Of a stretch of 64,000 nt of DNA, positions 1 through 64,000 are shown piece after piece. The translations under genes and the position numbers were made by a program. This DNA is from Obrimoposthia wandeli. Taxonomy: Eukaryota. Location: the NCBI GenBank assembly GCA_977020255.1, contig CDROCS010000253.1, positions 4,278,001 through 4,342,000 on the forward strand, read 5' to 3'. The stretch's first letter is position 1; the number at the start of each line of letters is the position of its first letter. The notes beneath the pieces are model-generated. The model did no database searches. It was not told the DNA's origin and saw only the letters and a program-made list of their open reading frames with translations.

Positions 1-26
1 CGGGTATAATAGGTATTATTGGCGCA

Positions 27-1058
27 ATGATGATGCTAAGTTTTTATACCATTGTTGCCGGTTGGATGCTGTCGCATGCACTAGCGTCATTAGCGGAATT
101 AGTCGGTTTAATGGACTTATCTCAATGGCTATCAACCTCAAGTACCCTGCGAAATGTAATATTTACTCCGATATTTATCGTGCTAGGCGCTGCTATCGTC
201 CATCAAGGTGTTCACAGTGGCATAGAACGTTGGTCGGCGCGATTAATGCCAATGTTATTAGTGATGTTGCTTGGCTTAATTATTTATATATTGCAACAAG
301 ATGGCGCAAAAGAGGGTTTAACTCTTTATTTAGTCCCTGACTTTAGTCAAGTGACTGAGCCGAAACTGGTTATATCAGCCATGGGACAAGCTTTTTTCTC
401 ACTAGCCATTGGTGTCGGCGCTATGATGGCTTATGGCTCATATATGCCTAAAGGCCAAAGTGTTGGTAAGTTAGTGCTATCTATAACGTTACTCGATACT
501 TTTATTGCTTTTATTGCAGGTTTACTTATTATTCCGGCACTCTTTGTCGCTCAGCATGCCGGACAAGAAGTATTTGTTAACGGTCACCTAATTGGTGAAG
601 GTCAACTTATTTTTAATATTTTACCCACGCTCTTTAGTTCTATGGGTAGTATTGGTTTACTTGTTTCTTTTGCCTTCTTTTCCCTGTTATCAATTGCTGC
701 ACTTACCTCGACTATTTCGTCAACTGAAGTACCTGTTGCTTATCTAATTGAAGATAAATCCATGACAAGAAAGCGTGCAACTTGGTTAGTCTCAGGCTTA
801 GTCTTTATTAGCAGCATGTTACTCATCGCCTTTTTTGAACAACTATTTGGCTTAGTGATTCAACTACTAACCACTATTTTACAACCACTAATGTCTCTAT
901 TTTACTTCATTGTTGTTGGTTGGTTGTGGAAACGCGGTAATCAACTTACCGATATAGCTCAGTTAAACAAACACACGTCATTAAAACTACTTGGCTTTTA
1001 TTTACGCTTTATCTGCCCTATTCTTTTAGTTGTTGTTTTTATTAATGTCGCTTTTTAA
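27..1058 (+). CDS. Sodium-dependent transporter, NSS/SNF family (5' truncated by window edge)
   Basis: Multi-TM protein with GIERWSARLMP, YLVPDF, AMGQAFFSLAIG, YGSY, AALTSTIS motifs; frame is open from base 3 (GIIGIIGAM), so the true start lies upstream. Confidence 0.9.
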   Translation: MMMLSFYTIVAGWMLSHALASLAELVGLMDLSQWLSTSSTLRNVIFTPIFIVLGAAIVHQGVHSGIERWSARLMPMLLVMLLGLIIYILQQDGAKEGLTLYLVPDFSQVTEPKLVISAMGQAFFSLAIGVGAMMAYGSYMPKGQSVGKLVLSITLLDTFIAFIAGLLIIPALFVAQHAGQEVFVNGHLIGEGQLIFNILPTLFSSMGSIGLLVSFAFFSLLSIAALTSTISSTEVPVAYLIEDKSMTRKRATWLVSGLVFISSMLLIAFFEQLFGLVIQLLTTILQPLMSLFYFIVVGWLWKRGNQLTDIAQLNKHTSLKLLGFYLRFICPILLVVVFINVAF

Positions 1059-1124
1059 CTAAGCGGATTAAACAGTCAGAGAAACTAAAGAGTTTACCAA
1101 TCTCTGTATTATCTAATGATTAAT

Positions 1125-1161
1125 ACTTTTTATACTAGAAGATATTTCTAGTATAAAAAGT
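1125..1161. terminator. AT-rich hairpin between convergent genes, probable bidirectional terminator
   Basis: ACTTTTTATACTAGAA-gatat-TTCTAGTATAAAAAGT, 16-bp perfect stem. Confidence 0.6.
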
Positions 1162-1192
1162 CATTTTCCCATGCCAATTGTCCACCCTAAAA

Positions 1193-2548
1193 TTATTCTT
1201 CTAGCAACTCTACCTTCTCATTAGCCAATTCCACCTGCTCTATTTTCTCAAAACGACTAGATATTTTATCTGCCGAGGTGTGGATTTGTTTCACATCGGT
1301 TGCCGCCTGATCTATATGCTTAGCAAGATTAGCAAAGCGGCCTTTAAAACGGCTAAAGTCTTGCGCCAAATCGGACAAATGTGCCTGAATAATATGTATT
1401 TGCTGACGCGTCGCCTCATCTTTAAGTACCGAGCGTGCGGTGGTTAATATTGCCATTAAGGTTGTTGGTGAGGTGAGCCAAACGCGTTTTTTGTTCGCAT
1501 AGTCAACGAGATCACTTTGGTGACCATGGATCTCAGCAAAAATAGCCTCTGCAGGAATAAACATAATGGCGCCATCAGCAGTTTCGTTATCAATCAGGTA
1601 CTTATCACTAATATCATTGATGTGTTTTTTGATATCAATTTTAAACTGACGCATAGCTGATTTTCGTTCAACCTCATGGGTTTCAAAATCCATCATTTTT
1701 CGATAATTTTCTAATGGGAACTTAGAATCAACAACCACATTACCGGTAGGTTTAGGTAAGAAGAGTACGCAATCGGCAATTTTACCGTTTGATAGCGTAT
1801 GTTGAAGTTTAAAGCTTTGCTCTGGTAACACGTTTCTGATCAGACTATTTAATTGCACCTCACCAAAAGCGCCCCGTGAGCGTTTATCATTAAGTACTTC
1901 TTGCAAGTTAACCACGTTAGTAGAGAGCTCAGTAATTTTCTTCTGCGCGTCATCAATTAACGCTAAACGCTGTAAAATATCACTAAAGGTTTTAGTGGTT
2001 TTTTCAAAGCCTTCAGCCAGTCGTTTTTCTACTTGGCCACTTATCTCTTGCAGGCGTTTATCGGTGGCTTGGGTTAACCCATCAATACGCTTACTCATTT
2101 GATCACTGCTTTGTGCCAGTGTTTTAGCCAACTCTTCTCGGTTAGCTTGGCCAGCATTATTTAGGTGGTTAATCACTTGATCTAATGATTGGCTTTGATT
2201 AGTGGCTAGCTGAGTTTGTAATTCATTAATTTGTCGCATGAGCTTGATGCGTAAATCAGACATTTGCTGTTCAATATTATTCGATAATTGCAATTGTTGC
2301 TTGTCATGCGCTTGTGATAATTGTTGCTGGCTAATTTGTTGATAATTTTGCTGTAAATGTAGTAACTGCTCTGAAAAGTGCTTGCTAAGCAGATCTTTGA
2401 TGCGATCTTCTTGTGCCGAATTTTGCACTAGCACAGCACTTTTAATGTGACTTAATCGAAATAACACCCATATTAGCATTAAGAAAAACACTAATGACAA
2501 CGTTAGTACTAGTGGTAAAAGGTGTTGCTGCTCTATGGAAAAATTCAT
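1193..2548 (-). CDS. rmuC: DNA recombination protein RmuC
   Basis: N-terminal TM, long coiled coil, then KRSRGAFGEVQL, VVDSKFPLENY, FIPAEAIF, SPTTLMAIL. Confidence 0.92.
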   Translation of the reverse strand: MNFSIEQQHLLPLVLTLSLVFFLMLIWVLFRLSHIKSAVLVQNSAQEDRIKDLLSKHFSEQLLHLQQNYQQISQQQLSQAHDKQQLQLSNNIEQQMSDLRIKLMRQINELQTQLATNQSQSLDQVINHLNNAGQANREELAKTLAQSSDQMSKRIDGLTQATDKRLQEISGQVEKRLAEGFEKTTKTFSDILQRLALIDDAQKKITELSTNVVNLQEVLNDKRSRGAFGEVQLNSLIRNVLPEQSFKLQHTLSNGKIADCVLFLPKPTGNVVVDSKFPLENYRKMMDFETHEVERKSAMRQFKIDIKKHINDISDKYLIDNETADGAIMFIPAEAIFAEIHGHQSDLVDYANKKRVWLTSPTTLMAILTTARSVLKDEATRQQIHIIQAHLSDLAQDFSRFKGRFANLAKHIDQAATDVKQIHTSADKISSRFEKIEQVELANEKVELLEE

Positions 2549-2646
2549 AATTGATATTACTCTTGAGGAAAACTAGCACTAAATACTGTATTTTATTACA
2601 GTGCATGTTCTTAATTAAAACATAACTCACCATATTCAACCAGTAT

Positions 2647-3450
2647 TTAATAAGTTAGCTGTTCAATAGCAACTGCGCAGGCTCTTAGTGCTGGTAAAAT
2701 AGTCGTTAATACTTGCTGTTTCGTTGTTTGCGAAATATGCGTACTGATACTTAACGCACCAAGAACTTTTCCGGCTTGATTTCGTACCGGTACCGAAATA
2801 GAGGTTAGACCTAGCTCTAATTCTTGTTCTACTAAAGAATAACCTTGCTGATTTACTTGCGCAATTTCTGCTGTTAACTCCACTTTGTTAGTGAGCGTGA
2901 AGGCAGTATATTGCTCCACTCGACAGCTTGTTAAAAAGTCATTTAATGCTTTACCTGTCATATCGGCCAACAGAACACGACCTAAAGATGTCGCAAAGGC
3001 AGGTAAGCGAGTACCCACATTCAAACTAACAGACATAATTCGTTTAGTGGTAGCAACACGTCCTACATAGACAACATCTTCACCTTCTAATACTGCTGCC
3101 GAGCATGACTCATTGAGTTGCTCAACTAACTGCTGCATTAAAGGTTTTGCGTTCTGCCAAACATCTTGAGAAGCGAGGTAAGCAAAGCCTAAATTAAGTA
3201 TTTTTACCGTTAACGAAAACTGCTTCCCCTCTTGTTTGGCATAACCTTCACTTACTAAAGTCAGTAAAAAACGCCTTGCTGCTGCTCGCGTATAACCTGT
3301 GGTAGTAGCAACTTCAGATAGTGTCATCGTCGGTCTGTGCTGATCAAAGGCCTGAATAACCATCAAACCCTTAAGTAAGGATTGTACGATTTCGGATGAT
3401 TTGATCATAACTTGATCATCATCATGTTTTCCTTGTTCTTGCTTTGACAT
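2647..3450 (-). CDS. pcaR: IclR-family regulator, PcaR/PobR type
   Basis: VQSLLKGLMVIQAF, TLSEVA..TGYTRAAARRFLLTL, RLPAFATSLGRVLLA; divergent from pcaIJ. Confidence 0.88.
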   Translation of the reverse strand: MSKQEQGKHDDDQVMIKSSEIVQSLLKGLMVIQAFDQHRPTMTLSEVATTTGYTRAAARRFLLTLVSEGYAKQEGKQFSLTVKILNLGFAYLASQDVWQNAKPLMQQLVEQLNESCSAAVLEGEDVVYVGRVATTKRIMSVSLNVGTRLPAFATSLGRVLLADMTGKALNDFLTSCRVEQYTAFTLTNKVELTAEIAQVNQQGYSLVEQELELGLTSISVPVRNQAGKVLGALSISTHISQTTKQQVLTTILPALRACAVAIEQLTY

Positions 3451-3474
3451 TGAATTATCTCAAACCTACAATAA

Positions 3475-3510
3475 TGTTCGATATACTAACAAGTGTTCGC
3501 ATTGCGCACA
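3475..3510. promoter_or_regulatory. Two tandem PcaR/PobR-type operator boxes
   Basis: TGTTCGATATACTAACA (3475-3491) and TGTTCGCATTGCGCACA (3494-3510) resemble the GTTCGATAATCGCAC consensus, in the pcaR-pcaI divergent gap. Confidence 0.7.
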
Positions 3511-3561
3511 ACTTGTTTCGGTTAGCCCTAATTAACACGAATATAATATGAGTAGTGCAAA

Positions 3562-4347
3562 ATGATAGATAAAAGAGTGGCAAGTTGCGCCAGTGCAGTT
3601 ACCGATATAAAAGATGGCGATACCGTAATGATTGGTGGTTTTGGTGAAGCAGGCAGTCCGATAGAGTTAATTCACGCATTAATAGATCATGGAGCAAAAA
3701 ACTTAACCGTCATTAATAACAATACCGGTAGTGGTCGAGTAGGTTTAGCTGCCCTGATTGAAAATGGTCAAGTGGCTAAAATGATCTGCTCCTATCCGCG
3801 CACTGCTAATTCTCTCGTTTTTCCAGAACTGTATCGCAGTGGTAAAATTGAACTAGAGCTTGTTCCACAAGGTACGTTAGCCGAACGCATTCGGGCTGGT
3901 GGCGCTGGAATTCCTGCTTTTTTCACTAAAACGTCAGTCGGAACGCCGCTTGCAGAGGGCAAAGAACGCCGAAATTTTGAGGGCGATGACTATGTTATGG
4001 AACGTAGCCTAAAGGCTGATTTCGCTCTTATCAAAGCCAAGCAAGCTGACCGATACGGTAATTTAACCTATAACAAAACTGCCCGTAACTTTGCACCAAT
4101 TATGGCCATGGCGGCAACAAGAACCTTAGTGCAAGTCAATGAAATGGTTGAATTAGGGGATCTTGATCCCGAAAACGTCATTACCCCCGGCATATTCGTT
4201 AATGCGTTAATTGAGGTAACACAACCACAACAAGAGTCTCAACTGGTGAAAAACGGCATTACCTATCCAGAAGTAAAAGCACCTGCAACAAAGACCTCCA
4301 CAATAAATAGCCTAGAAAAAATAAACTCAGGAGCAACACAAGCATGA
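3562..4347 (+). CDS. pcaI: 3-oxoadipate CoA-transferase subunit A
   Basis: MIDKRV, DGDTVMIGGFGEAGSP, NNTGSG, LVPQGTLAERIRAGGAGIPAF; ATGA overlap with subunit B. Confidence 0.88.
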   Translation: MIDKRVASCASAVTDIKDGDTVMIGGFGEAGSPIELIHALIDHGAKNLTVINNNTGSGRVGLAALIENGQVAKMICSYPRTANSLVFPELYRSGKIELELVPQGTLAERIRAGGAGIPAFFTKTSVGTPLAEGKERRNFEGDDYVMERSLKADFALIKAKQADRYGNLTYNKTARNFAPIMAMAATRTLVQVNEMVELGDLDPENVITPGIFVNALIEVTQPQQESQLVKNGITYPEVKAPATKTSTINSLEKINSGATQA

Positions 4348-5087
4348 GCCAAGTAGCAAAAAAACAAAACCTCGAGGCAACAACTCAAATTGGCTGGAAC
4401 CGAGAGCAAATGGCACAACGCTGTGCACAAGATATTGAAGATGGCAGCTATGTAAACCTTGGCATAGGTATTCCTGAAAAAGTCGCTCAATATGTTCCTG
4501 AGGGTAGAGAGGTTATCTACCACACAGAAAATGGTTTACTTGGCATGGGTAATTCTCCCTCTGATGAAGAGCTTGATGCTGATTTAATCAATGCCGGTAA
4601 AAAAGCGGTAACGGCAATTCCTGGTGCCTCATATTTTCATCACGGTGACAGCTTTGCCATGATCCGCGGCAATCATATAGATGTTTGTGTACTCGGGGCA
4701 ATGCAAGTCTCAATGAAAGGAGATTTAGCCAATTGGTCGACCGGCGCTGTTGATGCGATTCCTGCCGTAGGTGGTGCTATGGACTTAGTGGCTGGCGTTA
4801 AAACCATCTACATTATTACCCAACATACCACTAAAACAGGGGCAGCTAAAATATTGCCTGAATGTACTTTCCCGCTCACCGGACAGAAGGTTGTTAATCG
4901 AATTTATAGTGATTTATGTGTGATTGATGTCACCGAAAACGGTTTAGTGCTTATGGAGCTAGCGCCCGGCATTAGCTTTGACTATGTACAAGAACGCACA
5001 GGGGTAGCACTGCTTAATGGACTCTCAACAAAAAGTAACATAGCAGATAATCATATCGTTAACACCACACATAAGGCGCAGCAGTAA
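4344..5087 (+). CDS. pcaJ: 3-oxoadipate CoA-transferase subunit B
   Basis: YVNLGIGIP, catalytic HTENG, GAMQVS, VGGAMDL. Confidence 0.88.
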   Translation: MSQVAKKQNLEATTQIGWNREQMAQRCAQDIEDGSYVNLGIGIPEKVAQYVPEGREVIYHTENGLLGMGNSPSDEELDADLINAGKKAVTAIPGASYFHHGDSFAMIRGNHIDVCVLGAMQVSMKGDLANWSTGAVDAIPAVGGAMDLVAGVKTIYIITQHTTKTGAAKILPECTFPLTGQKVVNRIYSDLCVIDVTENGLVLMELAPGISFDYVQERTGVALLNGLSTKSNIADNHIVNTTHKAQQ

Positions 5088-6397
5088 TGGTAAATAAAAG
5101 CGAAAAACTATTTAATAAAGCACTGAAGGTATTACCTGGCGGTGTTAGTCGTAATACTATTTTTAGAAAGCCCTATCCATTTTACGCTGATAAAGGTGAA
5201 GGCTGTTATGTTACCGATGTAGAAGGTATAACTCGCATCGACTTTGCTAACAACATGGCCTCATTGATTCATGGTCACGCCTACCCTGCAATTGTTGAAG
5301 CCGTATCAGCACAGCTAGCTAAAGGCAGTTGTTTTACCATGGCAACCGAAGCTGAAGTTAACTATGCTCAGCTGTTATGCGACCGAGTACCGAGCTTTGA
5401 TAAAATTAGATTTGTTAACTCGGGCACCGAAGCGGTAATGGCAATGTTAAAAGCATCGCGTGCCTATACAGGTAAAGCTAAAATAGCCAAAGTTGAAGGT
5501 GCTTACCATGGCGCTTACGATTATGCTGAAGTAAGCCAAACAGCAAACCCAAGTAACTGGGGAGAACTTGATAAGCCAAATAGCATCCCAGTAGCCGAAG
5601 GTACACCACCAAAAGCATTAGAAGATGTTGTGGTAATACCTTTTAATGATCCTGAACGAGCGATTAAGATTTTAGATCAACATAAAGATGAAATCGCCTG
5701 TATTTTAGTTGATTTATTACCTCATCGAGTTGGCTTAATTCCCGCCAGCAATGCTTTTATTAATGCGCTACACCAGTGGACCCGTGATAATAAATCACTG
5801 TTAGTATTCGATGAAGTTATTACCTTTAGAACTAATTACAGTGGTGCTCAACAAAACTATGATGTTACGCCAGACTTAACCGCGCTGGGAAAAGTTATTG
5901 GTGGTGGTTTCCCCGCAGGTGCCTTAGCAGGTTGTGATAAGGTGATGAAAGTACTCGACCCAACGGAGCCAAAAGTTTTATTACCTCACTCAGGCACTTT
6001 TTCGGCCAATCCAATTACTATGACAGCAGGTTTAGCCGCCATGAAAGACTTTGATCAAGCAGCAGTTATCAAGCTTAATCAGCTTGCCAGTTATGCTAGA
6101 AAAGCGATTACTCAGGCCATAGAGGAGGTAGGTATCAATGCTTGTGTAACAGGTGCCGGCAGTATGTTTAGAATACATCTAAAAGCACAGCCACCTAAAA
6201 ACTACCGTGAAAGCTATGTTGATAAAAAAGAAAGCCAATTAATCACTAAATTACTCGATCATTTATTCGATAATGGCATTATGATGATAAATACTTGCAC
6301 AGCAGCGTTATCAACCGCGATGAGTGAAAAAGAAATAGATCATTTAGTCTGTGCACTAAAAGATGGCTTTGAACTAATAAAGCCAGAAATGGCATAA
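5087..6397 (+). CDS. Class III PLP aminotransferase, GSA-aminomutase-like fold, probably a beta-amino-acid transaminase
   Basis: LPGGVSR, FVNSGTEA, GAYHG, FDEVITF, ALGKVIGGGFPAG (PLP Lys), HSGTFSANP; lacks HemL SPVRAF; TAATG overlap with pcaJ. Confidence 0.85.
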   Translation: MVNKSEKLFNKALKVLPGGVSRNTIFRKPYPFYADKGEGCYVTDVEGITRIDFANNMASLIHGHAYPAIVEAVSAQLAKGSCFTMATEAEVNYAQLLCDRVPSFDKIRFVNSGTEAVMAMLKASRAYTGKAKIAKVEGAYHGAYDYAEVSQTANPSNWGELDKPNSIPVAEGTPPKALEDVVVIPFNDPERAIKILDQHKDEIACILVDLLPHRVGLIPASNAFINALHQWTRDNKSLLVFDEVITFRTNYSGAQQNYDVTPDLTALGKVIGGGFPAGALAGCDKVMKVLDPTEPKVLLPHSGTFSANPITMTAGLAAMKDFDQAAVIKLNQLASYARKAITQAIEEVGINACVTGAGSMFRIHLKAQPPKNYRESYVDKKESQLITKLLDHLFDNGIMMINTCTAALSTAMSEKEIDHLVCALKDGFELIKPEMA

Positions 6398-6413
6398 CAG
6401 GCTTTGTTATGCC
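6391..6413 (+). other. Stem-loop spanning the aminotransferase stop codon, no U-tract
   Basis: GGCATAACA-ggctt-TGTTATGCC, 9-bp stem. Confidence 0.45.
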
Positions 6414-6581
6414 TGTACGGTAAATGACCTGATCATGCTGGCTGCTTTATAAGCCGCAACTATACAAAAATCACATGAAGATGTTTAGATGTAGGTATTA
6501 GACAATGGATTTCCGATCAAACACGTCGGGAATGACTTAAATTATAAGATGTAGGAGTGAAACCTACCAAGGAAATAGAAA

Positions 6582-7799
6582 ATGAGAGACGTATACATCT
6601 GTGATGGTATTCGCACGCCGATTGGAAAATATGCAGGCGCTTTATCATCTGTTCGCGCTGATGACTTAGCAGCAATTCCACTTAAAGCATTAAAAGACAG
6701 AAACCCAACATTAGATTTAACCCAAGTAGACGATGTTATTTTAGGCTGTGCCAACCAAGCAGGTGAAGACAATCGTAACGTCTCTCGTATGGCGCTTTTG
6801 TTAGCGGGTTACCCTACCCAAGTAGCAGGTTGTACCATTAATCGTTTATGTGGCTCAGGTATGAATGCCATTGCAATAGCGACAAATGCTATTAAAGCTG
6901 GCGAGGCTGAAATGTTAATTGCTGGCGGTGTTGAAAGCATGTCGCGCGCACCTATGGTAATGGCGAAAGCTGAAAGCGCTTTTTCACGTAACGCTGAATT
7001 ATTCGATACCACGTTAGGCTGGCGTTTTGTTAATCAAAAATTACATACCGCCTATGGCACAGATTCTATGCCTGAAACCGCAGAGAATGTTGCTGAGCAA
7101 TTTGGTATTAGCCGTGAAGCTCAAGATAAATTCGCTTTTGCTAGTCAAAGTAAAGCCAAAGCAGCACAAGATGATGGTCGATTTGCCGAAGAAATAGTCC
7201 CTGTGATTATCCCGCAGCGCCGTGGTGATGATATTGTTGTTGAAAAAGATGAACACTTACGTCTTAGCTCGTTAGAAAAGCTAGCAACTCTCAAAGCACC
7301 TTTTAGAGAGGGCGGCTCAGTCACCGCAGGTAATACCTCTGGCGTAAATGATGGCGCTGCAGCCGTTATTCTTGCCAGCAAAGAAGCGGCCTTAGCCAAT
7401 GGCTTAACGCCAAAAGCGAGAATACTTGGCTCTGCTGTTATTGGTGTTACCCCTGAAATTATGGGTATTGGCCCAGCGCCAGCGAGTGCCAAACTGCTAA
7501 AACGTTTAGGTCTGAGCATTGATGATATGGACATTATTGAGTTCAACGAAGCTTTTGCTGCACAGGCGCTTGCCAGTGCCCGTGAATTGGGTCTTGAAGA
7601 TGATGACGTACGTTTAAACCCACAAGGTGGTGCCATTGCTCTGGGTCATCCATTAGGCATGAGTGGCACACGTTTATTAATCACAGCAACGAAACAGCTT
7701 GAGCGCAGTGGTAAACGTTATGCACTCTGCGCTATGTGTGTTGGTGTTGGCCAAGGCATTGCTATGGTCATTGAGCGATATAGTGAGAATGTACAATAA
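6582..7799 (+). CDS. pcaF: 3-oxoadipyl-CoA thiolase
   Basis: GCANQAGEDNRNVSRM, NRLCGSG, GGVESMSRAP, NEAFA, GAIALGHPLG, MCVGVGQG. Confidence 0.92.
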   Translation: MRDVYICDGIRTPIGKYAGALSSVRADDLAAIPLKALKDRNPTLDLTQVDDVILGCANQAGEDNRNVSRMALLLAGYPTQVAGCTINRLCGSGMNAIAIATNAIKAGEAEMLIAGGVESMSRAPMVMAKAESAFSRNAELFDTTLGWRFVNQKLHTAYGTDSMPETAENVAEQFGISREAQDKFAFASQSKAKAAQDDGRFAEEIVPVIIPQRRGDDIVVEKDEHLRLSSLEKLATLKAPFREGGSVTAGNTSGVNDGAAAVILASKEAALANGLTPKARILGSAVIGVTPEIMGIGPAPASAKLLKRLGLSIDDMDIIEFNEAFAAQALASARELGLEDDDVRLNPQGGAIALGHPLGMSGTRLLITATKQLERSGKRYALCAMCVGVGQGIAMVIERYSENVQ

Positions 7800-7851
7800 A
7801 AACTATCGTGAGAAGCGTTAACAAAACGATGGTGAAACTATTTAAATAACT

Positions 7852-7889
7852 AAAAAGGGAGACTAATTATTAATTAGCCTCCCTTTTTT
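7852..7889. terminator. Bidirectional intrinsic terminator (pcaF / nudC)
   Basis: AAAAAGGGAG-ACTAATT..AATTAGC-CTCCCTTTTTT. Confidence 0.8.
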
Positions 7890-7947
7890 GAGCCAATAAA
7901 AGATTTTATCTTTTATTAACTGCTAGGTTGTAGCTTTTAGCCTGCGA

Positions 7948-8994
7948 CTAATACTGCCCTATTTCCTTATTCTTCCATGCCGTGATCAAGTAGGACGAAA
8001 TAGAATCACCACTACTCAATTTATATTGTGGTTTATCAGCGCTATCGTCCTCTGCAATGACTGAGCTATTAACACCAAAGTTGACCAGTTGCTCACGCGA
8101 AAACCACCTAGCGTCTTCTAAATCATCTTGGCTAATATCAATTTTTTCTGACGTCGCAACGGCAGTAAAACCCAACATTACTGAGGCTGGAAATGGCCAA
8201 GGTTGCGAGGCAATATAATGTGGCTTTTCAACATGTACTGCAGTTTCTTCAACGACCTCTCTAATTACCGCTTGTTCGAGCGTTTCACCAGGATCAACAA
8301 AACCGGCTAGCGTTGAATACATTCCCTCAGCCCAACTCGCTTGTCTACCTAATAAACAACGCGGAATACCATCGGCAAACATTTTTTCTACCAACATGAT
8401 CACCGCAGGATCGGTACGCGGAAAGCTCATATTTCGACAGTCAGAGCAACGCCTCGCATGTCCTGCTTCAACTGAACGATTAGCATGTCCACATTGACCG
8501 CAAAATTGATGGCTTATATGCCAATGAACCAAGCCTTTAGCTAACGCTAATATTGAAGCATCAATAGCTGATAAATTAGCGGTGACTTTTCTAAGCCCTT
8601 GCCATTGGCCCATTTCACTTAACGCTTCCTGTGTAGAAAAGCGTAGTTTATTAAAGTCGATAGCAAAAATTGAAATAGCAGTTGGTTTATGGATATTACT
8701 GTTACCAACAGTGCTGGTATCTAAACTGTTATTGCCTAATTTCTGTAGACCTAAATCCCCTTTCCCCAAATTTCCTTTACCTAGATAAATACAACTATCA
8801 ATATTCACTGTCGGTACTTGTGATTTACTAAGATAAATGGGCGAAAGGACTTCTTCTTTATCAAAAAGGCACTGGCCATCATTAATAACGCAAAACAAGC
8901 TATCTTCATGGGTAAACTCAGCAGCTAACCAGCGCTTATTTTTTCGTTGGTTAGTACCTCTATCTAGCGGCATATTGCCATACGCTAATGTCAT
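7948..8994 (-). CDS. nudC: NAD(+) diphosphatase / NAD-capped RNA hydrolase
   Basis: Zn finger CGQCG..CSDC, FPRTDPAVI, Nudix box GFVDPGETLEQAVIREVVEET, SQPWPFP. Confidence 0.92.
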   Translation of the reverse strand: MTLAYGNMPLDRGTNQRKNKRWLAAEFTHEDSLFCVINDGQCLFDKEEVLSPIYLSKSQVPTVNIDSCIYLGKGNLGKGDLGLQKLGNNSLDTSTVGNSNIHKPTAISIFAIDFNKLRFSTQEALSEMGQWQGLRKVTANLSAIDASILALAKGLVHWHISHQFCGQCGHANRSVEAGHARRCSDCRNMSFPRTDPAVIMLVEKMFADGIPRCLLGRQASWAEGMYSTLAGFVDPGETLEQAVIREVVEETAVHVEKPHYIASQPWPFPASVMLGFTAVATSEKIDISQDDLEDARWFSREQLVNFGVNSSVIAEDDSADKPQYKLSSGDSISSYLITAWKNKEIGQY

Positions 8995-9347
8995 TATGTG
9001 CTTTCTTCCTTAAGTGCTTGTGCCCATTGAGAAGACCAGCTTCCTAATGGAGAGATTATCTCAAATAAGTCAATACCTTGGGATGATAATTGATAACCAG
9101 CTTCTTGGCTTTCAATAAGCTGTAATGTCTTGAGTTCTTTTAGTCGAGTATTTAACAAGGTAGGCGAGATTTTCTCACAGCGCTGTTGCAACTCTCTAAA
9201 CGTTGCCGGGCCACTATGTAAATTCCAAATAATACCTAACGCCCATGTTCGACCAAGTAAATCGAGTAATGCCATAATAGGCTTACCGGTTTTAGAGCCG
9301 CGCACTTGTGAGCCGGGTAGTGGTATTGTCATAGTGATTGCTACCAT
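8994..9347 (-). CDS. HxlR-family winged-helix regulator
   Basis: GKPIMALLDLLGRTW, FRELQ, ISPTLLNTRLKEL, YQLS..G; TAATG coupling to nudC. Confidence 0.85.
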   Translation of the reverse strand: MVAITMTIPLPGSQVRGSKTGKPIMALLDLLGRTWALGIIWNLHSGPATFRELQQRCEKISPTLLNTRLKELKTLQLIESQEAGYQLSSQGIDLFEIISPLGSWSSQWAQALKEEST

Positions 9348-9407
9348 GTTAAAAACATCATGCTACAATATTTGTAGCACAGTTACTATAATAAACAAAA
9401 AAATGAG

Positions 9408-11375
9408 CTAACTCATTATTATATTTTTACTTAACTCACTCTCAACTGATTTAACATGATGAATAGGCAAGTAAATATCAAACTTACTGCCTTGGCCAAT
9501 CTTAGAGCTGACCTCAATACGTCCATGATGCTCTTCAATAATAGATCTAACGATATGAAGCCCTAAACCGGTGCCCTTGCCCACAGGTTTAGTGGTAAAA
9601 AAGGGATTAAAAATACTTTTCAAGTTCTCTTGGCTAATACCTGAACCATCATCTTCAAAGCGTATATTAACGTCTTGTTGATCAAGGCGTGAAGAAATGA
9701 AAATATTACCTTTAGTTTCAATAGCATGAGAGGCATTAACCAACATATTAATAAACACTTGTAATAACTTTTGAGGAAAGCCTGTTACATCAACATTTGC
9801 TGCTAGGTTTTTGGTTATCTCTATTTTATATTTAAGTTCATTAGCCACTAGAGTGAGGCTTTTTTCAATTAATTCATCAATAGATATTGTTTCAGGAATG
9901 GTATCGTCAACATGGGCATAATTACCTAGATCCTTGATTATTTTACTAACCCTTGCCGCTCCCTCCAAAGTTGAAGTAATTAAAGGGACAATATCCTCAA
10001 GAATAAAGCCTAAATCTTCTTGTTGATAAAACACTTGGGCCATACTTTCTTTGTCGATGTCTTTTGTTAATTCTATATAAGTAACCAGCGTTTTAAAGTA
10101 ATCATCAAGTACGTCCAAATTACTACGAATATAACCTACCGGATTATTAATTTCATGAGCAATACCAGCTGAAAGTTGACCAATAGAAGCAAGTTTTTCT
10201 GCATTTATTAACTGCTCATTTAATGAGGATAATGCTTTTTGGCTATGCTTTCTTTCATTAATATCAATCAAGGTAATTAAATAATTAACCGCTCCCATGA
10301 TAACTATTTTCCGACCTGAAAATTCAATATGAGGGTGTTCAAATCTTGGTGAAAGCAAAGATTCTTCCATATTTTTTAAAGCAATATTACTATCAAAATG
10401 ACCATCCAAGGCTCCTAATGCTGGTACAAAATAAGATATCTGCATACCAATGATGGCTACCTTATCACTGAGTAATAATTTTTCAGTTTCTATATTACAC
10501 TCTTTTATCTGTCCTTGTTCATCAACAAGCACTACGGCGCAAGGAATGGTATCCATAATGATATTGGCTTTGTCATTTGCTCTAATAACATTAAGTCGCT
10601 CCTGTTCAGCTCTCATTTTTTCAATGGTAATGTGTTGAGTAAATTGTTGAATAGCACTTGATAATGCTTTGATCTCAGTGGGTGCCCTAGTTTGTATAAA
10701 CTCCACTCTCGCCTCACTTTGTACTGGCTGCTGCGCTAACGTGGTAATATTTTCTATGGGTTTCACTATATATTTACTAAAGCAATGCACTGTGAATAAG
10801 ATAAAAAATGCATACAAGGAAACCACTAAAATTGACAAAGTGGTAAAGTTGTCTTTCGCTATATCAGCTTGCTTGCTCAAAGAACGGTTGTCACTCAACA
10901 CTTGTTTAGATAATTGCGCTAAGTCACTGACATATTGCGTGGTTACTTTGTCAGATTCAGCAACCGTCGTTTGCCACAGTTTAGTTTCTTGCATTGAAAT
11001 TTTAGAAAACATATTGACGATATCATCGTTTGATTCAATGCCAGCAATCAAACGTCGTACTAAATTTTCACCCTCAATTTTGGGTATTTTTATTTCAATT
11101 AATACCAGGGTTTTCTTAAGTTGCTGCGATTGGTCTTTTATACCTTTTGCTAAATAAGTTTGCCGACCAGAAAAGAGTAAATCTTGCGTGGTTAGCCAAA
11201 GTCTCGACATAGTAAAAGTATGGTTAACCGTTTGTACGACTAAACGAGACTCATAATGAGCCCGTGATATTTGCTCTACTTTTTGATACTGATGCCAAAG
11301 GCTTGCAAAAATAATCACGCCAGATAGTAGCGTAGTTATTGCTGATAACTGATTATAATTAGATATTTTCATCAT
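9408..11375 (-). CDS. Membrane sensor histidine kinase (TM-periplasmic-TM-HAMP-PAS-HisKA-HATPase)
   Basis: GQLSAGIAHEINNPVGY, QVFINMLVNASHA, DDGSGI, PFFTTKPVGKGTGLGL. Confidence 0.9.
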   Translation of the reverse strand: MMKISNYNQLSAITTLLSGVIIFASLWHQYQKVEQISRAHYESRLVVQTVNHTFTMSRLWLTTQDLLFSGRQTYLAKGIKDQSQQLKKTLVLIEIKIPKIEGENLVRRLIAGIESNDDIVNMFSKISMQETKLWQTTVAESDKVTTQYVSDLAQLSKQVLSDNRSLSKQADIAKDNFTTLSILVVSLYAFFILFTVHCFSKYIVKPIENITTLAQQPVQSEARVEFIQTRAPTEIKALSSAIQQFTQHITIEKMRAEQERLNVIRANDKANIIMDTIPCAVVLVDEQGQIKECNIETEKLLLSDKVAIIGMQISYFVPALGALDGHFDSNIALKNMEESLLSPRFEHPHIEFSGRKIVIMGAVNYLITLIDINERKHSQKALSSLNEQLINAEKLASIGQLSAGIAHEINNPVGYIRSNLDVLDDYFKTLVTYIELTKDIDKESMAQVFYQQEDLGFILEDIVPLITSTLEGAARVSKIIKDLGNYAHVDDTIPETISIDELIEKSLTLVANELKYKIEITKNLAANVDVTGFPQKLLQVFINMLVNASHAIETKGNIFISSRLDQQDVNIRFEDDGSGISQENLKSIFNPFFTTKPVGKGTGLGLHIVRSIIEEHHGRIEVSSKIGQGSKFDIYLPIHHVKSVESELSKNIIMS

Positions 11376-11417
11376 TAATTGCCATTGTTAAGTTATTGGA
11401 ATAAATAGTTATCATCA

Positions 11418-12023
11418 CTAAAGACTTTCCAATTCCTCTCCCCATAATATCTCAGTTAAAAGCAGTGTTTTCAGTGCACACATTAAAACTACATTGGCTA
11501 ACTCAGGAGCGTTTTGTGCTATTTTCAAAACACCTTTATTTGCTGTAACACCATCATCACTTAACAGTTGCTTCAGTTCTTGATAGTTTTTACCAATAAA
11601 AATATTCTTAAAATAAATTCTTTCTGCAATTTTCTTTTTAGGACTTCTACAGCGTTGAAAAGCAAAATTTCTTATTCTTAAGTCTTTATCTATTGCCCAA
11701 ACTATTTCAACTAATCCCCAATCACTTTGTTCTGATCTAACATGAACATAGCCTAGTGACTGCTTACCCTTCATCGCGATATACAAGGTATGTTGGCCTA
11801 GCTCACTAAAATGTAAGTCATTACGGGGTAATGCAATTTTTACTTGAGCTCGAGTATCGTCATCTACCGTTTTAACAATAGAGAGTTGATTAGTTTTTTG
11901 CGGATAGAGCTGCGCTATTTGCGCGACGGGATCACGTAAAGAGCAGTAAGCAATTGCGTTCACATTGTCAGAAAGCAATATCAGAATTAATATCCACATT
12001 AATGAAATAAAGCATATTTTCAT
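11418..12023 (-). CDS. Exported hypothetical protein, possible degenerate FMN-binding-type fold
   Basis: Signal peptide; GYVHVRSEQSDWGLVEIVWAIDKDLRIRNFAFQRCR; three mature-region Cys; tightly packed between porin and kinase genes. Confidence 0.65.
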   Translation of the reverse strand: MKICFISLMWILILILLSDNVNAIAYCSLRDPVAQIAQLYPQKTNQLSIVKTVDDDTRAQVKIALPRNDLHFSELGQHTLYIAMKGKQSLGYVHVRSEQSDWGLVEIVWAIDKDLRIRNFAFQRCRSPKKKIAERIYFKNIFIGKNYQELKQLLSDDGVTANKGVLKIAQNAPELANVVLMCALKTLLLTEILWGEELESL

Positions 12024-12024
12024 A

Positions 12025-13002
12025 TCAGTACCTAACCCTTATTTGTATTCTAGCCAACTGCTGTTTTTCACCCTCTGATGGACTGTTAAGTTGCTTACCA
12101 CCTGACATACTTATCACTAACAGGGGATTAAATTGATAACTAAAACCAATATTTACTTGCGTATCTGCACTTGGCTGGTTTTCTCTATCTCTGATAATTA
12201 ACTGGCCATATAGCGTAAGCTGCTCATTTATTGAGGTTTTATTAAATTCAAGTAAGCTATATTTTTCTTTTTCCCTGCCTTGTGATTGCTTATTATCTTC
12301 ACCCAGCGCTAACTCACCTAAGAATCCCCATGTCCCCCAATAATATTGCCAATCTAAGGCTAACCTTTTTCGTGAAACATCATCAATTTTTCCCTCAAAA
12401 AATGATAAACCAACCACAAAATCTAAGTGGATCAATGAGCCTATTCGACCTGTAACAGCATAAGAGCCATCAACCGACCTAGCCTTGTCTTTACCACCCA
12501 AGGTATAACTCACACTGTATTCAACTTGGCTTAGCACTTTATTAAGGCCAAGACCCCAATCGAGCTTTGCTCCTAAGTTTTTCCCATGATAATAATCGAG
12601 TAAGCGACCGTTGGTATCAATACTCTCTTCTAAGCCAAAGGGTAAAGTAAAATGTCCTATTCGAATATTAGGGAGCCAATTGGGGCCAGCAGTATAGTTA
12701 AGATGAGCTTCTCGAATGATAAATTCACTATCATCTTTAGAGGTAAATAAAAAAGGTACCGGAAGGTGATTTGATAGCTTAGTATAATAAACCTGCCCTA
12801 CCCCATAACCTACATCGCCTGTCGATACAGTAAAAACCTTATGAGTGTCTAAGCCGAAGACATAAATACGACTGGTGTTATCTAATGCCCCATTGTGACT
12901 TAATCGAGCACTAGCATCTAAACTCCACCTGAGGCTTTGAGTAAAGTCGGCATAACAAGGCACAGAAAGAAGCGCTAAAAAACTGAAATACATATATCTC
13001 AT
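12025..13002 (-). CDS. Outer-membrane beta-barrel (porin-like) protein
   Basis: Signal peptide, IRIGHFTLPFGLEE (phosphate-porin-like), alternating beta strands, C-terminal IQIRVRY. Confidence 0.7.
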   Translation of the reverse strand: MRYMYFSFLALLSVPCYADFTQSLRWSLDASARLSHNGALDNTSRIYVFGLDTHKVFTVSTGDVGYGVGQVYYTKLSNHLPVPFLFTSKDDSEFIIREAHLNYTAGPNWLPNIRIGHFTLPFGLEESIDTNGRLLDYYHGKNLGAKLDWGLGLNKVLSQVEYSVSYTLGGKDKARSVDGSYAVTGRIGSLIHLDFVVGLSFFEGKIDDVSRKRLALDWQYYWGTWGFLGELALGEDNKQSQGREKEKYSLLEFNKTSINEQLTLYGQLIIRDRENQPSADTQVNIGFSYQFNPLLVISMSGGKQLNSPSEGEKQQLARIQIRVRY

Positions 13003-13082
13003 CGCTTCTCCTACCTTGGAAAAATTTAAAATTAAATGGCTAAATAGAGTCTTCTACTATTAATTTTATTTAATAAGCCCTA

Positions 13083-13107
13083 ATACCAATTGGTTGCAAT
13101 TGATATA
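13083..13107. repeat. Collapsed remnant of ATACCAATT-ended MITE family
   Basis: ATACCAATT-ggttgc-AATTGATAT; ends match the element at 48404-48646. Confidence 0.35.
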
Positions 13108-13352
13108 CCAAAATATAAAGAGCAACACAGTTCGCTCCTTAGCCCTTTATTTATCAACTTCATAGTAATAGTCAGTCTATTTAGGCAAGTTAAACAGTAG
13201 GTGGATATTTTCAAATTGAGACAGACTTGCAAAATGCAATGCAGAAAGAGAATAGATGGGCTGACAATAGTTAATTTGCTCTTAAGTAGACTGATGTCTA
13301 CTCGACTGGCAATAATTAATCATCAGCTATAACCAACAGATTAAACAGCAAT

Positions 13353-13378
13353 AAAAAAGCCAGCATTAAGCTGGCTTC
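13353..13378 (-). terminator. Intrinsic terminator downstream of yceI
   Basis: AAAAAAGCCAGC-attaa-GCTGGCTT, U-tract on minus strand. Confidence 0.75.
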
Positions 13379-13415
13379 AAGTGGTTTAGGCAAGGAGGGT
13401 AAAATAAATACTAAA

Positions 13416-14015
13416 CTACATTTTTACCCCTTCAATATTCAAAGTCATTTCAACCTGCGTTGACGCTGGGCCTAAATTGTAAGTAATACCATAATCAGCT
13501 AGCTTAAAGTTAGTGGTTCCAGAGAAACCAGCACGATGACCACCCCAAGGATCTTGTCCTTCACCAATTTTTACTACAGGAAACGAAATAATTTTAGTTA
13601 CACCTTTTAAGGTGAACTCGCCAGTAACAATTGCGTTTTCATCATCGCTAAACTTAATATTGTCACTGATAAAAGTTGCTTTAGGGAAGCTGCTAACATT
13701 TAAGAAGTCTTTACTTTTAAGGTGCTTATCACGCTCTGCATGATTCGAATCAATACTTTTAGTGTCAATTTCAATACTGATTTTTGCATTATTTGGTGAT
13801 TTATCATCATAAGAAAAATCGCCATCAAATGTATTAAAACGACCTAATAACCAGCTGTAGCCTAGATGCTTAATTTTAAATTGAACTGACGCATGTGCAC
13901 CTTTAACGTCTACTTTATAATCGGCGGCAAGTGCCGTGTTTGGTACCAATGCAGCAATGAGTGAACTCGCTAATAAGCTAGTGGCTAGTGTGGTGGTAAT
14001 TAATGTCTTTTTCAT
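13416..14015 (-). CDS. yceI: YceI-family periplasmic lipid/polyisoprenoid-binding protein
   Basis: YKVD..GAHASVQF..KHLGYSWLLGRFNTFDG, SNHAERDKHL, GQDPWGG. Confidence 0.92.
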   Translation of the reverse strand: MKKTLITTTLATSLLASSLIAALVPNTALAADYKVDVKGAHASVQFKIKHLGYSWLLGRFNTFDGDFSYDDKSPNNAKISIEIDTKSIDSNHAERDKHLKSKDFLNVSSFPKATFISDNIKFSDDENAIVTGEFTLKGVTKIISFPVVKIGEGQDPWGGHRAGFSGTTNFKLADYGITYNLGPASTQVEMTLNIEGVKM

Positions 14016-14101
14016 GTGAGATTCCTTGTCTATTCTCTAATTAAGAGGAATGAAGCGTTAATTAATAATAAATAAATTAACTGTTTTGATTCTTTGTTTA
14101 A

Positions 14102-14671
14102 CTACTTTCTAGGTAATACTCTTAGCATCCGAATTAAAGTATTATTTTTATTAAAAAAATGGTGTTTAAGTGCTGCAAGTGTATGGCCAGCACTGAGTAA
14201 AATTAAAGTCCATGCTAAAAACTCATGAATATTGCCGGCAATATCTTCTTGGTTAGCAAAATTAATTGGCAATGACGGCACTGATATTAAGCCAAAAACA
14301 TCTATAGCTCTACCATCTGCCGTTGAAATTAAGTAACCACTTATCATCAAAAAAACCATCAAACCATAAAGTACTAAGTGAGCATAATGTGCTGCTTTTA
14401 CTTCAATTTTTCTAGCAGATTTATCGGCACTTTTTGGCGTAACATTAACTACACGCCAGACGATTCTTAACATCAAAGCAACGAACAGGGTCATACCAAT
14501 ATTTTTATGTAAATCTAACGAGCCTTTATACCAAGCGTCGTAATAAGTTAGTTCAACCATATAGAGCCCTAAGCCGAATAAGGAAAATATACTTATCGCC
14601 ATTAGCCAATGAAATACTATAGTAATAAGCCCATAGCTGTTCTCTGTATTCTTTAACATGTTACTACTCAT
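14102..14671 (-). CDS. Cytochrome b561 (YceJ-like); likely start at 14659
   Basis: YGLITIVFHWL, LHKNIG, HYAHLVLY, HEFLAW, GHTLAALKHHF heme-ligand His pattern; upstream of yceI. Confidence 0.9.
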   Translation of the reverse strand: MSSNMLKNTENSYGLITIVFHWLMAISIFSLFGLGLYMVELTYYDAWYKGSLDLHKNIGMTLFVALMLRIVWRVVNVTPKSADKSARKIEVKAAHYAHLVLYGLMVFLMISGYLISTADGRAIDVFGLISVPSLPINFANQEDIAGNIHEFLAWTLILLSAGHTLAALKHHFFNKNNTLIRMLRVLPRK

Positions 14672-14848
14672 CTTATTATCTCTTTCTTTTGAGTCAGCGT
14701 ATTTGTTAATGCACTAACAACATCCTTATCAAATTTCTAAGGCTACTATAGCGAATTTAAATCTATTAAAAAATAGTAATAAATGCGAAACTATTGTGCA
14801 AATACGCACAACTAATTGCATTTTTATATAATCTAAATAGTAGGATAG

Positions 14849-15727
14849 ATGATGAAAGATATTTCTTGGGATGATTATAAAATAGCCTACCAAGTTGCTA
14901 TTGATGGTAGCTTAAGCCAAGCAGGTATATCTCTCAGCATAAATCACACCACCGTATTAAGGCGCATAAACCAATTAGAGCAAGCACTTGAAGTAAAGCT
15001 ATTTATTCGTCACCAGCGTGGTTATAAACTTACCGATGCGGGCTGTGTATTAATGGATGAAATGCCAGAAATGCTGGCAAAGTTTTCTAGCTTAGAAAAT
15101 AAACTACAAAATGTTGAGGGGGATATTAGTGGTGAATTTAGAATAACTACTGTTAGTTCGTTTTCACCTGTTATAACACCAACATTAAAAGCGTTTAGAG
15201 CGAAGTATCCAAAAATTCGCCTCAAGCTTATTTCTACTGATGATATTGTACCGCTTGACTCAGGTGCTGCGCATGTATCCTTACGAGCAGGGCCAAGTCC
15301 TGTTGGCGTTGATCTTGTCGTTAAAAATCTAACCCGATTAACAACTGCTTATTATGCAACACAAGGTTATATCGATGAATTTGGTCAGCCCAACAGTATC
15401 AGTGAATTTAACGAACACCAATGGGTATTACCTACCCCGGAAAAGTATCGTATTCCTTTTGTTAATTACATTGTTGATAAAATAGATAAAAATAAAATAG
15501 TTTTTCAAAGCAACCACTTCCCTGATATTACTGAAGCGGTTATTGCAGGTATGGGCATTGGCCCTTTAGCTGAATACCAAGCAGATTTAAATCCATCAAT
15601 GATTAAGATTGATTTAGACATCCCGAAAAATAATGAGTCTATCTGGTTTGTTTATCATAAAGATTTAAAACATAGTGCTCGTATCCAATGTTTTTATCAA
15701 TTTTTAAAAGCAGCACTGTTAGATTAA
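14849..15727 (+). CDS. LysR-family regulator
   Basis: SWDDYK..GSLSQA..INHTTVLRRINQLE..KLFIRHQRGYKLTDAG. Confidence 0.92.
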   Translation: MMKDISWDDYKIAYQVAIDGSLSQAGISLSINHTTVLRRINQLEQALEVKLFIRHQRGYKLTDAGCVLMDEMPEMLAKFSSLENKLQNVEGDISGEFRITTVSSFSPVITPTLKAFRAKYPKIRLKLISTDDIVPLDSGAAHVSLRAGPSPVGVDLVVKNLTRLTTAYYATQGYIDEFGQPNSISEFNEHQWVLPTPEKYRIPFVNYIVDKIDKNKIVFQSNHFPDITEAVIAGMGIGPLAEYQADLNPSMIKIDLDIPKNNESIWFVYHKDLKHSARIQCFYQFLKAALLD

Positions 15728-15993
15728 ACGGTAATTCAGTGTTCCCTTTTAAATCAGCTAACGTGATGAGGAGCAACCATTTCGAAAGAGTAGCTTTTTC
15801 ATTAATCATTCTTTATATTAATAAAAAGTTAAAAAAATGTTTACTGCTGATTAAGTTTTTGATGCTAAAGTCAATCCATAACAATGACTTTGATATAACG
15901 GCTACAGGCAACGCATGTTTAAATTAGGTGACATTTATATAGCTAACTTGACCTTTTCGTTGCCATACACTAAGGATTATTGGTGAGTTTTTT

Positions 15994-18114
15994 ATGTTTA
16001 AACTCAATATAAAAACGCGTATTTTAACGTTTGTCGTACTTTTTCAGATTATTGCTTACTGTACCATTCAGTTATTCAATAACTTCAACTACAAAAAGGA
16101 GTTAACTCGATTAAAAAATAATGAAATTCAGCAAACATTTATAGCTACCACTGAAAAAATAAATAATTTAATCCTATTACTCGAAAGAAATGTCACCAAT
16201 TTAGCTATTTCCTCAGAACACCTTTACTCGCTAAGGCAAGAAAAACAGCTTACCGTTGAGCAATTAACCGTTGCAATGAAGCGATTACTGACCGAAAATT
16301 TCACCTCGTCCCCTGAAGCCATTGGCGGTGGTATATGGTTTGAACCTTATCTTATTGATCCGTCAATGAAATATTTTGGGCCTTATTCTTTTCAAGGTAA
16401 AAATGGGGTCGAGTTTAGCTGGCAGCTAAATACTGATATATATGATTATCATAACCAAGATTGGTATACCATGGCTTCAGCGAGTAACTGGGGCCAAGGA
16501 AATAAAAGCACTAGAGCTCTATTTTGGACACCTCCGTATATTGATACTGCCGGTACCTATTCATTAATGATGACAGTAGATGCTGTGATGTTTGATCAAC
16601 AAAAAATAATGATCGGCATGACTACCTTAGACTGGTCTTTAACTGAGCTAACCTCATTATTATCAAAGGTTCGAATATCTGAAAATTCTTATCCTTTTTT
16701 TATTCACAAAGCATCAAAGCAGTTCCTCAGTTACCCCAAAGACCCTACATTAGTAATGCAACAAGCCAATCAGTTCAATTGGGGCAAACAAGTACTCAGT
16801 AACAATAAGATAAACGAGTTAACTACCCTCAATAACATCTTCATTGATGGCATTAACTACAATGTCTACTTTCATGGTACTGATGGTGGTTTTATTTTTG
16901 GCTCTTTAAGCCCGGTTTCTGATTTAGAAAAAGACATAAATAGCATTGCCAACATAACCTTACTTGTTGGAACAAGTATTTGCCTATTCTTTATTGTGCT
17001 ACTGATTGTTTTGATGCATATACTGTTTTCCCCCTTTGATAAGGTGCTTTCCTTAATTAAAAACTCAATTACTCATCGTTCTGACAACAAAAAATTTGTT
17101 GAAATTCAGCCTATAACATACTCAGAAGATAACGAGTTTACCCCTATAGTGCATGCACTTGATGAGGTATATAAGCAGGTAAGTAGTTATATTGAACAAA
17201 TAACGGTAAACAATGCGCATCTGGTACAGTCAACAGCAGAAATTGATACTTTAAATAACAAACTTGAAGAAAAAGTACTTTTAAGAACCCAGCAGCTCGA
17301 AGCAAAAACACAGCAAGCGCTAGACTCACTGACCCAATTAAAAAACACCCAGCAACAACTGATTGAGCAAGAAAAACATGCTGCATTAGGACGTTTAGTG
17401 GCCGGCGTTGCGCATGAAATAAATACGCCTTTGGGTATCAGTATCACTGCTGCTTCTTTCATGAAAGATATAAGCGAAGAGATTTTTCATCAAATTGAAA
17501 ATGGTATACTTAAAAAATCTGAATTTACTAAAAAACATCAACAACTTGTAGAAAGTGCGAAGCTATTGGAAAATAATCTTAAACGAACCTCTGATTTGGT
17601 GACGAGTTTTAAACAAGTTGCCGTTGATCAATCATCAGAAGAGTTTAAACAGTTTAATTTATTTGATTATATAACCAAAGTTTCCCGATCATTACAGCCA
17701 AGAATAGAGCAGGCAAAGCATAAACTCGTCATAAATTGCCCCGACACTGATATTGAAGTGTATTCAATTCCTGGTGTTATTATTCAAGTGATCACCAATT
17801 TAGTCGAAAACTCACTTATTCATGCCTTTACCAATGCTGACTCAGGTTTAATCACAATTCACTTGTTGAAGCATGAAAAACATATAGATCTAATTATTTC
17901 GGATAATGGCAATGGCATGCCCATTCAGGTAGTTGACTCTATTTTTGATCCCTTTTTCACCACATCAAGACGTAATGGAGCAACAGGGTTAGGCATGCAC
18001 ATTGTTTATAACCTCATCACGCAACAACTTCTTGGTATGGTGAGCTGTAAAAGCGACCTAGGTGAAGGAACAAAAATCACAATGTCCTTGCCTACTCAAA
18101 GCAAGTTAGAGTGA
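15994..18114 (+). CDS. dCache-domain sensor histidine kinase
   Basis: TM, Cache-like GGGIWFEPY/YHNQDWY/PYID, TM, LGRLVAGVAHEINTPLG, NLVENSLIHAF, DNGNG, PFFTT, GLGM. Confidence 0.88.
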   Translation: MFKLNIKTRILTFVVLFQIIAYCTIQLFNNFNYKKELTRLKNNEIQQTFIATTEKINNLILLLERNVTNLAISSEHLYSLRQEKQLTVEQLTVAMKRLLTENFTSSPEAIGGGIWFEPYLIDPSMKYFGPYSFQGKNGVEFSWQLNTDIYDYHNQDWYTMASASNWGQGNKSTRALFWTPPYIDTAGTYSLMMTVDAVMFDQQKIMIGMTTLDWSLTELTSLLSKVRISENSYPFFIHKASKQFLSYPKDPTLVMQQANQFNWGKQVLSNNKINELTTLNNIFIDGINYNVYFHGTDGGFIFGSLSPVSDLEKDINSIANITLLVGTSICLFFIVLLIVLMHILFSPFDKVLSLIKNSITHRSDNKKFVEIQPITYSEDNEFTPIVHALDEVYKQVSSYIEQITVNNAHLVQSTAEIDTLNNKLEEKVLLRTQQLEAKTQQALDSLTQLKNTQQQLIEQEKHAALGRLVAGVAHEINTPLGISITAASFMKDISEEIFHQIENGILKKSEFTKKHQQLVESAKLLENNLKRTSDLVTSFKQVAVDQSSEEFKQFNLFDYITKVSRSLQPRIEQAKHKLVINCPDTDIEVYSIPGVIIQVITNLVENSLIHAFTNADSGLITIHLLKHEKHIDLIISDNGNGMPIQVVDSIFDPFFTTSRRNGATGLGMHIVYNLITQQLLGMVSCKSDLGEGTKITMSLPTQSKLE

Positions 18115-18136
18115 CACAGATTATTATTTTGTTCCT

Positions 18137-19333
18137 TTAAATTGCTGCCATTTTTTTACTTGTATTAACAAACTGGCTTGCCGCTAAAGAGAGTAACGCG
18201 ATAAATGCACCCGCATAAAACACCAACGAATGATCATATAACCAAATTAGGCCAAAGGTCGCTGGAATAACAACGGCGGCAATATGATTAATACTAAAAC
18301 TGACTCCTGCACTTGAAGCAATATCTTTTGGATCCGCTATTTTTTGAAAATAAGTTTTCAACGCAATGGCCATAGCAAAAAACAAATGGTCAATCACATA
18401 AAGCACCGCAGCTGCATTGGCCGATTCAACTAATGCATAACCAACAAAAATAGTAATTAAACCTAGATACTCTAAAGTCAGCGCTTTACGCTCGCCAACT
18501 TTAGCAATCCAAAGGCCTATTTTAGGCGCTAAAAAGAAGTTAATTACATGATTAATCATATACAGCACTGTGATTTGTTGAACACTGTAACCAAACTTTT
18601 CTACCATCAAAAAACCAGCGAAAACAACAAATATCTGTCGACGAGCTCCCGCTAAAAAGGTCAACAAGTAATACAAACTATAACGTTTTCTTAATATGAT
18701 TTTTTTGTGTTGTGCATGTTCCATAGGGAATTTAGGCATAGCAAACGCCAACCATAGCGTTAGTAGTAAACCACTTAAACCAAAAAACAAATACATCACT
18801 TGGTAGCTGGCAGAAAAAATACTAAAGCCCAACCAAATTAGGGCATAACAAGTTAATGAAGCGGCAGACTTTATTGACATTAATTGACCAAGCTTTGCTG
18901 CTGCTTCATCTTTTTTGAACCACTGTAGGCTTAATGAGGTATTTAAGGTTTCGTAATAATGAAAGCCGATAGACATTAACACCGTTGTTGCATACAGCCC
19001 GTAAATACTAGGGAACAACCCTGTAATCGCCACACCAATGGATAACAAACACAAAGAAATTAAAGCAAATACTTGTTCGGTAAATACCAACAACACAAAA
19101 ATTGCAGTGAATGCTAAGAAGCCAGGAATTTCTCTTAAAGACTGCAATATGCCTATTTCAGCACCAGTAAAAGCAGCTTGCTCAATAACAAAATTATTGA
19201 GCATAGCCATCCAACCGGCAAAGGTAATTGACGTAACCATGCTGGCAATAGCTAAGAAAAAAAAAGGACTATGCCATTTATTATTTTGTGCGGTTAAAAG
19301 TGTCGACGCATTTTCCGTACTTACTTTATCCAT
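18137..19333 (-). CDS. MFS transporter
   Basis: 12 hydrophobic segments, LQSLREIPGFLAF, ARRQIFVVFAGF. Confidence 0.85.
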   Translation of the reverse strand: MDKVSTENASTLLTAQNNKWHSPFFFLAIASMVTSITFAGWMAMLNNFVIEQAAFTGAEIGILQSLREIPGFLAFTAIFVLLVFTEQVFALISLCLLSIGVAITGLFPSIYGLYATTVLMSIGFHYYETLNTSLSLQWFKKDEAAAKLGQLMSIKSAASLTCYALIWLGFSIFSASYQVMYLFFGLSGLLLTLWLAFAMPKFPMEHAQHKKIILRKRYSLYYLLTFLAGARRQIFVVFAGFLMVEKFGYSVQQITVLYMINHVINFFLAPKIGLWIAKVGERKALTLEYLGLITIFVGYALVESANAAAVLYVIDHLFFAMAIALKTYFQKIADPKDIASSAGVSFSINHIAAVVIPATFGLIWLYDHSLVFYAGAFIALLSLAASQFVNTSKKMAAI

Positions 19334-19499
19334 ACTGATCCCTGCTCTAAATACTAATACTGTGTTACTGGCAATTGGTTTTAAATTAGGTACTAAGTGC
19401 CAAAGAAATAATAGCTCTCCAAGTTATCTTCTGAAGATCAGCTTGTGTCGCTAGAGTGGTCATTATATGATGATTTTAACATGACCAATAGCAACAATT

Positions 19500-20306
19500 A
19501 TGACAGTTAGTTTATCAATTCAGACAAAATCTACTTGGGATCAACAACCCCCTAGTCGACACTATGATGTTCTACCTCGGTCTGTAGTGCCGTTGTCTAA
19601 AGAATTTAAAGCGATGACACAAATAACTAATCACAAACATACTTGGTCACAGCTGGCCTATTCTTGTTCAGGAATCATGCATATTGAAACTGACTCAGGC
19701 ATTTTTGTTATTCCTCCTGAACAGGCGCTGTGGATTCCTCCAAACGTAAAACATCAACATTTTTGTAAAAATAAGGTCAGTTACCGTAGCCTACATATAG
19801 ATGCCAAGTTAAGTGAAATATTAGGTAATAAAGTACGACCATTGTCAGTTGATCCCTTATTGAAGTCACTGATATTAGAAATATCAAATTGGCCTACAGA
19901 TTACCCTGAAACGGACCAGACACAGCGTTTTATTCTAGTGTTATTAGACCGCTTAGCGATAGCAAAAAGCAACGAACTTTTTATGCCTACAATTCAAGAT
20001 AAACGACTATTACCTATCATTGAAACTCTTAATCAAGAGCCCGCGAATAAATTAACAGTAGAACAATGGGCACTTAAAGTAGGTGCATCAAGTCGCACCT
20101 TAAATAGATTATTTAATCAAAATTACGGTATGGGCTTTAGCCGATGGAAACAGAAACTGAGAATATTAAAGTCATTAGAATTACTTAATAGCAACTCGCG
20201 AATTGTAGATATTGCCTTTGAGTTAGGTTATGAATCAACGTCGGCATTTATTACCGCTTTTAAAAAACACTTAGGTTGCTCACCTAAAAAATACCTTGCT
20301 AAGTAG
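19500..20306 (+). CDS. AraC-family regulator (cupin + double HTH)
   Basis: HKHTWSQL, PPEQALWIPPNVKH, SSRTLNRLF, FELGYESTSAFITAFKK. Confidence 0.92.
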   Translation: MTVSLSIQTKSTWDQQPPSRHYDVLPRSVVPLSKEFKAMTQITNHKHTWSQLAYSCSGIMHIETDSGIFVIPPEQALWIPPNVKHQHFCKNKVSYRSLHIDAKLSEILGNKVRPLSVDPLLKSLILEISNWPTDYPETDQTQRFILVLLDRLAIAKSNELFMPTIQDKRLLPIIETLNQEPANKLTVEQWALKVGASSRTLNRLFNQNYGMGFSRWKQKLRILKSLELLNSNSRIVDIAFELGYESTSAFITAFKKHLGCSPKKYLAK

Positions 20307-20367
20307 TAATTGAATAGATGAAAGGCCTATTACAATGACCTTTAATTAAGATGAGTTGAGATAATGC

Positions 20368-20421
20368 AGTGGAACGGGTATATACCCGTTCCACTTGATG
20401 GTGTAGGATTCAGCGGGTATA
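20368..20421. repeat. ERIC-like end junction: 28-bp palindrome plus 41-bp internally deleted element
   Basis: AGTGGAACGGGTAT|ATACCCGTTCCACT, then TATACCCG...CGGGTATA (20381-20421) similar to left ends at 23956 and 61898. Confidence 0.7.
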
Positions 20422-20425
20422 TAAA

Positions 20426-22147
20426 CTACTGCGTTAATCTATTCGTTAACGCTGCCGCTAAATCATGCTCAATAGTGGCAAGTTCATCTTCAAAGAAGAA
20501 CTTATCGGTATCAAACGGTTTAAGTAATTTCACATCGTTGGTGGTTTCATCGTATTTAGCTAAAAACACTTTGTCCATCCACTTCATGTTGCGCCCTTCG
20601 GTGAACATCAAAGCAAAGGCTCGTTCTCCGCCAACATCACATTCTCCCATAATCGAGATTTTACCCGCAGAAGTGGTCATAGACAGATGACGAGATGGGC
20701 GGTTAATCGATGGTAATTCACGGTATATTTTATCAAATATTTGACTAACGACACTAAGCGGCGCAGTGAAATAATGATGTTCACCGGTTGGTCTTGCGCA
20801 ATACATAGAATGAAAACTGATTAACATAGTCCCTAAAATATTAGCTAAATCTATCCAATTTTGTGCGCTGCGATCTATATCGATTGAGCCATCTTTATGC
20901 TCAAATAAACTGATATGATTCATCATCGGACTTTGACTACGAATAACCACACCGTGACGTTGCAAGCGACGAATAGCGGCAATAGTGGTTGGGTTTAATA
21001 ATTCTCGCGGTGTAGAGAAATGCGCCATCCATGCCAGTTGAATACCATTTTCATGCATTTTATCAAATACGGCTAACATCTTGTCGTACTTACGACTTAA
21101 AATCATTTCCGGTTGGAAGGTTAACGCACGTGTAGCAAGGCGAACCGTTTTAATGTGTAATAACTCTCGGTCTTCCATTAACGGCGTAATATATTGCTCA
21201 AAGCGACTCGCGGGCATGTAACCACCATCGCCACCGGTAATAAGCATATCAGTGACTTCTTTATGTACCTTTAAGTAACGATGAATTTGATCTATTTCTT
21301 TTTGGATAAACATATCTTCATCACCACGAACTTGCGCATGACGGAAACAATAAGTACAAAATGAAAAACAGTTTTGGGTAGTTTTATCAAAAATTAACTG
21401 ACACTGAGGGTATTTATGCTGACTACCATCAAGAAACTCGATTTCACCCTGCTCGTTTTCAAACCAAGGTTTATTAAGTTGTTGGTTTCCATCGTGAGGA
21501 CTGGTTTTTTCTTGGTAATCAGTAACAATGATTTTCTTCTCTTGTAAGTTAGCGACTAAGTATTCAGCCACGGTAACTTTGTTAATCATATTAGGTTGTG
21601 GCATCACTAACTGAAAAACAGAATCTTCATAAAAGTTAGTCCAGTCAATGCTATTTAAACTGTGCTTAGTCGCTAAAAATCGGTAAACCTCAATAAAGAG
21701 TTCCCGCTCTTCAATATCACCAATATCAATATTATTAGCTTCAAGTATTTCTACCACGTGGCGAAAGCCTGAAAGCCCAGTGTATTGATCTTTCTCATCG
21801 AACATATGGGCTGCTTTATCTAGTAAGCCCGAATGCTGTGGGTAAGACGCATGTAAGCGGCTGAGTAAACCCGGTGACAGTAGCTTTTCATCTTTAATCG
21901 TTTTACGAACGTCATCACTGTAGTGATATACATCCATCATATCGTTAATATCAATTTCGCTGACATCACTAATACCGTTTTTTAGACCATGGATATTACC
22001 AGTTAGTACTGAGCTATAAGACTGACAAGCACTTGAGTCAAGCTCTTTTGTATTAGTTTTATTTGGATCAACTATAGCGACATCAATATACTTTACTTTA
22101 GTTGTTGAATTTTTACTCGCTGAAACTTTATATGCGGAGTTGGTCAT
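20426..22147 (-). CDS. KamA-family radical-SAM/PLP amino-acid 2,3-aminomutase
   Basis: QHKYP, CFSFCTYCFR (CxxxCxxC plus Arg), LITGGD, AHFSTPREL, RSQSPMM, SAGKI (PLP Lys). Confidence 0.85.
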   Translation of the reverse strand: MTNSAYKVSASKNSTTKVKYIDVAIVDPNKTNTKELDSSACQSYSSVLTGNIHGLKNGISDVSEIDINDMMDVYHYSDDVRKTIKDEKLLSPGLLSRLHASYPQHSGLLDKAAHMFDEKDQYTGLSGFRHVVEILEANNIDIGDIEERELFIEVYRFLATKHSLNSIDWTNFYEDSVFQLVMPQPNMINKVTVAEYLVANLQEKKIIVTDYQEKTSPHDGNQQLNKPWFENEQGEIEFLDGSQHKYPQCQLIFDKTTQNCFSFCTYCFRHAQVRGDEDMFIQKEIDQIHRYLKVHKEVTDMLITGGDGGYMPASRFEQYITPLMEDRELLHIKTVRLATRALTFQPEMILSRKYDKMLAVFDKMHENGIQLAWMAHFSTPRELLNPTTIAAIRRLQRHGVVIRSQSPMMNHISLFEHKDGSIDIDRSAQNWIDLANILGTMLISFHSMYCARPTGEHHYFTAPLSVVSQIFDKIYRELPSINRPSRHLSMTTSAGKISIMGECDVGGERAFALMFTEGRNMKWMDKVFLAKYDETTNDVKLLKPFDTDKFFFEDELATIEHDLAAALTNRLTQ

Positions 22148-22488
22148 TACAAGGTTCTCTAAAGTAAACTCAAATTTTATGAGCTCACATTATTATTTTA
22201 AAATAGTGGTTAATAGTTGAAATAGGTATTTTATGAAGGGATTTTCAAAGAAAGCGCTACGTGAATCAAACGAGTAAAAATCACCAAGTCATGAGCTTTG
22301 GTAACAACCTTAAGAAAAGAAGATTATTACTAACCTTGTTTGATTTTAAGTAAGAAAGTGAAATGTCCCCTTGGTTATACTGGCAAGCACGTTACTTAAT
22401 AGCTCCACGATATTTATCGCTCTCTTATTGTAGCGTTGAGAGTTACTGGCAAAAGCAATCAATCATAGAGCCTATAAGCTAAAGAATA

Positions 22489-23469
22489 ATGAATTATCTA
22501 CCTAAAGAAAGACCTCAATCTAAAAAGTTATTACCCAGTACCAGTATGTTGGCCGCCTTTGATGCTGCTGCCAGAACAGGCAGTTTTACTGCTGCAGCAA
22601 AAGAACTGGCGTTAACTCAAGGGGCTATTAGTCGACAAGTAAATGCGCTAGAACAACAGCTAAACGTTAATTTATTTCATCGTAATAAACAGAATATATC
22701 GCTTACCGAAGCCGGAAGAAACTACGCTAAAGAAGTAAACTTGGCATTAAGTCATATTCGTTCAGCAACGCTTAACCTCATGACAAATCCCGATGGTGGC
22801 ATACTTAACCTTTCTATATTGCCCATGTTTGGCTCCCGCTGGTTAATGCCAAGGTTGGCTGACTTTTTAGCTCAACATCCAAAGATCACCATTAATACGG
22901 TTAGTAAGTTGTCACAATTTGACTTTTCTCATGAGGATATTCATTGCGCCATTCATTTTGGTAACGCTGATTGGTCACAAGCCAATTGTACTTTTTTAAT
23001 GGCTGAGGAAAGTGTTCCGGTATGTTCCCCTAAGCTGTTCAAACAAGCGGAGTTGGCAAAAACTGATAATGTTTGTGCAAGTTTAATCCATTTACCATTA
23101 TTACATATCGCCACCAGGCCTAATGCTTGGCAGTTGTGGTTTGATGATCACAACGTCATTTCAAAAACTAAATCAAAAACAAAAACAAAGTCAGAGCCGA
23201 AGTCAAAAGCACTGCAAGACATGCATTTTGAACAATTTTCCATAGCAACTAATGCTGCTGTCGCCGGTCTTGGCGTAGCATTATTACCACGCTTTTTGAT
23301 TGAAAATGAATTACAACGAGGCGAATTACAGATAATTTGTAACAAGCCCCAACGTACCGATAACGGCTATTACTTAGTAACGCCCAATGACAAACTTAGC
23401 TACGCCCCTATATTAGCTTTTACTCGCTGGCTAACCCAAGTGATCGCGAGTGAAAAGCTTCCTGTTTAG
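22489..23469 (+). CDS. LysR-family regulator, GcvA-like
   Basis: LPSTSMLAAFDAAARTGSFTAAAKELALTQGAISRQV, PMFGSRWLMPRL; divergent from the aminomutase. Confidence 0.9.
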   Translation: MNYLPKERPQSKKLLPSTSMLAAFDAAARTGSFTAAAKELALTQGAISRQVNALEQQLNVNLFHRNKQNISLTEAGRNYAKEVNLALSHIRSATLNLMTNPDGGILNLSILPMFGSRWLMPRLADFLAQHPKITINTVSKLSQFDFSHEDIHCAIHFGNADWSQANCTFLMAEESVPVCSPKLFKQAELAKTDNVCASLIHLPLLHIATRPNAWQLWFDDHNVISKTKSKTKTKSEPKSKALQDMHFEQFSIATNAAVAGLGVALLPRFLIENELQRGELQIICNKPQRTDNGYYLVTPNDKLSYAPILAFTRWLTQVIASEKLPV

Positions 23470-23517
23470 TAGATATCTCCTCATTGTACTAAGGTGGTTA
23501 CAATGTTTAACTATGTC

Positions 23518-23919
23518 CTAGGAATAACTTGCCGGGCGACTATCTTCCATCAGTATATCTAATTTTATTTGTGCTTTTTTTGGATTAGCTAAGTCTATTA
23601 CTTCAATCATTTCACATTCATCTCTAATCATTTCAGGAATAAGACTAGGGTAATGACGACAGTCTTCAGGTCTGTCTAAGTAAATGCTGCAGGTATACAT
23701 ATCTGGGGCTAGTGAGTCTTTCTTGGGAGCAACATCGAGAAAAGGACAACGTTTTAACCTTGAACCTGATTCAGGATCGAACCATATCTCGTTGTTTATA
23801 ACGAATTTGAATATTTCTGGATTAAATATTTCCCATAGGTCAATTTCTTCTTTTGTCGCCGAAAGATCACCTCCTCCATATTTAATACAACATTTTCCGC
23901 ATTGATTACAATCTTTCAT
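23518..23919 (-). CDS. YkgJ-family cysteine-cluster protein
   Basis: CNQCGKCC, CPFL, CSIY..RP..CR.YP. Confidence 0.85.
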   Translation of the reverse strand: MKDCNQCGKCCIKYGGGDLSATKEEIDLWEIFNPEIFKFVINNEIWFDPESGSRLKRCPFLDVAPKKDSLAPDMYTCSIYLDRPEDCRHYPSLIPEMIRDECEMIEVIDLANPKKAQIKLDILMEDSRPASYS

Positions 23920-23955
23920 AGTTCGCTATTGAGTAGGATGGACACAATTTTATTA

Positions 23956-24128
23956 TATACCCAAACCACATGAAGATGCAGGTTTCAGCTGGAATTAGAA
24001 ACGCCTTTAGGCAAGGCATTGATTGAAGAGAATAGTTATTCTATTGTCGAAATCAATAACGTAGCATAAAGCGTTTATAAACCAGCCCTATGCCCGTGAA
24101 ACACACAGCTTCAAGTGGCTTGGGTATA
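23956..24128. mobile_element. ERIC-like MITE, 173 bp
   Basis: TIR TATACCCAAACCACATGAAGATG vs CAGCTTCAAGTGGCTTGGGTATA (20/23), TA ends. Confidence 0.75.
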
Positions 24129-24181
24129 TCATTGATATTATTTTTAGATCCCCGTCTGTTACTATTTTCCAACGATGGTGC

Positions 24182-25138
24182 TCAAGAACAAGGTAAGTAG
24201 ATAATAAAAGTAGTGCCTTGTTTTTCCTTACTAGTGACTTTTATTTTACCCTCGTGTTTTTTAATAATGCCAAAGGAGACTGATAAGCCTAATCCTGTAC
24301 CAACACCTACCGGTTTAGTGGTAAAGAAAGGGTCGAATATTTTATTGATTATCGCCTGAGGTATACCGTCGCCATGATCGCTTATTTTAATAGTCAGGTA
24401 CTCCTTGCCCTCTTCCTGCTTAATTCCAGTAGATATATCTAAAACTCCTTTATTTTTTGTTGCATGAGCCGCGTTTATAAACATGTTTAATAAAACTTGG
24501 TTAATTTCGCCTGGATGGCAATAAATTTTAGGTAATTCGATTAAGTTTTTATTTACCGTTAAGCAATATTTCAGATCATTCCAGACAACTTTAAGAGACT
24601 CCTCAATAAGTTTATTAATATCGCAAAGCTCTTTTTCAAAAGAACCGGAATGACTTACCTTATTCAAATTGGTCACTATTTCTTTAACTCTATTTAGCCC
24701 TTTGTCTGTTTCAGCCAGCATCGGCTTTATATCACCATTAATATAATCAATGTCTTCTTGCTGTCTTAATTTTTGATAGGCTTTAGCAATGTCATGTGAT
24801 GCTAGCGAGGGCATAGTGGTGATCATAAAATCATCTAACCTTAATAAGGAGTCGACATACTCAGACAGCACAGTTAAGTTACTAATTGAGTAACCTATTG
24901 GATTATTAATTTCATGAGCAACGCCTGCAGCAAGCTGACCTATAGAGGCCATCTTTTCAGATTGTATTAGCTGATGCTGAGTAGATTTCAGTTCTTTTAC
25001 GGTCGATTCAAGTTTAATACAATTATCATAAAGACTACGCGTTTTGTTATCTAATAAATGTTCCGCAAGTAACCTCGCTTTTCGCTCTCGCTCATAAGCA
25101 ACTCTATAGGGGTCTGGCTTATTCATTATGACCTTCAA
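24182..25138 (-). CDS. Soluble histidine kinase paired with H-NOX (HnoK-like); likely start at 25126
   Basis: No TM; YERERKARLLAE..L..KTRSLY coiled coil; GQLAAGVAHEINNPIGY; PFFTTKPVGVGTGLGL; ATG overlaps the H-NOX stop. Confidence 0.88.
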   Translation of the reverse strand: MKVIMNKPDPYRVAYERERKARLLAEHLLDNKTRSLYDNCIKLESTVKELKSTQHQLIQSEKMASIGQLAAGVAHEINNPIGYSISNLTVLSEYVDSLLRLDDFMITTMPSLASHDIAKAYQKLRQQEDIDYINGDIKPMLAETDKGLNRVKEIVTNLNKVSHSGSFEKELCDINKLIEESLKVVWNDLKYCLTVNKNLIELPKIYCHPGEINQVLLNMFINAAHATKNKGVLDISTGIKQEEGKEYLTIKISDHGDGIPQAIINKIFDPFFTTKPVGVGTGLGLSVSFGIIKKHEGKIKVTSKEKQGTTFIIYLPCS

Positions 25139-25673
25139 AAGTTACCACTAATTTACACCGCGTAGCGTCATGATGCATACACTCAGGATGCTCGATTGAT
25201 ACTTTTTCATTGAATTGATCTGCGGCACCAAAAATTAAGCCAATACTCACATGGCATAACTTACGTTTAGAGCTGTAATACATAATAAGAGTGTTTTCAT
25301 CTACCGTTTCATATTCGAAAGTGGGTAAATAAGCATTGGGATGAAGGCGTTTTACTTCGACATGGATAAGGCCATCTATGGCAAGTAGAAAGCTTTGTAA
25401 GCTATCTATTGTGGAGATATCTATCGGGCTGGTATCGTATAATTTTTTAAATAAATATCGACCAAACTTTTCAATTAACGGTTCGATTTCAATGCCGGTT
25501 TTAACAGATAGTGCTTTGACCATGTTTATCAGTTCACTATCTTGGTATTGCTCTCCGCTGGTATATATTCCTTGTGATGGAGGGTCCGTTTGTTCAATTA
25601 ATTCATTCCACTGTTCCATTCCCATTTGTTCAATAATCATATCTGAAAATGCTGTATATATAGATCCTTGCAT
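25119..25673 (-). CDS. H-NOX heme-nitric oxide binding protein
   Basis: MQGSIY, YTSGEQYQDSE, proximal His IHVEVKRLHP, YSSKR (YxSxR), LCH..HPECMH..RC. Confidence 0.9.
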   Translation of the reverse strand: MQGSIYTAFSDMIIEQMGMEQWNELIEQTDPPSQGIYTSGEQYQDSELINMVKALSVKTGIEIEPLIEKFGRYLFKKLYDTSPIDISTIDSLQSFLLAIDGLIHVEVKRLHPNAYLPTFEYETVDENTLIMYYSSKRKLCHVSIGLIFGAADQFNEKVSIEHPECMHHDATRCKLVVTFEGHNE

Positions 25674-25802
25674 AGTCTCTCCATTATTTTATTAACATGA
25701 CTAAAATATTAATAAAAATAATCACATTAATCCAGTCTAGTAGTTAAATGATTAAACTCATACCTGATATATACCGTAGAGCTATTACTAATCAAAGTGC
25801 AG

Positions 25803-25882
25803 GAAACCTGCATATTGAATGGTAACGGGTATAATACCAATCAGACTAATTTATTGATCACTTAACGTGAATTACAGGTATA
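25803..25882. repeat. Solo ERIC-like end abutting a ~48-bp ATACC...GGTAT mini-element
   Basis: 25803-25833 is the reverse complement of 61898-61928 with one mismatch; followed by ATACCAATCAG...TACAGGTAT. Confidence 0.65.
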
Positions 25883-25901
25883 AAAAAGGGTGCCACTGGC
25901 A

Positions 25902-27263
25902 TAATGCCGATCAGTTAAGAAATTTATAACTTGATTAATTTGCTAATGAGATCAAAATCCAGTGATTGATATCACTGGATTTTTTTATGCAACTTTCTAC
26001 CGCTCTTTCTTTAGTTAATTCAAATAGTGTTACCGAGTTCCAAAATTTAGCAGACATTTTGTCCCCAGAAATAATTAGTGCGGGGCTAAAAGAGCACGGT
26101 ATATCTACCATTCGAAAACGCAAGCTGCCTATGGAAAATATGGTCTGGGCTGTCATTGGTATGGCGCTTTTTCGTAAATTTCCAATGCGCCAAATGCTTA
26201 ATCAACTTGATATTATTTTACCCAGTGGTATCCCCTATGTTGCATCAAGTGCGGTCACACAAGCGAGAAAAAAACTCGGTAGCAAAGTCATAGAAACTGT
26301 CTTTCAACAAACACAACAACAATGGAACCAAGATGCGCATCACAGTCAATGGTGTGGTTTGAACCTTTTAGGTGTTGATGGTGTTGTATGGCGGGCGCCA
26401 GATACAGATGAAAATAATCATGAGTTTGCGAAGACCGGGACGCAACATGGCAAGGCCAGTTACCCACAAGTTCGCATGGTATGTCAGATGGAACTAACGA
26501 GCCATTTATTAACGAATAGTGTCTTTGATAGCGTTGACGTTAACGAGATGAATCTTGCCTTAGGATTAATTGATAATACCCCAGATCACAGCCTAACATT
26601 ATTCGACAGAGGCTTTTATTCATTAGGTTTGTTGCATCGTTGGCAAACAACGGGTCGAGACATTGGTTAATGCCGCTTAAAAAGAACACTCAATATGAAG
26701 TGATTAGAAGTTTTGGACGACAAGATAAATTAATTCAATTAACGACGACACCGCAGTCACGAAAAAAGTTTCCAGAATTACCGAATGATGCAAATAATAA
26801 CGCAATGTCGATGACCCAATGCGTTTTCCGCCTGCTGATATAATCGATTTATATGTACATCGTTGGGAAATTGAACTTGGATTCAGAGAAATGAAACAAT
26901 CGTTATTAGACAACCGATTTACTTTACGAAGTAATCAGCCTGAACTCATTAGGCAAGAGTTATGGGGCATATTACTTGCGTATAATTTAATACGCTATCA
27001 GATGGTGCTAATGGCAACATCACTCGATGGCATTCATCCTAATCAATTAAGTTTTCATGGTGCATATTATTCATGAGTTAACCCAATTATCATTCTGTAC
27101 ACCAGGAAACATCCCCAAATACACGATGAATATAACAAAATCAGCTAAACAATTCGTATTACCCGGTAGACGAGAACGGCAATATCCGAGGGTGCTGAAG
27201 TGCTCAAAGAATAGGTACCCAGTTAAAAGTAAAAATGCCGTTCACCTTAAGTGAACGGCATTA
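25902..27263 (+). mobile_element. IS4-family insertion sequence, 1362 bp, with TIRs and 10-bp target duplication
   Basis: IRL TAATGCCGATCAGTTAAG, IRR CTTAAGTGAACGGCATTA (16/18); GCCACTGGCA at 25892-25901 and 27264-27273. Confidence 0.92.
25966..27254 (+). pseudogene. IS4 transposase broken into four ORF pieces
   Basis: [64 protein letters not shown] spread over different frames. Confidence 0.9.
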
Positions 27264-27309
27264 GCCACTGGCACCCTTTTACTAATAACCTATTTTAATC
27301 AAGAGTCGA

Positions 27310-28833
27310 TTAAGACTTTGCTTTGTCTTCTGCTTCTTGGATTTTAACTTTCCAAATTTCAGGGCCTGTTACATGAGCAGACTCACCTGTGCTGTCAACG
27401 GCAACAGTTACTGGCATATCTTCTACTTCAAATTCATAGATAGCTTCCATACCCATGTCTTCAAAAGCAACCACTTTCGCTTTTTTGATTGCTTTTGACA
27501 CTAAGTAAGCAGCGCCGCCTACCGCCATTAAGTAAACTGACTTATGATTTTTAATACTTTGACACGTTTGTGCACCACGTTCGGCTTTACCGATAGTGCC
27601 TAAAAGGCCAGTCTCAGCTAACATCATCTCAGTAAATTTATCCATACGTGTTGCCGTAGTTGGGCCAGCAGGACCTACTGCTTCATCACCAATGGCATCA
27701 ACGGGACCAACGTAGTAAATAAACTTGTTAGTGAAATCTACAGGAAGTTTTTCACCTCTAGCCAACATATCTTGAATACGTTTATGTGCTGCATCGCGAC
27801 CAGTTAAAATAGTACCGCTAAGTAAAACAGTTTCACCTGTTTTCCATTCGCTAATGTCAGCTTTACCTAACTCATCAACATTTACGCGGCGAACATTTTC
27901 ACCAACTTCCCAAGTAATTTCTGGCCACTCTTCAAGTTTAGGCGGCGTTAAATTAGCTGGGCCTGAGCCATCAAGATGGAAGTGAACATGGCGCGTTGCC
28001 GCACAATTTGGGATCATCACCACAGGTTTAGACGCTGCATGCGTTGGTACTGAGTTAATTTTCACATCAACTACGGTCGTTAAACCACCTAAACCTTGCG
28101 CACCAATACCTAATTTATTAACACGCTCAAAAATCTCAAGACGTAGCTTTTCTTCAGCTGTTTCTGCGCCGCGCTCAATTAAGTCTTGAATATTTACTGG
28201 GTCCATTAAGCTTTCTTTGGCTAATACGCCCGCTTTTTCAGCCGTACCACCAATACCTATACCTAACATGCCTGGTGGACACCAACCTGCGCCCATTGTC
28301 GGTAGCGTTTTAACTACCCAATCAGCAATCGAGTCAGATGGATTTAACATCGCCATTTTAGTTTTGTTTTCACTACCGCCGCCTTTGGCAGCAATCATGA
28401 TTTCAAGACCTGCGCCAGGTACCATATCGATATGTACAACTGCCGGAGTGTTGTCTTTGGTATTTATACGTGCGCCAGCAGGATCAGCCACGATAGAAGC
28501 ACGTAATGGATTATCAGGATTCAAATACGCACGACGCGTACCTTCATCAACCATTTGTTGTACGGTCATGTCAGTTTTATCCCACTGAACCGCCATACCT
28601 ACTTTAACAAAACAGGTAACAATACCTGTGTCTTGGCAAATTGGACGTTTACCTTGAGCTGACATTCGTGAGTTAATCAAAATTTGTGCTATTGCGTCTT
28701 TCGCCGCCGTTGATTCTTCTTTGTTATAGGCTTTTTCTAGTGCCTGAATAAAATCAAGTGGGTGATAATAAGAAATATATTGCAGTGCATCTTCAATACT
28801 ATCGATTAAGTCTTTTTGTTTAATGATGGCCAT
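27310..28833 (-). CDS. fumA: Class I (Fe-S) fumarate hydratase
   Basis: MAIIKQKDLIDS.., RPICQDTG, KGGGSENK, WCPPG, GRDAAH, GPTTATRMD; ATG at 28833 preferred over the ORF-track start 28893. Confidence 0.92.
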   Translation of the reverse strand: MAIIKQKDLIDSIEDALQYISYYHPLDFIQALEKAYNKEESTAAKDAIAQILINSRMSAQGKRPICQDTGIVTCFVKVGMAVQWDKTDMTVQQMVDEGTRRAYLNPDNPLRASIVADPAGARINTKDNTPAVVHIDMVPGAGLEIMIAAKGGGSENKTKMAMLNPSDSIADWVVKTLPTMGAGWCPPGMLGIGIGGTAEKAGVLAKESLMDPVNIQDLIERGAETAEEKLRLEIFERVNKLGIGAQGLGGLTTVVDVKINSVPTHAASKPVVMIPNCAATRHVHFHLDGSGPANLTPPKLEEWPEITWEVGENVRRVNVDELGKADISEWKTGETVLLSGTILTGRDAAHKRIQDMLARGEKLPVDFTNKFIYYVGPVDAIGDEAVGPAGPTTATRMDKFTEMMLAETGLLGTIGKAERGAQTCQSIKNHKSVYLMAVGGAAYLVSKAIKKAKVVAFEDMGMEAIYEFEVEDMPVTVAVDSTGESAHVTGPEIWKVKIQEAEDKAKS

Positions 28834-28976
28834 AGTGCTCTCTATTAGCTTTAATAATGCGTGGTTGAAAGTTATAATAATTCTACTACACATAATAACC
28901 CGCTATTGAAAGTGCTGCCAGAGCAAATGGCTGATAATAACTATTTAACTAGCGAATACTTAGAGTAATAAAAACC

Positions 28977-30476
28977 TTGTTCCAGACAATCACTACCACA
29001 CACCCAACCACTATTATCTCAGCTAAAGAACTGTCCCTGAAAAGAGGCACTACGCCAGAGGCAATATTTTCTCCTATATCTCAGCAAGCTTGGGCAATGT
29101 GGTTAGACTCAGGTAATAGTGACCATGTTGATAGTCGCTTTGATATTTTAGTGTGGCAGCCTATTGCAACCCTTACTACACAAGATGTTAGTACCGAGAT
29201 ATACTTTCCTGATGTCTATTATCCTGAAAAGAGTATTTGTAAGAAAAGTACTGAAGATCCATTGTTACTGCTTAAGCAACTGCAAGAAAAATTGTTTAAA
29301 ATACCAAACTCACCACATGAGTTCCTGCCTTTTTTAGGGGGTGCTTTAGGTTATTTCTCCTATGATTTAGGTCGTCGATTTGAGCAACTGCCTACTTTAG
29401 CTAAACAAGACATTAACTTACCTGAGATGGCCGTAGGTTTTTATGACCGAGCAGTTATTTTTGATAAAAACTCAGCTACTTTTTATCTAGTTTGTCCCGA
29501 TGACAAGCGAGCCGAGATTGAAAAATCACTTATTAATTCGACTCTGAACTCAAATAGTACTCCTACAAAGGTAAAAGCTGCAGCAACTACTGATAATTTT
29601 CATTTAACAAGTAGCTGGCAAGCCAATATGGATAAAGCCAGTTACATTGAAAAATTTAATAAAGTACAACATTACTTATTAAGCGGTGATTGTTACCAAA
29701 TTAATTTAGCGCAGCGCTTTAGTGCCCAATATAAGGGTGATGAATTTGAAGCTTACTTAGCCTTAAAGGCGGCAAATAAGGCGCCATTCTCTGCTTTTAT
29801 TCGCTTAAAAAATGCTGCTATTTTAAGTGTTTCCCCTGAGCGTTTTTTACAATTATCCCAAGGTAAAGTACAAAGTAAGCCCATTAAAGGCACAATGCCG
29901 CGCAGTGACAATAAAATTCAAGACGCTAAAAACGCTGAAATATTAAGACACTCAAGTAAGGATAATGCTGAAAATTTAATGATTGTTGATTTACTGCGTA
30001 ATGACATCAGCAAAAGTTGTCAAGCTGGCTCAGTAAAAGTACCTAAGCTTTTTGATATTGAAAGCTTCCCGGCGGTACATCACTTAGTGAGTACGGTTGA
30101 AGGTGCACTTGCTAGTGATAAACATGCGACTGATTTACTCCGTGGTGCCTTTCCCGGAGGCTCTATTACTGGCGCGCCTAAAATACGTGCCATGGAAATC
30201 ATCGAAGAATTAGAACCACACCGCCGCAGTGTTTATTGCGGCTCAATTGGCTACCTTTCAAATTGTGGCACTATGGATACCAGCATAACAATTCGCACCT
30301 TAATTTGTCAGCCAAGCGAAATATCAGCAAGTACTTGCCCTAATAATGAGAAGAGCATTCATTGCTGGGCTGGTGGTGGACTGGTGGCTGATTCGACCGC
30401 AGAAAGTGAGTACCAAGAAACCTTTGATAAAGTTAATTGCATTTTACCCGTATTATCAAAACTCAATCAGGTGTAG
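28977..30476 (+). CDS. pabB: Aminodeoxychorismate synthase component I
   Basis: LDSG....SRFDI, GDCYQINLAQRF, SPERFL, SKPIKGT, AENLMIVDLLRND, FPGGSITGAPKIRAM. Confidence 0.93.
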   Translation: MFQTITTTHPTTIISAKELSLKRGTTPEAIFSPISQQAWAMWLDSGNSDHVDSRFDILVWQPIATLTTQDVSTEIYFPDVYYPEKSICKKSTEDPLLLLKQLQEKLFKIPNSPHEFLPFLGGALGYFSYDLGRRFEQLPTLAKQDINLPEMAVGFYDRAVIFDKNSATFYLVCPDDKRAEIEKSLINSTLNSNSTPTKVKAAATTDNFHLTSSWQANMDKASYIEKFNKVQHYLLSGDCYQINLAQRFSAQYKGDEFEAYLALKAANKAPFSAFIRLKNAAILSVSPERFLQLSQGKVQSKPIKGTMPRSDNKIQDAKNAEILRHSSKDNAENLMIVDLLRNDISKSCQAGSVKVPKLFDIESFPAVHHLVSTVEGALASDKHATDLLRGAFPGGSITGAPKIRAMEIIEELEPHRRSVYCGSIGYLSNCGTMDTSITIRTLICQPSEISASTCPNNEKSIHCWAGGGLVADSTAESEYQETFDKVNCILPVLSKLNQV

Positions 30477-30548
30477 GCTTGAGTTAACGCATTAACTAAG
30501 ACAACTAAAATTATTACTAATAAATAGTACTGTTAAAGAGTAATACCA

Positions 30549-31124
30549 ATGACTAAAGATGAATTTTTATTACGCTTTAATTTATTACAGTTGGCTGAGT
30601 CTGAGCATAATTACCAGCACCCTTCGCCACTGAGATCGGCAGCGGTACTCATCGCTTTAGTCGAATCAGATAATGGTGAAGGCTTACAAGTATTATTAAC
30701 CAAACGAGCGAGTCATTTAAAACATCACCCATCACAGGTGAGTTTCCCCGGTGGCAAAGTAGAACTAGCAGATAAATCACTGATAGATACCGCACTTCGA
30801 GAAGCTTTTGAAGAAATAGGCTTGTCTCGTGAAGCAGTAACTGTGGCAGGTCAATTACCACCCTATGAGACTATTAGTGGTTTTCAAGTTACGCCTATTA
30901 TCGCCATTGTAGCCAGTTCACAAATTTACCAAATAGATAAAAATGAAGTCACTGAAGTATTTCAGGTACCTCTGCAGCATTTTTTAACCACTACTAACCA
31001 CCATGTTTTTGTTGCTCATAAGGGTGGAAAAAAGCATAACGTTCATTTTTTACCCTATAAACACTATAATATTTGGGGTGCCACCGCGGTAATGCTAAAA
31101 GATTTAGTCGCCCAACTAAACTAG
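30549..31124 (+). CDS. nudL: CoA pyrophosphatase (Nudix)
   Basis: AAVLI, LLTKRASHLKHHPSQVSFPGG, ALREAFEEIG, IWGATA; follows pabB as in E. coli. Confidence 0.88.
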   Translation: MTKDEFLLRFNLLQLAESEHNYQHPSPLRSAAVLIALVESDNGEGLQVLLTKRASHLKHHPSQVSFPGGKVELADKSLIDTALREAFEEIGLSREAVTVAGQLPPYETISGFQVTPIIAIVASSQIYQIDKNEVTEVFQVPLQHFLTTTNHHVFVAHKGGKKHNVHFLPYKHYNIWGATAVMLKDLVAQLN

Positions 31125-31453
31125 CTATAATGGCATTTGCCAATAAAAACGCTTAATATTCAACCACTGCTCCACCTTTGTCATACCTCTGTATTGGTCA
31201 TTAATTTAATAACCTTAGTATTAGTCGAATATTTTTGTTCTTTATCTGATAACTTTCAGCTAGAATCACTTATCACAAAGATAATCGACAATAACCCCAC
31301 TATACTAATAAAAGCCAACTATAATTCGGAAATTAACATTAATACCCAAATTATATATTGCCAACCTATTTCCCTTTAGCTTTTGCTTATAAGGATTTAG
31401 GTCTATAATTAAAGAATAGTGTCTATTACATAAGCAGAGCAAAGGTAAAAATT

Positions 31454-32830
31454 ATGATCAGTGTATTTGATATGTTTTCTATTGGCATAGGTCCATCAAG
31501 CTCACATACCGTGGGCCCTATGAAAGCGGCGAAACTTTTCGTTGATGCGTTAGTTAAACAAGATTTATTAAATAACGTCGACAGAGCTAAATGTGAACTA
31601 TTCGGCTCATTAGGGCAAACAGGTATTGGCCATGGTACGGGTAAAGCGGTAATTTTAGGCTTTTCCGGCCAAACACCAGAAGGCATACCTGTTGAGTCAA
31701 TAGAGTCGACTTTAGCCGAAGTGGTAAGCAGTCAAAAAATATCACTCAATGGTACTCATGAAGTCAGTTTTCCTAAAAATGACGCTATTATTTATCATCG
31801 TAAGAAAACATTGCCAGCTCATTCCAATGCCATGACTTTGTATGCCTATCAAGGGGATACCTTGGTATTAGAACAAACGTATTATTCTATTGGCGGTGGC
31901 TTTATTGTAGAAGATTGTGACTTCGAAAAAGAGAAAGATAAAGCATTATCACTACACACGAGTATCAAGCCTCCCCATGTTTTTACTAGTGGCGATAAAT
32001 TACTCCATGAAGCTAAAGTGCATGGTTTAAGCATTAGTACCATTATGATGAATAATGAGAAATGCTTAAACGATGAAGCGACCATACGCACTAAATTAAT
32101 TGAAATTTGGGATGCTATGAAAGCGAGTGTTGACCGCGGTATGGCTACTGAAGGCATTCTACCTGGTGGTCTAAACTTACATCGTAGAGCCCCTGCCCTT
32201 CATCGTTCTTTGATGGTAGAAAAATCTAGCGATCCACTTACAGCTATGGACTGGGTTAACTTATTTGCTATGGCGGTTAACGAAGAAAATGCAGCCGGAA
32301 GTCGTGTAGTTACTGCACCAACAAACGGCGCTGCAGGTATCATTCCTGCTGTACTTTGTTACTACGATAAGTTTGTTAAACCAGTTACTGATGATGATTG
32401 TATTCGTTACTTACTTACCGCAGCAGCCATTGGTATTTTATACAAGACTAACGCTTCTATTTCTGGCGCTGAAGTGGGTTGCCAAGGTGAAGTAGGTGTA
32501 GCTTGTTCAATGGCAGCAGGCGCGTTAACTGAAATAATGGGTGGTAGTCCGGCACAAGTAGAAAATGCGGCTGAAATAGGTATGGAACATAACCTTGGTT
32601 TGACCTGTGATCCTGTAGGCGGTTTGGTACAAGTTCCTTGTATTGAACGTAATGCGATGGGCTCAGTCAAAGCAATAAATGCTTCACGTCTTGCCTTACG
32701 CGGTAATGGCACACAAAAAGTTTCTTTAGATAAGGTAATCAAAACCATGTGGGAAACAGGTAATGATATGAAGACTAAATATAAAGAAACATCACGTGGC
32801 GGTTTAGCGGTTAACATTACAGAATGTTAG
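31454..32830 (+). CDS. sdaA: L-serine dehydratase, Fe-S type
   Basis: [63 protein letters not shown]. Confidence 0.95.
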
Positions 32831-32881
32831 TAAGTATTCATTAACATATTTAGTTAAAACGATCTGTTTAAATAAATAACT

Positions 32882-32920
32882 AAAAAGCGTCAGTAAGTAT
32901 TACTTACTGACGCTTTTTTT
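32882..32920. terminator. Bidirectional terminator
   Basis: AAAAAGCGTCAGTAAGT-att-ACTTACTGACGCTTTTTTT. Confidence 0.85.
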
Positions 32921-32932
32921 TGTTTAACGCTG

Positions 32933-33757
32933 TTACTTTTCAACTGAGCTGGTTGGATAAGTAAATAATACCCGATACTTAGCTTTTAATCCTTGAGCGT
33001 TGAAAGCCGTTTTAAACAGGTAGATCCACTGGTGAAAACTAATATAGAACGGATTATTTGATTTGATTTGACCAATGATACCATAGCGGCAAGGACCATT
33101 TTTTTCAGGGTTTTCTTCGACATAAGTGCCAAAGATCTTATCCCAAACAATTAATACACCAGCAAAGTTTCTATCTAAGTAGGCTTTATTGGTTGAATGA
33201 TGCACTCGGTGATGTGAAGGCGTATTAAACACTTTTTCAAACCAACCCAGTTTATAAACAATTTGAGTATGAACAAAAAATTGATAAGCCAAATTAAGGG
33301 CAACCACAGTAAAAACGGTATTGGGGTCAAAACCGATAACTATCATTGGCATCCAAAAAATCCACATCCCCGCTAATGGGTACATCAACGATTGTCTAAA
33401 AGCGGTTGAGAAATTCATTTTGGTTGAACTATGATGGACAACATGGGCTGCCCACAACCAATGTATATGATGTGACGCTTTATGAAACCAATAGTAGAGA
33501 AAATCTTGTAATAAAAAAGCAATAAAAATAGTAATGAAACTGAGTGAGATATCAAACAGTGCAAACTGATGTAACCAATAAAAAAAGGGCATCAACAGTA
33601 ATAAAGTGATGGCATCAGATGTTTGATGTAAAAGTGCTAAGACGGTATTCGCCAAACTGTCTTTAATGTCGTAAAATTTACGATGTTTGACAAACTCATA
33701 AATAATAAAACCTAAAAACATTGGACTTAATGCCAATAAAATTACTTCAATATTCAT
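32933..33757 (-). CDS. Fatty-acid hydroxylase / sterol desaturase superfamily (alkylglycerol monooxygenase-like)
   Basis: His boxes YYWFHKASH, HVVHHS, FFVHT, TPSHHRVHH; NFAGVLIVWDKIFGT. Confidence 0.88.
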   Translation of the reverse strand: MNIEVILLALSPMFLGFIIYEFVKHRKFYDIKDSLANTVLALLHQTSDAITLLLLMPFFYWLHQFALFDISLSFITIFIAFLLQDFLYYWFHKASHHIHWLWAAHVVHHSSTKMNFSTAFRQSLMYPLAGMWIFWMPMIVIGFDPNTVFTVVALNLAYQFFVHTQIVYKLGWFEKVFNTPSHHRVHHSTNKAYLDRNFAGVLIVWDKIFGTYVEENPEKNGPCRYGIIGQIKSNNPFYISFHQWIYLFKTAFNAQGLKAKYRVLFTYPTSSVEK

Positions 33758-34260
33758 ATGCCGTTACCTGTTGAAGAATGCACTGCTGAAAAGTGCTGCG
33801 CTAATTTTTTCATCGCTTTAATAATATCGCGTTCAACAAAAAACTTTAACAAAAAGGCAGGTAACCATTTAGGGCCATTAAACTTAATAACGTAGTCTAG
33901 TTGTGTGGTTTTACTATTAGTCTCTAGTGATGTTACTCTAGGTACTACTTGGGGTGTTAAATGAATATCACCTTGGTGGTTTGATACTGGCCAGTTCCCC
34001 CTAATGCGATAGCAAATATGCGCATTACTTGCCTTAATGATCTCTTCTTCAAAAACTATTTTTCCGATTGAAATTTGACGAACAGCACCTTTACCGCCAA
34101 TTAATTCACCATCATTTTGCTTTTTTATTGTTTTAATTTTGGCATTAAAAAATCGTTCTAATTGTGGGTGGTCTAATAAAACTTGGCATACTTGCTCTAC
34201 TGGAGCTGATATTTTTTGGGTTACTTCAATGGTAATCATAAATCTCACCAAACAATTCAT
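33754..34260 (-). CDS. SRPBCC (START-like) family protein
   Basis: ISAPVEQV..L.DH, GKGAVRQI, FEEEII, SNHQGDI; ATGA overlap with the desaturase. Confidence 0.8.
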   Translation of the reverse strand: MNCLVRFMITIEVTQKISAPVEQVCQVLLDHPQLERFFNAKIKTIKKQNDGELIGGKGAVRQISIGKIVFEEEIIKASNAHICYRIRGNWPVSNHQGDIHLTPQVVPRVTSLETNSKTTQLDYVIKFNGPKWLPAFLLKFFVERDIIKAMKKLAQHFSAVHSSTGNGI

Positions 34261-34354
34261 ACAAGCGTTTAATTATCTCGATTCAAGCAGGTTTTGTCTA
34301 AAACAACAAGCGTTTATTTTTACTGTTTTAGAAATAAACGTGATAAATAACAAT

Positions 34355-34392
34355 AAAAAAGCCCCAAAAAACTTAGTGTTGGGGCTTACTTT
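34355..34392 (-). terminator. Probable terminator downstream of the CobN-like gene
   Basis: AAAAAAGCCCCAA..TTGGGGCTT, U-tract on minus strand. Confidence 0.65.
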
Positions 34393-34471
34393 TAATAACG
34401 GTATCATTGCTAATATGAGTAAACTCTTAGCTAATCCATAAGACTGATCGAACTAATGTACTTATGGCTAG

Positions 34472-37400
34472 TTACGCTACTTTGTCTAACACTGGTTTGT
34501 TATCCACAGTGGTTAGTTTGACCCACACCACCTTTTTAGTCGGTCGAGCAAAGTGACTAACAAAACCAAATAAGAAAATAACGAGTAACCAATATAGCGG
34601 TGTGTAATCTGTTTCTACGGGTTCAGATTTCGCCTGTTCTTCTAATTTTTGTCCTGAAATTTGTTCAGTTTGAGTAGACTGATTATTAGCTTTTTCGGTT
34701 GGTGGCATTTGTTGAGCTAAAGTCTTTGCTAATGCGTCAGCTAAGGCCTTAGCTAATGACTCAGACAAGGGCTTCATGCCAAAACCAACTGCGGTAACAT
34801 CCATGTATTCATTAAACTTACCATTGTCAGTGACAACATCAAATTCACTAGCAATATCAGTATAAGTTTCGACCATTTTTTTGATCGTTGCTTCATCTGC
34901 TTGCCAATAACCTTTACGCACAGCTTCGAGCATACGTTCAATAATTTGCGCTAAACTTTCAGCATTGTGTTCCTCAAAGAATTCACGCATATCCATTTGA
35001 TATTTATCATTAACATATACTTCAAAAAACTCCTGCCATTGATCGTCTCTTATTGCTTCTGGTGTCATCACTTCCCAGCCCCACATGTTATTCATGCGAT
35101 CTAAAATAGCGGTAGCACCCGCGTAACCTGAATCTTGCATGGCCTTTATCCAACGAGGGTGAAAGTAACGACTCCGCATTTCTTGATTAACAAACTCATC
35201 AAGTGTTTGCACTTTAACTTGGTCTTTTTTACGTAAATTAGACACGTACATTTCTGGCGTTTTACCATCTAAATGACGAACAGCTAAGCCAATACCACCA
35301 AAATATTGAAAAGGATCGTCATTGGTCATTAAGGCATAAAGATTGGTAGAACGAGAAAATATAACTCCATCCGTACCCGATAAAATTTTAGAATATAATC
35401 CTTGGCCATCACCTAAGACATCAGCAACATTTTCACTCCAACGTTTTTCATCACTACCATAGGCATAGCCCATTCTATCAAGGTAAAGGTTCGCCATCTT
35501 ATCATCCGTTTCCCAAGTATCTGAAGCGAGTGAGCTACCAGCTAAACCCGTACCATAATTACCAGTTTCATTTGAGAAAATACGAATTGATGATAAATAG
35601 TCCGCCTCTTTTTCGCTTTTACCTTTTACAAGTAGCTCAGATTTTAAAGCGCTAGCGTGGCGATAAACAAAGTTATTGTCTTCTTTTATTTTTGCCACTT
35701 TATCAATCGCTTTAGCAAGCCATAACATCACATTAGGAAAAGCGTCACGATACAAACCGGTTGCTGAAATAACAACATCAATACGTGGCCTTTTTAATTC
35801 ACTGTACGGAATAACTTCAGTATCAACGACTTGACCTTGTTTATTCCATTTAGGTTTTAAACCAAGCGCATGAAGAATTTGTGCTTCAAGGGCGCCTTGG
35901 TGCCGCATTGTTTCTAATGACCACAAGGAAAAAGCCAACTTTTCAGGAAATTTCTCGTGCTTTGCTACGTAAGCATCGATGGTTTGATTCATCAGGGTAA
36001 CGCCAGCGTCATAGGCCTCTTTTGATGGCACTTTCGCCGGATTAAAACCAATAAGATTTCTTCCCGTTGGTACGGCATCAGGATTTCTAATCGGATCGCC
36101 GCCATAACTAGTCGCGATGTAATTAGCTTCCAGTGCTGACAGCAAGTTTTGTGTTTCAGCAATGGCTTTAAAGTTATTCCAGTAGGTTTTAGCTAGGGAT
36201 AAATCAGTCATTAACTGCTCATCTACATCCGATAATAGTTCTGATTCAGGTGCAGTAAAATAAGTCTCAAGTAGTTGAAAGCCATCAAGTGCTTTAAGCT
36301 TTCGTACATTACGTTTATCAAATTGTTCAGCTTCTGCTACCGCAAGGTCATGGGATTTTTCATACATTGCTGCACGTTGAGTAAAATCGTCCCCCAGCAT
36401 TTGCAGCATGGTGCTATATAAATGTGCTTGTACCGGCAAATCACCGAAAATATGTACGCCTAAAGGTTGGCTCATTTGTGCAAGAGCATGTAAATGATCT
36501 TGAATCTTACTCAGGTATTGCTCAAAATTAGCTTCAATTTCTGATCGCTCAAGTGATAAGTCATTAAGCATATTAAGTTGCTCAGCTAAATTAACAATTT
36601 CTGCTTGCGTATTGGCACGGGTTTGTCCTTGTGACAACATCAGGTAGTTCGTTATTTTATCATTTAAGGTCGCGATATCACTGTATAAACCCGCCTTGGC
36701 AAAACCTGGGGTTAAGTGACTTATCATGGTGGCACGACCACGTCGTTTCGCTTGCATTGCCTCACCAACGTTATCAATAATGTAAGGATAAAAAACGGGT
36801 AGATTGCCCAAAGCTAAACTGGGTGCATCATACACAGATAAGCCTCGCTCTTTACCCGTTAGCCACTCTTGTGAGCCATGTGTACCTAAATGGATATACG
36901 CATCTGCCTCAAACGTTTCGCGGGCAAATAAATAGATAGCTAAATAGCTGTGATTTATCGGTGTTTTCGTGCTGTGATATAAATTAGCATGCTCTTTAGC
37001 ATCTTCACCGCGTACTCCTTGTGGCATAACAATCATATTACCAAGGTTCATTCTTGGAATAACAAACGCTGCTATGGTTTCTCCGTCTATTTTAGCTTGG
37101 CGTAACATGCCACTGTCTTCAGGCTTTCCCCAACGCTCAACAATTGGTTTTGTTACTGATTCTGGCAGTGCATTAAACCAATGCAAGTAAGTACTTAATG
37201 GCATATATTCCGCTAAGTCTTGCGCAATTAATTGCTCAGTATCTTCACCACGATAATAAGGTCGTAGTATTTTTCCTGCTGATTCGATGATTTCTTTATG
37301 ACCTTTAACGTCAACTTGATAACCTTTTTCTTTCATGGCGTTAGCGATATTTTCGATTGACGTAGGTACGTCTAAAAAGGCCGCGCCTATGTTCTTCTCA

Positions 37401-38566
37401 CCGGGAGGGTAATTCCAAATAAAAGTGGCGACTTTTTTATCACTATTGTTGATATGTGCAAGGTTTGCATGATTGTACGCACGTTCTACCAAGGCATTAA
37501 GCTGATAGGCAATGGGCTTTTTTACCCCTTTGTCATTCGCTGCAATGATGGTTGGGTCAGTACTACCAGTATCTTCAGGCATGACTAAAAAAAAGGGGGT
37601 TAACGACGGTGGAACACCGGCATTATCTTGCTCAAAACTTGTTTGGTCGCCTTCGGTATAATTAAGCGCATGAATAATGGGTACACCAATCTTGGCAAAC
37701 TCATTGCGACGTTTATCTACAAAGTGAAGTGAACGATAATTAATGAGTAAATCAACTCTAGATTTTTCACCTTGTCCGGTATCCGCCATTAATAAGTCGG
37801 TGTAATTTACCGCTTGATCTTCACCTTCAAAAAAATATGCCAACGCTTTAGCGCCTTTTTCCTCAAGACCTTTAATAATGGCATCAACAATTTGTTGCTG
37901 TTCATAATCAACCACGCTTCGGTGAATACCAATAGCAATAACCGGTTGATTTTTTGCTACGTTAAGAAAGTTAAAAAATACTTGCTCATCTGCGGTCACT
38001 TGGCCGGGAAAATCATAATGGTATAAACCAACACTGGGTATAACTTCAGGCTCTTTCGCTGTAGCTGTCGTTAATTTTAAAAAATCACTAGCAAGAAAAA
38101 CCATCATATTTTGATAGTTACCTCGGCCGGCATTATTATAATAACCACCAATACTTTTGGCTTGCTCACTTGATAAGCCCTGATTCATTTTTACATTGCT
38201 TAAGTCACCCAATGAAATAACAGGTACTGAGGCGAAGTTCGTTACGTGGTCTTGATATTTAGCAAACATATATTTTGATAAGGCTGGGTTAATACCATCA
38301 AGCATGATCAAACTCGCAGTAGACCAAGCCGTTTTAATTTCATCGTCAGTCTTGCCTTTGGTTGAAAAGTTGACCAATGAAAACGGTTGATCTTTTGCCA
38401 GTAATATTAGTAAATCACCTTTAGGTTTTGAGGCATGTGACGACATCATCAACAATATTTGTGGTTTTTCTTCTGCGGCAATACTTATATTGGACACACA
38501 TAGAGTAGCCATAACCATGAGCATAACCTTAAGAAAAGATAGCTGCTGTAATATTTTTTTTATCAT
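34472..38566 (-). CDS. Exported, membrane-anchored CobN/Mg-chelatase-H family protein (HmuS/BtuS-like)
   Basis: WNYPPGEKN, HLGTHGSQEW, GGDPIRNPDAVPTGRN, RPRIDVVISATGLYRDAFPN, EMRSRYFHPRWI; N-terminal signal peptide; C-terminal TM YWLLVIFLFGFV. Confidence 0.88.
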   Translation of the reverse strand: MIKKILQQLSFLKVMLMVMATLCVSNISIAAEEKPQILLMMSSHASKPKGDLLILLAKDQPFSLVNFSTKGKTDDEIKTAWSTASLIMLDGINPALSKYMFAKYQDHVTNFASVPVISLGDLSNVKMNQGLSSEQAKSIGGYYNNAGRGNYQNMMVFLASDFLKLTTATAKEPEVIPSVGLYHYDFPGQVTADEQVFFNFLNVAKNQPVIAIGIHRSVVDYEQQQIVDAIIKGLEEKGAKALAYFFEGEDQAVNYTDLLMADTGQGEKSRVDLLINYRSLHFVDKRRNEFAKIGVPIIHALNYTEGDQTSFEQDNAGVPPSLTPFFLVMPEDTGSTDPTIIAANDKGVKKPIAYQLNALVERAYNHANLAHINNSDKKVATFIWNYPPGEKNIGAAFLDVPTSIENIANAMKEKGYQVDVKGHKEIIESAGKILRPYYRGEDTEQLIAQDLAEYMPLSTYLHWFNALPESVTKPIVERWGKPEDSGMLRQAKIDGETIAAFVIPRMNLGNMIVMPQGVRGEDAKEHANLYHSTKTPINHSYLAIYLFARETFEADAYIHLGTHGSQEWLTGKERGLSVYDAPSLALGNLPVFYPYIIDNVGEAMQAKRRGRATMISHLTPGFAKAGLYSDIATLNDKITNYLMLSQGQTRANTQAEIVNLAEQLNMLNDLSLERSEIEANFEQYLSKIQDHLHALAQMSQPLGVHIFGDLPVQAHLYSTMLQMLGDDFTQRAAMYEKSHDLAVAEAEQFDKRNVRKLKALDGFQLLETYFTAPESELLSDVDEQLMTDLSLAKTYWNNFKAIAETQNLLSALEANYIATSYGGDPIRNPDAVPTGRNLIGFNPAKVPSKEAYDAGVTLMNQTIDAYVAKHEKFPEKLAFSLWSLETMRHQGALEAQILHALGLKPKWNKQGQVVDTEVIPYSELKRPRIDVVISATGLYRDAFPNVMLWLAKAIDKVAKIKEDNNFVYRHASALKSELLVKGKSEKEADYLSSIRIFSNETGNYGTGLAGSSLASDTWETDDKMANLYLDRMGYAYGSDEKRWSENVADVLGDGQGLYSKILSGTDGVIFSRSTNLYALMTNDDPFQYFGGIGLAVRHLDGKTPEMYVSNLRKKDQVKVQTLDEFVNQEMRSRYFHPRWIKAMQDSGYAGATAILDRMNNMWGWEVMTPEAIRDDQWQEFFEVYVNDKYQMDMREFFEEHNAESLAQIIERMLEAVRKGYWQADEATIKKMVETYTDIASEFDVVTDNGKFNEYMDVTAVGFGMKPLSESLAKALADALAKTLAQQMPPTEKANNQSTQTEQISGQKLEEQAKSEPVETDYTPLYWLLVIFLFGFVSHFARPTKKVVWVKLTTVDNKPVLDKVA

Positions 38567-38575
38567 GATTTTAAC

Positions 38576-38914
38576 CTATTTACCCTTAACATCTGTTTGG
38601 TCTTCACCCTGCTCAGGCACATAAACAAAACTACCATCAGCCATTTTATATGCCACGCCAGCACGCATACCTTCTCCAGAGCCAACCTCACCTGTAGACT
38701 TGTACTGTTTGATTTCTTTTCCTTTTTTAACAATAACTTCCATATTCGGTTTACCCGCATTTTTTATCACTGTGACATCATCACTGGAAAAGGTACTCAA
38801 TGGATTTTGCGCTAAGGCGATTAATAACGCGGCAATAATAACTAAGAAAACATCGACCAAGTTAACAGCGCTCACAATGGGGTTTAACTCTTCATCTTCA
38901 TCAAGAAAACGCAT
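38576..38914 (-). CDS. DUF2149-family protein
   Basis: NPIVSAVNLVDVFLV, KNAGKPNMEVIVKKG, GVAYKMADGSFVYVPE. Confidence 0.85.
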   Translation of the reverse strand: MRFLDEDEELNPIVSAVNLVDVFLVIIAALLIALAQNPLSTFSSDDVTVIKNAGKPNMEVIVKKGKEIKQYKSTGEVGSGEGMRAGVAYKMADGSFVYVPEQGEDQTDVKGK

Positions 38915-39453
38915 TATGCTTGACCATTTATTTTACGGATATTTATCAGCTCTACCGCGCACCAACGTTTTTTTACTGATGCAGGCCAAAACGTTATCGA
39001 TGAAATAACTAAGCCCCAAATAACGGCAGCAAAAGCAATAATCAGATTTTCACTAATGCCTTGAATATTACCGTCAGCCAGTGCTTGTAAAGCAGGTCCC
39101 ATAGGTATCATGGTTGCTATCAAACCAAGCATGGGTGCTATACGTGTCACTATGCGTAAGTTTTCTAATTGCTTTAACGCAACCACTTCTAACTCATCAT
39201 TGCTGGCGGTAGGGTTTTGAATAAAATAATTATGAATTGGGTAACCATTGTGCGTGGTTATTTTTTCACTGTTTGCCGTCGTTATTTGACGGGTATAAGT
39301 AAGTTGGTTTTGTTTACGTACTAGGTACTGAGAAAAAAAGCGTCCCAAGGCATAAATGGCATAAACCACTAACCCACAAATTAAAACAATAATTGGCGCC
39401 ATCAACAGTTTTGATGCCTGCGCCATGGTTACTTCTAAAAATTGAATATTCAC
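38914..39453 (-). CDS. MotA/TolQ/ExbB proton-channel family protein
   Basis: TRIAPMLGLIATMIPMGPAL..L..GN...LIIAF; coupled to DUF2149. Confidence 0.88.
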   Translation of the reverse strand: MNIQFLEVTMAQASKLLMAPIIVLICGLVVYAIYALGRFFSQYLVRKQNQLTYTRQITTANSEKITTHNGYPIHNYFIQNPTASNDELEVVALKQLENLRIVTRIAPMLGLIATMIPMGPALQALADGNIQGISENLIIAFAAVIWGLVISSITFWPASVKKRWCAVELINIRKINGQA

Positions 39454-39513
39454 TGTGCTAATTTCCTCTTTAAATTAAACAACAGAATTGTACATTCTCC
39501 TTAAAACCATTAC

Positions 39514-39534
39514 AAATACTAATTATTCTCATTT
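39514..39534. promoter_or_regulatory. Fur box in the divergent promoter
   Basis: Minus strand AAATGAGAATAATTAGTATTT, close to the AAATGATAATNATTATCATTT consensus. Confidence 0.7.
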
Positions 39535-39697
39535 AGATTTACATTTTAATTTATGTTCTGTATGGTAAAAAAGAAACCAACCAAAGGTGTTTATTTTTTA
39601 TACTAAACAACTAAGCACTTAATTAGAAACGGCTTTTATTAAAAGCAAATATTTACTTGGTACCTTGGCGTATCACTCTTTTTTATAGGAATTAAAA

Positions 39698-41881
39698 ATG
39701 TTTATGTACAAGCGCGCTCTCCTCGCTAGCGCCATTTCAACTGCCCTTTTGATTGCACCGTCTAGTCACGGTGAAGATAATCTTGATGACACAGTGAACA
39801 CTGACTTTGAAGTGATTGTCATTAGTGGCACTAAGACTGAAAAGCCTTTAAAAGATGTTGCGGGCAGCATCTCGGTAATCACGGAACAAGATATTGAAAA
39901 GCAATTAGTAACAGATATGAGCCAGTTATTTAAATATGATCCGAGTGTACAAGTAAGCGGTAACACTGGCGGCGCGCAAAATATTATTGTTCGCGGTATG
40001 GGCGGTGATCGTGTGCTGATGATCAAAGACGGCATGCGCATGAACGAAGGTTATGGCGCTAATGGTTTAAATGACATTGTTGGCCGTGGTTTTATTGAAA
40101 CAGACACATTAAAACAAGTTGAAGTCGCTAAAGGTGCATCCTCTTCACTTTATGGCTCAGATGCCTTAGGTGGCATTATTGTATTTACTACAAAAAATGC
40201 TTCAGACTACTTATTAGACGGTGAAACTTTTGCAGGTAATGTTAAGTTAGGTTATACCGACGACGGCAAACAAAGCAATGTTGGCACTACTTTAGCTCTA
40301 GCCACGAGTAACTTCGAGCAGTTACTCAACTTGAACTACCGTGATGGTGAAGAACAGCAAAACTATGCCAGCACTAAACCTGCTCTTGCCATTGAGTCGA
40401 CCAGTATTTTTTATAAAGCAAACTACAATTTCAATGAAGATAGCTACCTTAGTTTTACTACTGACATCTGGAGTCAAGATGTTAGCGGTGATAGCGCCTA
40501 TGGCCTGTTAGATTATTTTAGAAAGCTCGATGGCTACAAAATATTAACTGAAAGTAGCCAGGGTGAAAAAGATAATAAGGCATTCCAATTACGCTTTCAT
40601 AGTGAATCAAAAACAGCATTGTACGACCTACTCAATGTATCACTTTATGCCAATAGTACTGAGCAAGAAGATATTGAATATGGTCAGTTAGACATTAATG
40701 CCAACTTCGGTTACCCCGTTATTGAAATTCGCGATATGTCGAAAACAGCTGTTTATAAACAAGATACACAAGGGTTTTTATCAAACGCCAGTTTAGTGCT
40801 TAATGACAACCACACTATTGGTTATGGTGTAGATATTGAAAAATCAGAATCTAGTCGCACAGAAATAAAGCTTTATTCCGTTGAAGGTACGCCTAAAAAA
40901 GGCTATCCACAGGCAAGTAAAAAGTTCCCGAAAACAGACGTTTTTCGCGCGGGAGTTTTTATCAATGATGAAATTTCGTTATTAAATGACACATTAATAA
41001 TTACCCCAGGAGCGCGTTTTGATATTTATGAAATGCAAGCAAATGGCGCAACCAAAGAAAGTGGTGACCCGTACCAATCGTTTGATGAAGAGCATGTTTC
41101 ATTAAATATCGGCGCGTTATATAAATTTACCGAAACCATTGCTGGTTTTGCTCAATATGGTCAGGGCTTTAAAGTGCCCGCTTATGATTTAGCCTACATT
41201 GAGCATGATAACTCGTTATATGGTTATAAAATTGTACCCAGTGATGACTTAGCACCAGAAGAAAGTGATAGTTTTGAAATTGGCTTACGTGGTCATAGCG
41301 GTGACTTTTTCTTTTCAACGGCCATTTATTACAACACGTTTGATAATTTTTTAGCAACTGAACTCATTGATATTGAAACAATAGTTAATCGCTATACAGG
41401 CGAAGATGCACAGGTATTAGTATACCAATATCAAAATATCGAGTCGGTTACCTTAAAAGGTATTGAAGCAGCCGTTCGTTATCATCTCAATGATAATTTT
41501 TCTGTGTTTGCCAATGCGGCCTATCAAGACGGTGAAAATGATGAAACGGGTGATTACTTAAGCAGTATTTCGCCACTGTCTGGCATTACAGGGGTTAGCT
41601 ACGAAGCAGATACACTTTCAGCTGAGTTAATTGTTAACTGGGCTGATCGCATGGACAAAGTAAATGAAGGTAAAGCTGAAATAGCCGGTTACGGTACTGT
41701 CGACTTTTTAGCAAGCTACCAGGTTAACGATGAGTTAAAGGTTAATCTAGCACTGAGTAACTTAACCGACAAAGAGTATGTTAACTATATTAATGGCGCA
41801 GGACACAAAGAGAAATCTACCCTAGCGAATGTTACCGAAGCAGGTAGAGGATTTTCAGTATCAATGCGTTATGACTTTTAA
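39698..41881 (+). CDS. TonB-dependent receptor, heme/hemoprotein type
   Basis: Signal peptide, TonB box EVIVISG, VEVAKGASSSLYGSDALGG, FKVP..H..DLAPE (FRAP/His/NPNL-like), terminal RYDF. Confidence 0.85.
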   Translation: MFMYKRALLASAISTALLIAPSSHGEDNLDDTVNTDFEVIVISGTKTEKPLKDVAGSISVITEQDIEKQLVTDMSQLFKYDPSVQVSGNTGGAQNIIVRGMGGDRVLMIKDGMRMNEGYGANGLNDIVGRGFIETDTLKQVEVAKGASSSLYGSDALGGIIVFTTKNASDYLLDGETFAGNVKLGYTDDGKQSNVGTTLALATSNFEQLLNLNYRDGEEQQNYASTKPALAIESTSIFYKANYNFNEDSYLSFTTDIWSQDVSGDSAYGLLDYFRKLDGYKILTESSQGEKDNKAFQLRFHSESKTALYDLLNVSLYANSTEQEDIEYGQLDINANFGYPVIEIRDMSKTAVYKQDTQGFLSNASLVLNDNHTIGYGVDIEKSESSRTEIKLYSVEGTPKKGYPQASKKFPKTDVFRAGVFINDEISLLNDTLIITPGARFDIYEMQANGATKESGDPYQSFDEEHVSLNIGALYKFTETIAGFAQYGQGFKVPAYDLAYIEHDNSLYGYKIVPSDDLAPEESDSFEIGLRGHSGDFFFSTAIYYNTFDNFLATELIDIETIVNRYTGEDAQVLVYQYQNIESVTLKGIEAAVRYHLNDNFSVFANAAYQDGENDETGDYLSSISPLSGITGVSYEADTLSAELIVNWADRMDKVNEGKAEIAGYGTVDFLASYQVNDELKVNLALSNLTDKEYVNYINGAGHKEKSTLANVTEAGRGFSVSMRYDF

Positions 41882-41928
41882 ACATTTTAATCGCTTAATT
41901 ATAAGCGCACTGTAGCTTAGCATTCGTT

Positions 41929-41956
41929 ACGTAAATGGTCTTAAGACCATTTACGT
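41929..41956. repeat. Perfect 28-bp palindrome (REP-like or terminator)
   Basis: ACGTAAATGGTCTT|AAGACCATTTACGT. Confidence 0.6.
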
Positions 41957-42262
41957 TCAACTCAAAAGTAGTGTTGGGAGGTTGTTACCGTGTGTTTCAT
42001 CAATACATGAAATATCCCGCCCAATAATAAGTACACGCCGTGAATATACCTTCCCTCTAGTTATCGAGTATGAATAAAATAATTTATTATTAATATTACC
42101 TTGCGATTAAAGCTAAAAAAGATAAAATTATTCATTCGCTTAATAACCGCTATCCCCCTTAATTTTTTCAATCGCTTAGGGGAATAAATACCGACAATAA
42201 TAAAGCCGCTCAAGTTGAATTTATCAGACTCAGCGGTTTTAAATTAAAATAGAGAATCGAAA

Positions 42263-43141
42263 ATGTCCGATATCAAACCAGTATCGCAAACCCACGTTAT
42301 CACCGCAAGCTGCCCTAGCCAACCTGGTACGGTTGATGTGGTTACCCGTTTTTTGTTTGAACAAGGCTTTTATATTAATGAAATTCATTCGTTCGATGAT
42401 ACCGATGAACAGCGTTTTTTCATCCGTATTGAGTTTAGAGCTGATACAGCAACAGACTTTATCCGAGAAGATTTTTGCCAACAATTTGGACAACGAGCTA
42501 GTGAATTTGAAATGCAGTGGGAACTGGCATCGAGCCCTTATAAATCAAAAGTAGTGATCATGGTATCGAAGCACGATCATTGTCTTAACGATTTATTATA
42601 CCGTTATCGTACTGGTGATCTTAATATTGAAATTCCAGCAATCATCTCTAACCATCCAGATTTAGAAGAACTGGCCAAATGGCATGATATTCCTTATTAC
42701 CATCTCCCTATTACTAAGGAAACCAAACCAGAACAAGAAGCGAAAGTTTATCAAATTATTCAAGACTGTGAAGCCGATTTAGTGGTATTAGCACGTTACA
42801 TGCAAGTACTATCGAGTGAAATGTGTAAAAAGCTTTCTGGTAAAGCTATTAATATTCACCATTCATTATTACCAGGTTTTAAGGGCGCTAGACCTTATTA
42901 TCAAGCCTATGATCGTGGTATTAAGTTAGTGGGCGCGACAGCACATTATGTCAGTGATGATCTCGATGAGGGACCCATCATTAGCCAAGGTGTTGAGACG
43001 GTTGACCACAGCTATTACCCGCAAGATTTAGCGGCTAAAGGACGTGATATCGAATGCTTAACTTTGTCTCGCGCGGTGCGTTGTCATATTGAGCATCGAA
43101 TTTTCTTACATGGTAAAAAATCCGTTGTATTTTCTAAGTAA
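42263..43141 (+). CDS. purU: Formyltetrahydrofolate deformylase
   Basis: ACT domain, MVSKHDHCLNDLL, VVLARYMQVLS, INIHHSLLPGFKGARPY, LDEGPII. Confidence 0.95.
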   Translation: MSDIKPVSQTHVITASCPSQPGTVDVVTRFLFEQGFYINEIHSFDDTDEQRFFIRIEFRADTATDFIREDFCQQFGQRASEFEMQWELASSPYKSKVVIMVSKHDHCLNDLLYRYRTGDLNIEIPAIISNHPDLEELAKWHDIPYYHLPITKETKPEQEAKVYQIIQDCEADLVVLARYMQVLSSEMCKKLSGKAINIHHSLLPGFKGARPYYQAYDRGIKLVGATAHYVSDDLDEGPIISQGVETVDHSYYPQDLAAKGRDIECLTLSRAVRCHIEHRIFLHGKKSVVFSK

Positions 43142-43158
43142 CCTATTCATTACGTAAT

Positions 43159-43191
43159 AAAAAAGGTTACTTTTAAAAAGTAACCTTTTTT
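43159..43191. terminator. Bidirectional terminator (purU / thyA)
   Basis: AAAAAAGGTTACTTTT-a-AAAAGTAACCTTTTTT. Confidence 0.8.
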
Positions 43192-43218
43192 GTCAACCGC
43201 TAAAAACGTTCTGAATAA

Positions 43219-44070
43219 TTACACTGCAAAGGGGTATTTAATTGCTTCGTGGTATTCATAACCTTCAACTGTAAAATCATCCATTGTTACCCAAGTTTCA
43301 AGATCTTCTAACGATTTGATTTCAGGATTAATAATAAGCTTTGGTAACGCTAGTGGCTCACGTTTAAGTTGAACCTCTTGCATTAAGGGTAACTGATCTT
43401 CATAAATGTGTGCATTCACTATTTTATGATATGCCATCCCTGGTTTCTTACCGGTAATTTGCGCCATTAACGCTAAGAAGGCAAAAACTTGCACCTGGTT
43501 AAAGTTAAGCCCTAGCGGAACATCGCATGAACGTTGAAAACTTGTTAAGTGTAAGGTATCGCCCAATAAAGAGAAGTTATGCGTATGCATGCAAGGTCTT
43601 AAACAGCCCATGTGAAACTCACCCGGATTGTAAAATGTCATAATCTCAGCGCGATCATCAATACCATTTTTAAGGTTATCAACTATCTTTTTCAACTGGT
43701 CAATAGTGCCGCCATCTGGCTTAGCCCATGCACGAGCTTGAACCCCGTATACTCGACCCATATCATCTTCACCTTTACGGTGAGTGTTATTAAGCCAAGC
43801 ATCATTTAAGTTGGCATTAGCATCCCACGTTTTAGTGCCTAATTTTCGAAAATCAGCAGCATTATCATAACCACGAATATAACCAATAAACTCAGCAATG
43901 GCTGACTTAAAAAAGCTTTTACGGGTGGTTATTAAGGGGAATTCGTTCGCACCGACATTGTATTGTAAATCAGCATTAATCACGGTTAAACAACGTTTAC
44001 CTGTACGTTCGTTTTCAACCCAAGTGCCTTGATCAATAATTCGTTGACATAAATCTAAATAAGCGCGCAT
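43219..44070 (-). CDS. thyA: Thymidylate synthase
   Basis: [45 protein letters not shown]. Confidence 0.96.
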
Positions 44071-44924
44071 TAACTATTACCTTTTACTGATTTTTTATTA
44101 GCAGCTGAACTACCTTGAGCAATGGCTGATTTTTGTTGTGATAAATAACCTAAATATATAATAAGTATGCCCGCTAAAATCATAGGAATACTTAAAATTT
44201 GTCCTTTAGAAATAAAGGAGAAATACAAACCAAGGTGCGCGTCAGGCTCACGAAAGAATTCAATAATACTTCTAAATACACCGTATCCAATTAAGAAAAC
44301 ACCCGATGCTAGCCCTAGACTGCGTGTTTTACGGCTAATGATATATAAGATAGCGAAGAGCACTACCCCTTCTAAAGCAAATTCATATAACTGCGACGGG
44401 TGACGTGGTACTTGTAATGGGTCGGTTGGGAAAACCATTGCCCAAGGAACATCAGTTTGACGTCCCCAAAGTTCGGCATTAATAAAGTTACCTAAACGGC
44501 CCATTCCTAAACCAATAGGCACTAAAGGCACAACAAAATCGCCCACCACTAAAAAGGATTTATTGGTTTTACGGGCAAAAATAAAGACCGCGAGAATGAC
44601 GCCTAATAAGCCGCCGTGAAATGACATACCACCTTGCCATATTTCAAATAAATAGAGCGGGTCTGATAAGAAGTACTCGAATTGGTAAAATAGTACATAA
44701 CCAATACGGCCACCTAAAATTACCCCTAAGAACCCATAAAACAATAAGTCGCTTACTTGATCACGCGTCCATAAACCGTTACTTCTATCAGCAGCCTTGT
44801 TTGCCATAAACATAGCCGCAAGAAAGCCAATAAGGTACATGGTGCCATACCAACGTAATGATACCGGGCCAATGCTAAATATAATTGGGTCTATCACCGG
44901 AAATTGTAAAAACTTATCTGTCAT
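44070..44924 (-). CDS. lgt: Prolipoprotein diacylglyceryl transferase
   Basis: [45 protein letters not shown]. Confidence 0.96.
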
Positions 44925-45090
44925 TGCTTATCCATCTCTAGAAAATAGAGGTTAAAGTAGAAAATTAAAAACTAAATATTATTATAAAATAATATATCTA
45001 AAATTTATCAATTAAATATAGTGGTAACACGAGATTTTTTATTGCGCAATATTATACGCTGTTATCTCTAAAAGTCTCATGAAAAATAAC

Positions 45091-45885
45091 TTAACCAAGC
45101 ATCATTTTGATAGCGACAAAAATAAGAAAAACAGCAAAGAACTTCTTCAAGGTTTTTACCGGTAATTTACTCGCATACTTAACACCTATTGGCGCAAATA
45201 TTGACGAACTCATCACAATACCTAATAAAGCGGGTAAATAAAGATAGCCTAAGCTCCAGTTAGGAAGATTGGGTAAATTAAATCCGGTAATAATGTAACC
45301 AAGGGAGCCAAACAGCGCAACCATTACACCACAAGCGGTTGCAATACCTATTGCGTGTCGAACTGGTACACCAAAAAAGCTCAATGAAGGTACTAGAATA
45401 GCCCCCCCTGCAATGCCCATTAAGCTTGAGATCACCCCGGTTATAAAGCTAAGTAATTGCAATACGTAAGTAGCGGGTAGCGATCTTTCTTTGGAGGCGT
45501 TTATAGAGAGCAACATATAACCGGCAAGCAAAATGACCACGATTGAGAAAAAATGCGTTAATGTTTCACTCGACAGTGAGTTAGCAATAAAAGCTCCGAC
45601 TAATGCGCCTACCGCAACTAAGATCATTAACTGCTTTGCTAACTGCCATGGGATATTCTTTTTTCGATGATGGGCAAATGCAGCACTCGTTGAGGTTATT
45701 ACAATCGCTCCTAAAGAAGTGCCTAGTGCCATAGGCATAACCACATCGCTACTAACGCCAACCATGGGAAGTAAATATACCAATGCGGGGACTATAATAA
45801 GACCGCCGCCAATGCCCAATAAACCCGCTAAAAAACCAACAACGCTACCTAAAACGATACAAGACACTAATACTGTTAAAATCAT
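45091..45885 (-). CDS. TauE/SafE (TSUP) family membrane protein
   Basis: GFLAGLLGIGGGLIIVP, ALGTSL, SSLMGIAGGAILVP, AIGIA. Confidence 0.88.
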   Translation of the reverse strand: MILTVLVSCIVLGSVVGFLAGLLGIGGGLIIVPALVYLLPMVGVSSDVVMPMALGTSLGAIVITSTSAAFAHHRKKNIPWQLAKQLMILVAVGALVGAFIANSLSSETLTHFFSIVVILLAGYMLLSINASKERSLPATYVLQLLSFITGVISSLMGIAGGAILVPSLSFFGVPVRHAIGIATACGVMVALFGSLGYIITGFNLPNLPNWSLGYLYLPALLGIVMSSSIFAPIGVKYASKLPVKTLKKFFAVFLIFVAIKMMLG

Positions 45886-45967
45886 TCTGCTTTGCGGAAA
45901 ATCCGCTCCTAAATATGGAATTAAAAACTATGTATATAGTTTATGGTTTATGGAATAAAGGCTAAAG

Positions 45968-48322
45968 CTAACAACCGGCCCGAATAAAACCACCAAGTCC
46001 CAATACTTCAAGTTGTTCATTAAGATAACTATGCACTTGTTTAGCCGTTGTTAAGGTTAATGTTTTATTTAAAATATTTTGCGCTTGTTCAAAAGTAATA
46101 TGACGAATAACCCACTTAATACGCGGAACGTTATGACCATTCATACTAATTTTGTCAAAGCCCATAGCCAATAATAAAATGGCCCCTGCAGGCTGTGAGG
46201 CAAGTTCACCACATAAACTAATGGGCGTTAAATATTGCGCAGATTGTTGTGCCATACTATGTAAAGCATTTAATACTGCGGGATGAAAAGCATCATATAA
46301 ATTAGCTACTTGGCTATTATTTCGATCTACTGCTAATAAATACTGTGTTAAATCATTGCTGCCAACAGAAAAGAAATCAACCCGTTTAGCCAAGGCTTCC
46401 ATTTGAAAAATAACAGAAGGTACTTCCAACATAATGCCAACTTTAGGTCGTACTAATTTGGCCGATACCGCCTGTGCTTTTAATTGGGCTTGTTGAAGCG
46501 TTAAGTGGCCATCGTTATTGCTAGCGGACATGAGTTCTGTCGTAATATCTTTGGTCAATTCGGCTTTAAGTTCAAAAAAAGCCTGATTAATTAATCTATT
46601 TGCTTCGTCAACTTCTTCAACACCTGAGATCATAGGCAACATGATCTCTAAGTTATTTAAGCCTTGATTTGCCCGTAACATAGCACGTACTTGTACCAGA
46701 AATATTTCAGGATGATCTAAGGTAATTCGTATGCCGCGCCAACCAAGAAAAGGGTTTTCTTCACTAATAGGGAAATAAGGTAATGATTTATCGCCGCCAA
46801 CATCTAAGGTACGCATGGTAACACCGTGTTTAGGAAAAACCTGTAACACCTTACGATATATTTGTGTTTGCTCTTGCTCTGATGGAAAACAATTACGGTT
46901 CATAAAAGGTATTTCAGTGCGGTATAAACCAATACCCAATGCGCCAAGTTTCGCAGTGTGCTCAAAGCCGGCTGATAATCCTGCATTAAGTAATACTTCA
47001 ATAGCTCTGCCGTCTTGAGTGATACAAGGTAACTGTGCTACTGCCATCACCTTATCGGTAAGGGCTTTTTCTTGGCTGATTAAATATTGATACTCTTGTA
47101 TTAACCCATCATCTGGATTAATAAATAATTCGCCACTATAACCATCAAGTATCGCCTGTTGCTGATGCAATTGGTCAAGTACTATTGCATTGACTCCCAT
47201 AATGGCTGGTAAGCCTAATGACCGCGCCAAAATGGCAGCGTGAGAGTTATTAGAGCCCGATAAAGAAATAATCCCTAACAGTCCTTGGTGCTGGTATTGA
47301 GCAACCATAGATGCAGTAATATCTTGTGCCAACAAGATAAATTCGGTTGGTAATTCCAGTTCTTCTTTCGCTTGTTGCTGAATATTCACCAACAAACGTG
47401 TGCCTAAATCTCGAATATCACTCGCGCGCTCACGAAAGTAGCTATCTTCAATCGCTTCAAATTGGCCAATATAATGCTCAATGACTAGTTTTAATGCACT
47501 ATCTGCGCGCCAGCCTTTTGATATTTTAGCGGTGACTTCTTGGCCTAAACTAGCTTGCTCTAACAATTGCTTATACACGTCAAAAATAGCTAAGCTGTCA
47601 TCATCAATAGATTCACTTAACTTACTACTTAAGATATTAAATTCTATACGTGTTTTTTCGACCGCTTGCTCGAAACGTAATAACTGCTTTTGGCTGTCTG
47701 GGGATTTTTTTAAGGAGACCGCTGCAAGATCAGCTTGCGGTTGGCAGACAATAATTTCACTTAAGGCTATGCCTGGAGCACCAGCAATACCATAGAGCTG
47801 CTTTACCCCCTGATTTTTTTTCTGATGGTGACTTAGCAAACTTTTAATTTCGGCATTAGCCAAGGCGCTGGCAAGTTGCGCTGAAAGTGTGACTAAAAAA
47901 GCTTCATCATTTTCAGTATAGTAGCGCGACTCTTTTTGCTGAATAGCCAAAATACCGAGTACTTTACGCTGATGAATAATAGGTGTGCCTAAAAAGGCAT
48001 TGAAATCATCTTCTTCAACTTCTGGTGCGTGAATATAGTCTTGATGCTGTTGAGCATCAGAAATATTTAACGGCTCTTCTCGTTGACCAACTAAACCGAC
48101 TAAGCCTTCGGAAAAACCAATACTGGTTTGTCCTACAGACACTTTAGCCAAGCCATCAGACGCCATTAATAAAAAATGTTGTTTGTGGTAATCAGCGAGA
48201 TAAATTGAACAACAATCTGTTTTCATCGCTTTTTTTACACTATATACCATACGTTCAAGCGCATTTTGCAGTTCAGCTTCTTGACTAAACTCTAATACTA
48301 TTCGACGCAAAGTAGTTAACAT
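45968..48322 (-). CDS. ptsP: PTS Enzyme I-Ntr (GAF + EI)
   Basis: N-terminal GAF; SNNSHAAILAR phospho-His; GLYRTE, RTLDVGGDK, ENPFLGWRGIR, GSNDLTQY, CGE. Confidence 0.95.
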   Translation of the reverse strand: MLTTLRRIVLEFSQEAELQNALERMVYSVKKAMKTDCCSIYLADYHKQHFLLMASDGLAKVSVGQTSIGFSEGLVGLVGQREEPLNISDAQQHQDYIHAPEVEEDDFNAFLGTPIIHQRKVLGILAIQQKESRYYTENDEAFLVTLSAQLASALANAEIKSLLSHHQKKNQGVKQLYGIAGAPGIALSEIIVCQPQADLAAVSLKKSPDSQKQLLRFEQAVEKTRIEFNILSSKLSESIDDDSLAIFDVYKQLLEQASLGQEVTAKISKGWRADSALKLVIEHYIGQFEAIEDSYFRERASDIRDLGTRLLVNIQQQAKEELELPTEFILLAQDITASMVAQYQHQGLLGIISLSGSNNSHAAILARSLGLPAIMGVNAIVLDQLHQQQAILDGYSGELFINPDDGLIQEYQYLISQEKALTDKVMAVAQLPCITQDGRAIEVLLNAGLSAGFEHTAKLGALGIGLYRTEIPFMNRNCFPSEQEQTQIYRKVLQVFPKHGVTMRTLDVGGDKSLPYFPISEENPFLGWRGIRITLDHPEIFLVQVRAMLRANQGLNNLEIMLPMISGVEEVDEANRLINQAFFELKAELTKDITTELMSASNNDGHLTLQQAQLKAQAVSAKLVRPKVGIMLEVPSVIFQMEALAKRVDFFSVGSNDLTQYLLAVDRNNSQVANLYDAFHPAVLNALHSMAQQSAQYLTPISLCGELASQPAGAILLLAMGFDKISMNGHNVPRIKWVIRHITFEQAQNILNKTLTLTTAKQVHSYLNEQLEVLGLGGFIRAGC

Positions 48323-48351
48323 TCAATTCCTTACCATAAAGGGAAATTTAT

Positions 48352-48382
48352 AAAAAAATAGCCCACAATAAAGTGGGCTATT
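48352..48382 (-). terminator. Hairpin with U-tract between rppH and ptsP
   Basis: AAAAAAATAGCCCAC-aataaa-GTGGGCTATT. Confidence 0.65.
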
Positions 48383-48403
48383 AGGATTATTAACGCGAAT
48401 CGA

Positions 48404-48646
48404 ATACCAAGTCCATTAATATATTTACCACTCAGCGAGGATTAAAAGGCTTACTAGGCAAGGCATTGATTACAGAGAATGGTTATTCCATTTTCAAAAT
48501 CAATAACGCTGCATATAAGCCTTTACCTTTTATTAGGTACTCGCCCTTTGGGAACTCGGTAGGAAAATGATAACAGCACAAATTTTATTTGTTCTAACTT
48601 CCCTAGCATAGTTCTGAGTTAGTTATATATTTAATGGAATTGGTAT
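48404..48646. mobile_element. MITE with ATACCAA(G/T)TCCATTAA terminal repeats, 243 bp
   Basis: ATACCAAGTCCATTAA ... TTAATGGAATTGGTAT (15/16); internal module shared with 24008-24075. Confidence 0.7.
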
Positions 48647-48677
48647 AAGTCATAGTAATAATTAAGTGTTATTGATA

Positions 48678-49193
48678 TTAAGCCCTACGTTTACGGCGAT
48701 CAGGTCGCCTTTCATACGTTAGCGGTAAAGCAAAATTAGCAAATTCTTTCATGACCATACGATAAACATCTCGTTTAAAAGACACAACCTGTCTGACTGG
48801 ATACCAATAACTTACCCATCGCCAATCATCAAATTCAGGATGTGAGCTATGGAGTAAATCAACTGATGACTCAGGTGCAGTAAGTTTTAATAAAAACCAC
48901 TTTTGCTTTTGACCAATACAAACAGGTTTAGAGTCATGCCTAATATAACGTTTTGGTAATCTATATTTTAACCAATGCTTAGTTGAAGCAACAATTTTCA
49001 CGTGTTCAGGTTTTAAACCAACTTCTTCATGTAGTTCTCGATACATGGTTTGTTCAGCCGTCTCACCTTCATCAACTCCACCTTGTGGATATTGCCATGA
49101 ATGTTGTCCGTACCGCCTTGCCCAAAATACTTGTCCCATGTCATTAATTATTACTATGCCGACGTTGGCGCGATAGCCTTCGGCATCGATCAC
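48678..49193 (-). CDS. rppH: RNA pyrophosphohydrolase
   Basis: GTG start at 49193 ([12 protein letters not shown]), [35 protein letters not shown]. Confidence 0.96.
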
Positions 49194-49344
49194 AGGAACT
49201 CCTGACAATATATAAAATACTTGGCTCAATTCAACCATATTAACGTCAGTGGGGCAAATGATTACTTTAATTTTTTTAGTAAATCTATGATAATAGACAC
49301 TAACCTTAGTAAGAAAATATTTCCTGGTTAATTTCGTTTCTTTT

Positions 49345-50013
49345 ATGAACATACCCTCTTCTGAACAAGCACTCATGCAAAGCGCCCAAAACTTAGCCGG
49401 ATTAACCTTAGGTGAATTAGCTGAGCAAGCGGGTATTGCCATTCCAAAAGATTTAACCCGTAATAAAGGTTGGATAGGTTTATTACTGGAGCATGTTTTA
49501 GGCGCTAGTGCAGGTTCTAGGCCTGAGCCTGACTTCCCCCATTTAGGTATTGAGTTAAAGTCATTGCCTATTAATGAGCAAGCTAAACCCCTTGAAACAA
49601 CCTTTGTCAGTGTTGCGCCCTTAACAGGTCTTGTTGGAATAAATTGGCATAATTGCTATGTGCGTAAGAAATTAGCACGGGTATTATGGGTGCCAGTGAT
49701 CACGCCTAAAGATGTTCCAATAAGTGAGCGTATAGTGGGCACACCTTTTTTATGGTCACCCAACGCTGAAGAAGAGGCGTTATTAGCCCAAGACTGGCAA
49801 GAGCTTACTGACATGATAGTGCTTGGTGAGGTAGAAAATATTCATGGCAAACATGGACAAGTAATGCAGCTGAGACCCAAAGCTGCTAACAACAAAGTAA
49901 GAACCCAAGCCTTCGATCGTAATGGTAAACCTTTTATGACCTTACCACGTGGTTTTTACCTTAAGATTAACTTCACCCAAGCTTTACTACATCGTTATTT
50001 GCGAATTAACTAA
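49345..50013 (+). CDS. mutH: Mismatch-repair endonuclease MutH
   Basis: [51 protein letters not shown]. Confidence 0.95.
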
Positions 50014-50042
50014 CATAGTGCTGAATACCGTGCTGAACATCA

Positions 50043-50966
50043 TTAAAGTTTAGTCACATTTATCTCTTGAGAGATAGTAACCGTTTCTCCTGCTGCTATT
50101 GTTTGCCAGCTAGTATTTGCTGCTTCTAAACAAACATACTCTTGCTCACCTTGCGGATGAATATCTGCCATAGTGTTTGCTAGTTCCGTACCGGGATTCC
50201 ATAACACCCATTGCTGACAATTACTGCTTATTACATCTATTTTACGCTGCCATTGATTATCAATAACCGTCATTTTTTCACTGCTATGATATTCACGATC
50301 TATTTCACCGACACAACTTACAGACTCTTGCTGAGTACTTGAATTGCCCGTGAGTTTGTCACTATAACGAACTCCTGTTAATGCATCGATACTGACCTTG
50401 CTTGGATTACTGACCGTAAAGTAACTATGTAGGGCAGCAGAGTATTGTGCATCCTCTAAAGAGTCATTACTCATCGTCAGTGTTTGTTTAAGGTTACGAC
50501 CAAAAAATAAGGTTTGCGTTAGCCTATAGGCATTAGGCCAGAGCGGGTGCTGGTTCTTGCCGGTTACTACTAACACTAAGGTAACACCATTTTCATCAGC
50601 CTCAATGCTTGCTAACTGCCAAGATAGCTGACGAGCAAAACCATGGTTGACCGCTTTGAGTTCTGTGTCTGGATTCTTAGCAATATATTGGCTTTGTTTA
50701 TCGTTAGCACCAAACCAAGGCCAGCACAAAGGGATACCACCTCTAATCGCTTTTCCCATTTGATAGCTAGCATTGTTACTTAACCATAGGACGTCTTTAT
50801 GATCAGTAGGTTTAAAGCTTAATACCTGACCACCGTATAAGCTTACCTTTGCTTGGCAATAGGCATGAGAAATATTGAGCCCCTCAAAACATTCTTCCCC
50901 ATTTTCTTGGTTTAGTGTGATTGAAGTAACTTGAGCAAAATTATTATCTAGTGGTATTTTTTTCAT
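50043..50966 (-). CDS. D-hexose-6-phosphate mutarotase (aldose 1-epimerase family)
   Basis: GGQVLSF, VLWLS, AIRGGIPLCWPWFG, HGFAR, ALHSYF, VLWNPG, VCLEAA. Confidence 0.9.
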   Translation of the reverse strand: MKKIPLDNNFAQVTSITLNQENGEECFEGLNISHAYCQAKVSLYGGQVLSFKPTDHKDVLWLSNNASYQMGKAIRGGIPLCWPWFGANDKQSQYIAKNPDTELKAVNHGFARQLSWQLASIEADENGVTLVLVVTGKNQHPLWPNAYRLTQTLFFGRNLKQTLTMSNDSLEDAQYSAALHSYFTVSNPSKVSIDALTGVRYSDKLTGNSSTQQESVSCVGEIDREYHSSEKMTVIDNQWQRKIDVISSNCQQWVLWNPGTELANTMADIHPQGEQEYVCLEAANTSWQTIAAGETVTISQEINVTKL

Positions 50967-51118
50967 GGTGTGAACTAATGTGGTTAGGTTATGAAACGGT
51001 AAATTCTATAAGCAGTTAAATTCTATAAAAAGAAGAGGTTGTTTGATAGCATAAAATATTACCGCTCACCTTTTACTTATACTCATGACCAATCAAGATG
51101 CATGGTTATGGACATCTA

Positions 51119-53326
51119 TTACCAGTTCTTACCTATCGATAAGAAGAATGAATATTTTCCGCTCGTCGCAAAGCCCATGCCTAATACTGCTGGACCAAAA
51201 CTGGTATCGGTACCAAGGTAAATGCTGCCAGAACTGATCAAGTCATTATATTTAATATTTTTTTCAACCCCCCAAACATTACCAGCTTCTAAACTTGTAC
51301 CCAAATAAATAGGTAAGCCTGAACCACCAGGTATTTCACGGCCTAAATCATATTGATAGACAACCGCAGCAAAGACTTTATGTACACCAATTAGCGCATC
51401 TTCTTGGTAACCTGAAAGATTTAAAAATCCGCCTAATTCAGTAACATGAACACTAAAATCACTTTCATTATCGATAGTGGCAAAGGAGGCTATTCCAACA
51501 AAAGTATGACCTCTAATCCCTATAGCGCCACGCCAATCAAGGGTATAGGTAATTGCCTTATCTTCTTCTATGTCACTTAGTTGAGGAGAATATTCATCTT
51601 TTAACCACTTCACTTCAATTAATAATTTATTACCATCAGTGGGGAAATTAATACTATCAAGCGTATCGTAACCAAAGGTTATAAAACTACCGTAACTGTC
51701 ATAATCAAAATCATCAGTACCTGGTTTATCAAGAGAAAGATCACCTGTCTCAGCAATGAGTCCTAACTCAATGATTCCCTTAAAGGAATAATCATAGCCC
51801 AATGCTACCGTCCCTTGATAATACTCATTTCTGAGCTCTTCACGAAGATTTGTTTTCTCCCATTTATCTTGGGCAAAAGAGACTCTTGCTCTACTATATA
51901 TATCATGGCTGTGATTAAGCGGTTGATAGAACTCACTCGCCAGTAAACTTTCCCAACCCAGTTCAAGCTCGTTTAACCAACGCCCGCCATTCATCGAAAC
52001 ATTTGTCATCAAATAAGACATATTGATTGACGTAATAGATTGGTCAGAAAAATCTGTTTTTAAGTTAAAACCAAAATCAAAATAATTGGGTCCCCAAGAC
52101 TTAGCTTGAGTAGTTAAAGTGATAATTCGTCCTTCTGGCGAATCATCAAATTCAACCGTGACTTGCTCAAATTTATCTAACGCATAGACCCTATTTATAG
52201 CTAAATCCAATGCTTCTTTAGTAAGTTTTTTTCCTAACTCAACCGCAAAAACTTTCTCAATTATGTCGTTCTCTACTTTGGAGTTATTGTTAATTTTAAT
52301 CTTTGTTATATGTCTGGGTAAAGCATCAAACCACTTTTTTGCCTTCAGCTTTTTTTTATTTTTATAGGCTTGATAATCAACATCATTGATTGCTAGTTTC
52401 ATCAACGCTTGTGATTGTGCCTGCGCTTCCTGCTCACCTAACTTCAGGGCTTGTGGCATAACAGACCAGTCAGTAGTACTTAACTTATCAATAGCGGGAC
52501 GCAACAAAATATCTCTATCTGTAAGTAATGCCTTTTGCGCCAAACTAGTATTGTTGGTGAGAATTGTAGATAACTGATTGAGCACCGATACCGTACTGGT
52601 TAGCTCACTTTGTTCAGCGAGTGGCGAACCTATATCAATAGCAATAACAATATCGGCGCCCATTGCTTTGATTACATCAATGGGCATGTTATTGGTAATG
52701 CCCCCATCTACTAGTGTTTTACCATCAATTTCTACGGCTGCTACAATTCCGGGGACCGCTGCTGAGGCTTTCATAGCTTCATTAACGCTACCGGAGTCAA
52801 GCACGACCATTTTCGCTGTAGCTATGTCTGAAGCAACAGCGCGATAAGGGATTGCTAAATCATCAAAACTGTCAAAAGAGCTAACAGTATCCGTTGAGCG
52901 TTGCAGTATTTGGTAAGCACTTTGACCTAACAACAACCCATGGGGAACTTTAAACTCACCATCGCTATAACCTAATCGTATTGATAAGTTATACCTATCT
53001 CTATGCTGTTTTTTATCATAAGCCAATGATTCTCTGGGTATAAAGTCAGAATAACTTTCATCCCAAGGCATACCTAGCATAATGGCTTCAATTTCACTCA
53101 CTTCATAACCTAACGCGTACATTCCACCAACATAGGCGCCAATACTGGTACCCACCACATAATCGATCGGAATATTATGCTGTTCGAGTACTTTAAGTAC
53201 ACCAATATGGGCTGTGCCCTTAGCCCCTCCTCCACTTAACACCAGACCAATTTTGTCTCTCGCATGAGCCGGAAATGCCAAAGCAGTAAGTTGCAGTATT
53301 AAAGAACAGATAATAATAAAACGCAT
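51119..53326 (-). CDS. Patatin-POTRA-beta-barrel lipase (PlpD / type Vd-like)
   Basis: Signal peptide, LVLSGGGAKG, GTSIG, DGG, WGPNYF, C-terminal FLSIGKNW. Confidence 0.88.
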   Translation of the reverse strand: MRFIIICSLILQLTALAFPAHARDKIGLVLSGGGAKGTAHIGVLKVLEQHNIPIDYVVGTSIGAYVGGMYALGYEVSEIEAIMLGMPWDESYSDFIPRESLAYDKKQHRDRYNLSIRLGYSDGEFKVPHGLLLGQSAYQILQRSTDTVSSFDSFDDLAIPYRAVASDIATAKMVVLDSGSVNEAMKASAAVPGIVAAVEIDGKTLVDGGITNNMPIDVIKAMGADIVIAIDIGSPLAEQSELTSTVSVLNQLSTILTNNTSLAQKALLTDRDILLRPAIDKLSTTDWSVMPQALKLGEQEAQAQSQALMKLAINDVDYQAYKNKKKLKAKKWFDALPRHITKIKINNNSKVENDIIEKVFAVELGKKLTKEALDLAINRVYALDKFEQVTVEFDDSPEGRIITLTTQAKSWGPNYFDFGFNLKTDFSDQSITSINMSYLMTNVSMNGGRWLNELELGWESLLASEFYQPLNHSHDIYSRARVSFAQDKWEKTNLREELRNEYYQGTVALGYDYSFKGIIELGLIAETGDLSLDKPGTDDFDYDSYGSFITFGYDTLDSINFPTDGNKLLIEVKWLKDEYSPQLSDIEEDKAITYTLDWRGAIGIRGHTFVGIASFATIDNESDFSVHVTELGGFLNLSGYQEDALIGVHKVFAAVVYQYDLGREIPGGSGLPIYLGTSLEAGNVWGVEKNIKYNDLISSGSIYLGTDTSFGPAVLGMGFATSGKYSFFLSIGKNW

Positions 53327-53483
53327 GATAGTTACTTAGAAAAGAGTTAATTAAGTATAAGAAGTATCACAATGATAATGATAAGAAGTTAAAATACAAG
53401 TTTATTCTCTTGATGCCATATTCTGATTGCATAGCGCTATATAGTTCGCGGCGCTATTTCAATCGTTGAAGCTATTAAAATAG

Positions 53484-53523
53484 AAAACCCTGTGTTTAAA
53501 ATGGTATTTAAAACACAGGGTTT
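53484..53523 (-). terminator. Terminator of the amidohydrolase operon
   Basis: AAACCCTGTGTTT..AAACACAGGGTTT. Confidence 0.75.
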
Positions 53524-53569
53524 ATTTAATAGTACATAAACGTTCAATGAATACTCAAACGTTCATGAA

Positions 53570-54871
53570 TTATTTAGTGTACGCTCGTGGCATATCAGTC
53601 TCAGCGGTATAGCGCTCGCGTAATACATCTTGGCGTGACTTTAATGACATCGCTTGTCCGTTAATCCACATAGCATCAACTTTACTACTTATTTCAAACG
53701 GGTCATTACTCCATAAGACTAAGTCAGCATTTTTACCAACAGCGATACGGCCAGCGTTTAAGTAAAAACTATCAGCAACGTTGGCCGTAATTGCCGCTAA
53801 AGCGGTAGTTGCCGCTAAACCATTGGCAACCGCCACACCCGCATCAAAACGTAATTGATTGATATTGTAGCTTTCTCCACTATTACTGATGATCACTTGT
53901 ACACCAGATTTTGTCAATTTAGCAATATTGGTAAGAGAGTTATGCAAGGAGTCAAAGCTACCAGGTAAGTTATCAATCGCACTCATCATCACGACAACAC
54001 CTGCTTTAACTATCTCATCACTCACTAAAATCGCATCACTTGCGCCAGCGAGTATCAAGTTAAGGTTAAACTTATCTTTTAATTTAAGTAGCGCTAAGAT
54101 ATCAGTCGCTCTATCGGCATAAGCAATTAACGGCTTATCACCCGATAATAACTCATTTAGAACCAGCTCTGAACGTGATGGTGTTTTGACTTCTTTCTCA
54201 TCTTTTTCTTTACCTTTACTACTAGCCTTAGCTTTTTCTGCTTTAGCTAACTTTTTTTGCGCATCTTCAAGCTCATTGCTTAATGTTTGTAATTTCATTG
54301 CGCGAGAGCCTTTTTGACTAGCTCCCAGCGAAACAATCACTGCATTTTTCGGCATGATTACACTGTCAAAATCCCCTGATAAATTAACAACGAAGCTTTG
54401 GCCAGTAATAACTTCTTCTCCACCATAGGGCATAACTAAACTACTGGTAATCCCCCCCTTACGAGCATAGGCAATTAGCGTAGATTTAGGATTAAAGGCT
54501 AAACTGGCATCAAAAGTAATATCAGCTTTTTTATCCGAGCTATCGCGAGTATCAGAAACAGCCCCCACTTCAACTAAACCAAGTAAGTTACCTGTGGCTA
54601 TAAAACCTGGCGTTAAAATACGTCCTTTGGCATCAATAATAGTGTCTGCGCCAATTGGCTCTGGCACTTCACTTTTATTGTATATAGCGGTAATTATCCC
54701 ATCGTCAACCATAACGGTTGCTTGTGATAAAACACCCTGTTTTGACACGGTATAAACGGTGGCGTTAGTGATTGCGATTGACTCTGCACTAACTTGGCTG
54801 GTAGTCACGGCAAGTAAACCAAACAAAGCATAACGCAATGAAGTAAGTAATTGAGTATTTTTCATTGTCAT
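53570..54871 (-). CDS. Exported amidohydrolase-fold protein lacking metal ligands
   Basis: AITNATVYT, IDAKGRILTPGFIA(TGN), GRIAVGKNADLVLW; HxH absent. Confidence 0.8.
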   Translation of the reverse strand: MTMKNTQLLTSLRYALFGLLAVTTSQVSAESIAITNATVYTVSKQGVLSQATVMVDDGIITAIYNKSEVPEPIGADTIIDAKGRILTPGFIATGNLLGLVEVGAVSDTRDSSDKKADITFDASLAFNPKSTLIAYARKGGITSSLVMPYGGEEVITGQSFVVNLSGDFDSVIMPKNAVIVSLGASQKGSRAMKLQTLSNELEDAQKKLAKAEKAKASSKGKEKDEKEVKTPSRSELVLNELLSGDKPLIAYADRATDILALLKLKDKFNLNLILAGASDAILVSDEIVKAGVVVMMSAIDNLPGSFDSLHNSLTNIAKLTKSGVQVIISNSGESYNINQLRFDAGVAVANGLAATTALAAITANVADSFYLNAGRIAVGKNADLVLWSNDPFEISSKVDAMWINGQAMSLKSRQDVLRERYTAETDMPRAYTK

Positions 54872-54876
54872 TCCTA

Positions 54877-56427
54877 TTATTTGCTTTCTGGCTTGTTTAC
54901 AGTTTCAGTTACTAATTTACTTACTGGACTGTTAACGACTTTACTCACGTGATTATCTAGCTGTTGACCAAGTAAAAAATCACTTTTAGCTTGGTATTTA
55001 TCATCCAAACGATCATAAACTTTAGCACCATCAATAAATACCTGTTCAGCTTGAGCATAAACACTAAACGGATTCATATTCCACACCACAACATCAGCAT
55101 TTTTACCTACTTCTAGACTACCCACTTCATCGTTAATACCTAAAGATTTAGCTGCATTAGCGGTGATCCATTTAATGGCATCTTCTTCTTTTAGAGCAAA
55201 ACCATTTTCATTGGCGCGGTACATCACTTTCGCCGCTTCTTGGTTTAAACGTTGAATAGTTGTAGATGAATCAGAATGCACCACTGCACAGGAGTTTTTC
55301 ACTGCATCAACAATGGCAACATTCTCTTCAACCATGTCATAAGCTTCCATTTTAAAACCCCACCAATCTGGCCACATGGCTACACAGTTGCCATTGACAG
55401 CTAATAAGTCGGCAATTTTGTAACCTTCAATGGCATGGTGAAAGGTGCCTGAGTGATAATTAAATTCATTACCAAGGTCAATCATTACGGCCATCTCTTC
55501 CGCTTTATAACAATGGTTATGAATTAAAATTTCACCATCTAAAACCCCCATTAACGTATCGAGTGCTAGATCACGTGCTGGTGCCTCAGGGTTTTTACCT
55601 ACACGGTAGGCACTGTCATATTTATCCCAAGCACGTTTATATTCTGTGGCCGCAAGCCAAGCGCTTCGATAACCGGCAACATTCCCCATACGGGTAGAAG
55701 GTAAAACTTTTCGACTGCCATAAACACGTTTTGGGTTTTCACCACAAGCCATTTTTAAGCCATAAGGTGCACCGGAAAATTTCATACCTTGCATAGTTTC
55801 ACTCGGCACGTTGCGTAATGTAACACCGCGACCACCAAATAAGTTAGCTGAACCAGGTAAAATCTGTAAGCTAGTTACCCCGCCAGCACGCGCTGCTTGA
55901 AAGGCTGGATCTTGTGGCCAAACACTATGTTCAGCCCAAACTTCCGACGTATTAGGAGAAGTCATCTCATTACCATCGGAATGTGATTCTACTTCTGGGT
56001 TAGGATAAACTCCTAAATGAGAGTGAACATCAATAATACCTGGCGTGATCCATTTGCCTTTCATATCAATAACAGTGACTTGTTCTGCGGATAAATCATT
56101 ACCTACTTGCACTACTTTGCCATTAACTAGCAGTATGTCAGCATCGTTTAGACGCTCCCCCGTACCGGTTAATATTGTAGCATTGGTTAGTAAAGTGCTT
56201 TCAGCGGGCAGCACTTGGTAGGTGCTCGGGTAAGGGTTTTTGTTGATGACAACTTTAGTATCTTGTTTTTCATTGGGTAAACAAGCTGTTAAACCTAACG
56301 ACAACATACTGGTAGAGAGTAAGGTGAATACAAATTTTTTACTAATAACCTGACTAATAAGTTGATGAGAAAACTTATTATTTGAACCTAAGATAGCTAA
56401 ATTACGTGATAATGAATTTTTAAGCAT
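54877..56427 (-). CDS. Amidohydrolase-family lipoprotein
   Basis: Lipobox LTAC; PGIIDVHSHLG, KMACGENPK, HNHC, HHA, HSD, GSLEVGKNAD. Confidence 0.85.
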   Translation of the reverse strand: MLKNSLSRNLAILGSNNKFSHQLISQVISKKFVFTLLSTSMLSLGLTACLPNEKQDTKVVINKNPYPSTYQVLPAESTLLTNATILTGTGERLNDADILLVNGKVVQVGNDLSAEQVTVIDMKGKWITPGIIDVHSHLGVYPNPEVESHSDGNEMTSPNTSEVWAEHSVWPQDPAFQAARAGGVTSLQILPGSANLFGGRGVTLRNVPSETMQGMKFSGAPYGLKMACGENPKRVYGSRKVLPSTRMGNVAGYRSAWLAATEYKRAWDKYDSAYRVGKNPEAPARDLALDTLMGVLDGEILIHNHCYKAEEMAVMIDLGNEFNYHSGTFHHAIEGYKIADLLAVNGNCVAMWPDWWGFKMEAYDMVEENVAIVDAVKNSCAVVHSDSSTTIQRLNQEAAKVMYRANENGFALKEEDAIKWITANAAKSLGINDEVGSLEVGKNADVVVWNMNPFSVYAQAEQVFIDGAKVYDRLDDKYQAKSDFLLGQQLDNHVSKVVNSPVSKLVTETVNKPESK

Positions 56428-56552
56428 TGTAATCCTTGTAGCGAAATATAATGCTGCACACCATAAATTTATTTTGATAAAACAACAAGGTTATGACGAC
56501 AAGTAGTCACTTATCTACGTTTAATGACAAGAGCTACTCTAAATAATCACTG

Positions 56553-58746
56553 TTAAGCAACGACTACCTTATTTCTGCCACTATTTTTTGCTTGATAAAG
56601 AGATTTATCCGCATGGGCAACAAAAGTCTCTGCATTAATAAAATAATCACTTTGCCACTGACTTACTCCGATACTAACTGTTACTGATATTTGTTTTTTG
56701 GCAACCTTTATTTCAAGTTTTGATATTTTTTTACGTAAACGTTCAGCAAATTTTTGTGCATTAACTAATTTAGTATTTGGCATAATAATCACGAATTCTT
56801 CTCCGCCAATACGGGCAACAACGTCGCTACTGCGTACTGCTTTAACGCAAGTTTGATAGAACAACACCAAAACTTCATCTCCCACCCCATGACCATAACT
56901 ATCATTGACACGTTTAAAGTGATCAATATCTAGCAGCATAATAGATAGAGGTCTGCCATGATGATTAACATTGGCGATTTCTTGATCAAGTACCTCATTG
57001 AAGTGATGACGGTTAACTGCGCCTGTTAAGGCATCGGTCAATGCTAACTGTTGAAAATGATCCTGCTGAGATTTTCGATACTTAATCTCTTTTTGTTGCT
57101 GAGTAACCGTAGCTTTATAAACATCACCTTGGAGTAGTTTACGTCGCATTTTTTCAAAAGCTAGTTGCATAGAGCCAATTTCATCTTTGCTATCGGCATA
57201 ATTAAAGTGGATGTTATTCTGCCCTTCCGACATATCATTTAGTGCATAGGTGAGTTTTCTTACTGGGCTAATAATGCTGTAGTTAAGCACTAACGCAAAG
57301 AATATAGCCGCTAATAAAAATACAGAAATAGCAAAAATAATTAAATAACGTTCTGTTTTTAATTGATGACTTTCACTATATATTTGTTCATTGAATTCAT
57401 GAATGAGTCCTTCAACCACACTATTTAAATTATCTATTTTTTCTGACATAACCTTAAACCACCTCTCGACTCTGGCATCTTTATTGGTAAGATGCATAGT
57501 TTTCAGATAAGAAAGTTCAAGTTGTGTACGTTGGAAGATTGCATCACAATATTCTCCACAAATTGATGCTTGCGTTAAGCTGGCTGAATTAGTAAATGTT
57601 CTCAGAGTATTGATTTGCTTACCAATAAGCAAACTAATATCTGTATTTTTATAAAGTTCAGTTTGATGACCTTCTGTCATTTTCATACCTATGGCTCGAA
57701 TTTGCCCCATAAACTCTTTAAAACGTAACATAGCATTAATGGCTAAAATATCATTGACGTAGCTTGAGCCTATTTCTATATGAACTAAGCAATCAGATAC
57801 CGAAAGAAGTTGCTCAATTAGCTGCGTGTAAGCATGGTAAGTATCATCAAAACTAACCATCTTCTGGTCTAAGTGCATTCTATGACGTGACAAGTTGGCG
57901 ACAGTTTGCTGTACATTGAGGATATACTCACTAATATGATGCTTCACTTCTCTATTATAAGGCTGTTCAAGTAGCCATAGAAAATGCTGAATCTTATTAT
58001 CCGTACTTTCTCGACGTTTGCTTAATTGTTCAATAAAATTTTTATAATTTGAACTGGTATAACCGGTAGATAAACCACGCTCTGCCTGTAACGAATGACT
58101 TATGTTATTGACCTCTTCAATTACGGCGTTAAGTCCTAAAACCATGCTGATGTTTTGATAACGTTGATTGTTTTCCTTTAGAAAGAATAAATGAACACAG
58201 TAGCAGCACGGCCGCAACAGGGAGCAGTGTTGTGATTAGAACGCGATGACTCAAAATAAGATGATTCGACAACTTTACTGAAAAAAAGTGTAACCAAGAA
58301 GCCTTGGTTTTTTTTTGATTTTTATGTTGGTCTAATTGCTGATAACAATGAATTGCGGGGACATAATCTAGATCTTCTTCTAAGATATGCTTGATTAACC
58401 ATTGTTGTAAAAAGAGTATTATTTGCTCTTTTACTACCTCTTGTTCGATAACCTCAGTAAACCATTGTTGCTTTAAGTGGGGAATTTTTTCAATGAACTT
58501 TTGGTGGCTCTGCTTGTGAGCATCAAGCTGCTGATAGTCAATTTTAGTTAAAAGCGCCTCTTCTCTAGCAAAGTGTGACTGACAGTAAACTTCAAGTTTT
58601 TCAAAAATAAGGCTAACACTTTCTTGTTGCCGTCTCTCATTTTTGGCTGACATTAATTGCGCTAAAATGGCAATGAGTTGTTTATGATCCTCGTCTAGGC
58701 GATCAATGCCCACGCTCATACCTTGTTCCCAAACTAGTTCATCCAT
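56553..58746 (-). pseudogene. Hemerythrin-TM-NIT-TM-HAMP-GGDEF diguanylate cyclase split by a 1-nt frameshift (ORFs 58129-58746 and 56553-58217)
   Basis: Hemerythrin WEQGMSVG..DEDH, HFAREE, HKQSH, HILEED; NIT HSLQAERGLS and FKEFMGQIRA; DALTG, RSSD, GGEEF; frames cross inside TM1. Confidence 0.8.
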
Positions 58747-58873
58747 ACGTACCCTACAATTCCCTTTTATAGCACTCGAGATAAATCAAGCATCAAGATG
58801 CTTATCTAATCTACGATAAGCTTCGAAAGTTTATAGAAGAAAAAGATAAGTTACCAATGAAAAAAGGCTATTT

Positions 58874-59497
58874 TCATCTTCTTTTTTTAACAAAGATGGA
58901 TAGGATCAAAACTTTGATTTTTTTATAGCGAAATGCTAATAAGGCAACAGTTAACAGCAGGTAAAATAAGGGCGAAATAATCTCTGATTTAACCGACCAA
59001 TAAAAGTGTACTGACACTAAAATGGCAATAAGATAACTGTAATTATGCAAACTTTGCCATGATTTACCCATTTTACGTTTAATACTATTAAGGGAAGTAA
59101 CTGCAAGCGCTGATAATAAAATAAAAGCAATCATACCAATAGTAATGTATGGACGTTTAACCACTTCGTTAAAAAATAATGACCAAGCAAGCTGTAAATC
59201 AAAGACCAAAAAGTTAAGTAAATGCATAAACGCATAGCTGAAAGTATATAAGCCGAGTAAACGCCTTACTTGTAATAAATAGCCCTGCTTAAATTTTTTG
59301 GCAATAGGCGAAACAGTCAGTGTTACCAATAACAAGTTAAAAGCACCAATACCGGTAAAATGAATGACTTCCTGTAAGGGATCAGCGCCAAGTCGATCAT
59401 TAAAAGCAAGATAATATAAATTTAGTAAAGGTAAAAATATCGATAGATGAATAACGACTTTTAATAATAAAACTTTATTCGATGTAGTGAAAACCAT
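58874..59497 (-). CDS. msrQ: Methionine sulfoxide reductase heme subunit
   Basis: LGADP, HFTG, RRLLGLY..Y..H, KRPYITIG, WQSLH..Y, HFYW. Confidence 0.93.
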   Translation of the reverse strand: MVFTTSNKVLLLKVVIHLSIFLPLLNLYYLAFNDRLGADPLQEVIHFTGIGAFNLLLVTLTVSPIAKKFKQGYLLQVRRLLGLYTFSYAFMHLLNFLVFDLQLAWSLFFNEVVKRPYITIGMIAFILLSALAVTSLNSIKRKMGKSWQSLHNYSYLIAILVSVHFYWSVKSEIISPLFYLLLTVALLAFRYKKIKVLILSIFVKKRR

Positions 59498-59511
59498 ATA
59501 ACAACAAAGCC

Positions 59512-60528
59512 CTAATAATACTTATTTAAATCCATATTTTTATACATATCCGCTACTTGTTCACCATAACCATTAAAAGGTAAGGTCTCAATACGGTTTC
59601 GAGCAAACAAACCGCCAGAGGTTATCCGCCTTTCACTGGCTTGACTCCATCTTGGATGATCGTGTGCTGGATTTACATTGGCATAAAAACCATATTCATT
59701 GGGTGCCAGTTTTTGCCATGTTGTTTGTGGTTTTTTACTGACTAATTTAATACTAACAATCGATTTAATACTCTTAAAGCCATACTTCCATGGCACAACT
59801 AGACGGATGGGTGCGCCATTTTGTGGTGGTAAGGTTTTACCATATAAACCGACACTCATTAAGGTGAGAGGATTCATCGCTTCATCAATACGCAACGCTT
59901 CCACGTAGGGGAAATGGATACCACCACCTAAACGTCTATCATCTTGACCTGGCATTTGTTCAGGGTCATGAAGCGTTTCAAAAACCACATATTTAGCGGA
60001 TGAGTTTGGTGCGACTTTTTTTAATAAATTAGCTAAAGAAAAACCAATCCAAGGGATCACCATTGACCAAGCCTCAACGCAGCGAAGTCGATAAATGCGT
60101 TCTTCTAGGGCAAATAGTGTCGTTAAATCATCATAATCTAACGTAATGGGGTTATCGCATTCACCCGAAATAGTTAGCTGCCAAGGATTCACTTTAAAAT
60201 GTTGAGACAATTCAGCTGGTTGATTTTTTTTAGCGCCAAATTCATAAAAGTTATTGTGGCTAATAACTTTTTTTTCCGGAGTTTTAATTAAAGAAAGGTT
60301 ATCTTTATCCGAAGTAAACTTTAATGGCATTGTTTTGAAACTACCTGAGCCAACATCTTTACTATCAAAAAAACCTGCACTGGCTGTTTTAGATATTGCT
60401 GAACCTAATAGAGCACCAGCACCGAGAAAGCCCATATTTTTTATAAGTTTACGGCGTTGTATATAGACTGATTCATCAGTAATTTCGGATGTTTTTAGAG
60501 CGGATTTAGATGGGGTTTTTATCAACAT
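59512..60528 (-). CDS. msrP: Methionine sulfoxide reductase molybdopterin catalytic subunit
   Basis: Tat [55 protein letters not shown]. Confidence 0.95.
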
Positions 60529-60679
60529 AAATGGTCCTACTAGTTTTCTAAACAGGTGATTAACCTAATAGACACATTTTTATGATAAATAATTTCAATA
60601 ATAACTTTATAATTAGCCAGAGAGATAAACACTCACTAACATTTTAATCAAAGATTAGTGAGTATAAAAATAATTATGG

Positions 60680-61066
60680 TTAAGCAGCCTTAGTTAACTC
60701 TTGCAAATGTTTAACCACATCATTTGACTCATATAACCATTGAACTTGGCCATCTTCTTTTTCAATACGTAAACAAGGTACTTTACGTTTACCGCCCTCA
60801 CGAATAAGCTCTTCACGAAAGTCATTTTTACCGCTGATATCTCGTAGTTCTATTTTCAAACCTTCACGCTTCATTGTACGACGGACTTTCACGCAAAATG
60901 GACACGATGGTAGTTGATACAAGCTTAATGTTTGTGTTTTATCATCAATTTTAGCTTGTTCATCTATGGCTCGTTTAGGTGAACGCGGTGAAAATATAAA
61001 GTTTAGTAATAAAATTAGTTGCCCTATTGGCCAACGGATAGCTTTCATCAACATAATAAATAACAA
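60680..61066 (-). CDS. Glutaredoxin-family protein
   Basis: LYQLPSCPFCVKVR, GGKRKVPCLRI, LYESNDV. Confidence 0.9.
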   Translation of the reverse strand: MLFIMLMKAIRWPIGQLILLLNFIFSPRSPKRAIDEQAKIDDKTQTLSLYQLPSCPFCVKVRRTMKREGLKIELRDISGKNDFREELIREGGKRKVPCLRIEKEDGQVQWLYESNDVVKHLQELTKAA

Positions 61067-61265
61067 CTCTTGTTAATCAAATAAATCTAAAACAAGCTAA
61101 CACTTTGCTTATGTTAGCTATTGTAGTAGCGTTAATATTATTGGTGCTTTCAACACCAAATTTTTCGATATTCTAGCACGTTAAGCGAACATTTATTCGC
61201 CTGTTATTTACCGCAGTAAATAATTTACCGAAACAACCTATCGAAAATATTTACTGCAATACCGG

Positions 61266-61817
61266 CTACCACATCAAATCATCTGGAATTTGATAATCGG
61301 CGTACGGATCATTTTCATCGGTTTCTTCAGCATCAACTTTATCGTTCTGGACCAGTATGATGTTATTGTCCAACTCAGCTACTTTGGCTGCCGTCTCGCT
61401 GGTAACAAGATAGGTAGTTTCATTTAAACCACACAATGCCAAGCGGCCATTTACTAATGCTTTATGGGTGATAGTATTTAACGCTAATTTTTTAACTTTA
61501 GTACCAAAGGTGTAGTTATATTCACTTTCACCTTTAACACCTGTTATTTGATGATGCTCAAGAATTTGATTGATACGTAATTGTTGCTCTTTGTTGGCAA
61601 CCTCATTATTTTTAACCTCATTAAGCGCACTATCTTTAGCCAATTTATCTGCTTTAGAAACCGCTAAGTCTTTTTTTACCTGCTGTTGTAAACTTGCACC
61701 ATGCTCAACACCACTGCGCTGTTGTTTGTTTTTCTTACGAGTGTCAGCATTGGCTTGACGTGCTTTTTGTTTGGTGGTTAATCCTGCTTTGAGCAATTGT
61801 TCTTGAAGAGAGGCCAT
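61266..61817 (-). CDS. DUF2058 (YaiL-like) protein
   Basis: MASLQEQLLKAGL, YNYTFG, DPYADYQIPDDLMW. Confidence 0.88.
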   Translation of the reverse strand: MASLQEQLLKAGLTTKQKARQANADTRKKNKQQRSGVEHGASLQQQVKKDLAVSKADKLAKDSALNEVKNNEVANKEQQLRINQILEHHQITGVKGESEYNYTFGTKVKKLALNTITHKALVNGRLALCGLNETTYLVTSETAAKVAELDNNIILVQNDKVDAEETDENDPYADYQIPDDLMW

Positions 61818-61897
61818 CGGTAATCCTTACAGCGTTAGTACGATATGAATACGGTATCAGTACAATAGGTGAATCCAAATTGGCGCTATTCTACCTA

Positions 61898-62095
61898 TAT
61901 ACCCGTTACCATTCAAGATGCAGGTTTCAGAGTGCTTGAGCAATTTCAATTCAAGGCGCTGTGATGAAACAATGCTTGTTCAGGAGAATACATCTCCTGC
62001 ATTATCTAATAGCACCATTCATGTAGCGTCATTATAAGTCGCAGCAACGATGAAGTGATGTTGCTCAAGTGCTTCTTTAATGGGTAACGGGTATA
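61898..62095. mobile_element. ERIC-like MITE, 198 bp
   Basis: TATACCCGTTACCATTCAAG ... TTTAATGGGTAACGGGTATA; inner arms CTTGAGCAA/TTGCTCAAG; shares AAGATGCAGGTTTCAG with 23956. Confidence 0.78.
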
Positions 62096-62404
62096 TTTGA
62101 GTTGGAGTGGAGTCTACAATGCAATAGCTAATTTTTCATCAAGAGTAATACGGATACTTGACCCACATTGCTAAAGTTAATGCGTCACTTTCTTTTAGTT
62201 ATCGTTTGTAACGTAGGCTGTACATAAAAGAAAGACTACCTCGCAAGTTTTACTTTTTTAAATACACTACACTATAGATAAAACCAATAAATTCAATAAC
62301 TAATAAATAAATTACCTTTAGCTGACTTTCAATTATTAATTAAATGCGTTATTGTACGTCCGCTCAATTATAAATATTTTACAATACAGAAATAGGAAAG
62401 AAGT

Positions 62405-62683
62405 ATGTCTCAAGCAAGCGCACGCCACCTTTTAGTGGATACAGAAGAAAAATGTTTAGCTTTAAAAGCAGAAATTGAAGCAGGTAAAGACTTTGCTGAA
62501 GTGGCTAAGGAGCACTCTAACTGCCCATCAAAAGCCCAAGGTGGTGATTTAGGTAGCTTTGGTCCTGGTCAAATGGTTCCTGAATTTGATAAAGTTGTTT
62601 TTTCAGCGCCTTTAAATACAGTACAAGGCCCTGTACAAACTCAGTTTGGTTATCACTTATTAGAAGTTACTGCACGTAACTAA
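62405..62683 (+). CDS. ppiC: Parvulin peptidyl-prolyl isomerase
   Basis: ASARHLLV, HSNCPSKAQGGDLGSFGPGQMVPEFD, GPVQTQFGYHLL. Confidence 0.96.
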   Translation: MSQASARHLLVDTEEKCLALKAEIEAGKDFAEVAKEHSNCPSKAQGGDLGSFGPGQMVPEFDKVVFSAPLNTVQGPVQTQFGYHLLEVTARN

Positions 62684-62747
62684 ATTAAGTTAGATAAAAA
62701 GCTATTTAATCGAAGTACTCTAGAAGTTGTGATTAAATAAAGAAAAT

Positions 62748-62777
62748 AAAAAAGCCGCAACACGTTGCGGCTTTTTT
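62748..62777. terminator. Bidirectional terminator
   Basis: AAAAAAGCCGCAAC-ac-GTTGCGGCTTTTTT. Confidence 0.85.
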
Positions 62778-62802
62778 GACTCTGCTTTTTACAAAGTATC
62801 GA

Positions 62803-63996
62803 CTAACTAAACGATGCTTGCATAAGCCAGAAGAAAATAATTGATAAACCAGCACCTACCGGTAAGGTAATAACCCAAGAAACAACGATGTTACGTACAA
62901 CACCTAAGTTTATTGCAGCAATACCACGTGCCATACCTACACCTAACACAGCACCAACGAGGGTTTGTGTTGTTGAGATAGGTAAACCGGCACCAGAAGC
63001 AATAACAACAGTACTGGCTGCAGCTAATTCAGCAGCAAAACCACGACTTGGCGTTAAATGGGTAATACCTTGGCCGATAGTTGCAATAACTTTATGACCA
63101 AATAAGGCTAGACCGGCAACAATACCAAAGCCACCTAATGGTAATATCCACCAAGCTATGGCTGATTTAGCAGCAATCTGACCATCATGTTCAACAATAC
63201 TTACCACGGCAGCAAGTGGCCCAATGGCATTAGCAACATCATTTGAGCCATGGGCAAACGCCATTGCACAAGCGGTAACAATCATAAGTACAGCAAATAC
63301 TTTTTCTACGTTAACGTAATGTGCTTCTTTGGCAAGATTCTCATCAAATTTTAAACGACTAATAAAGAACTTACCAATAACCGCAACGATAACAGCGACA
63401 ATAGTGGCTAAGTAAAAACCACCTGCGCCTTTAATTTCAAAATTAACAAAGCCTAAATCAATATTTTCTAAGCCAATATGCTTTAGGCCTTTTTTGATAG
63501 TAACTAATGATAATACAAAACCCGCAAGGAACATATAAGCAGGAACCCAGCGTTTAGCTTGCTGTAGAGGTTTATCAGTATCAAAAATAAGCTTTTGCGC
63601 ACTGTTAAAAATAATAAAGGCGATAACACCTGAGATTAGCGGTGTAATAATCCAGCTACCAACAATACCAACTACCTTGCCCCACTCAACAGCATCAGTA
63701 CTAACACCAACAGCAGCAAAACCAACGATAGCACCAACAATTGAATGGGTAGTCGATACCGGCCAACCTAAAGCTGAAGCGATTAATAACCAAGTAGCGG
63801 CAGCAAAAAGTGCTGAGATCATGCCGTAAACAAGTAGTTCAGGGCTGTCGATAAAGTAACTGGCATCAATAATGCCTTTACGTATAGTTGAAGTTACTTC
63901 GCCACCAGCAAGGTAAGCGCCTGCAAATTCAAAAACCATTGCAATAATAATGGCTTGTTTAATTGTTAATGCTTTAGAGCCAACAGAGGTTCCCAT
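62803..63996 (-). CDS. PiT-family inorganic phosphate transporter (5' truncated by window edge)
   Basis: MGTSVGS, PVSTTHSIVG, AHGSNDVANAIGP, PISTTQ; first GANDVAN motif lies beyond base 64000. Confidence 0.92.
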   Translation of the reverse strand: MGTSVGSKALTIKQAIIIAMVFEFAGAYLAGGEVTSTIRKGIIDASYFIDSPELLVYGMISALFAAATWLLIASALGWPVSTTHSIVGAIVGFAAVGVSTDAVEWGKVVGIVGSWIITPLISGVIAFIIFNSAQKLIFDTDKPLQQAKRWVPAYMFLAGFVLSLVTIKKGLKHIGLENIDLGFVNFEIKGAGGFYLATIVAVIVAVIGKFFISRLKFDENLAKEAHYVNVEKVFAVLMIVTACAMAFAHGSNDVANAIGPLAAVVSIVEHDGQIAAKSAIAWWILPLGGFGIVAGLALFGHKVIATIGQGITHLTPSRGFAAELAAASTVVIASGAGLPISTTQTLVGAVLGVGMARGIAAINLGVVRNIVVSWVITLPVGAGLSIIFFWLMQASFS

Positions 63997-64000
63997 CGCA

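Follow-up and report, generated by a model that had tools for sequence, protein, structure and literature searches.

The window analysed here, a 64-kb Colwellia-like stretch of DNA, carries an aminomutase-like gene and a CoA-transferase/β-transaminase/thiolase operon in two separate loci, which are best read from their sequences (probability roughly 0.7) as a split five-gene catabolic module for L-2-aminoadipate, a product of lysine or pipecolate oxidation. A KamA-like enzyme would shift the amino group of this substrate from C2 to C3, giving 3-aminoadipate, and a HemL-like class III aminotransferase would take off the β-amino group, giving 3-oxoadipate. A CoA-transferase assigned at the family level to the PcaIJ type would then form 3-oxoadipyl-CoA, probably from succinyl-CoA, and a thiolase assigned at the equivalog level to PcaF would be expected to yield succinyl-CoA and acetyl-CoA.

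The features of the window are collected in Table 1. The open reading frames and their family-model matches reproduce the arrangement described in an earlier note, namely regulator-pcaIJ-aminotransferase-pcaF with a KamA-like gene downstream, and the interval of 12.6 kb given there between the two loci measures 12,627 bp from the end of the thiolase gene to the aminomutase-like gene. The subunit A and B genes overlap by 4 nt, and the aminotransferase gene starts on the last nucleotide of the subunit B stop codon (1-nt overlap). The absence of ring-cleavage genes was also borne out, as annotation of the rest of the 64-kb window revealed neither these nor other upper β-ketoadipate pathway genes (pcaHG/BCD, catABC).

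Table 1. Features of the two loci in the window, with positions counted from its first nucleotide
Feature	Position	Strand	Basis or remark
PcaR/PcaU/PobR-family IclR-type regulator	2647-3450	-	TIGR02431, 302.2 bits (cut-off 284.75); divergent from operon
3-Oxoacid CoA-transferase subunit A (PcaI/ScoA family)	3562-4347	+	TIGR02429, 354.2 bits (cut-off 128.5)
3-Oxoacid CoA-transferase subunit B (PcaJ/ScoB family)	4344-5087	+	TIGR02428, 305.2 bits (cut-off 243.55)
Class III (HemL-like) aminotransferase, proposed 3-aminoadipate β-transaminase	5087-6397	+	PF00202, 192 bits
3-Oxoadipyl-CoA thiolase (PcaF type)	6582-7799	+	TIGR02430 equivalog, 668.8 bits (cut-off 597)
MFS transporter	18137-19333	-	PF07690
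AraC regulator	19500-20306	+	Synteny in Colwellia loci
KamA-like radical-SAM/PLP gene, proposed 2-aminoadipate 2,3-aminomutase	20426-22147	-	573 aa; CFSFCTYC
LysR-type regulator	22489-23469	+	Divergent from aminomutase-like gene; GcvA-like, 257 bits (below cut-off of 288)

When 185,579 species genomes were scanned, 402 stretches proved to encode relatives of the aminomutase-like protein. The best 80 of these loci were analysed, 69 of them from species outside the Colwelliaceae and 11 from Colwelliaceae. In 47 of the 69, genes for the aminomutase-like protein, CoA-transferase subunits A and B, the aminotransferase and the thiolase are contiguous and co-directional, with the aminomutase-like gene first. 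Ten more of the 69 have the full module minus the thiolase, three have the aminomutase-aminotransferase pair alone, one has the order aminotransferase-aminomutase, and the remainder run into contig edges. Outside the 47, an aminotransferase or transferase gene always adjoins the aminomutase-like gene in those of the 69 non-Colwelliaceae loci that provide enough sequence. The median gap between the aminomutase-like gene and the subunit A gene is 67 bp. Orthologues of subunit A (69-83% identity) are encoded immediately 3′ of the aminomutase-like gene in the loci of 64 other species, and orthologues of the aminotransferase (57-71% identity) lie within the module in 58 loci, again among the best 80 of 402.

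The module occurs in Gamma-, Alpha- and Betaproteobacteria, Desulfuromonadales, SAR324 and Bacteroidota, and further in Cloacimonadota, Sumerlaeia, Fibrobacteraceae and Krumholzibacteriia. A reciprocal check from two independently chosen aminotransferase homologues returned the same architecture, with an upstream Pfam-less gene encoding 478-537 aa, while the module context was absent around the more distant KamA-like proteins P0244 and P0251. No ring-cleavage or upper-pathway gene recurred across the best 80 of the 402 related loci. The functional tie proposed between the aminomutase and pcaIJ-aminotransferase-pcaF is thus strongly supported by a single contiguous, co-directional cluster in many phyla outside the Colwelliaceae, and the presence of unrelated genes between the two loci, previously named as the weak point of the proposal, is resolved because the loci are contiguous in other taxa.

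Among the best 80 of 402 loci, the module is split only in the Colwelliaceae. Of the 11 Colwelliaceae loci, 10 have a LysR gene adjacent to that of the aminomutase-like protein, and the remaining one, L012, begins within the latter. Outside this family, the gene most often seen next to the intact module is likewise a divergent LysR gene. The PcaR-type regulator, found in Colwelliaceae where other taxa have LysR beside an intact module, appears to be Colwelliaceae-specific and to control the lower part of the divided module; regulators of this type typically sense 3-oxoadipate. An ancestral operon was probably broken in the Colwelliaceae, the aminomutase gene retaining a LysR regulator while a PcaR-type regulator was acquired by the four genes of the lower part. 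The 12.6 kb of unrelated genes, the separate regulators and the classical association of PcaR-type regulators with aromatic catabolism would also suit two unlinked loci in this Colwellia, with the operon serving aromatic or other 3-oxoadipate catabolism, or a module that is biosynthetic for a β-amino acid. Such a reading is highly improbable, since the embedded aminotransferase is orthologous (57-71% identity) to that of the aminomutase operon elsewhere, the window is devoid of ring-cleavage genes, and four further Colwelliaceae genomes have both halves on the same contig, namely Colwellia sp. 12G3, Litorilituus lipolyticus, C. psychrerythraea ND2E (L004) and C. demingiae (L005). Catabolic neighbours of the module, including dehydrogenases and uptake ABC systems, speak against a biosynthetic role.

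Near the aminomutase-like gene, an MFS gene is present in seven Colwellia loci (L002-L007 and L012) and an AraC gene in six (L002-L007). This pair is possibly part of the system, with a candidate role in substrate uptake. A different, unrelated MFS gene was seen 5′ of the module on one ENA contig.

The KamA-like protein contains the CxxxCxxC motif (C260/C264/C267), which is invariant in 20/20 family members. Arg269 aligned with Arg134 of LAM, the carboxylate binder, and Lys496, nearly invariant across 60 KamA-like sequences, coincides with the PLP lysine of LAM (Lys337) when the profile alignment is extended without gaps. The overall fold is likewise shared with LAM (KamA, 2a5h), as is the GGD motif. 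An AF2 model (pLDDT 88.5, pTM 0.87) gave LAM 2a5h as the best Foldseek match (E 7e-14; target-normalised TM 0.65; 414-426 aligned columns), followed by other radical-SAM folds with E values of about 1e-4. By contrast, sequence identity to LAM is only ∼18%, and the protein has an extra N-terminal helical region of roughly 100 aa before the cluster motif that sets it apart from LAM and the KamA family. Residues 1-54 show no conservation and are predicted to be disordered, and the protein may therefore begin further downstream. The operon context of CoA-transferase, transaminase and thiolase also differs from the lysine fermentation, EF-P modification and osmolyte synthesis contexts of the KamA family. 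The protein scored 71.1 bits against the KamA family model TIGR00238 (cut-off 199.2) and 57.5, 53, 59 and 43 bits against the equivalogs for AblA, glutamate aminomutase (TIGR04368), arginine aminomutase and EpmB (cut-offs 525, 650, 600 and 369, respectively). It is therefore a KamA-like outlier that lies below all curated cut-offs of the family and outside every characterised specificity group.

Two residues of LAM, Asp293 and Asp330, bind the ε-ammonium group of lysine. In the HMMER profile alignment, the Asp293 position is occupied by Arg452, and ungapped extension beyond that alignment places Ser489 (Ser or Thr in the family) at Asp330. The suggestion that the pocket suits a dicarboxylate is consequently upheld in part, in that Asp293 aligns with an arginine, but Arg452 is common to a wider, uncharacterised KamA-like clade found in unrelated contexts. 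Loss of both aspartates argues against a lysine (or arginine) 2,3-aminomutase whose β-lysine product would be degraded via 6-amino-3-oxohexanoate, a route that would account for the automatic annotation of homologues as ‘L-lysine 2,3-aminomutase’ and for lysine-related neighbour genes. Further points against it are the scores of 43-59 bits with the LAM, AblA, arginine-aminomutase and EpmB equivalogs, all far under the cut-offs; a thiolase product, 4-aminobutyryl-CoA, that does not fit a PcaF-type enzyme; and neighbouring L-piperideine-6-carboxylate (P6C) dehydrogenase genes, which would be pointless for a β-lysine route. There is very little chance that this explanation is correct.

Both CoA-transferase subunits match their models, and subunit B contains the catalytic-Glu motif YHTENG; TIGR02429 and TIGR02428 cover PcaIJ and ScoAB alike, with no 3-oxoadipate specificity readable from them. 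The thiolase also matches NF006551 (680.3 bits; cut-off 605), its catalytic residues Cys90, His356 and Cys386 are invariant, and 27/27 module thiolases tested from other taxa match the same 3-oxoadipyl-CoA thiolase models (TIGR02430 and NF006551) at E ≤ 1e-180. These PcaF-level scores support 3-oxoadipyl-CoA as the thiolase substrate, as had been supposed. The module resembles the lower β-ketoadipate pathway (PcaIJ and PcaF) in its CoA-transferase subunits, its PcaF-equivalog thiolase, its predicted end products (succinyl-CoA and acetyl-CoA) and, in Colwellia, its PcaR-family regulator. It differs in being without protocatechuate or catechol ring-cleavage genes, in having an aminotransferase embedded between pcaJ and pcaF and, in most taxa, in having a radical-SAM aminomutase at the head of the operon and a LysR regulator.

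The nature of the input is indicated by neighbouring genes. In ten modules, spread over diverse lineages, an aldehyde dehydrogenase gene is the neighbour, and 10/10 of the products match NF050084, the equivalog for P6C dehydrogenase, which forms 2-aminoadipate, at E ≤ 1e-200; one of them, scored individually, reached 794.9 bits (cut-off 730). The gene is variously placed upstream of the module, downstream of it or on the other strand. At five of the ten loci there is also a gene of the saccharopine-dehydrogenase family with 3abi, the L-lysine 6-dehydrogenase of P. horikoshii, as best solved relative, two contain a pipecolate oxidase of the AmaA-like kind (458 bits; cut-off 600), and several contain an ABC transporter of the Lys/Arg/Orn (basic-amino-acid) type. 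A 2-aminoadipate-forming dehydrogenase was found within 10 kb in only 10 of the 69 non-Colwelliaceae loci (best 80 of 402), and both the window and the Colwellia flanks proved devoid of such a gene. The repeated but differently arranged P6C dehydrogenase neighbours nonetheless favour 2-aminoadipate as the input, in agreement with the original proposal.

These are also the only pathway-informative neighbours, which argues against degradation of glutamate, or of the osmolyte β-glutamate, by way of glutamate → β-glutamate → 3-oxoglutarate. That scheme would end either with 3-oxoglutaryl-CoA giving malonyl-CoA and acetyl-CoA or with acetoacetate, formed by decarboxylation and then processed by ScoAB and thiolase, and the shared PcaIJ/ScoAB model would accommodate it. 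The acidic-substrate signature Asp → Arg resembles the change in glutamate 2,3-aminomutase, for which Asp → Lys is reported; carriers are marine or from sediment, and a BCCT transporter gene lies near some modules. Set against these points are the score of 53 bits with the glutamate 2,3-aminomutase equivalog TIGR04368 (cut-off 650) and the thiolases, which are PcaF equivalogs in 27/27 cases and not acetoacetyl-CoA thiolases, and the glutamate scheme is considered improbable.

With 2-aminoadipate as substrate, the aminotransferase would act on 3-aminoadipate. PLP Lys269 is conserved in this protein, which scored 341.8 bits with the HemL equivalog (cut-off 527.3) and lies below every HemL cut-off. 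Its best solved relative, at 402 bits, is 6k8h (StoTA, the Sphaerobacter thermophilus ω-transaminase), with which the aromatic β-transaminases 2yku and 4ao9 are grouped as the closest known aminotransferases. StoTA, a member of the same HemL-like subgroup, accepts free β- and γ-amino acids and converts β-amino acids to β-keto acids; it has been studied as a biocatalyst on mono-carboxylic substrates, whereas the predicted substrate of the window aminotransferase is a dicarboxylic β-amino acid.

A comparable logic is found in a variant lysine fermentation, in which an aminomutase provides a β-amino compound, a class III transaminase gives the β-keto compound and a thiolase cleaves it; the transaminase, Kat, is a HemL-like acyl-CoA β-transaminase paired with the thiolase (Perret et al. 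2011, PMC3149608). The sequence of Kat (CLOAM0809) was recovered from a metagenome (L085:2741-3985), with both published primer-encoded termini matching. The window aminotransferase is not closely related to Kat, being only 27% identical to it (152 bits), whereas Kat homologues are at least 60% identical to one another (PMC3149608). Kat nevertheless provides a precedent, through its action on 3-aminobutyryl-CoA (PMC3149608), for a different order of steps with the same module and substrate, in which the CoA-transferase would act first to give 3-aminoadipyl-CoA and the aminotransferase would convert the thioester to 3-oxoadipyl-CoA. This order is collinear with the gene order aminomutase-CoA-transferase-aminotransferase-thiolase and would avoid a free β-keto acid, but is thought rather unlikely given that the aminotransferase scores 402 bits with StoTA, which acts on free β-amino acids, and 152 bits with Kat, and that the transferase is of the 3-oxoacid family. 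The Colwellia regulator is also of a type that typically senses 3-oxoadipate, which again disfavours the thioester order.

A conversion of 2-aminoadipate to succinyl-CoA and acetyl-CoA, by way of 3-aminoadipate and then 3-oxoadipate or the CoA ester of the latter, is therefore well supported by genomics, on account of the conserved synteny, the P6C dehydrogenase neighbours, the thiolase scores and the replacement of the LAM aspartates by Arg and Ser. Neither a description of this proposed route nor a biological role for 3-aminoadipate was found in the searchable literature. In known routes, 2-aminoadipate is transaminated at C2 to 2-oxoadipate, which is converted to glutaryl-CoA or, via O2-dependent HglS, to 2-hydroxyglutarate. 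The proposed route resembles the AmaA/AmaB pipecolate/2-aminoadipate branch in the steps up to 2-aminoadipate (P6C dehydrogenase, pipecolate-oxidase-like and lysine-6-dehydrogenase-like proteins) but would differ thereafter, with a shift of the amino group to C3 and thiolysis of the carbon skeleton. It would require neither O2 nor oxidative decarboxylation, in keeping with its occurrence in many anaerobes, and the module points to an undescribed, oxygen-independent means of burning lysine-derived 2-aminoadipate.

The gene content ascribed to the window in the earlier note was borne out by an ORF map and family scans (see table), and the best hits of its genes assign the genome to Colwellia. 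The aminotransferase gene starts at the final base of the subunit B gene, whose product has the catalytic ENG motif, and 12,627 bp separate the end of the thiolase gene from the KamA-like gene. The genes in between appear unrelated and comprise those for a Nudix hydrolase, an HxlR regulator, two histidine kinases, YceI, cytochrome b561, a LysR regulator, an MFS transporter and an AraC regulator. In agreement with the claim that ring-cleavage genes are missing, family scans across the 64-kb window revealed nothing similar to ring-cleavage or upper beta-ketoadipate genes. Lysine-to-aminoadipate genes were not found elsewhere in the window, and no Rfam match to a lysine or other riboswitch was obtained in window 1-26000.

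Genes of the putative aminoadipate module and its regulator in the window
Feature	Position	Strand	Basis
IclR-type regulator	2647-3450	-	Above PcaR/PcaU/PobR cut-off (302 bits vs 285)
3-Oxoacid CoA-transferase, two subunits	3562-4347 and 4344-5087	+	Family scans
Class III HemL-like aminotransferase	5087-6397	+	Below all HemL cut-offs
Thiolase	6582-7799	+	Above 3-oxoadipyl-CoA thiolase equivalog cut-off (668.8 bits vs 597)
KamA-like protein, 573 aa, CxxxCxxC	20426-22147	-	Weak KamA-family similarity (71 bits vs 199)

Three further observations were made in the window. Between the genes of the PcaR-type regulator and the operon, the intergenic stretch at 3451-3561 contains two elements with GTTCG, GTTCGATATACTAAC and GTTCGCATTGCGCAC, which are reminiscent of the PcaR operator repeat of Pseudomonas putida; no PcaR-operator-like repeats, these elements included, were called there by the repeat tool. 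Two neighbouring ORFs of 201 and 325 aa at 11418-13002 (minus strand) have no Pfam or NCBIfam match. At 24182-25673 and 25966-26670, a histidine kinase gene comes after that of an H-NOX (haem-NO-binding) protein, with an adjoining truncated IS4-family transposase ORF.

The aminotransferase and KamA-like families are both tight and strongly conserved, at 60-70% identity across phyla. In two relatives' loci, a divergent LysR gene is followed by a single operon encoding the KamA-like protein, CoA-transferase subunits A and B, the class III aminotransferase and the thiolase. Two independently picked aminotransferase homologues led to the same operon, the first gene of which encodes a protein of 478-537 aa with no Pfam match. 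A KamA-like profile was run against 185,579 species, each represented by a single genome, where 402 stretches encode a relative; the best 80 loci were retrieved, and the window proteins were placed on them by tblastn. Among these best 80 of 402, the complete five-gene string was contiguous and co-directional in 47 of the 69 loci from outside Colwelliaceae, with a median gap of 67 bp between the first gene and the next. Ten more of the 69 were without the thiolase only, some of them being ended by a contig edge; three alphaproteobacterial loci had the aminotransferase directly after the KamA-like gene, and one locus had the reverse order. Sequence stops less than 1.3 kb from the KamA-like gene in the rest; none of the 69 loci with enough sequence was without an adjacent module gene.

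The split arrangement of the window was present in all 11 Colwellia and Litorilituus loci, and in two loci (L004 and L005) the aminotransferase and thiolase genes lie 6.5-7.7 kb from the KamA-like gene. Because the module is stable outside Colwelliaceae, the separation in the window is best explained as a lineage-specific rearrangement, and the unrelated intervening genes, regarded in the earlier note as the weak point of its proposal, lose their force. Comparison of neighbourhoods across genomes, which that note had suggested, thus placed the aminomutase-like gene with an aminotransferase-containing CoA-transferase/thiolase cluster, and from gene order and conservation the five genes almost certainly constitute one functional module. 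The neighbourhoods of more distant KamA-like proteins were unrelated to it.

Clustering of all flanking ORFs of the retrieved loci revealed that the commonest module neighbour, regulators apart, is an aldehyde dehydrogenase, present in 10 loci (SAR324, Motiliproteus, Desulfuromonadales, Desulfuromusa, Geobacter, Anderseniella and other Alpha-, Gamma- and Deltaproteobacteria). All 10 proteins matched the L-piperideine-6-carboxylate (P6C) dehydrogenase equivalog with E <= 1e-200, and a representative scored 794.9 bits against a cut-off of 730. The product of P6C dehydrogenase is 2-aminoadipate. Its gene lies before the aminomutase gene, after the thiolase gene, after the aminotransferase gene or on the opposite strand, which argues that the juxtaposition has been selected repeatedly rather than inherited as one arrangement. 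Half of these 10 loci also contain a saccharopine-dehydrogenase-family gene, the best solved relative of which is 3abi, the L-lysine 6-dehydrogenase of P. horikoshii. An AmaA-like FAD oxidase (458 bits, below the cut-off of 600) was encoded in two, and several have a polar amino-acid ABC system with a weakly Lys/Arg/Orn-like binding protein. Neighbours indicating glutamate, beta-lysine or aromatic substrates were not found among the clustered flanking ORFs. A second ALDH type and GABA-transaminase-like, 4HBT thioesterase, EthD, BCCT, Usp and MCP neighbours were heterogeneous or uninformative as to substrate.

Extra genes accompany the module in Motiliproteus-like and some other carriers (loci L017, L021, L022, L024, L043, L072 and L001 and one JGI contig): a 4HBT thioesterase directly upstream, an EthD-like protein, a BCCT transporter, a DHO_dh/Fer4 oxidoreductase and, directly downstream of the thiolase, a class I/II aminotransferase. 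One SAR324 MAG has, immediately upstream of the P6C dehydrogenase gene, a class III aminotransferase-like gene truncated by the contig end (L013:2-2889). The product of this gene matches the PRK06148 C-terminal domain (689 bits against a cut-off of 1128) and may also supply 2-aminoadipate semialdehyde; the two remaining proteins in its cluster belong to different aminotransferase types. In a gammaproteobacterial MAG, the module is closely followed by a D-amino-acid dehydrogenase gene (L067:15048-16355; NF001933, 645 bits against a cut-off of 383), which may tie the module there to D-lysine or D-amino-acid catabolism.

The AlphaFold2 model of the KamA-like protein (pLDDT 88.5) matched lysine 2,3-aminomutase (LAM; PDB 2a5h), with every other radical-SAM structure far behind. 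The single-protein PDB search aligned only residues 239-412, with LAM residues 106-265 (HMMER), placing Arg269 on LAM Arg134 beside the cluster cysteines. A 42-sequence profile carried the alignment to LAM residue 323, with Arg452 on Asp293, and ungapped extension beyond it placed the nearly invariant Lys496 on LAM Lys337, the PLP lysine, Pro484 on Pro325 and Ser489 on Asp330. In LAM, Arg134 binds the carboxylate, and Asp293 and Asp330 bind the epsilon-ammonium of lysine. Glutamate 2,3-aminomutase has Lys/Asn replacements. The charge reversal at the LAM Asp293 position would suit an acidic side chain of the substrate and to that extent fits the dicarboxylate pocket proposed earlier, but Arg452 is common to 24 of 40 more distant KamA-like proteins. 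Among the residues that distinguish the family of the module are Arg274, His270 and Glu456-His457-His458.

Family scans placed the protein outside every curated specificity group, and all 41 more distant relatives scanned are KamA-like proteins without characterisation. Residues 1-54 of the ORF are predicted to be disordered (pLDDT < 50) and are missing outside Colwelliaceae; conserved sequence starts near Ile65/Met70, and translation may begin at a codon other than the annotated ATG. The profile search for KamA-like relatives yielded 1,560 cluster representatives (E <= 0.001). A large clade (P0244, P0251-P0364 and L082) with 21-35% identity to the window protein falls below Pfam and NCBIfam cut-offs, and many of its members, encoded in unrelated gene contexts, have Arg at the LAM Asp293 position; it may represent further aminomutase specificities.

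The closest solved relative of the aminotransferase was 6k8h (402 bits), an omega-transaminase of Sphaerobacter thermophilus. That enzyme acts on free beta-amino acids, whether aromatic, branched or aliphatic, and on a gamma-amino acid, deaminating them with pyruvate as the acceptor in the assay (PMC10589169). A HemL-like acyl-CoA beta-transaminase with a thiolase partner is also known, namely Kat of a variant lysine fermentation (PMC3149608), and provides a precedent for CoA transfer before transamination, an order of reactions that agrees with the gene order. The Kat gene was obtained from a metagenome via the published forward primer, and both primer-encoded termini agree; at 27% identity to Kat, the window aminotransferase was ruled out as its orthologue. 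Given this low identity and the closeness of 6k8h, transamination of the free acid is preferred, and the enzyme is favoured to act on free 3-aminoadipate rather than the CoA ester, with the CoA-ester order a live alternative. On two digester metagenome contigs (L085:1170-3985 and L089:175-2900), a 398-aa ORF precedes the Kat (3-aminobutyryl-CoA aminotransferase) gene and is putatively the thiolase of PMC3149608.

All 27 module thiolases tested matched PcaF models (E <= 1e-180), and the catalytic Cys/His/Cys residues were invariant. Thiolysis of 3-oxoadipyl-CoA yields succinyl-CoA and acetyl-CoA; the succinyl-CoA released could serve as CoA donor for the transferase, closing the cycle. A PcaR-family regulator over the lower genes in Colwellia is consistent with 3-oxoadipate as an intermediate. 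The conserved module, the P6C dehydrogenase neighbours and the PcaF-type thiolases support the interpretation of the earlier note, whereby 2-aminoadipate would be converted via 3-aminoadipate and 3-oxoadipate (or its CoA ester) to succinyl-CoA and acetyl-CoA. We infer this chemistry from comparative genomics and assign the route a probability of ∼0.7.

The proposed pathway is assembled from known kinds of enzyme, with an aminomutase specificity that is probably new. A full-text literature search, which had little coverage of subscription journals, found no description of a pathway or enzyme of this kind, as the earlier note had supposed, and 3-aminoadipate, beta-homoglutamate and aminoadipate aminomutase appeared there only in metabolomics, meteorite or review mentions. 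Routes that consume 2-aminoadipate while avoiding both oxygen-dependent and oxidative-decarboxylation steps are poorly defined, even though lysine ranks among the major amino acids of marine and sediment organic matter.

With slightly less confidence than for the route itself, we propose that the module specifies a widespread (402 stretches in 185,579 species genomes; many phyla), horizontally mobile and O2-independent path from lysine- or pipecolate-derived L-2-aminoadipate to succinyl-CoA and acetyl-CoA. It would begin with the first known 2-aminoadipate 2,3-aminomutase, proceed via 3-aminoadipate, a compound with no earlier assigned biological role, and open a second, non-aromatic entry into the lower beta-ketoadipate pathway. 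Some carriers can be cultured, among them Shewanella, Photobacterium, Pseudoalteromonas and Colwellia, and allow a direct test of the hypothesis; the enzymes could find use in making chiral beta-amino dicarboxylic acids and in adipate-related bioproduction. If the proposal is correct, radical-SAM aminomutases would gain an activity, a physiological role would be established for 3-aminoadipate and a physiological substrate for HemL-like beta-transaminases, and lysine degradation would acquire a new branch that pathway predictors currently miss because module homologues go under the names “hypothetical protein,” “lysine 2,3-aminomutase,” “glutamate-1-semialdehyde aminomutase” or “aspartate aminotransferase family protein.”

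Follow-up and report, generated by a model that had tools for sequence, protein, structure and literature searches.

Aminotransferases that resemble glutamate-1-semialdehyde 2,1-aminomutase (HemL) include enzymes with quite different roles. Kat (EC 2.6.1.111), the 3-aminobutyryl-CoA aminotransferase of an alternative lysine fermentation in 'Ca. Cloacimonas acidaminovorans', is a thiolase-linked, HemL-like beta-transaminase of anaerobic lysine catabolism that was once mis-annotated as hemL; it accepts only CoA or NAC thioesters, and Kats are 60-65% identical to one another (PMC3149608). Free beta- and gamma-amino acids are the substrates of StoTA, an omega-transaminase of Sphaerobacter thermophilus with a broad range (PMC10589169), and its Arg36 is equivalent to Arg41 of VpAT, which binds the substrate carboxylate (PMC10589169, PMC9850050). 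In ForI, Arg23 and Trp206-Arg207 line the pocket beside the cofactor, and there is no equivalent of GSAM Glu406, a residue whose role is treated in the same paper (PMC6927412).

Here we describe a HemL-like aminotransferase (AT) encoded among genes that resemble the lower branch of the beta-ketoadipate pathway (PcaR-PcaIJ-PcaF). We read AT as an aminotransferase of beta-amino acids that depends on PLP and that would act, in the cell, on free 3-aminoadipate (beta-homoglutamate). This is inferred from gene context, no enzyme of the family having been assayed, and we give it a probability of only about 0.58.

Gene order and family assignments at the locus

The window, the whole stretch of 64,000 nucleotides that was analysed, lies on a 4.68-Mb Colwellia contig (C253). 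The gene order and family assignments in it are shown directly. The AT open reading frame, at 5087..6397 on the plus strand, encodes a class-III (HemL-like) aminotransferase of 436 amino acids that matches Pfam PF00202 at 1.8e-56, and which we propose to be a 3-aminoadipate aminotransferase. It is flanked on its 5' side by subunit B of a 3-oxoacid CoA-transferase (PcaJ/ScoB family, 4344..5087; TIGR02428, 305 bits against a cut-off of 243.6) and on its 3' side by a PcaF-type 3-oxoadipyl-CoA thiolase (6582..7799; TIGR02430, 669 against 597; NF006551, 680 against 605), both likewise on the plus strand. Subunit A of the transferase (PcaI/ScoA family, 3562..4347, plus strand; TIGR02429, 354 against 128.5), whose top solved relatives are succinyl-CoA:3-ketoacid CoA-transferases, overlaps subunit B by 4 nt, and the TAA stop of subunit B (5085-5087) has one base in common with the ATG of AT (5087-5089), giving TAATG. 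The terminator scan found no plus-strand terminator in the gap between AT and the thiolase; beyond the thiolase, a 17-bp hairpin with A-run and T-run flanks (7852..7888) stands between the convergent thiolase and nudC genes and is likely a bidirectional terminator.

Divergent from the operon, at 2647..3450 on the minus strand, is an IclR-type regulator of the PcaR/PcaU/PobR family (TIGR02431, 302 bits against 284.75; Pfam HTH_IclR and IclR_C), which is kept beside the cassette in all Colwellia/Litorilituus loci. The top match of a consensus scan, TTGACA-17-TACAAT (11/12; 3444..3472, plus strand), is found 5' of subunit A; it is promoter-like by consensus match only, and the total number of such sites does not exceed shuffled expectation.

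All four lower-branch components (the regulator, transferase subunits A and B, and the thiolase) thus score above their curated cut-offs. The search for the upper branch covered PcaH and PcaD, not catA, and yielded no PcaH candidate and no PcaD above cut-off on the contig (top match 58 bits against 256). No protocatechuate or catechol branch, the pathway's usual supply of 3-oxoadipate, was thus found on the contig, and for the same reason the operon is not one of aromatic catabolism here; it would differ from the beta-ketoadipate pathway in drawing its 3-oxoadipate from an amino acid instead of aromatics. A preliminary description had placed the gene in a pcaIJF operon, translationally coupled to pcaJ and located between pcaJ and pcaF; coordinates and family models bear out the coupling, the position and the gene families, but not the aromatic-catabolism sense of the operon.

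Relatives and active-site residues of the aminotransferase

The best-scoring curated NCBIfam models for AT are hemL models, and the protein has the fold and length of HemL, but it falls below all of their cut-offs (341.8 bits against 527.3 for the equivalog TIGR00713; 341 against 398 for PRK00062), and a true hemL (641 bits, at C253:624021) is present elsewhere on the contig. When AT is aligned with this HemL, PGGVSRNT (within residues 16-32, LPGGVSRNTIFRKPYPF) replaces the GGVNSPVRAF-type motif, SPVRAF is absent, and the 'YE' of HemL, at the position of GSAM Glu406, falls in a 2-residue gap. A tree that took in eight HemLs and Kat separates the AT family from both, with 100/100 support for its clade and a long stem (4.3 changes per site); StoTA, ForI, MesAT and VpAT were left out of it, and their distances are given as phmmer scores. 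Many JGI records nevertheless call close homologues 'glutamate-1-semialdehyde 2,1-aminomutase', and NCBI uses 'aspartate aminotransferase family protein'.

By phmmer, the top solved relative of AT is StoTA (6K8H; 402 bits, E 2.9e-119, aligned end to end) and the second is ForI (6SSD; 343 bits, 2.2e-101), while HemLs, at about 230 bits, score above MesAT and VpAT, at about 185 (181-187). StoTA shares the PGGxxR motif, its Arg36 aligning with R22 of AT, which is invariant in 60 distant members, and it shows the same T/Y/N departures from the motif of aromatic beta-transaminases. It differs in that about half of its residues are identical by eye, in having Ser at R214 and Tyr at M57, both invariant in the AT family, and in that the substrates assayed so far are mono-carboxylic only. 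Arg23 of ForI likewise corresponds to R22, and its Trp206-Arg207 to H213-R214 of AT, so that R214, the second invariant arginine, aligns with a ForI pocket residue; ForI, in contrast, is a secondary-metabolite (formycin-pathway) enzyme in another gene context, and its heterocyclic substrate is unconfirmed. VpAT and MesAT (4AO9 and 2YKU) have the class-III fold and a carboxylate-binding arginine kept as R22 (VpAT R41; PMC9850050), but are far more distant, and the aromatic binders V43 and Y76 of VpAT and its supporting E75 are replaced in AT by T24, M57 and N56, respectively. This rules AT out as an aromatic beta-Phe transaminase.

Members of the AT family are at least 62% identical, with 122 near-invariant positions, among them R22, H213-R214 and the catalytic lysine K269 (in GKxIGGGFP). 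Such tight conservation argues for one defined substrate, and the pair R22 and R214 would suit a dicarboxylate, although this is an inference from alignment without a three-dimensional check. We consider it likely that AT is a beta-amino-acid transaminase rather than a HemL; beta-amino-acid transamination itself is inferred, in the absence of an assay. With regard to the preliminary description, the missing SPVRAF, the mis-annotation as hemL and the N-terminal arginine as the carboxylate binder of beta-transaminases (R22, equivalent to VpAT R41) are all upheld, and the tree check that it suggested was run with HemLs and does not group AT with them. The likeness that it drew to the Variovorax and Mesorhizobium beta-Phe transaminases holds only in part, as AT is nearer by score to StoTA, ForI and even the HemLs.

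A conserved cassette and its linked aminomutase

Conservation and linkage of the cassette, which are shown, extend over 66 distant loci in about ten phyla, with AT at 62-71% identity. CoA-transferase A/B genes stand directly upstream of AT in 60 of 62 loci (subunit A being 64-80% identical in distant loci), and a thiolase is linked in 41 of 60, about one third being without it. A KamA-like 2,3-aminomutase gene is linked in 51 of the 56 loci with enough upstream sequence and lacking in five; it lies directly 5' of AT in two Anaerolineae loci, and two loci have aminomutase and AT without an adjacent transferase. Eight of nine cassette thiolases scanned exceed the 3-oxoadipyl-CoA thiolase (PcaF) cut-off. 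All seven full-length same-strand thiolases scanned, which come from phyla other than that of the window, are above the PcaF equivalog (661-690 against 597), and a convergent one from Planctomycetota is just under it (575 against 597). The cassette is flanked in 11 loci of three lineages by genes for L-piperideine-6-carboxylate (P6C) dehydrogenase (799 and 807 against 730), saccharopine-dehydrogenase-family and LKR-like proteins, and in many distant loci LysR regulators are divergent from an aminomutase-led cassette.

The aminomutase of the window (20426..22147, minus strand) is 14 kb from the AT operon and under another regulator, a divergent LysR-type (GcvA-like) gene at 22489..23469 on the plus strand (Pfam HTH_1 and LysR_substrate; PRK11139, 257 against 288). 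It belongs to a new subfamily ('U535') of KamA-family radical-SAM/PLP 2,3-aminomutases, is 62% identical to the gene directly 5' of the cassette in Cloacimonadota, and is a putative 2-aminoadipate 2,3-aminomutase; translation probably begins further 3' than the first ATG. It reaches 71 bits against 199 for TIGR00238 and meets none of the specificity equivalogs for Lys, Glu and Arg aminomutases and EpmB (43-66 bits against cut-offs of 369-650). Both aminomutase subfamilies keep without variation the radical-SAM cluster motif CxxxCxxC (C260/C264/C267), G305-G306-D307 and K496. The core aligns to lysine aminomutase (LAM, 2A5H) at 1.6e-29, but this alignment ends at residue 313, before LAM Asp330 and Lys337, so that the assignment of K496 as the PLP lysine rests on invariance alone. 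LAM Asp293 aligns with the invariant Arg452, a replacement that, as far as an alignment can tell, would be expected for a substrate with a carboxylate side chain.

Proposed route and rival explanations

In the route that we propose, it is inferred what the substrate is, in which order the steps run and what acts as inducer. The aminomutase would turn L-2-aminoadipate into 3-aminoadipate by shifting its amino group from C2 to C3; AT would then remove that group, with 2-oxoglutarate or pyruvate as the accepting 2-oxo acid, leaving 3-oxoadipate; the PcaIJ-type CoA-transferase would convert 3-oxoadipate to 3-oxoadipyl-CoA; and the PcaF-type thiolase would cleave this to succinyl-CoA and acetyl-CoA. 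The Colwellia transferase-AT-thiolase operon would probably be induced by 3-oxoadipate through the PcaR-like regulator. A C6 diacid as substrate is suggested by the family scores of the cassette thiolases, an argument weakened by the fact that PcaF-type thiolases also accept other 3-oxoacyl-CoAs. The substrate named in the preliminary description, 3-aminoadipate or a similar beta-amino diacid, is thus supported by the PcaF-type partner thiolase, the charge-reversed aminomutase pocket and the 2-aminoadipate-forming neighbours in 11 loci, all of which are gene context only.

Neither a P6C dehydrogenase above cut-off in Colwellia-type genomes nor a saccharopine-dehydrogenase homologue on the Colwellia contig was found; the source of 2-aminoadipate in Colwellia is therefore open, and uptake is possible. 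In the literature searched, 3-aminoadipate is not established as a natural metabolite: queries for 3-aminoadipate, beta-aminoadipate, beta-homoglutamate and aminoadipate aminomutase returned nothing relevant, one match being a misprint for alpha-aminoadipic acid, and no description of a pathway from lysine-derived 2-aminoadipate to 3-oxoadipate was found.

A bolder reading, to which we incline by a small margin, is that the cassette encodes a widespread, oxygen-independent and undescribed catabolic route for lysine-derived 2-aminoadipate, via a radical-SAM 2-aminoadipate 2,3-aminomutase (two subfamilies), a new beta-transaminase family and PcaIJF-type enzymes. If so, 2-oxoadipate dehydrogenase and glutaryl-CoA dehydrogenase would be bypassed, 3-aminoadipate would be a genuine metabolite, and bacteria would have a fourth way to dispose of 2-aminoadipate, without oxygen and with succinyl-CoA and acetyl-CoA as the yield. 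HemL-like transaminases would gain a new substrate specificity, a systematic mis-annotation (as hemL or 'aspartate aminotransferase family') would be corrected, and two unassigned KamA-like aminomutase subfamilies would receive a function. The pcaIJF genes of anaerobes and of bacteria that do not degrade aromatics would find a role, which would account for orphan pcaIJF genes in marine heterotrophs and in anaerobes such as Cloacimonadota, Desulfuromonadales and Planctomycetota, and the enzymes would serve well in the biocatalysis of beta-amino diacids and in adipate-related chemistry.

Among the rival explanations, one holds that AT uses another beta-amino acid (beta-glutamate, through glutamate 2,3-aminomutase chemistry, 3-aminobutyrate, 3-aminopimelate, or a broad range) and hands the keto product to the transferase and thiolase. 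In its favor, StoTA, the nearest characterised relative, is broad (PMC10589169), the aminomutase's Arg at the position of Asp293 is compatible with any acidic substrate amino acid, glutamate included, and Colwellia lacks recognisable 2-aminoadipate-forming enzymes. We nonetheless regard it as unlikely: most of the phyla scanned have cassette thiolases that are PcaF equivalogs and not of the acetoacetyl-CoA type, the recurrent additional genes are those of P6C dehydrogenase and the saccharopine pathway and not glutamate genes, and the conservation of the AT family argues for a single defined substrate. Both the PcaF-type thiolases and the neighbouring P6C-dehydrogenase genes speak against the beta-glutamate route, which is kept as a minor rival.

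Also improbable is a reversed order, in which the CoA-transferase would first activate 3-aminoadipate and AT would turn 3-aminoadipyl-CoA into 3-oxoadipyl-CoA. Kat, HemL-like and restricted to thioesters, offers a precedent in its action on 3-aminobutyryl-CoA (PMC3149608), and the CoA-transferase genes stand 5' of AT in the cassette. Against this, AT shares no more than 29% identity with genuine Kat and keeps the carboxylate-binding arginine of free-acid beta-transaminases, within an SRN motif that is missing from Kat. The transferase, moreover, is of the 3-oxoacid family, the two loci with aminomutase and AT have no transferase adjacent, and the PcaR-type regulator suggests free 3-oxoadipate as an intermediate.

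That AT is itself a Kat orthologue is very unlikely. It is HemL-like, adjoins a thiolase and an AtoDA-like transferase, and has homologues in Cloacimonadota and Bacteroidota, phyla in which Kat was found. Yet the identity of 29% was measured against the genuine Kat gene (CLOAM0809, like DIG1_60031 a characterised Kat), located in its 2.25-Mb genome via a published primer; the thiolase beside that gene is of the acetoacetyl-CoA type whereas those of the cassette are PcaF-type, and Kat lies outside the AT family clade. Orthology was rejected on the identity and the thiolase type. Kat acts, furthermore, downstream of the beta-lysine/3,5-diaminohexanoate route, while the role proposed for AT is on the saccharopine/2-aminoadipate route, and kce and kdd, which with kamA and kamDE mark the lysine-fermentation setting of Kat, were not seen among the recurrent neighbour clusters of cassette loci.

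A classical aromatic beta-ketoadipate operon with AT as a passenger was rejected, given the AT-transferase-thiolase linkage in about ten phyla and the lack of PcaH and PcaD on the contig. The weakest rival, a second HemL (isozyme) located in the pca operon by chance, has in its favor the top NCBIfam matches and the JGI labels, but is all but excluded by scores far under every hemL cut-off, the true hemL on the contig, the absence of SPVRAF and of a Glu406 equivalent, the separate clade, and the linkage to transferase, thiolase and aminomutase genes kept across phyla, including Cloacimonadota.

Marine metatranscriptome contigs of a relative span AT, one of them joining AT and the thiolase; because these contigs come from an RNA library, DNA carry-over cannot be excluded. 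Among 121 sampled relative genomes, an AT orthologue was present in two, both of which also carry a cassette-type aminomutase.

The aminotransferase and its operon

The window lies within a 4.68-Mb contig (CDROCS010000253.1) of a very large multi-organism assembly. Because the class-III aminotransferase studied here (AT; 5087-6397, plus strand, PF00202) is 97% identical to a protein of Colwellia demingiae ACAM 459 in a genome-collection scan, we assign the contig to a Colwellia. The reading frames and gene layout of the preliminary description held. An IclR regulator of the PcaR/PcaU/PobR family (2647-3450, minus strand; 302 versus a curated cut-off of 285) is divergent from plus-strand genes for CoA-transferase A (PcaI/ScoA family, 3562-4347) and B (PcaJ/ScoB family, 4344-5087), both assigned by curated models, followed by AT, whose start ATG overlaps the preceding TAA by one base, and a thiolase (6582-7799) matching the 3-oxoadipyl-CoA thiolase equivalog (669 versus 597). 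The region's top promoter-like consensus match (TTGACA-17-TACAAT) spans 3444-3472, and a 17-bp hairpin flanked by A and T runs lies 3' of the thiolase (7852-7888). The spacer between AT and thiolase measures 184 nt in this Colwellia, whereas in distant loci it is mostly below 150 nt and typically 20-60 nt; a terminator scan found no terminator-like site on the plus strand between the two genes. A perfect 8-bp inverted repeat (GGCATAAC...GTTATGCC, 7-nt loop, 6391-6413) overlaps the AT stop codon without a T-run after it, and might act as an element for processing or stability.

In two marine metatranscriptome runs of a single study, contigs match parts of the transferase, AT and thiolase genes at 90-99% identity, and one 879-nt metatranscriptome contig links the 3' end of AT, across a different spacer of 191 nt, with the thiolase. 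Such a contig is consistent with co-transcription of the two genes in a related strain, but the evidence is weak, as the data are contig assemblies and DNA carry-over cannot be ruled out.

When AT was scored against all solved structures, the top relative was StoTA (PDB 6K8H; 2.9e-119, 402 bits), an omega-transaminase of Sphaerobacter thermophilus whose substrates are free beta- and gamma-amino acids (PMC10589169). The formycin-pathway aminotransferase ForI ranked second (343 bits); HemL structures reached about 190-240 bits, and the beta-phenylalanine aminotransferases MesAT and VpAT, together with D-phenylglycine aminotransferase, about 180-187 bits. The AT N-terminus, LPGGVSRNTIFRKPYPF, had been likened in the preliminary description to a beta-transaminase motif, and that motif proved real. 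R22 of AT aligns with StoTA R36, which is proposed to hold the substrate carboxylate (PMC10589169). Four substitutions (S17P, T38V, Y47T, N70E) adapt StoTA to the motif of aromatic beta-transaminases and thereby set its alignment to VpAT, by which R22 also corresponds to VpAT R41, the residue that bonds ionically with the substrate carboxylate (PMC9850050). In place of V43 and Y76, which bind the aromatic ring in VpAT, AT has T24 and M57, with N56 for E75; hence AT is no beta-phenylalanine enzyme. Across 60 distant members of the family, conservation reaches at least 97% at 122 positions, including R22, H213-R214, R248, the catalytic lysine K269, R362 and R374. H213-R214 align with Trp206-Arg207 of ForI, which line the pocket next to the cofactor (PMC6927412). 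Without a structural result, we infer that two invariant arginines around the substrate site would suit a dicarboxylate.

A possibly mobile cassette with a KamA-like aminomutase

The genome-collection scan yielded 80 AT loci. Fourteen belong to Colwellia or Litorilituus and share the regulator-transferase-AT-thiolase order; the other 66, with AT 62-71% identical, are distributed among Gammaproteobacteria, SAR324, Desulfuromonadales and other Deltaproteobacteria, Cloacimonadota, Bacteroidota, Planctomycetota, Acidobacteriota, Chloroflexota and Actinomycetota. The AT family tree is at odds with taxonomy, which suggests horizontal movement of the cassette. Where flanking DNA sufficed for counting, both CoA-transferase genes lie directly upstream of AT (60 of 62 loci), 41 of 60 loci have a thiolase (adjacent and on the same strand in 38), and 51 of 56 have a gene of ~480 or ~535 aa ahead of the transferase genes. 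The longer form, U535, occupies 35 loci and the shorter, rSAM483, 16. A linked thiolase is absent from about a third of distant loci, and in two Anaerolineae loci the aminomutase lies directly 5' of AT. A small 4HBT-fold thioesterase is encoded just 5' of the aminomutase in five distant loci (L040, L042, L057, L075, L032).

U535 and rSAM483 have almost no Pfam matches. NCBIfam models assign both to the radical-SAM/PLP 2,3-aminomutases of the KamA family, with scores far under all specificity-level cut-offs; they keep CxxxCxxC, GGD and an invariant lysine, and their joint profile matches lysine 2,3-aminomutase (2A5H) at 1.6e-29. In lysine aminomutase, Asp293 contacts the epsilon-ammonium group of lysine. 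In the alignment to 2A5H its place is taken by an arginine that never varies in U535 or rSAM483 (Arg452 of the window protein), a swap that suggests a substrate bearing a distal carboxylate, although both this feature and the aminomutase activity of the two forms are inferred from sequence alone. The N-terminal ~190 aa of U535 are conserved, lack a Pfam match and are absent from rSAM483.

Searching the window's assembly with a Cloacimonadota U535 protein identified a 62% identical U535-type orthologue in the window (20426-22147, minus strand), with a divergent LysR/GcvA-like regulator (22489-23469). The aminomutase ORF extends ~37 residues beyond its homologues, so its start is uncertain. In C. 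demingiae the AT and aminomutase loci are both present on one contig, about 8 kb apart. In the same family-level group, 121 genomes were sampled; only two have an AT orthologue, and both also carry a cassette-type aminomutase, of U535 type nearby in one and of rSAM483 type on another contig in the other. Ten of the 121, in which AT has no orthologue, encode KamA-like proteins of a third group (450-500 aa; 35-40% identity to the window's aminomutase; for example G359:C1:1497317-1498516, given as genome, contig and position).

Proposed substrate and route

We scanned nine thiolases encoded in cassettes at distant loci. All seven full-length examples on the AT strand, from Desulfuromonadales, Cloacimonadota, Bacteroidota, Deltaproteobacteria, Acidobacteria, Photobacterium and Motiliproteus, pass the PcaF equivalog (661-690 versus 597); the eighth is truncated by a contig end, and the ninth, convergent and from Planctomycetota, scores 575, just under the cut-off. 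L-piperideine-6-carboxylate (P6C) dehydrogenase is encoded directly 5' of the aminomutase (799 and 807 versus 730), and Cloacimonadota and delta-type loci encode saccharopine-dehydrogenase-family proteins, an LKR-like alanine-dehydrogenase-fold protein and an amino-acid permease; genes for conversion of lysine to 2-aminoadipate occur at 11 loci in three lineages. The Colwellia operon regulator belongs to a family that includes the beta-ketoadipate-responsive PcaR. No classical source of 3-oxoadipate was found, as searches of the contig, which scored best candidates only, gave no PcaH candidate (its absence is unproven) and nothing PcaD-like over 58 bits versus a cut-off of 256. The thiolase type, the 2-aminoadipate-forming neighbours, and the PcaR-family regulator with no PcaH or PcaD found on the contig support a C6 diacid entering as an amino acid, a substrate inferred from gene context.

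In the route we propose, the aminomutase would convert L-2-aminoadipate to 3-aminoadipate, AT would convert this to 3-oxoadipate, the PcaIJ-type transferase would form 3-oxoadipyl-CoA, and the thiolase would yield succinyl-CoA and acetyl-CoA. The preliminary description's observation is confirmed and its interpretation, a beta-amino diacid such as 3-aminoadipate, is supported. With a probability of roughly 0.58, and with activity of the family inferred, AT is a new specificity variant within the HemL-like class-III beta-transaminases that uses 3-aminoadipate. By a similarly narrow margin we favor the cassette as an apparently undescribed, widely distributed route of 2-aminoadipate catabolism, its function likewise inferred. 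The full-text literature searched holds no description of such a route, by way of 3-aminoadipate and an aminoadipate aminomutase to 3-oxoadipate, which is no proof of novelty, most subscription journals being outside its scope.

In Colwellia-type genomes no P6C dehydrogenase exceeds the cut-off, and the saccharopine dehydrogenase of Cloacimonadota shows no homologue (the contig search scored best candidates only), so the source of 2-aminoadipate in the window organism is unknown; uptake is the simplest guess, and only a possible one. Directly beside the aminomutase gene, at 18137-20306, are genes for an MFS transporter on the minus strand and an AraC-type regulator on the plus strand; the transporter could be a substrate importer, a role inferred from position. 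At three extracted Motiliproteus loci, the gene after the cassette thiolase encodes a class-I/II aminotransferase (PF00155; L040:8600-10018, L042:8602-9999, L034:8658-10007), which might open a further way into the route by interconverting 2-oxoadipate with 2-aminoadipate.

Alternative assignments

CoA activation might come first, with AT acting on the CoA ester. This order cannot be excluded but is unlikely: the carboxylate-binding arginine is kept, the nearest characterised relative takes free acids, the transferase is of 3-oxoacid type, and a PcaR-type regulator implies free 3-oxoadipate. That AT uses beta-glutamate or another acidic beta-amino acid in place of 3-aminoadipate is also improbable, though still possible.

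Since AT homologues in Cloacimonadota and Bacteroidota adjoin a thiolase, AT was considered as a possible orthologue of Kat, a HemL-like enzyme that transaminates 3-aminobutyryl-CoA in an alternative lysine fermentation (PMC3149608). The published CLOAM0809 forward primer, searched in 232 Cloacimonadota genomes, had one exact match, in one 2.25-Mb genome, and located the true kat gene (414 aa; extracted locus L098:7860-9104). Its product is 29% identical to AT, versus 60-65% among Kats (PMC3149608), and the thiolase beside it scores as acetoacetyl-CoA thiolase; on identity and thiolase type, orthology was rejected.

Identity with HemL was likewise rejected, on a sub-cut-off score (hemL is the top curated match, yet at 342 bits versus 527), a real hemL elsewhere on the contig (641 bits against that model), a maximum-likelihood tree in which AT and twelve distant homologues form a long-stemmed 100/100 clade apart from eight HemLs, Kat and a second Colwellia paralogue, and motif differences: in the alignment AT has SRNT where HemL has NSPVRAF and lacks two residues, including the HemL counterpart of GSAM Glu406, which is tied to the special chemistry of GSAM and is likewise missing from ForI (PMC6927412).

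The contig also encodes a second class-III aminotransferase of HemL-like type (G000:C253:2216629-2217954; L101:5629-6954 as an extracted locus), which scores 345 bits against the hemL model and is very divergent from AT, HemL and Kat. Its function is unknown, a link to choline or betaine-type amines being possible; upstream lie genes for a betB-like ALDH, a betA-like GMC oxidoreductase, a BCCT-like protein, a Gcw_chp protein and a MarR regulator.

What the first reader, a model, noticed from the sequence alone, without database searches (positions are those of the whole stretch)
20426..22147. KamA-clade aminomutase with apparent Asp293->Arg charge reversal and a ~120-aa N-terminal extension
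Seen: CxxxCxxC, the following Arg and the GK PLP lysine are intact. An ungapped eye alignment of ISFHSMYCARPTGEHHYFTAP to Clostridium subterminale LAM [21 protein letters not shown] (from memory) puts Arg at Asp293, and the Asp330 position has no acidic residue (SMTTSAGK). Established: these two Asp bind the lysine epsilon-amine, and glutamate 2,3-aminomutase replaces them with Lys/Asn. Inference: the substrate is a dicarboxylic amino acid (2-aminoadipate or glutamate), not lysine. It has its own divergent GcvA-like regulator, as expected for a catabolic gene.
Basis: partly seen in the sequence, partly recalled or inferred. Interest (0 to 1): 0.72.

Follow-up and report, generated by a model that had tools for sequence, protein, structure and literature searches.

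The report
Probable 2-aminoadipate 2,3-aminomutase, new lysine route
This gene encodes a distant cousin of lysine 2,3-aminomutase that most likely moves the amino group of 2-aminoadipate, a lysine breakdown product, so that three partner enzymes can convert it without oxygen into succinate and acetyl-CoA, a pathway I could not find described.

Summary
The ORF (20426-22147, minus strand, 573 aa) is real. It has the lysine 2,3-aminomutase (LAM) fold: 2a5h scores Z 27.9, other radical SAM enzymes at most 11. The CxxxCxxC motif, Arg269 (LAM Arg134) and Lys496 (the PLP lysine, LAM Lys337) are invariant in 32 homologues. Neither lysine-binding Asp survives. Asp330 is Ser489. Asp293 is Arg452 in an ungapped MAFFT alignment, or Ala451 by hhalign.

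It scores far below every curated KamA-family cut-off and forms a separate clade ("kamX") with a sister family ("kamY").

The strongest evidence is gene context. In about 60 loci from seven or more phyla, kamX heads a fixed operon: kamX, PcaI/J-type CoA-transferase, beta-amino-acid-type transaminase, 3-oxoadipyl-CoA thiolase. In this Colwellia-like genome the operon is split. The other four genes lie at 3562-7799 behind a PcaR-type regulator.

Ten loci in six lineages also carry lysine-to-2-aminoadipate genes next to the operon (saccharopine dehydrogenases, ALDH7-type aminoadipate-semialdehyde dehydrogenase).

Best reading (about 0.7): L-2-aminoadipate 2,3-aminomutase, then 3-aminoadipate, 3-oxoadipate, succinyl-CoA plus acetyl-CoA. 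I found no literature on it. No biochemistry was done here.

Another agent of this scan reached the same reading from the transaminase gene in this window.

The parts
20426..22147 (-). kamX: LAM-fold radical SAM / PLP aminomutase, 573 aa; proposed L-2-aminoadipate 2,3-aminomutase
   Evidence: ORF. 2a5h scores Z 27.9, rmsd 2.9 A over 318 residues. hhalign probability 98.7-99.4. Large family with 57-92% identity.
21977..22147 (-). Codons 1-57: disordered, lineage-specific N-terminal tail
   Evidence: pLDDT 26-45. Length and sequence vary among Colwellia and Litorilituus, with only short conserved patches. Absent or different in other genera.
21341..21370 (-). Codons 260-269: C260xxxC264xxC267 cluster motif plus R269 (LAM R134, alpha-carboxylate binder)
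   Evidence: Invariant in 32 sequences. Aligned to LAM C125/C129/C132/R134.
20792..20797 (-). Codons 451-452 (Ala-Arg): position of LAM Asp293
   Evidence: MAFFT with the kamY bridge gives R452 = D293. hhalign gives A451 = D293. R452 is invariant.
20660..20683 (-). Codons 489-496: S489 (position of LAM Asp330) to K496 (PLP lysine, LAM K337)
   Evidence: K496 is invariant; residue 489 is Ser or Thr.
22280..22305 (-). Conserved dyad GTTACCAAAG-N7-CTTGGTGAT, a candidate LysR operator about 135-160 nt upstream of the kamX start
   Evidence: Conserved block in the kamX-LysR intergenic region of all 11 Colwellia and Litorilituus loci. Unique in the window, with 0 matches expected by chance. Binding was not tested.
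22489..23469 (+). Divergent LysR-family regulator, GcvA-like
   Evidence: HTH_1 plus LysR_substrate. NF008352 257 bits, below the cut-off of 288. A divergent LysR gene is present in about 42 loci.
2647..3450 (-). IclR-type regulator of the PcaR/PcaU/PobR family, divergent from the four partner genes
   Evidence: TIGR02431 302 bits, above the cut-off of 284.75.
3562..4347 (+). 3-oxoacid CoA-transferase subunit A (PcaI/ScoA family)
   Evidence: 75% identical to the operon partner in L001, which scores 347 bits on TIGR02429. Best solved structures are SCOT subunit A.
4344..5087 (+). 3-oxoacid CoA-transferase subunit B (PcaJ/ScoB family)
   Evidence: 74% identical to the L001 partner, which scores 302 bits on TIGR02428, above its cut-off.
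5087..6397 (+). Class-III aminotransferase of the beta-amino-acid type; proposed 3-aminoadipate transaminase
   Evidence: Below the HemL cut-off (342 bits against 527). The best solved structure is 6k8h (402 bits), a Sphaerobacter omega-transaminase that acts on beta- and gamma-amino acids (PMC10589169).
6582..7799 (+). 3-oxoadipyl-CoA thiolase (PcaF type)
   Evidence: TIGR02430 669 bits, above the cut-off of 597. Best solved structures are beta-ketoadipyl-CoA thiolases 6pca-6pcd (about 530 bits), against about 300-330 bits for acetoacetyl-CoA thiolases.
18137..20306 (.). MFS transporter (18137-19333, minus strand) and AraC regulator (19500-20306, plus strand) next to kamX; possible uptake system, weak evidence
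   Evidence: Pfam MFS_1 and HTH_18. Both are kept beside kamX in 7 Colwellia-group loci only.

Best explanation
kamX is a PLP- and S-adenosylmethionine-dependent radical 2,3-aminomutase of the LAM fold. Its substrate is L-2-aminoadipate, not lysine.

By analogy with LAM, the proposed mechanism is as follows. The [4Fe-4S] cluster on C260/C264/C267 cleaves SAM reductively. The 5'-deoxyadenosyl radical abstracts a C3 hydrogen from the substrate, which is held as an aldimine on the PLP released from K496. The amino group then migrates through an azacyclopropylcarbinyl radical to give 3-aminoadipate. R269 holds the alpha-carboxylate. The distal carboxylate sits where LAM holds the lysine epsilon-ammonium group, and there the two Asp are replaced by Arg452 (or Ala451 beside Arg452) and Ser489.

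The beta-type transaminase (5087-6397) then makes 3-oxoadipate. The PcaI/J-like transferase (3562-5087) makes 3-oxoadipyl-CoA using succinyl-CoA. The PcaF-type thiolase (6582-7799) splits it into succinyl-CoA and acetyl-CoA.

The net reaction is 2-aminoadipate + amino acceptor + CoA -> succinate + acetyl-CoA + amino acid. It needs no O2 and no net redox change.

In this genome the LysR gene (22489-23469) probably controls kamX and the PcaR-like gene (2647-3450) probably controls the other four genes.

Shown here: fold, motifs, operon conservation, family assignments of the partner genes and adjacency of lysine-pathway genes. Inferred: substrate, products, cofactor use, effectors and direction of flux.
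For: 1. Fold and catalytic residues. 2a5h scores Z 27.9 while every other radical SAM structure scores 11.1 or less. Foldseek gives E = 7e-14. The cluster cysteines, R134, K337 and the GGD equivalents are invariant.

2. Loss of both lysine-binding Asp. Mutating the Asp330-equivalent (B. subtilis D331G, P. gingivalis D339H) is the key mutation that gave lysine 2,3-aminomutases alanine 2,3-aminomutase activity (PMC9850924). This genome already has a canonical EpmB on the same contig.

3. The operon kamX, ctA, ctB, AT3, thl is complete in about 60 of 80 loci. Most of the rest are cut by contig ends or are the split Colwellia type. The loci come from Gammaproteobacteria, Bacteroidota, Cloacimonadota, Sumerlaeota, Fibrobacterota, Desulfuromonadales, SAR324 and Burkholderiales.

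4. The thiolase is PcaF-type. It passes the equivalog cut-off and is closest to beta-ketoadipyl-CoA thiolase structures. The transferase is in the PcaI/J-ScoA/B family. The transaminase is closest to a beta/gamma-amino-acid transaminase.

5. A PcaR-family regulator sits beside the four partner genes in this window.

6. Genes that make 2-aminoadipate from lysine are adjacent to the operon. An ALDH7-type aminoadipate-semialdehyde dehydrogenase (Pcd 621 bits, human ALDH7A1 503 bits) is adjacent to the operon, downstream or just upstream, in L059, L081, L053 and L037, and within the fetched locus in L034 and L015. Saccharopine dehydrogenase and an LKR-like AlaDh_PNT gene lie directly upstream in four Cloacimonadota-type loci, and a saccharopine dehydrogenase in L081.

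7. The distal carboxylate oxygens of 2-aminoadipate sit at the same chain position as the N-zeta of lysine. This follows from the chemical structures.
Against: - No enzyme assay, genetics or expression data. No RNA runs hold this stretch.
- The Arg at or next to the Asp293 position, together with R483, R486 and S489, is also conserved in the sister family kamY, which has a different context. The residues do not single out 2-aminoadipate.
- The placement of Arg452 against Asp293 differs by one residue between methods, and I could not inspect model coordinates.
- In this genome's close relative Colwellia psychrerythraea ND2E, and in three other gammaproteobacterial carriers, I found no ALDH7-type dehydrogenase. 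Two of the five carriers lacked a clear saccharopine dehydrogenase. The source of 2-aminoadipate there is open and may be uptake.
- The CoA-transferase family does not distinguish 3-oxoadipate from acetoacetate.
- Radical SAM enzymes are usually oxygen-labile, yet Colwellia is largely aerobic.
Confidence: 0.7

Rival explanations
1. kamX is a 2,3-aminomutase for a different acidic or neutral amino acid. Examples are 2-aminopimelate giving 3-oxopimelate, or 2-aminobutyrate giving acetoacetate. The operon would then be a general beta-keto-acid CoA-transferase and thiolase route.
For: The transferase family covers acetoacetate and 3-oxoadipate alike. PcaF/PaaJ-type thiolases accept more than one dicarboxylyl-CoA (established knowledge). 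Several carriers lack recognisable genes for making 2-aminoadipate.
Against: The thiolase passes the 3-oxoadipyl-CoA equivalog cut-off and scores about 200 bits above acetoacetyl-CoA thiolases. A PcaR-type regulator is present. Aminoadipate-semialdehyde dehydrogenase and saccharopine-pathway genes are adjacent in six lineages.
Confidence: 0.1
2. kamX is a glutamate 2,3-aminomutase analogue. Beta-glutamate would be transaminated to 3-oxoglutarate, activated with CoA and cleaved to malonyl-CoA plus acetyl-CoA.
For: Both Asp are replaced, as in glutamate 2,3-aminomutase, where they are Lys and Asn (recalled from Ruzicka and Frey 2007, not checked here). Beta-glutamate is a known marine and archaeal osmolyte (established knowledge).
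Against: TIGR04368 scores 53 bits against a cut-off of 650. The replacing residues are Arg (or Ala) and Ser, not Lys and Asn. No precedent is known for thiolysis of 3-oxoglutaryl-CoA. The context points to the C6 pathway: PcaF, PcaR, aminoadipate-semialdehyde dehydrogenase and saccharopine dehydrogenase.
Confidence: 0.07
3. kamX has the LAM fold but performs other radical chemistry on an intermediate of this pathway, or on another substrate. It would not be an amino-group shift.
For: It scores far below all KamA-family cut-offs. It has about 106-145 extra N-terminal residues, a 12-residue insertion after the position of LAM R263, and lacks the Zn-site cysteines.
Against: The PLP lysine, the alpha-carboxylate Arg and the HxYP motif are invariant. 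The operon needs exactly an alpha-to-beta amino shift to link an alpha-amino acid to a beta-transaminase and a beta-keto-acid route.
Confidence: 0.08
4. kamX is an ordinary lysine 2,3-aminomutase, as automatic annotation says.
For: Some source databases name homologues 'L-lysine 2,3-aminomutase'. LAM is the closest solved structure.
Against: TIGR03820 scores 57.5 bits against a cut-off of 525. Both residues that bind the epsilon-ammonium group are lost. No beta-lysine-processing genes are nearby. A true LAM from the same assembly scores 622 bits.
Confidence: 0.03

Closest known systems
Lysine 2,3-aminomutase (KamA/AblA; Clostridium subterminale LAM, PDB 2a5h)
   Same: Overall fold (Z 27.9, LAM residues 3-391 covered), CxxxCxxC cluster motif, Arg134 equivalent, GGD SAM motif, HxYP motif and the PLP lysine. 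The radical PLP mechanism is presumably the same.
   Different: About 16-20% identity. HMM scores lie far below the cut-offs. Asp293 and Asp330 are replaced. The Zn-site cysteines (C268 and the C-terminal cluster) are absent. There are about 106-145 extra N-terminal residues, a 12-residue invariant insertion (NHISLF...) and a C-terminal helix. The context is catabolic, with PcaIJF-like genes instead of beta-lysine genes.
Glutamate 2,3-aminomutase (Eam, TIGR04368)
   Same: A KamA-type enzyme in which the two lysine-binding Asp are replaced to accept a dicarboxylic amino acid. The specificity logic is the same (recalled knowledge).
   Different: Eam is a close LAM relative, and kamX is not (53 bits against 650). 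The replacing residues differ. The proposed substrate is one carbon longer. I could not fetch an Eam sequence for direct alignment.
Beta-ketoadipate pathway lower branch (PcaR, PcaIJ, PcaF)
   Same: The thiolase passes the PcaF equivalog cut-off, the transferase is in the PcaI/J family, and a PcaR-family regulator is in the window. Succinyl-CoA would be recycled in the same way.
   Different: 3-Oxoadipate would come from an amino acid through an aminomutase and a transaminase, not from aromatic ring cleavage. No pcaBCDGH genes were seen in the loci.
Known fates of 2-aminoadipate: transamination to 2-oxoadipate, then either glutaryl-CoA or the HglS route to 2-hydroxyglutarate
   Same: Same starting metabolite downstream of the saccharopine, pipecolate or aminoadipate-semialdehyde steps of lysine catabolism.
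   Different: Those routes need an oxidative decarboxylation or O2 (HglS; recalled knowledge). The proposed route is redox-neutral, O2-independent and yields succinate plus acetyl-CoA.
kamY, an uncharacterised sister family found here (L092-L095)
   Same: 30-37% identical. It shares R452, R483, R486, S489 and K496 equivalents and forms a supported clade with kamX (99/98).
   Different: About 450 aa, without the kamX N-terminal part and the 12-residue insertion. It has no pca-like neighbours. In one locus it lies beside a B12-binding radical SAM gene and a GltB-like gene.

Membership tests
KamA family radical SAM proteins (TIGR00238) | HMM score above the curated cut-off (199.2 bits) | tested here: not met
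   71.1 bits. Pfam Radical_SAM 21.9 bits, below the gathering score of 29.5. Canonical members from the same assembly score 350-431 bits.
KamA family radical SAM proteins (TIGR00238) | CxxxCxxC [4Fe-4S]/SAM motif followed by the alpha-carboxylate Arg | tested here: met
   C260, C264, C267 and R269 are invariant and aligned to LAM C125/C129/C132/R134.
KamA family radical SAM proteins (TIGR00238) | PLP-binding lysine (LAM K337) | tested here: met
   K496 is invariant and aligned to K337 by hhalign and MAFFT. PLP binding itself was not tested.
KamA family radical SAM proteins (TIGR00238) | LAM three-dimensional fold | tested here: met
   AF2 model with pLDDT 80. 2a5h scores Z 27.9, rmsd 2.9 A, 318 aligned residues; the next entry scores Z 11.1.
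Lysine 2,3-aminomutase (TIGR03820) | Asp293 and Asp330, which bind the lysine epsilon-ammonium group | tested here: not met
   Asp293 aligns to R452 (MAFFT) or A451 (hhalign). Asp330 aligns to S489. HMM 57.5 bits against 525.4.
Lysine 2,3-aminomutase (TIGR03820) | Zn-site cysteines (C268 and the C-terminal CxCxxC) | tested here: not met
   C268 aligns to R426. No conserved Cys in the C-terminal region. The role of these Cys is recalled from the LAM structure paper, which is not held in the library.
Glutamate 2,3-aminomutase (TIGR04368) | HMM above the cut-off of 650; Lys and Asn at the two Asp positions | tested here: not met
   53 bits. The residues are Arg or Ala, and Ser. No Eam sequence could be fetched for a direct alignment.
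EF-P beta-lysylation enzyme EpmB (TIGR03821) | HMM above the cut-off of 369; about 340 aa; conserved Asp293 equivalent | tested here: not met
   43 bits. The same contig has a true EpmB (501 bits). EpmB keeps the Asp.
3-oxoadipate module (PcaR / PcaIJ / PcaF), for the partner genes | Thiolase, transferase subunits and regulator above curated cut-offs | tested here: met
   TIGR02430 669 bits against 597 and TIGR02431 302 bits against 284.75 in the window. TIGR02429 and TIGR02428 are above their cut-offs in L001. Substrates were not tested.
Proposed new family: 2-aminoadipate 2,3-aminomutase (kamX) | Catalysis of 2-aminoadipate to 3-aminoadipate | not testable with these tools
   Rests on gene context only.

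The most novel reading that the evidence does not exclude
kamX is the first natural 2-aminoadipate 2,3-aminomutase, a new EC 5.4.3 activity. It founds a new branch of radical SAM / PLP aminomutases. It opens an O2-independent, redox-neutral branch of lysine catabolism in which 3-aminoadipate is transaminated to 3-oxoadipate and enters the beta-ketoadipate lower pathway. The five-gene module has spread by horizontal transfer across at least seven bacterial phyla, including strict anaerobes. The sister family kamY would then be a further undiscovered aminomutase for another acidic substrate.
Probability: 0.6. Interest if true: 0.82.

Novelty: new variant of a known kind. Interest (0 to 1): 0.75.

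Why it matters
How bacteria, and anaerobes in particular, dispose of 2-aminoadipate has long been a gap in lysine catabolism. The known routes go through 2-oxoadipate and need an oxidative decarboxylation or O2.

A radical aminomutase that shifts the amino group, so that an ordinary transaminase and the PcaIJF enzymes finish the job, would be three things: a new enzyme activity, a new metabolite in central catabolism (3-aminoadipate, almost absent from the literature searched), and an unexpected link between amino-acid catabolism and the aromatic beta-ketoadipate pathway.

It would correct widespread annotations: 'lysine 2,3-aminomutase' or 'hypothetical' for kamX, and 'HemL' for the transaminase.

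It would also give biotechnology natural enzymes for 3-aminoadipate and 3-oxoadipate, which are C6 precursors of adipic acid and beta-amino acids.

The hypothesis can be tested directly with standard anaerobic enzymology and with knockouts in culturable Shewanella, Photobacterium or Colwellia.

Tried and rejected
- Sequence searches against PDB, with one sequence and with the family profile, align only to LAM residues 106-265. They cannot address Asp293 or Asp330, so I used profile-profile and bridged multiple alignments.
- hhalign and MAFFT disagree by one residue at Asp293. Model coordinates are not exposed, so I could not settle this structurally.
- I could not obtain glutamate or arginine 2,3-aminomutase sequences.
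- The LAM structure paper and a related Frey paper are not held. Residue roles are therefore from memory, apart from the Asp330-equivalent mutations.
- Searches for saccharopine dehydrogenase, L-lysine 6-transaminase and HglS in five gammaproteobacterial carriers were inconclusive. An ALDH7-type dehydrogenase was found in only one of those five.
- The promoter and terminator scan gave nothing above chance.
- No RNA runs hold this stretch, so I did not use read laying.
- I did not run the large representative-protein search, because no claim here rests on an absence of relatives.
- The in-frame 'TAG' flagged in three kamY hits is the natural stop in two of them and a Trp-to-stop change in L093 only.
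Full report
**1. The object**

The ORF at 20426-22147 (minus strand) encodes 573 aa.
- Pfam sees only a sub-threshold Radical_SAM match (21.9 bits against 29.5).
- NCBIfam places it nearest the KamA family, but far below every curated cut-off: TIGR00238 71 against 199, LAM 57 against 525, arginine aminomutase 59 against 600, glutamate aminomutase 53 against 650, EpmB 43 against 369.
- The only solved relative by sequence is C. subterminale LAM (2a5h, E = 8e-10), aligned over LAM residues 106-265 only.

**2. Family**

A word search found a large, very conserved family of about 535 aa. Identity is 84-92% within Colwellia and Litorilituus, and 57-76% to Shewanella, Photobacterium, Pseudoalteromonas, Motiliproteus, Gallaecimonas, SAR324, Desulfuromonadales, Sumerlaeota, Fibrobacterota, Cloacimonadota and many Bacteroidota. 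Most members are unnamed or auto-named 'lysine 2,3-aminomutase'.

In a 32-sequence alignment (A1), mean column identity is 66%. Invariant residues include C260, C264, C267, R269, the GGD motif, R452, R483, R486 and K496.

The family is patchy. Only 2 of 301 sampled genomes of the GTDB order that holds Colwellia have an orthologue.

**3. Structure**

An AF2 model built on A1 has mean pLDDT 80.4 and pTM 0.82. Residues 1-57 are disordered.
- Foldseek ranks 2a5h first (E = 7e-14, 444 columns).
- VIA-align gives Z 27.9, rmsd 2.9 A and 318 residues, with model 109-523 matched to LAM 3-391. The next entries are generic radical SAM enzymes at Z 11.1 or below.

The protein is therefore a full-length LAM-fold enzyme with about 106 extra N-terminal residues (57 disordered, about 50 structured) and a C-terminal helix.

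**4.

I took the 2a5h numbering from a tool print-out: C125/C129/C132, R134, D293 in [10 protein letters not shown], and D330 and K337 in VVDAPGGGGK. A true LAM and six EpmB sequences from the same assembly gave a reference profile.

| LAM residue | hhalign, local and global (prob. 98.7-99.4) | MAFFT L-INS-i with kamY as bridge |
|---|---|---|
| C125/C129/C132 | C260/C264/C267 | same |
| R134 | R269 | same |
| K337 | K496 | same |
| D330 | S489 | S489 |
| D293 | A451 (C450 = C292, G455 = G297, via a compensating gap pair) | R452 (ungapped, PYYxxxx[D/R]...HF) |

All four families have the same length between the anchors, so I consider the ungapped version slightly more parsimonious. The placement is uncertain by one residue. 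In either case both Asp are lost, and an invariant Arg lies at or beside the Asp293 site.

The Asp330-equivalent matters for specificity. D331G (B. subtilis) and D339H (P. gingivalis) are the key mutations that gave lysine 2,3-aminomutases alanine 2,3-aminomutase activity (PMC9850924). The roles of Asp293, Asp330, Arg134 and Lys337 in LAM, and the Lys/Asn replacement in glutamate 2,3-aminomutase, are from my memory of Lepore et al. 2005 and Ruzicka and Frey 2007. Those papers are not in the library.

One caveat. The Arg, R483, R486 and S489 are also conserved in kamY, so they mark the kamX+kamY clade, not kamX alone.

LAM's Zn cysteines are absent (C268 aligns to R426, and there is no C-terminal Cys cluster). 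A 12-residue invariant insertion (NHISLF...) follows the position of LAM R263.

**5. Phylogeny**

In a small ML tree, kamX and kamY form a supported clade (99/98), separated by a long branch from LAM plus EpmB plus other KamA-like proteins. Long-branch caveats apply. 'KamA-clade' is therefore too strong. It is a sister lineage of the curated KamA family.

**6. Gene context, the decisive evidence**

Three first look-ups (Motiliproteus, Gallaecimonas, Sumerlaeaceae) all showed kamX followed by two CoA_trans genes, a class-III aminotransferase and a thiolase.

Across 80 genome loci, tblastn finds the order kamX, ctA, ctB, AT3, thl in about 60. Most of the rest are cut by contig ends, or belong to the Colwellia and Litorilituus group, where the operon is split. 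No other gene is widely conserved next to it except regulators: two LysR clusters in 42 loci, and an HTH_3-cupin in 10 Bacteroidota loci.

The partner genes:
- **Thiolase.** It passes the 3-oxoadipyl-CoA thiolase equivalog cut-off (702 bits in L001, 669 in the window, cut-off 597). It is closest to solved beta-ketoadipyl-CoA thiolases (about 530 bits, against 300-330 for acetoacetyl-CoA thiolases).
- **Transferase.** It belongs to the PcaI/J-ScoA/B family.
- **Aminotransferase.** It falls below the HemL cut-offs. Its best solved relative is 6k8h, the Sphaerobacter thermophilus omega-transaminase used on beta- and gamma-amino acids. Beta-phenylalanine transaminases are also among the hits.

**7. 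This window**

The four partner genes lie at 3562-7799 on the plus strand, 12.6 kb from kamX. They are preceded divergently by an IclR regulator that passes the PcaR/PcaU/PobR family cut-off (302 bits against 284.75).

kamX keeps its own divergent GcvA-like LysR gene. The intergenic region holds a dyad, GTTACCAAAG-N7-CTTGGTGAT (22280-22305), conserved in all 11 Colwellia and Litorilituus loci and unique in the window.

**8. Link to lysine**
- In four Cloacimonadota-type loci, a saccharopine dehydrogenase (PF03435 plus PF16653) and an AlaDh_PNT (lysine-ketoglutarate-reductase-like) gene lie immediately upstream of kamX on the same strand. An amino-acid permease and a second saccharopine-dehydrogenase-like gene follow the thiolase.
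- An ALDH7-type dehydrogenase is present in six loci from five lineages, adjacent to the operon in L059 (Gammaproteobacteria), L081 (Bacteroidota, followed by a saccharopine dehydrogenase), L053 (Ramlibacter) and L037 (Desulfuromonadales), and within the fetched locus in L034 (Motiliproteus) and L015 (SAR324). Its best solved relatives are 6dbb (706 bits), Pcd (621 bits) and human alpha-aminoadipic semialdehyde dehydrogenase (503 bits).

These enzymes make 2-aminoadipate from lysine. For genes that usually occur about once per genome, chance adjacency within a few kb is of the order of 0.5% per locus. That figure is my own estimate.

**9. Reading**

The only alpha-amino acid whose 2,3-shifted isomer transaminates to 3-oxoadipate is 2-aminoadipate. 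The five genes then form a closed route in which succinyl-CoA is recycled, as in the PcaIJ/PcaF pair:

2-aminoadipate -> 3-aminoadipate -> 3-oxoadipate -> 3-oxoadipyl-CoA -> succinyl-CoA + acetyl-CoA

The route is redox-neutral and needs no O2, which fits its presence in Cloacimonadota, Bacteroidales and Desulfuromonadales. 2-Aminoadipate is isosteric with lysine but has the opposite charge at the distal end, which fits the loss of both Asp and the presence of Arg. All of this is inference. Nothing was assayed.

**10. Weak points**

Apart from the caveats above:
- Colwellia psychrerythraea ND2E and the Shewanella, Photobacterium and Pseudoalteromonas carriers lack an ALDH7-type gene at E <= 1e-60. 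Two of the five carriers examined, Colwellia and Shewanella, lack a clear saccharopine dehydrogenase.
- No such ALDH7-type gene was listed on this window's contig (only the best candidates are scored).
- The substrate may be imported in these bacteria. An MFS-AraC pair stays beside kamX in seven Colwellia-group loci.
- No RNA data exist for this stretch.

**11. Literature**

Full-text searches for 3-aminoadipate and its synonyms returned four unrelated papers. Combinations of aminoadipate, radical SAM, aminomutase and 3-oxoadipate, and of aminomutase, thiolase and CoA-transferase, returned nothing relevant. The nearest is the Cloacimonas acyl-CoA beta-transaminase variant of lysine fermentation (PMC3149608), which is a different pathway.

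**12. Earlier notes of this scan**

A follow-up on the transaminase gene of this same window (s1-198707) and a first-reader note (s1-198672) propose the same route. I reached it, before reading them, and tested it further here. They are not independent evidence.

**Verdict**

This is a new specificity and clade of a known enzyme type, heading an undescribed pathway.

Noticed in passing
L092:8119-9474, L094, L095:8733-10067, L093:8015-9574: Sister family 'kamY': about 450 aa, 30-37% identical to kamX, TIGR00238 141-145 bits (still below the cut-off). It was found in 4 of 301 genomes of the order. It keeps the Arg at the Asp293 site, R483, R486, S489 and the PLP Lys, but has no pca-like neighbours. 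In L095 it is divergent from a B12-binding radical SAM gene and a GltB-like (glutamate synthase domain) gene. The L093 copy has a Trp-to-TAG stop about 45 codons before the end.
   Followed up: partly
G000 as a whole; window = G000:C253:4278001-4342000: The assembly has 1.35 Gb in 6912 contigs and holds many different bacteria: 16 KamA-family hits and at least 15 ALDH7-type genes on different contigs. It is a metagenome or holobiont assembly. The window lies on a Colwellia-like contig of at least 4.34 Mb, which has its own canonical EpmB at C253:1794929-1795882.
   Followed up: partly
window:7948-20306: In Colwellia the five-gene operon is split by about 12.6 kb of unrelated genes: NudC-like NAD diphosphatase, histidine kinases, YceI, cytochrome b561, another LysR, MFS and AraC. 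kamX is convergent with the other four genes. The same split is seen in L006 and L007.
   Followed up: partly
window:23518-23919 (minus strand): A small CxxCxxCC (PF03692, putative Zn/Fe-chelating) protein lies next to the LysR gene and is conserved there in six Colwellia-group loci. A role as an electron donor or helper for the radical SAM enzyme is pure speculation.
   Followed up: no
L001, L019, L023-L026 (Motiliproteus and Halopseudomonas loci): In these loci the operon is flanked by a BCCT transporter, a 4HBT thioesterase and a further Aminotran_1_2 gene after the thiolase. Upstream is a DHO_dh/ferredoxin, EthD, cupin cluster. These look like lineage-specific additions to the pathway.
   Followed up: no
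L052:14795-19186 (Cloacimonadota): Downstream of the thiolase lie an AA_permease-SLC12 fusion (742 aa), a second saccharopine-dehydrogenase-like gene (375 aa) and an EamA transporter. With the two upstream genes this looks like a complete lysine-uptake and catabolism island. No ALDH7-type gene was found in these two genomes.
   Followed up: partly
window:27-1058: A sodium-dependent (NSS/SNF-type) transporter gene lies two genes upstream of the PcaR-like regulator. It is a possible amino-acid importer. I did not examine it further.
   Followed up: no

What the first reader, a model, noticed from the sequence alone, without database searches (positions are those of the whole stretch)
34472..41881. 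Hmu-like heme-iron dechelatase locus in a marine gammaproteobacterium
Seen: MotA-like, DUF2149 and a 1364-aa CobN-family gene, divergent from a heme-type TonB receptor and sharing a Fur box. The CobN-like protein has a signal peptide and a C-terminal TM anchor. No cobS/cobT, B12 synthesis genes or recognisable cobalamin riboswitch are nearby. Established: Bacteroidetes hmu operons combine a receptor, CobN-like HmuS, a MotA-like protein and DUF2149, and HmuS has been reported to remove iron from heme. Inference: oxygen-independent, proton-motive-force-linked metal extraction from tetrapyrroles (heme, possibly chlorophyll or corrinoid derivatives) in the periplasm. It would probably be mis-annotated as cobaltochelatase.
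Basis: partly seen in the sequence, partly recalled or inferred. Interest (0 to 1): 0.75.

Follow-up and report, generated by a model that had tools for sequence, protein, structure and literature searches.

The report
Iron-regulated heme iron-extraction gene module
A cold-marine Colwellia-like bacterium carries a four-gene, apparently iron-repressed module (heme receptor, small proton-channel pair, exported CobN-like enzyme) that most likely strips iron out of heme between its two membranes, using a cousin of the gut-bacterial enzyme HmuS that databases label as a vitamin B12 enzyme.

Summary
At 34472-41881 lie a 1364-aa exported CobN-family protein, a DUF2149 protein and a MotA/ExbB-like protein on the minus strand. 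A heme-type TonB receptor is transcribed divergently, and a Fur box sits in the shared intergenic region. There are no B12 genes or riboswitch nearby.

The module is conserved in about 42 genomes of marine Gamma- and Betaproteobacteria, with the Fur box at a fixed position. The enzyme, MotA-like and DUF2149 proteins are homologs of Bacteroides HmuS, HmuU and HmuV.

It is not a member of the HmuS family as published:
- It forms a separate proteobacterial clade.
- It lacks HmuY, HmuT, the Met-rich insert and the Met-79/His-254 heme ligands.
- His-1209/Glu-1212 are replaced by Asp/Gln, as in true CobN.

In 88 further loci, this Asp/Gln class recurs with heme receptors, hemP and Fur boxes. A His/Glu sister class carries Zur-like boxes and CirA-like receptors, like the zinc-regulated P. 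aeruginosa PA1922-25 operon, whose class I could not check.

Most likely function: Fur-repressed periplasmic removal of iron from heme. Chemistry and proton-motive-force coupling are inferred, not shown. Verdict: a new variant of a known kind.

The parts
34472..38566 (-). Exported CobN/HmuS-like protein, 1364 aa, the putative periplasmic heme dechelatase
   Evidence: Pfam PF02514 E=0. Best solved relative is the HmuS heme dechelatase 9d26, E 7e-126, ahead of CobN 7c6o (3e-105) and ChlH 4zhj (3e-97). It sits in a proteobacterial clade of exported proteins, apart from CobN/BchH.
38477..38566 (-). N-terminal signal-like segment (residues 1-30, KK, hydrophobic core, ..SIA|AE)
   Evidence: Translation and hydropathy. 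The feature is shared by the whole exported clade and absent from true CobN/BchH.
36875..36892 (-). HLGTHG motif (residues 559-564). His-563 is the equivalent of HmuS His-538, the residue shown to be essential for heme-to-PPIX turnover
   Evidence: Alignment columns; role of His-538 from PMC12583661.
35294..35326 (-). TNDDPFQYFGG (residues 1081-1091), in place of the HmuS LSLDHxxEFMGG motif. Asp-1084 stands for His-1209 and Gln-1087 for Glu-1212
   Evidence: HMMER alignment to 9d26 and alignment columns. True Ralstonia CobN reads SDDYLQYHGG in the same columns.
34637..34657 (-). Conserved juxtamembrane motif SGQKLEE (residues 1304-1310)
   Evidence: A G-Q/M-x-L-E motif lies about 15-25 residues before the C-terminal helix in both the proteobacterial and the Bacteroides HmuS clades.
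34550..34597 (-). C-terminal hydrophobic helix (residues 1324-1339) followed by RPTKK, a putative inner-membrane anchor
   Evidence: Hydropathy. A C-terminal helix is also reported for HmuS in PMC13227078.
38576..38914 (-). DUF2149 protein, 112 aa (HmuV homolog): one TM helix with an invariant Asp-21 (VNLVDVFLV), then a beta-rich periplasmic part
   Evidence: Pfam PF09919 E 1.3e-29. 40% identical to B. finegoldii HmuV. 73-95% identical across orthologs while the enzyme is 57-81%. AF2 model has a TM helix plus five strands, pLDDT 69.
38914..39453 (-). MotA/ExbB/TolQ-family proton-channel protein, 179 aa, GTG start (HmuU homolog)
   Evidence: Pfam PF01618 32.6 bits. 27% identical to B. finegoldii HmuU, E 4e-21.
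39515..39533 (.). Fur box AATACTAATTATTCTCATT in the divergent promoter region
   Evidence: 15 of 18 matches to AATGATAATNATTATCATT, the best match in the window. It is conserved at about 72 to 159 nt (mostly 80 to 105) upstream of the MotA-like start in 42 loci. It overlaps or abuts promoter-like hexamers on both strands. No Zur-like box is present.
39698..41881 (+). TonB-dependent heme/hemoglobin-type outer-membrane receptor, 727 aa
   Evidence: TIGR01785 and TIGR01786 above cutoffs. Best PDB relative is PhuR, E 3e-60. Degenerate FRAP/NPNL region FKVP...H...SDDLAPE at residues 491-523.

Best explanation
This is a Fur-repressed heme-iron acquisition module.

Proposed sequence of events:
1. 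Under iron limitation Fur leaves the box at 39515-39533 and both divergent transcription units are expressed.
2. The PhuR-like receptor imports heme into the periplasm.
3. The 1364-aa CobN/HmuS-like protein is exported by its signal peptide and held on the inner membrane by its C-terminal helix. It binds heme in the central cleft and removes the iron without opening the ring. The conserved His-563/Glu dyad is on one side of the cleft and an Asp-1083/Asp-1084/Gln-1087 set on the other. The products are protoporphyrin IX and Fe(II), and the iron is taken up by a ferrous transporter encoded elsewhere.
4. The MotA/ExbB-like and DUF2149 proteins form an inner-membrane proton channel that belongs to the enzyme rather than to the receptor. 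They probably supply the work that an AAA+ ATPase supplies to cytoplasmic CobN/ChlH.

Shown: gene content, homology, export signals by hydropathy, conserved synteny, the conserved Fur box, and the association with heme genes.

Inferred: the reaction itself, its direction, its products, the reductant, and the role of the proton channel.
For: 1. Homology to every core Hmu component, and the closest solved structure is the HmuS dechelatase.
2. The receptor is a bona fide heme type.
3. The Fur box is conserved in position in 42 genomes from Colwellia to Thauera, and no Zur box is present.
4. The four-gene unit is conserved while its flanks differ.
5. Distant Asp/Gln-class relatives (44-73% identity to the search query P0125, itself 45% to the window's enzyme, mostly under 52%) recur with heme genes. 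L059 has hemP, FecCD/ABC, two ABM proteins and ChuX_HutX/HemS. L060 has hemP. hemP occurs in 11 of 45 dereplicated Asp/Gln loci against 0 of 16 His/Glu loci. Receptors were closer to the heme type in 15 of 31, and all five tested pass the TIGR01785/01786 cutoffs. Fur boxes reach 17 of 18.
6. The catalytic His (HmuS His-538), Glu-577, Ser-1014 and Asp-1208 equivalents are kept.
7. MotA-like plus DUF2149 accompany the enzyme in 60 of 64 loci with enough flank. This includes 18 with no receptor nearby, and two where a complete TonB-ExbB-ExbD set is also adjacent.
8. No ATPase partner, cob genes or riboswitch are present.
Against: - No experiment exists on any proteobacterial member.
- The residues that define the HmuS family are not conserved: His-1209, Glu-1212, Met-79, His-254 and the Met-rich insert. 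The second-site residues are those of true CobN.
- HmuY and HmuT are absent.
- The one studied proteobacterial operon of this build, P. aeruginosa PA1922-25, responds to zinc and its function is undetermined.
- The Fur box is a consensus match in AT-rich DNA.
- No reductant partner, ferrous transporter or porphyrin handling gene is in the window.
- The DUF2149-ExbD likeness is not statistically supported.
- No RNA data were available.
Confidence: 0.6

Rival explanations
1. The enzyme works on a different metal complex: a corrinoid (cobalt salvage), a zinc, nickel or copper tetrapyrrole, or another imported chelate. Heme would not be its substrate.
For: - The Asp/Asp/Gln second-site residues are those of true CobN.
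- A HupE/UreJ Ni/Co-type transporter gene follows the enzyme gene in L054/L132.
- His/Glu-class relatives carry Zur-like boxes, and PA1922-25 is in the Zur regulon.
- PCuAC/SCO1 genes lie next to two of the relatives.
Against: - In this clade the regulator box is Fur, not Zur.
- The receptor is the heme type.
- There is no cobalamin riboswitch.
- It is the Asp/Gln class that co-occurs with hemP, heme receptors and ChuX/HemS genes.
- Asp/Gln appears to be the ancestral state of the exported clade, not a cobalt-specific mark.
Confidence: 0.13
2. The CobN-like protein is a non-catalytic periplasmic heme-binding or hand-over protein. MotA-like/DUF2149 would simply be a private energiser for the receptor, an ExbBD substitute. 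Iron would be released later by a cytoplasmic heme oxygenase.
For: - No TonB, ExbB or ExbD genes are in the window.
- The literature on Bacteroides assigns HmuU/HmuV to powering HmuR.
- The HmuS-specific ligand residues are missing.
- L059 also carries ABM (IsdG-like) and HemS-type genes.
Against: - A 1364-aa chelatase body with the catalytic His/Glu dyad invariant in every aligned relative is hard to explain for a mere carrier.
- MotA-like/DUF2149 stay with the enzyme in 18 loci with no receptor nearby, and beside full TonB-ExbB-ExbD sets.
- No TonB-like partner is in the module.
- No inner-membrane heme ABC transporter is in the window.
Confidence: 0.17
3. The enzyme runs in the chelatase direction in the periplasm, inserting a metal into an imported or exported tetrapyrrole.
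For: All characterised relatives except HmuS are chelatases. The active-site second site resembles CobN.
Against: Fur repression and a heme import receptor fit acquisition of iron, not its expenditure. No tetrapyrrole biosynthesis or export genes are nearby. The nearest characterised homolog works as a dechelatase.
Confidence: 0.05

Closest known systems
Bacteroidota hmuYRSTUV operon with the HmuS heme dechelatase (B. thetaiotaomicron structure 9D26; PMC12583661, PMC13227078, PMC6460266)
   Same: It shares a receptor, an exported membrane-anchored CobN-like enzyme, a MotA/ExbB-like protein and a DUF2149 protein. It has N-terminal and C-terminal hydrophobic segments. The catalytic His-538/Glu-577 equivalents are kept. 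There is no AAA+ partner. The juxtamembrane G-Q/M-x-L-E motif is shared.
   Different: - It forms a separate clade.
- Asp/Gln replace His-1209/Glu-1212.
- There are no Met-79/His-254 ligands and no Met-rich insert.
- There is no HmuY hemophore and no HmuT.
- Gene order is U-V-S, with the receptor divergent.
- The receptor is a proteobacterial PhuR-like heme type.
- A gammaproteobacterial-type Fur box is present.
- The host is a facultatively aerobic marine heterotroph, not a heme-auxotrophic anaerobe.
Pseudomonas aeruginosa PA1922-PA1925 (TonB receptor 'CirA', CobN-like, MotA/ExbB-like, DUF2149)
   Same: It has the same four protein families in one operon in a gammaproteobacterium. It is also annotated as cobaltochelatase, and its function is still open.
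   Different: It is Zur-regulated and induced more than 100-fold by zinc limitation. Its receptor is CirA-like and its order is R-S-U-V. The environmental loci of that build that I could read have His/Glu, Zur-like boxes and CirA-like receptors. The PA1923 sequence itself was not available to me.
Class I chelatases CobNST and ChlHID/BchHID
   Same: The catalytic subunit has the same fold family (Pfam PF02514). The second-site residues Asp-Asp..Gln are as in Ralstonia CobN.
   Different: Those enzymes are cytoplasmic, lack signal and anchor, need AAA+ partners, and sit among cob or bch genes. The window's protein lies outside that group with 99% SH-aLRT support.
Classical proteobacterial heme uptake (PhuR/HemR receptor, HemTUV ABC transporter, HemS/ChuX, heme oxygenase, HemP)
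   Same: It has a heme-type receptor under Fur control. Related Asp/Gln modules are embedded in or next to such clusters.
   Different: In the window there is no periplasmic binding protein, ABC transporter, HemS or oxygenase. An exported chelatase-fold enzyme and a proton-channel pair take their place.

Membership tests
HmuS heme dechelatase family (as defined by Nath et al. 2025, PMC12583661) | HFG(T/A)HG motif with catalytic His-538 | tested here: met
   The window's protein has HLGTHG with His-563. The position is His in every row of the five aligned groups shown.
HmuS heme dechelatase family (as defined by Nath et al. 2025, PMC12583661) | LSLDHxxEFMGG motif with His-1209 and Glu-1212 | tested here: not met
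   The motif reads TNDDPFQYFGG, so His becomes Asp-1084 and Glu becomes Gln-1087. This holds for all members of the window's clade.
HmuS heme dechelatase family (as defined by Nath et al. 2025, PMC12583661) | Site-1 heme ligands Met-79 and His-254 | tested here: not met
   The Met-79 column is Asn-93. The His-254 column is a gap (INYR against INMAHGRM). The alignment of this N-terminal part is less certain than that of the body.
HmuS heme dechelatase family (as defined by Nath et al. 2025, PMC12583661) | Methionine-rich insertion in domain IV | tested here: not met
   Outside the signal peptide, no 60-residue stretch was found as methionine-rich as that of the HmuS proteins, which have 7-10 Met per 60 residues.
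HmuS heme dechelatase family (as defined by Nath et al. 2025, PMC12583661) | Placement inside the HmuS clade | tested here: not met
   The window's protein is in a 23-row proteobacterial clade (100). HmuS is in a separate 11-row clade (96). Their mutual relation is unresolved, and both are apart from CobN/BchH (99).
HmuS heme dechelatase family (as defined by Nath et al. 2025, PMC12583661) | Export with N- and C-terminal membrane segments; periplasmic exposure | tested here: met
   Shown by hydropathy only. The N-terminal signal-like segment and the C-terminal helix are shared with Bacteroides HmuS (PMC13227078).
HmuS heme dechelatase family (as defined by Nath et al. 2025, PMC12583661) | Complete hmuYRSTUV operon | tested here: not met
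   Equivalents of R, S, U and V are present. No HmuY or HmuT homolog is in the window by tblastn.
HmuS heme dechelatase family (as defined by Nath et al. 2025, PMC12583661) | Conversion of heme to PPIX and Fe(II) | not testable with these tools
   This needs biochemistry or genetics.
CobN subunit of aerobic cobaltochelatase | Passes the curated CobN equivalog models | tested here: not met
   TIGR02257 scores 525 against a cutoff of 822. NF004644 scores 1247.3 against a cutoff of 1248 over residues 14-1337, just under. That model's alignment includes the N- and C-terminal parts that true CobN lacks.
CobN subunit of aerobic cobaltochelatase | Cytoplasmic, with CobS/CobT partners and cob genes or a B12 riboswitch | tested here: not met
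   A signal peptide and a C-terminal anchor are present. No such genes lie within about 15 kb. There is no Rfam hit. It lies outside the CobN group in the trees.
TonB-dependent heme/hemoglobin receptors (TIGR01785/TIGR01786) | Score above the curated cutoffs; Plug plus barrel | tested here: met
   348.4 against 316.85 and 367.5 against 323.75. PhuR is the best PDB match. The FRAP/NPNL boxes are only degenerate.
Fur regulon | Fur box overlapping the promoter, conserved in orthologs | tested here: met
   Binding and regulation themselves are not testable here.
ExbB-ExbD / TolQ-TolR / MotA-MotB proton-channel pairs | MotA/ExbB-family subunit plus a single-pass partner with a TM aspartate | tested here: inconclusive
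   - The MotA_ExbB Pfam hit is above cutoff.
- DUF2149 has one TM helix with an invariant Asp in VN-x-I/V-D-V/I/L-F-L-V, in register with ExbD P-L-I-D-V. However, hhalign probability is only 13%.
- The AF2 models have pLDDT 61-69 and no fold match reaches Z 3.

The most novel reading that the evidence does not exclude
The conserved trio of exported CobN-like enzyme, MotA/ExbB-like protein and DUF2149 would be a proton-motive-force-driven (de)chelatase. In it a small proton-channel stator replaces the AAA+ ATPase motor of cytoplasmic class I chelatases and acts on the enzyme through its C-terminal anchor and the G-Q-x-L-E motif.

Within Proteobacteria a coupled active-site switch would split this machine into two classes:
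- Asp/Gln: Fur- and heme-linked, as in this locus.
- His/Glu: Zur-linked, probably the class of P. aeruginosa PA1922-25.

That would make metal extraction from imported chelates a general, regulator-tuned strategy far beyond gut Bacteroidota.
Probability: 0.3. Interest if true: 0.85.

Novelty: new variant of a known kind. Interest (0 to 1): 0.62.

Why it matters
Ring-preserving removal of iron from heme was shown only in 2025, for HmuS of anaerobic gut Bacteroidota. The papers I read treat the system as characteristic of that phylum.

Here the same core machine appears under a conserved Fur box with a classical heme receptor in dozens of marine and environmental Gamma- and Betaproteobacteria, including Colwellia, Thalassotalea, Pseudoalteromonas, Shewanella, Thauera and Nitrosomonas. 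All of these genes are named 'cobaltochelatase CobN'.

If the function holds:
- It adds a route for heme-iron recycling in iron-poor seawater and sea ice.
- It corrects a systematic mis-annotation that inflates apparent B12-synthesis capacity in marine genomes.
- It supplies genetically tractable, aerobically growing hosts for studying the enzyme and its unexplained MotA/DUF2149 partners.
- It gives a testable lead on the long-unexplained zinc-regulated PA1922-25 operon of P. aeruginosa.

Tried and rejected
- **Zur box in the window's intergenic region:** best 13 of 23, no better than background. Rejected.
- **Cobalamin riboswitch or any Rfam family:** none in the window.
- **cob, AAA+ chelatase, heme ABC, TonB/ExbBD or hemP genes in the window:** none.
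- **Asp-for-His as a sign of cobalt or corrinoid specificity:** rejected as decisive. Asp/Gln looks ancestral in the exported clade, and it is the class tied to heme genes.
- **A TonB/TolA-like S-H-L-S motif in the enzyme's C-terminal helix:** the window has 'SH' but it is not conserved.
- **DUF2149 as an ExbD homolog:**
  - hhalign probability was 13%, TM region only.
  - A relaxed Pfam scan gave nothing.
  - A profile search of PDB gave only a weak ComEA SLBB-like hit, E 0.42.
  - Two AF2 models had pLDDT 60.7 and 69.2.
  - A wide structural search had best Z 2.9, driven by the helix.
  - No fold assignment resulted.
- **Expression data:** no RNA run holds the stretch. The holders are ice, seawater and plankton metagenomes kept as contigs.
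- **Representative search with the full protein:** Residues 140-1250 were used instead.
- **Failed look-ups:** P0132 had no contig on record. One tree run timed out in MAFFT and was repeated with a faster alignment.
- **Literature:** searches found no description of a Fur/heme-type proteobacterial module. That covers only the open-access library searched.
- **PA1923 sequence:** I could not obtain it, so its residue class is a prediction.

Full report
**What is there**

On the minus strand are a 179-aa MotA/ExbB-family protein (38914-39453), a 112-aa DUF2149 protein (38576-38914) and a 1364-aa CobN/Mg-chelatase-family protein (34472-38566). The first two overlap by one base and the last two are nine bases apart, so they form one operon. 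On the plus strand, 244 nt away, is a 727-aa TonB-dependent receptor (39698-41881). Pfam assigns all four.

The receptor exceeds the curated cutoffs of both heme receptor subfamilies. Its best solved relative over its full length is the P. aeruginosa heme receptor PhuR, E 3e-60.

The big protein starts with a signal-like segment (KK, hydrophobic core..SIA|AE). It ends with a hydrophobic helix followed by RPTKK. By hydropathy, true cytoplasmic CobN and BchH lack both features, while Bacteroides HmuS has both.

Composition and best hits place the organism in Colwelliaceae, about 80% identity to Colwellia proteins. The DNA recurs in sea-ice, seawater and plankton metagenomes.

**Regulation**

The intergenic region contains AATACTAATTATTCTCATT at 39515-39533. 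It matches the palindromic gammaproteobacterial Fur consensus at 15 of 18 positions and is the best match in the whole 64-kb window. No Zur-like site is present.

I fetched 47 related genomic loci. In 42 of them the same divergent arrangement is kept. A Fur-like box lies at about 72 to 159 nt (mostly 80 to 105) upstream of the MotA-like start. The mean is 15.2 of 18 against 11.2 in shuffles, and two boxes are perfect. The box overlaps or abuts promoter-like hexamers of both strands, although those hexamer hits alone are no more frequent than chance.

This is a phylogenetic footprint, not a binding experiment. No RNA data exist for this DNA.

**Not B12**

Within about 15 kb on each side there are no cob genes, no CobS/CobT or ChlI/ChlD-type ATPases and no heme ABC transporter. 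The neighbours are housekeeping genes: purU, thyA, lgt, fumarase, serine dehydratase and the like. No Rfam family reaches threshold in the window.

Every named relative is annotated 'cobaltochelatase subunit CobN'. NCBIfam model NF004644 scores 1247.3 against a cutoff of 1248 across residues 14-1337.

**Relation to Hmu**

An annotated Bacteroides finegoldii record shows the canonical hmuY-R-S-T-U-V operon: HmuY, receptor, 'CobN', a membrane protein, MotA/ExbB and DUF2149. BLASTP against the window's proteins gives:

| Bacteroides protein | Identity | E-value | Note |
|---|---|---|---|
| HmuS | 35% | 4e-92 | C-terminal half |
| HmuU | 27% | 4e-21 | |
| HmuV | 40% | 8e-20 | |
| HmuR | 34% | 3e-19 | plug region only |

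HmuY and HmuT have no counterpart in the window. The closest solved structure to the big protein is the HmuS dechelatase 9d26 (E 7e-126), ahead of CobN (3e-105) and ChlH (3e-97). HmuS was shown to convert heme to protoporphyrin IX and Fe(II), with His-538 essential (PMC12583661).

**Membership fails on the family's own signatures**

[quoted passage not shown] In the window's protein:
- The His-538 motif is kept (HLGTHG, His-563), as are Glu-577, Ser-1014 and Asp-1208.
- The second motif reads TNDDPFQYFGG, with Asp-1084 for His-1209 and Gln-1087 for Glu-1212.
- Gln-1198, Ser-1199 and Trp-1202 become Ser, Thr and Tyr.
- The Met-79 column is Asn and the His-254 column is a gap.
- There is no Met-rich insert.

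True Ralstonia CobN, encoded among cobalamin genes, has the same Asp-Asp..Gln pattern. BchH has Asp-His..Asp.

**Phylogeny**

A full-library search with residues 140-1250 found 4158 relatives. An HmuS-type representative appears only near rank 140.

I built trees with bona fide CobN and BchH as outgroups. In them:
- All exported proteins fall on one side, with 99% support.
- The window's protein lies in a proteobacterial clade with 100% support.
- HmuS lies in another clade with 96% support.
- The relation between those two clades is unresolved.
- Asp/Gln is found in the basal groups and in CobN. His/Glu has arisen several times.

The locus is therefore a sister-level relative of HmuS, not a member of the family.

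**Which metal?**

P. aeruginosa PA1922-25 has the same four families, but it belongs to the Zur regulon and its role is undetermined. I therefore surveyed relatives.

Eight loci came from exact look-ups and 80 from a metagenome scan. Each was scored for the active-site pair, the neighbouring receptor, Fur and Zur consensus matches upstream, and heme-related neighbours.

Results after dereplication at 80% identity:

| Feature | Asp/Gln loci | His/Glu loci | Fisher p |
|---|---|---|---|
| Zur-like core, 10 or more of 12, upstream of the receptor | 0 of 26 | 4 of 5 | 1.6e-4 |
| Fur match, 14 or more of 18 | 10 of 26 | 0 of 5 | 0.15 |
| hemP within 4.5 kb | 11 of 45 | 0 of 16 | 0.052 |
| Receptor closer to the window's heme type than to CirA | 15 of 31 | 0 of 5 | not computed |

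Further points:
- All five heme-type receptors that I sent to NCBIfam pass both heme cutoffs.
- The receptors of L053 to L056 do not pass and look CirA-like.
- One Asp/Gln locus, L059, lies inside a classical heme cluster with hemP, FecCD/ABC, two ABM proteins and ChuX_HutX/HemS.
- On a tree, heme receptors and hemP are scattered over most Asp/Gln subclades. The sampled His/Glu loci form one clade.

The residue-regulator link therefore rests on few evolutionary events and should be read as a lead. For the present locus the outcome is clear enough: its class is the one tied to iron and heme.

**The proton-channel pair**

MotA-like and DUF2149 genes flank the enzyme gene in 60 of 64 loci with enough sequence on both sides. 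This includes 18 where no receptor is within 2.5 kb. It also includes two where a full TonB-ExbB-ExbD set sits alongside. The conserved core is therefore enzyme plus pair, not receptor plus pair.

DUF2149 is the most conserved protein of the module, 73-95% identical where the enzyme is 57-81%. It has a single TM helix with an invariant Asp, in register with the ExbD TM motif. Statistical support for homology is lacking, and its beta-rich periplasmic part found no fold match.

Cytoplasmic class I chelatases depend on an AAA+ motor, and the periplasm has no ATP. A proton-driven substitute acting on the enzyme is therefore an attractive idea, but it is untested.

**Verdict**

The best explanation, at about 0.6, is a Fur-repressed periplasmic heme-iron extraction module built around an HmuS-related enzyme with a different second-site chemistry. 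The rivals, listed separately, are another metal chelate as substrate, a non-catalytic carrier role with the pair merely energising the receptor, and chelatase direction.

I re-derived the shared points independently. I added the failed HmuS signature tests, the clade placement, the core-trio argument and the Fur/heme against Zur class split.

I found no published description of the proteobacterial Fur/heme variant in the searchable library.

Noticed in passing
L055:3485-3507, L056:3930-3952, L123, L135 (upstream of the receptor genes); compare window 39515-39533: Proteobacterial modules whose enzyme has His/Glu at the HmuS 1209/1212 columns carry Zur-like palindromes (for example GGAATGTTATGTTATAACATTTT, 20 of 23) and CirA-like receptors. 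Asp/Gln modules carry Fur boxes, hemP and often heme receptors. The His/Glu loci sampled form one clade, so few independent events underlie the link.
   Followed up: partly
window 34637-34657 and the C-termini of relatives (P0121-P0268, L048 HmuS): A short motif G-Q/M-x-L-E lies about 15-25 residues before the C-terminal membrane helix. It is conserved across proteobacterial and Bacteroides exported CobN-like proteins. It may be a contact site for the MotA/DUF2149 pair.
   Followed up: no
window 38576-38914 and L001-L046: DUF2149 is far more conserved than its partners (73-95% identity against 57-81% for the enzyme and 47-83% for the receptor). It has an invariant TM aspartate. A PDB profile search gave only a weak hit to the ComEA SLBB-type domain (E 0.42) around the ..DG..VYVPE end.
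   Followed up: partly
L054:11170-11769 (same in L132): A HupE/UreJ-family metal transporter gene directly follows the CobN-like gene. A complete TonB-ExbD-ExbD-ExbB set is divergent from the same module.
   Followed up: no
L056:3173-3667; L058:13058-13927: Copper-chaperone-type genes (PCuAC/LpqE-like, SCO1/SenC) lie beside two His/Glu-class modules. In L057 a cytochrome c plus COX1-like pair follows the module.
   Followed up: no
L059:9117-9569: A cupredoxin-domain gene is inserted between the CobN-like and MotA-like genes of a module embedded in a heme-utilisation cluster. It could be an electron donor for heme reduction.
   Followed up: no
window 34472-38566; NCBIfam NF004644: The NCBIfam 'CobN equivalog' model NF004644 aligns to residues 14-1337, including the signal and anchor regions, at 1247.3 bits against a cutoff of 1248. 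That model therefore seems to describe the exported family rather than true CobN. This may be a source of the systematic 'cobaltochelatase' naming.
   Followed up: partly
window 24182-25673 and 25966-26670: An H-NOX (heme-NO-binding) protein gene lies next to a histidine kinase gene. Beside them is a truncated IS4-family transposase ORF (N-terminal domain plus half of the DDE domain).
   Followed up: no
window 32933-34260; L032, L035, L036, L042: An SRPBCC/polyketide-cyclase-like gene and a fatty-acid-hydroxylase-family gene follow the module in Colwellia relatives only. A promoter-like site at 34300-34272 suggests a separate transcription unit.
   Followed up: partly
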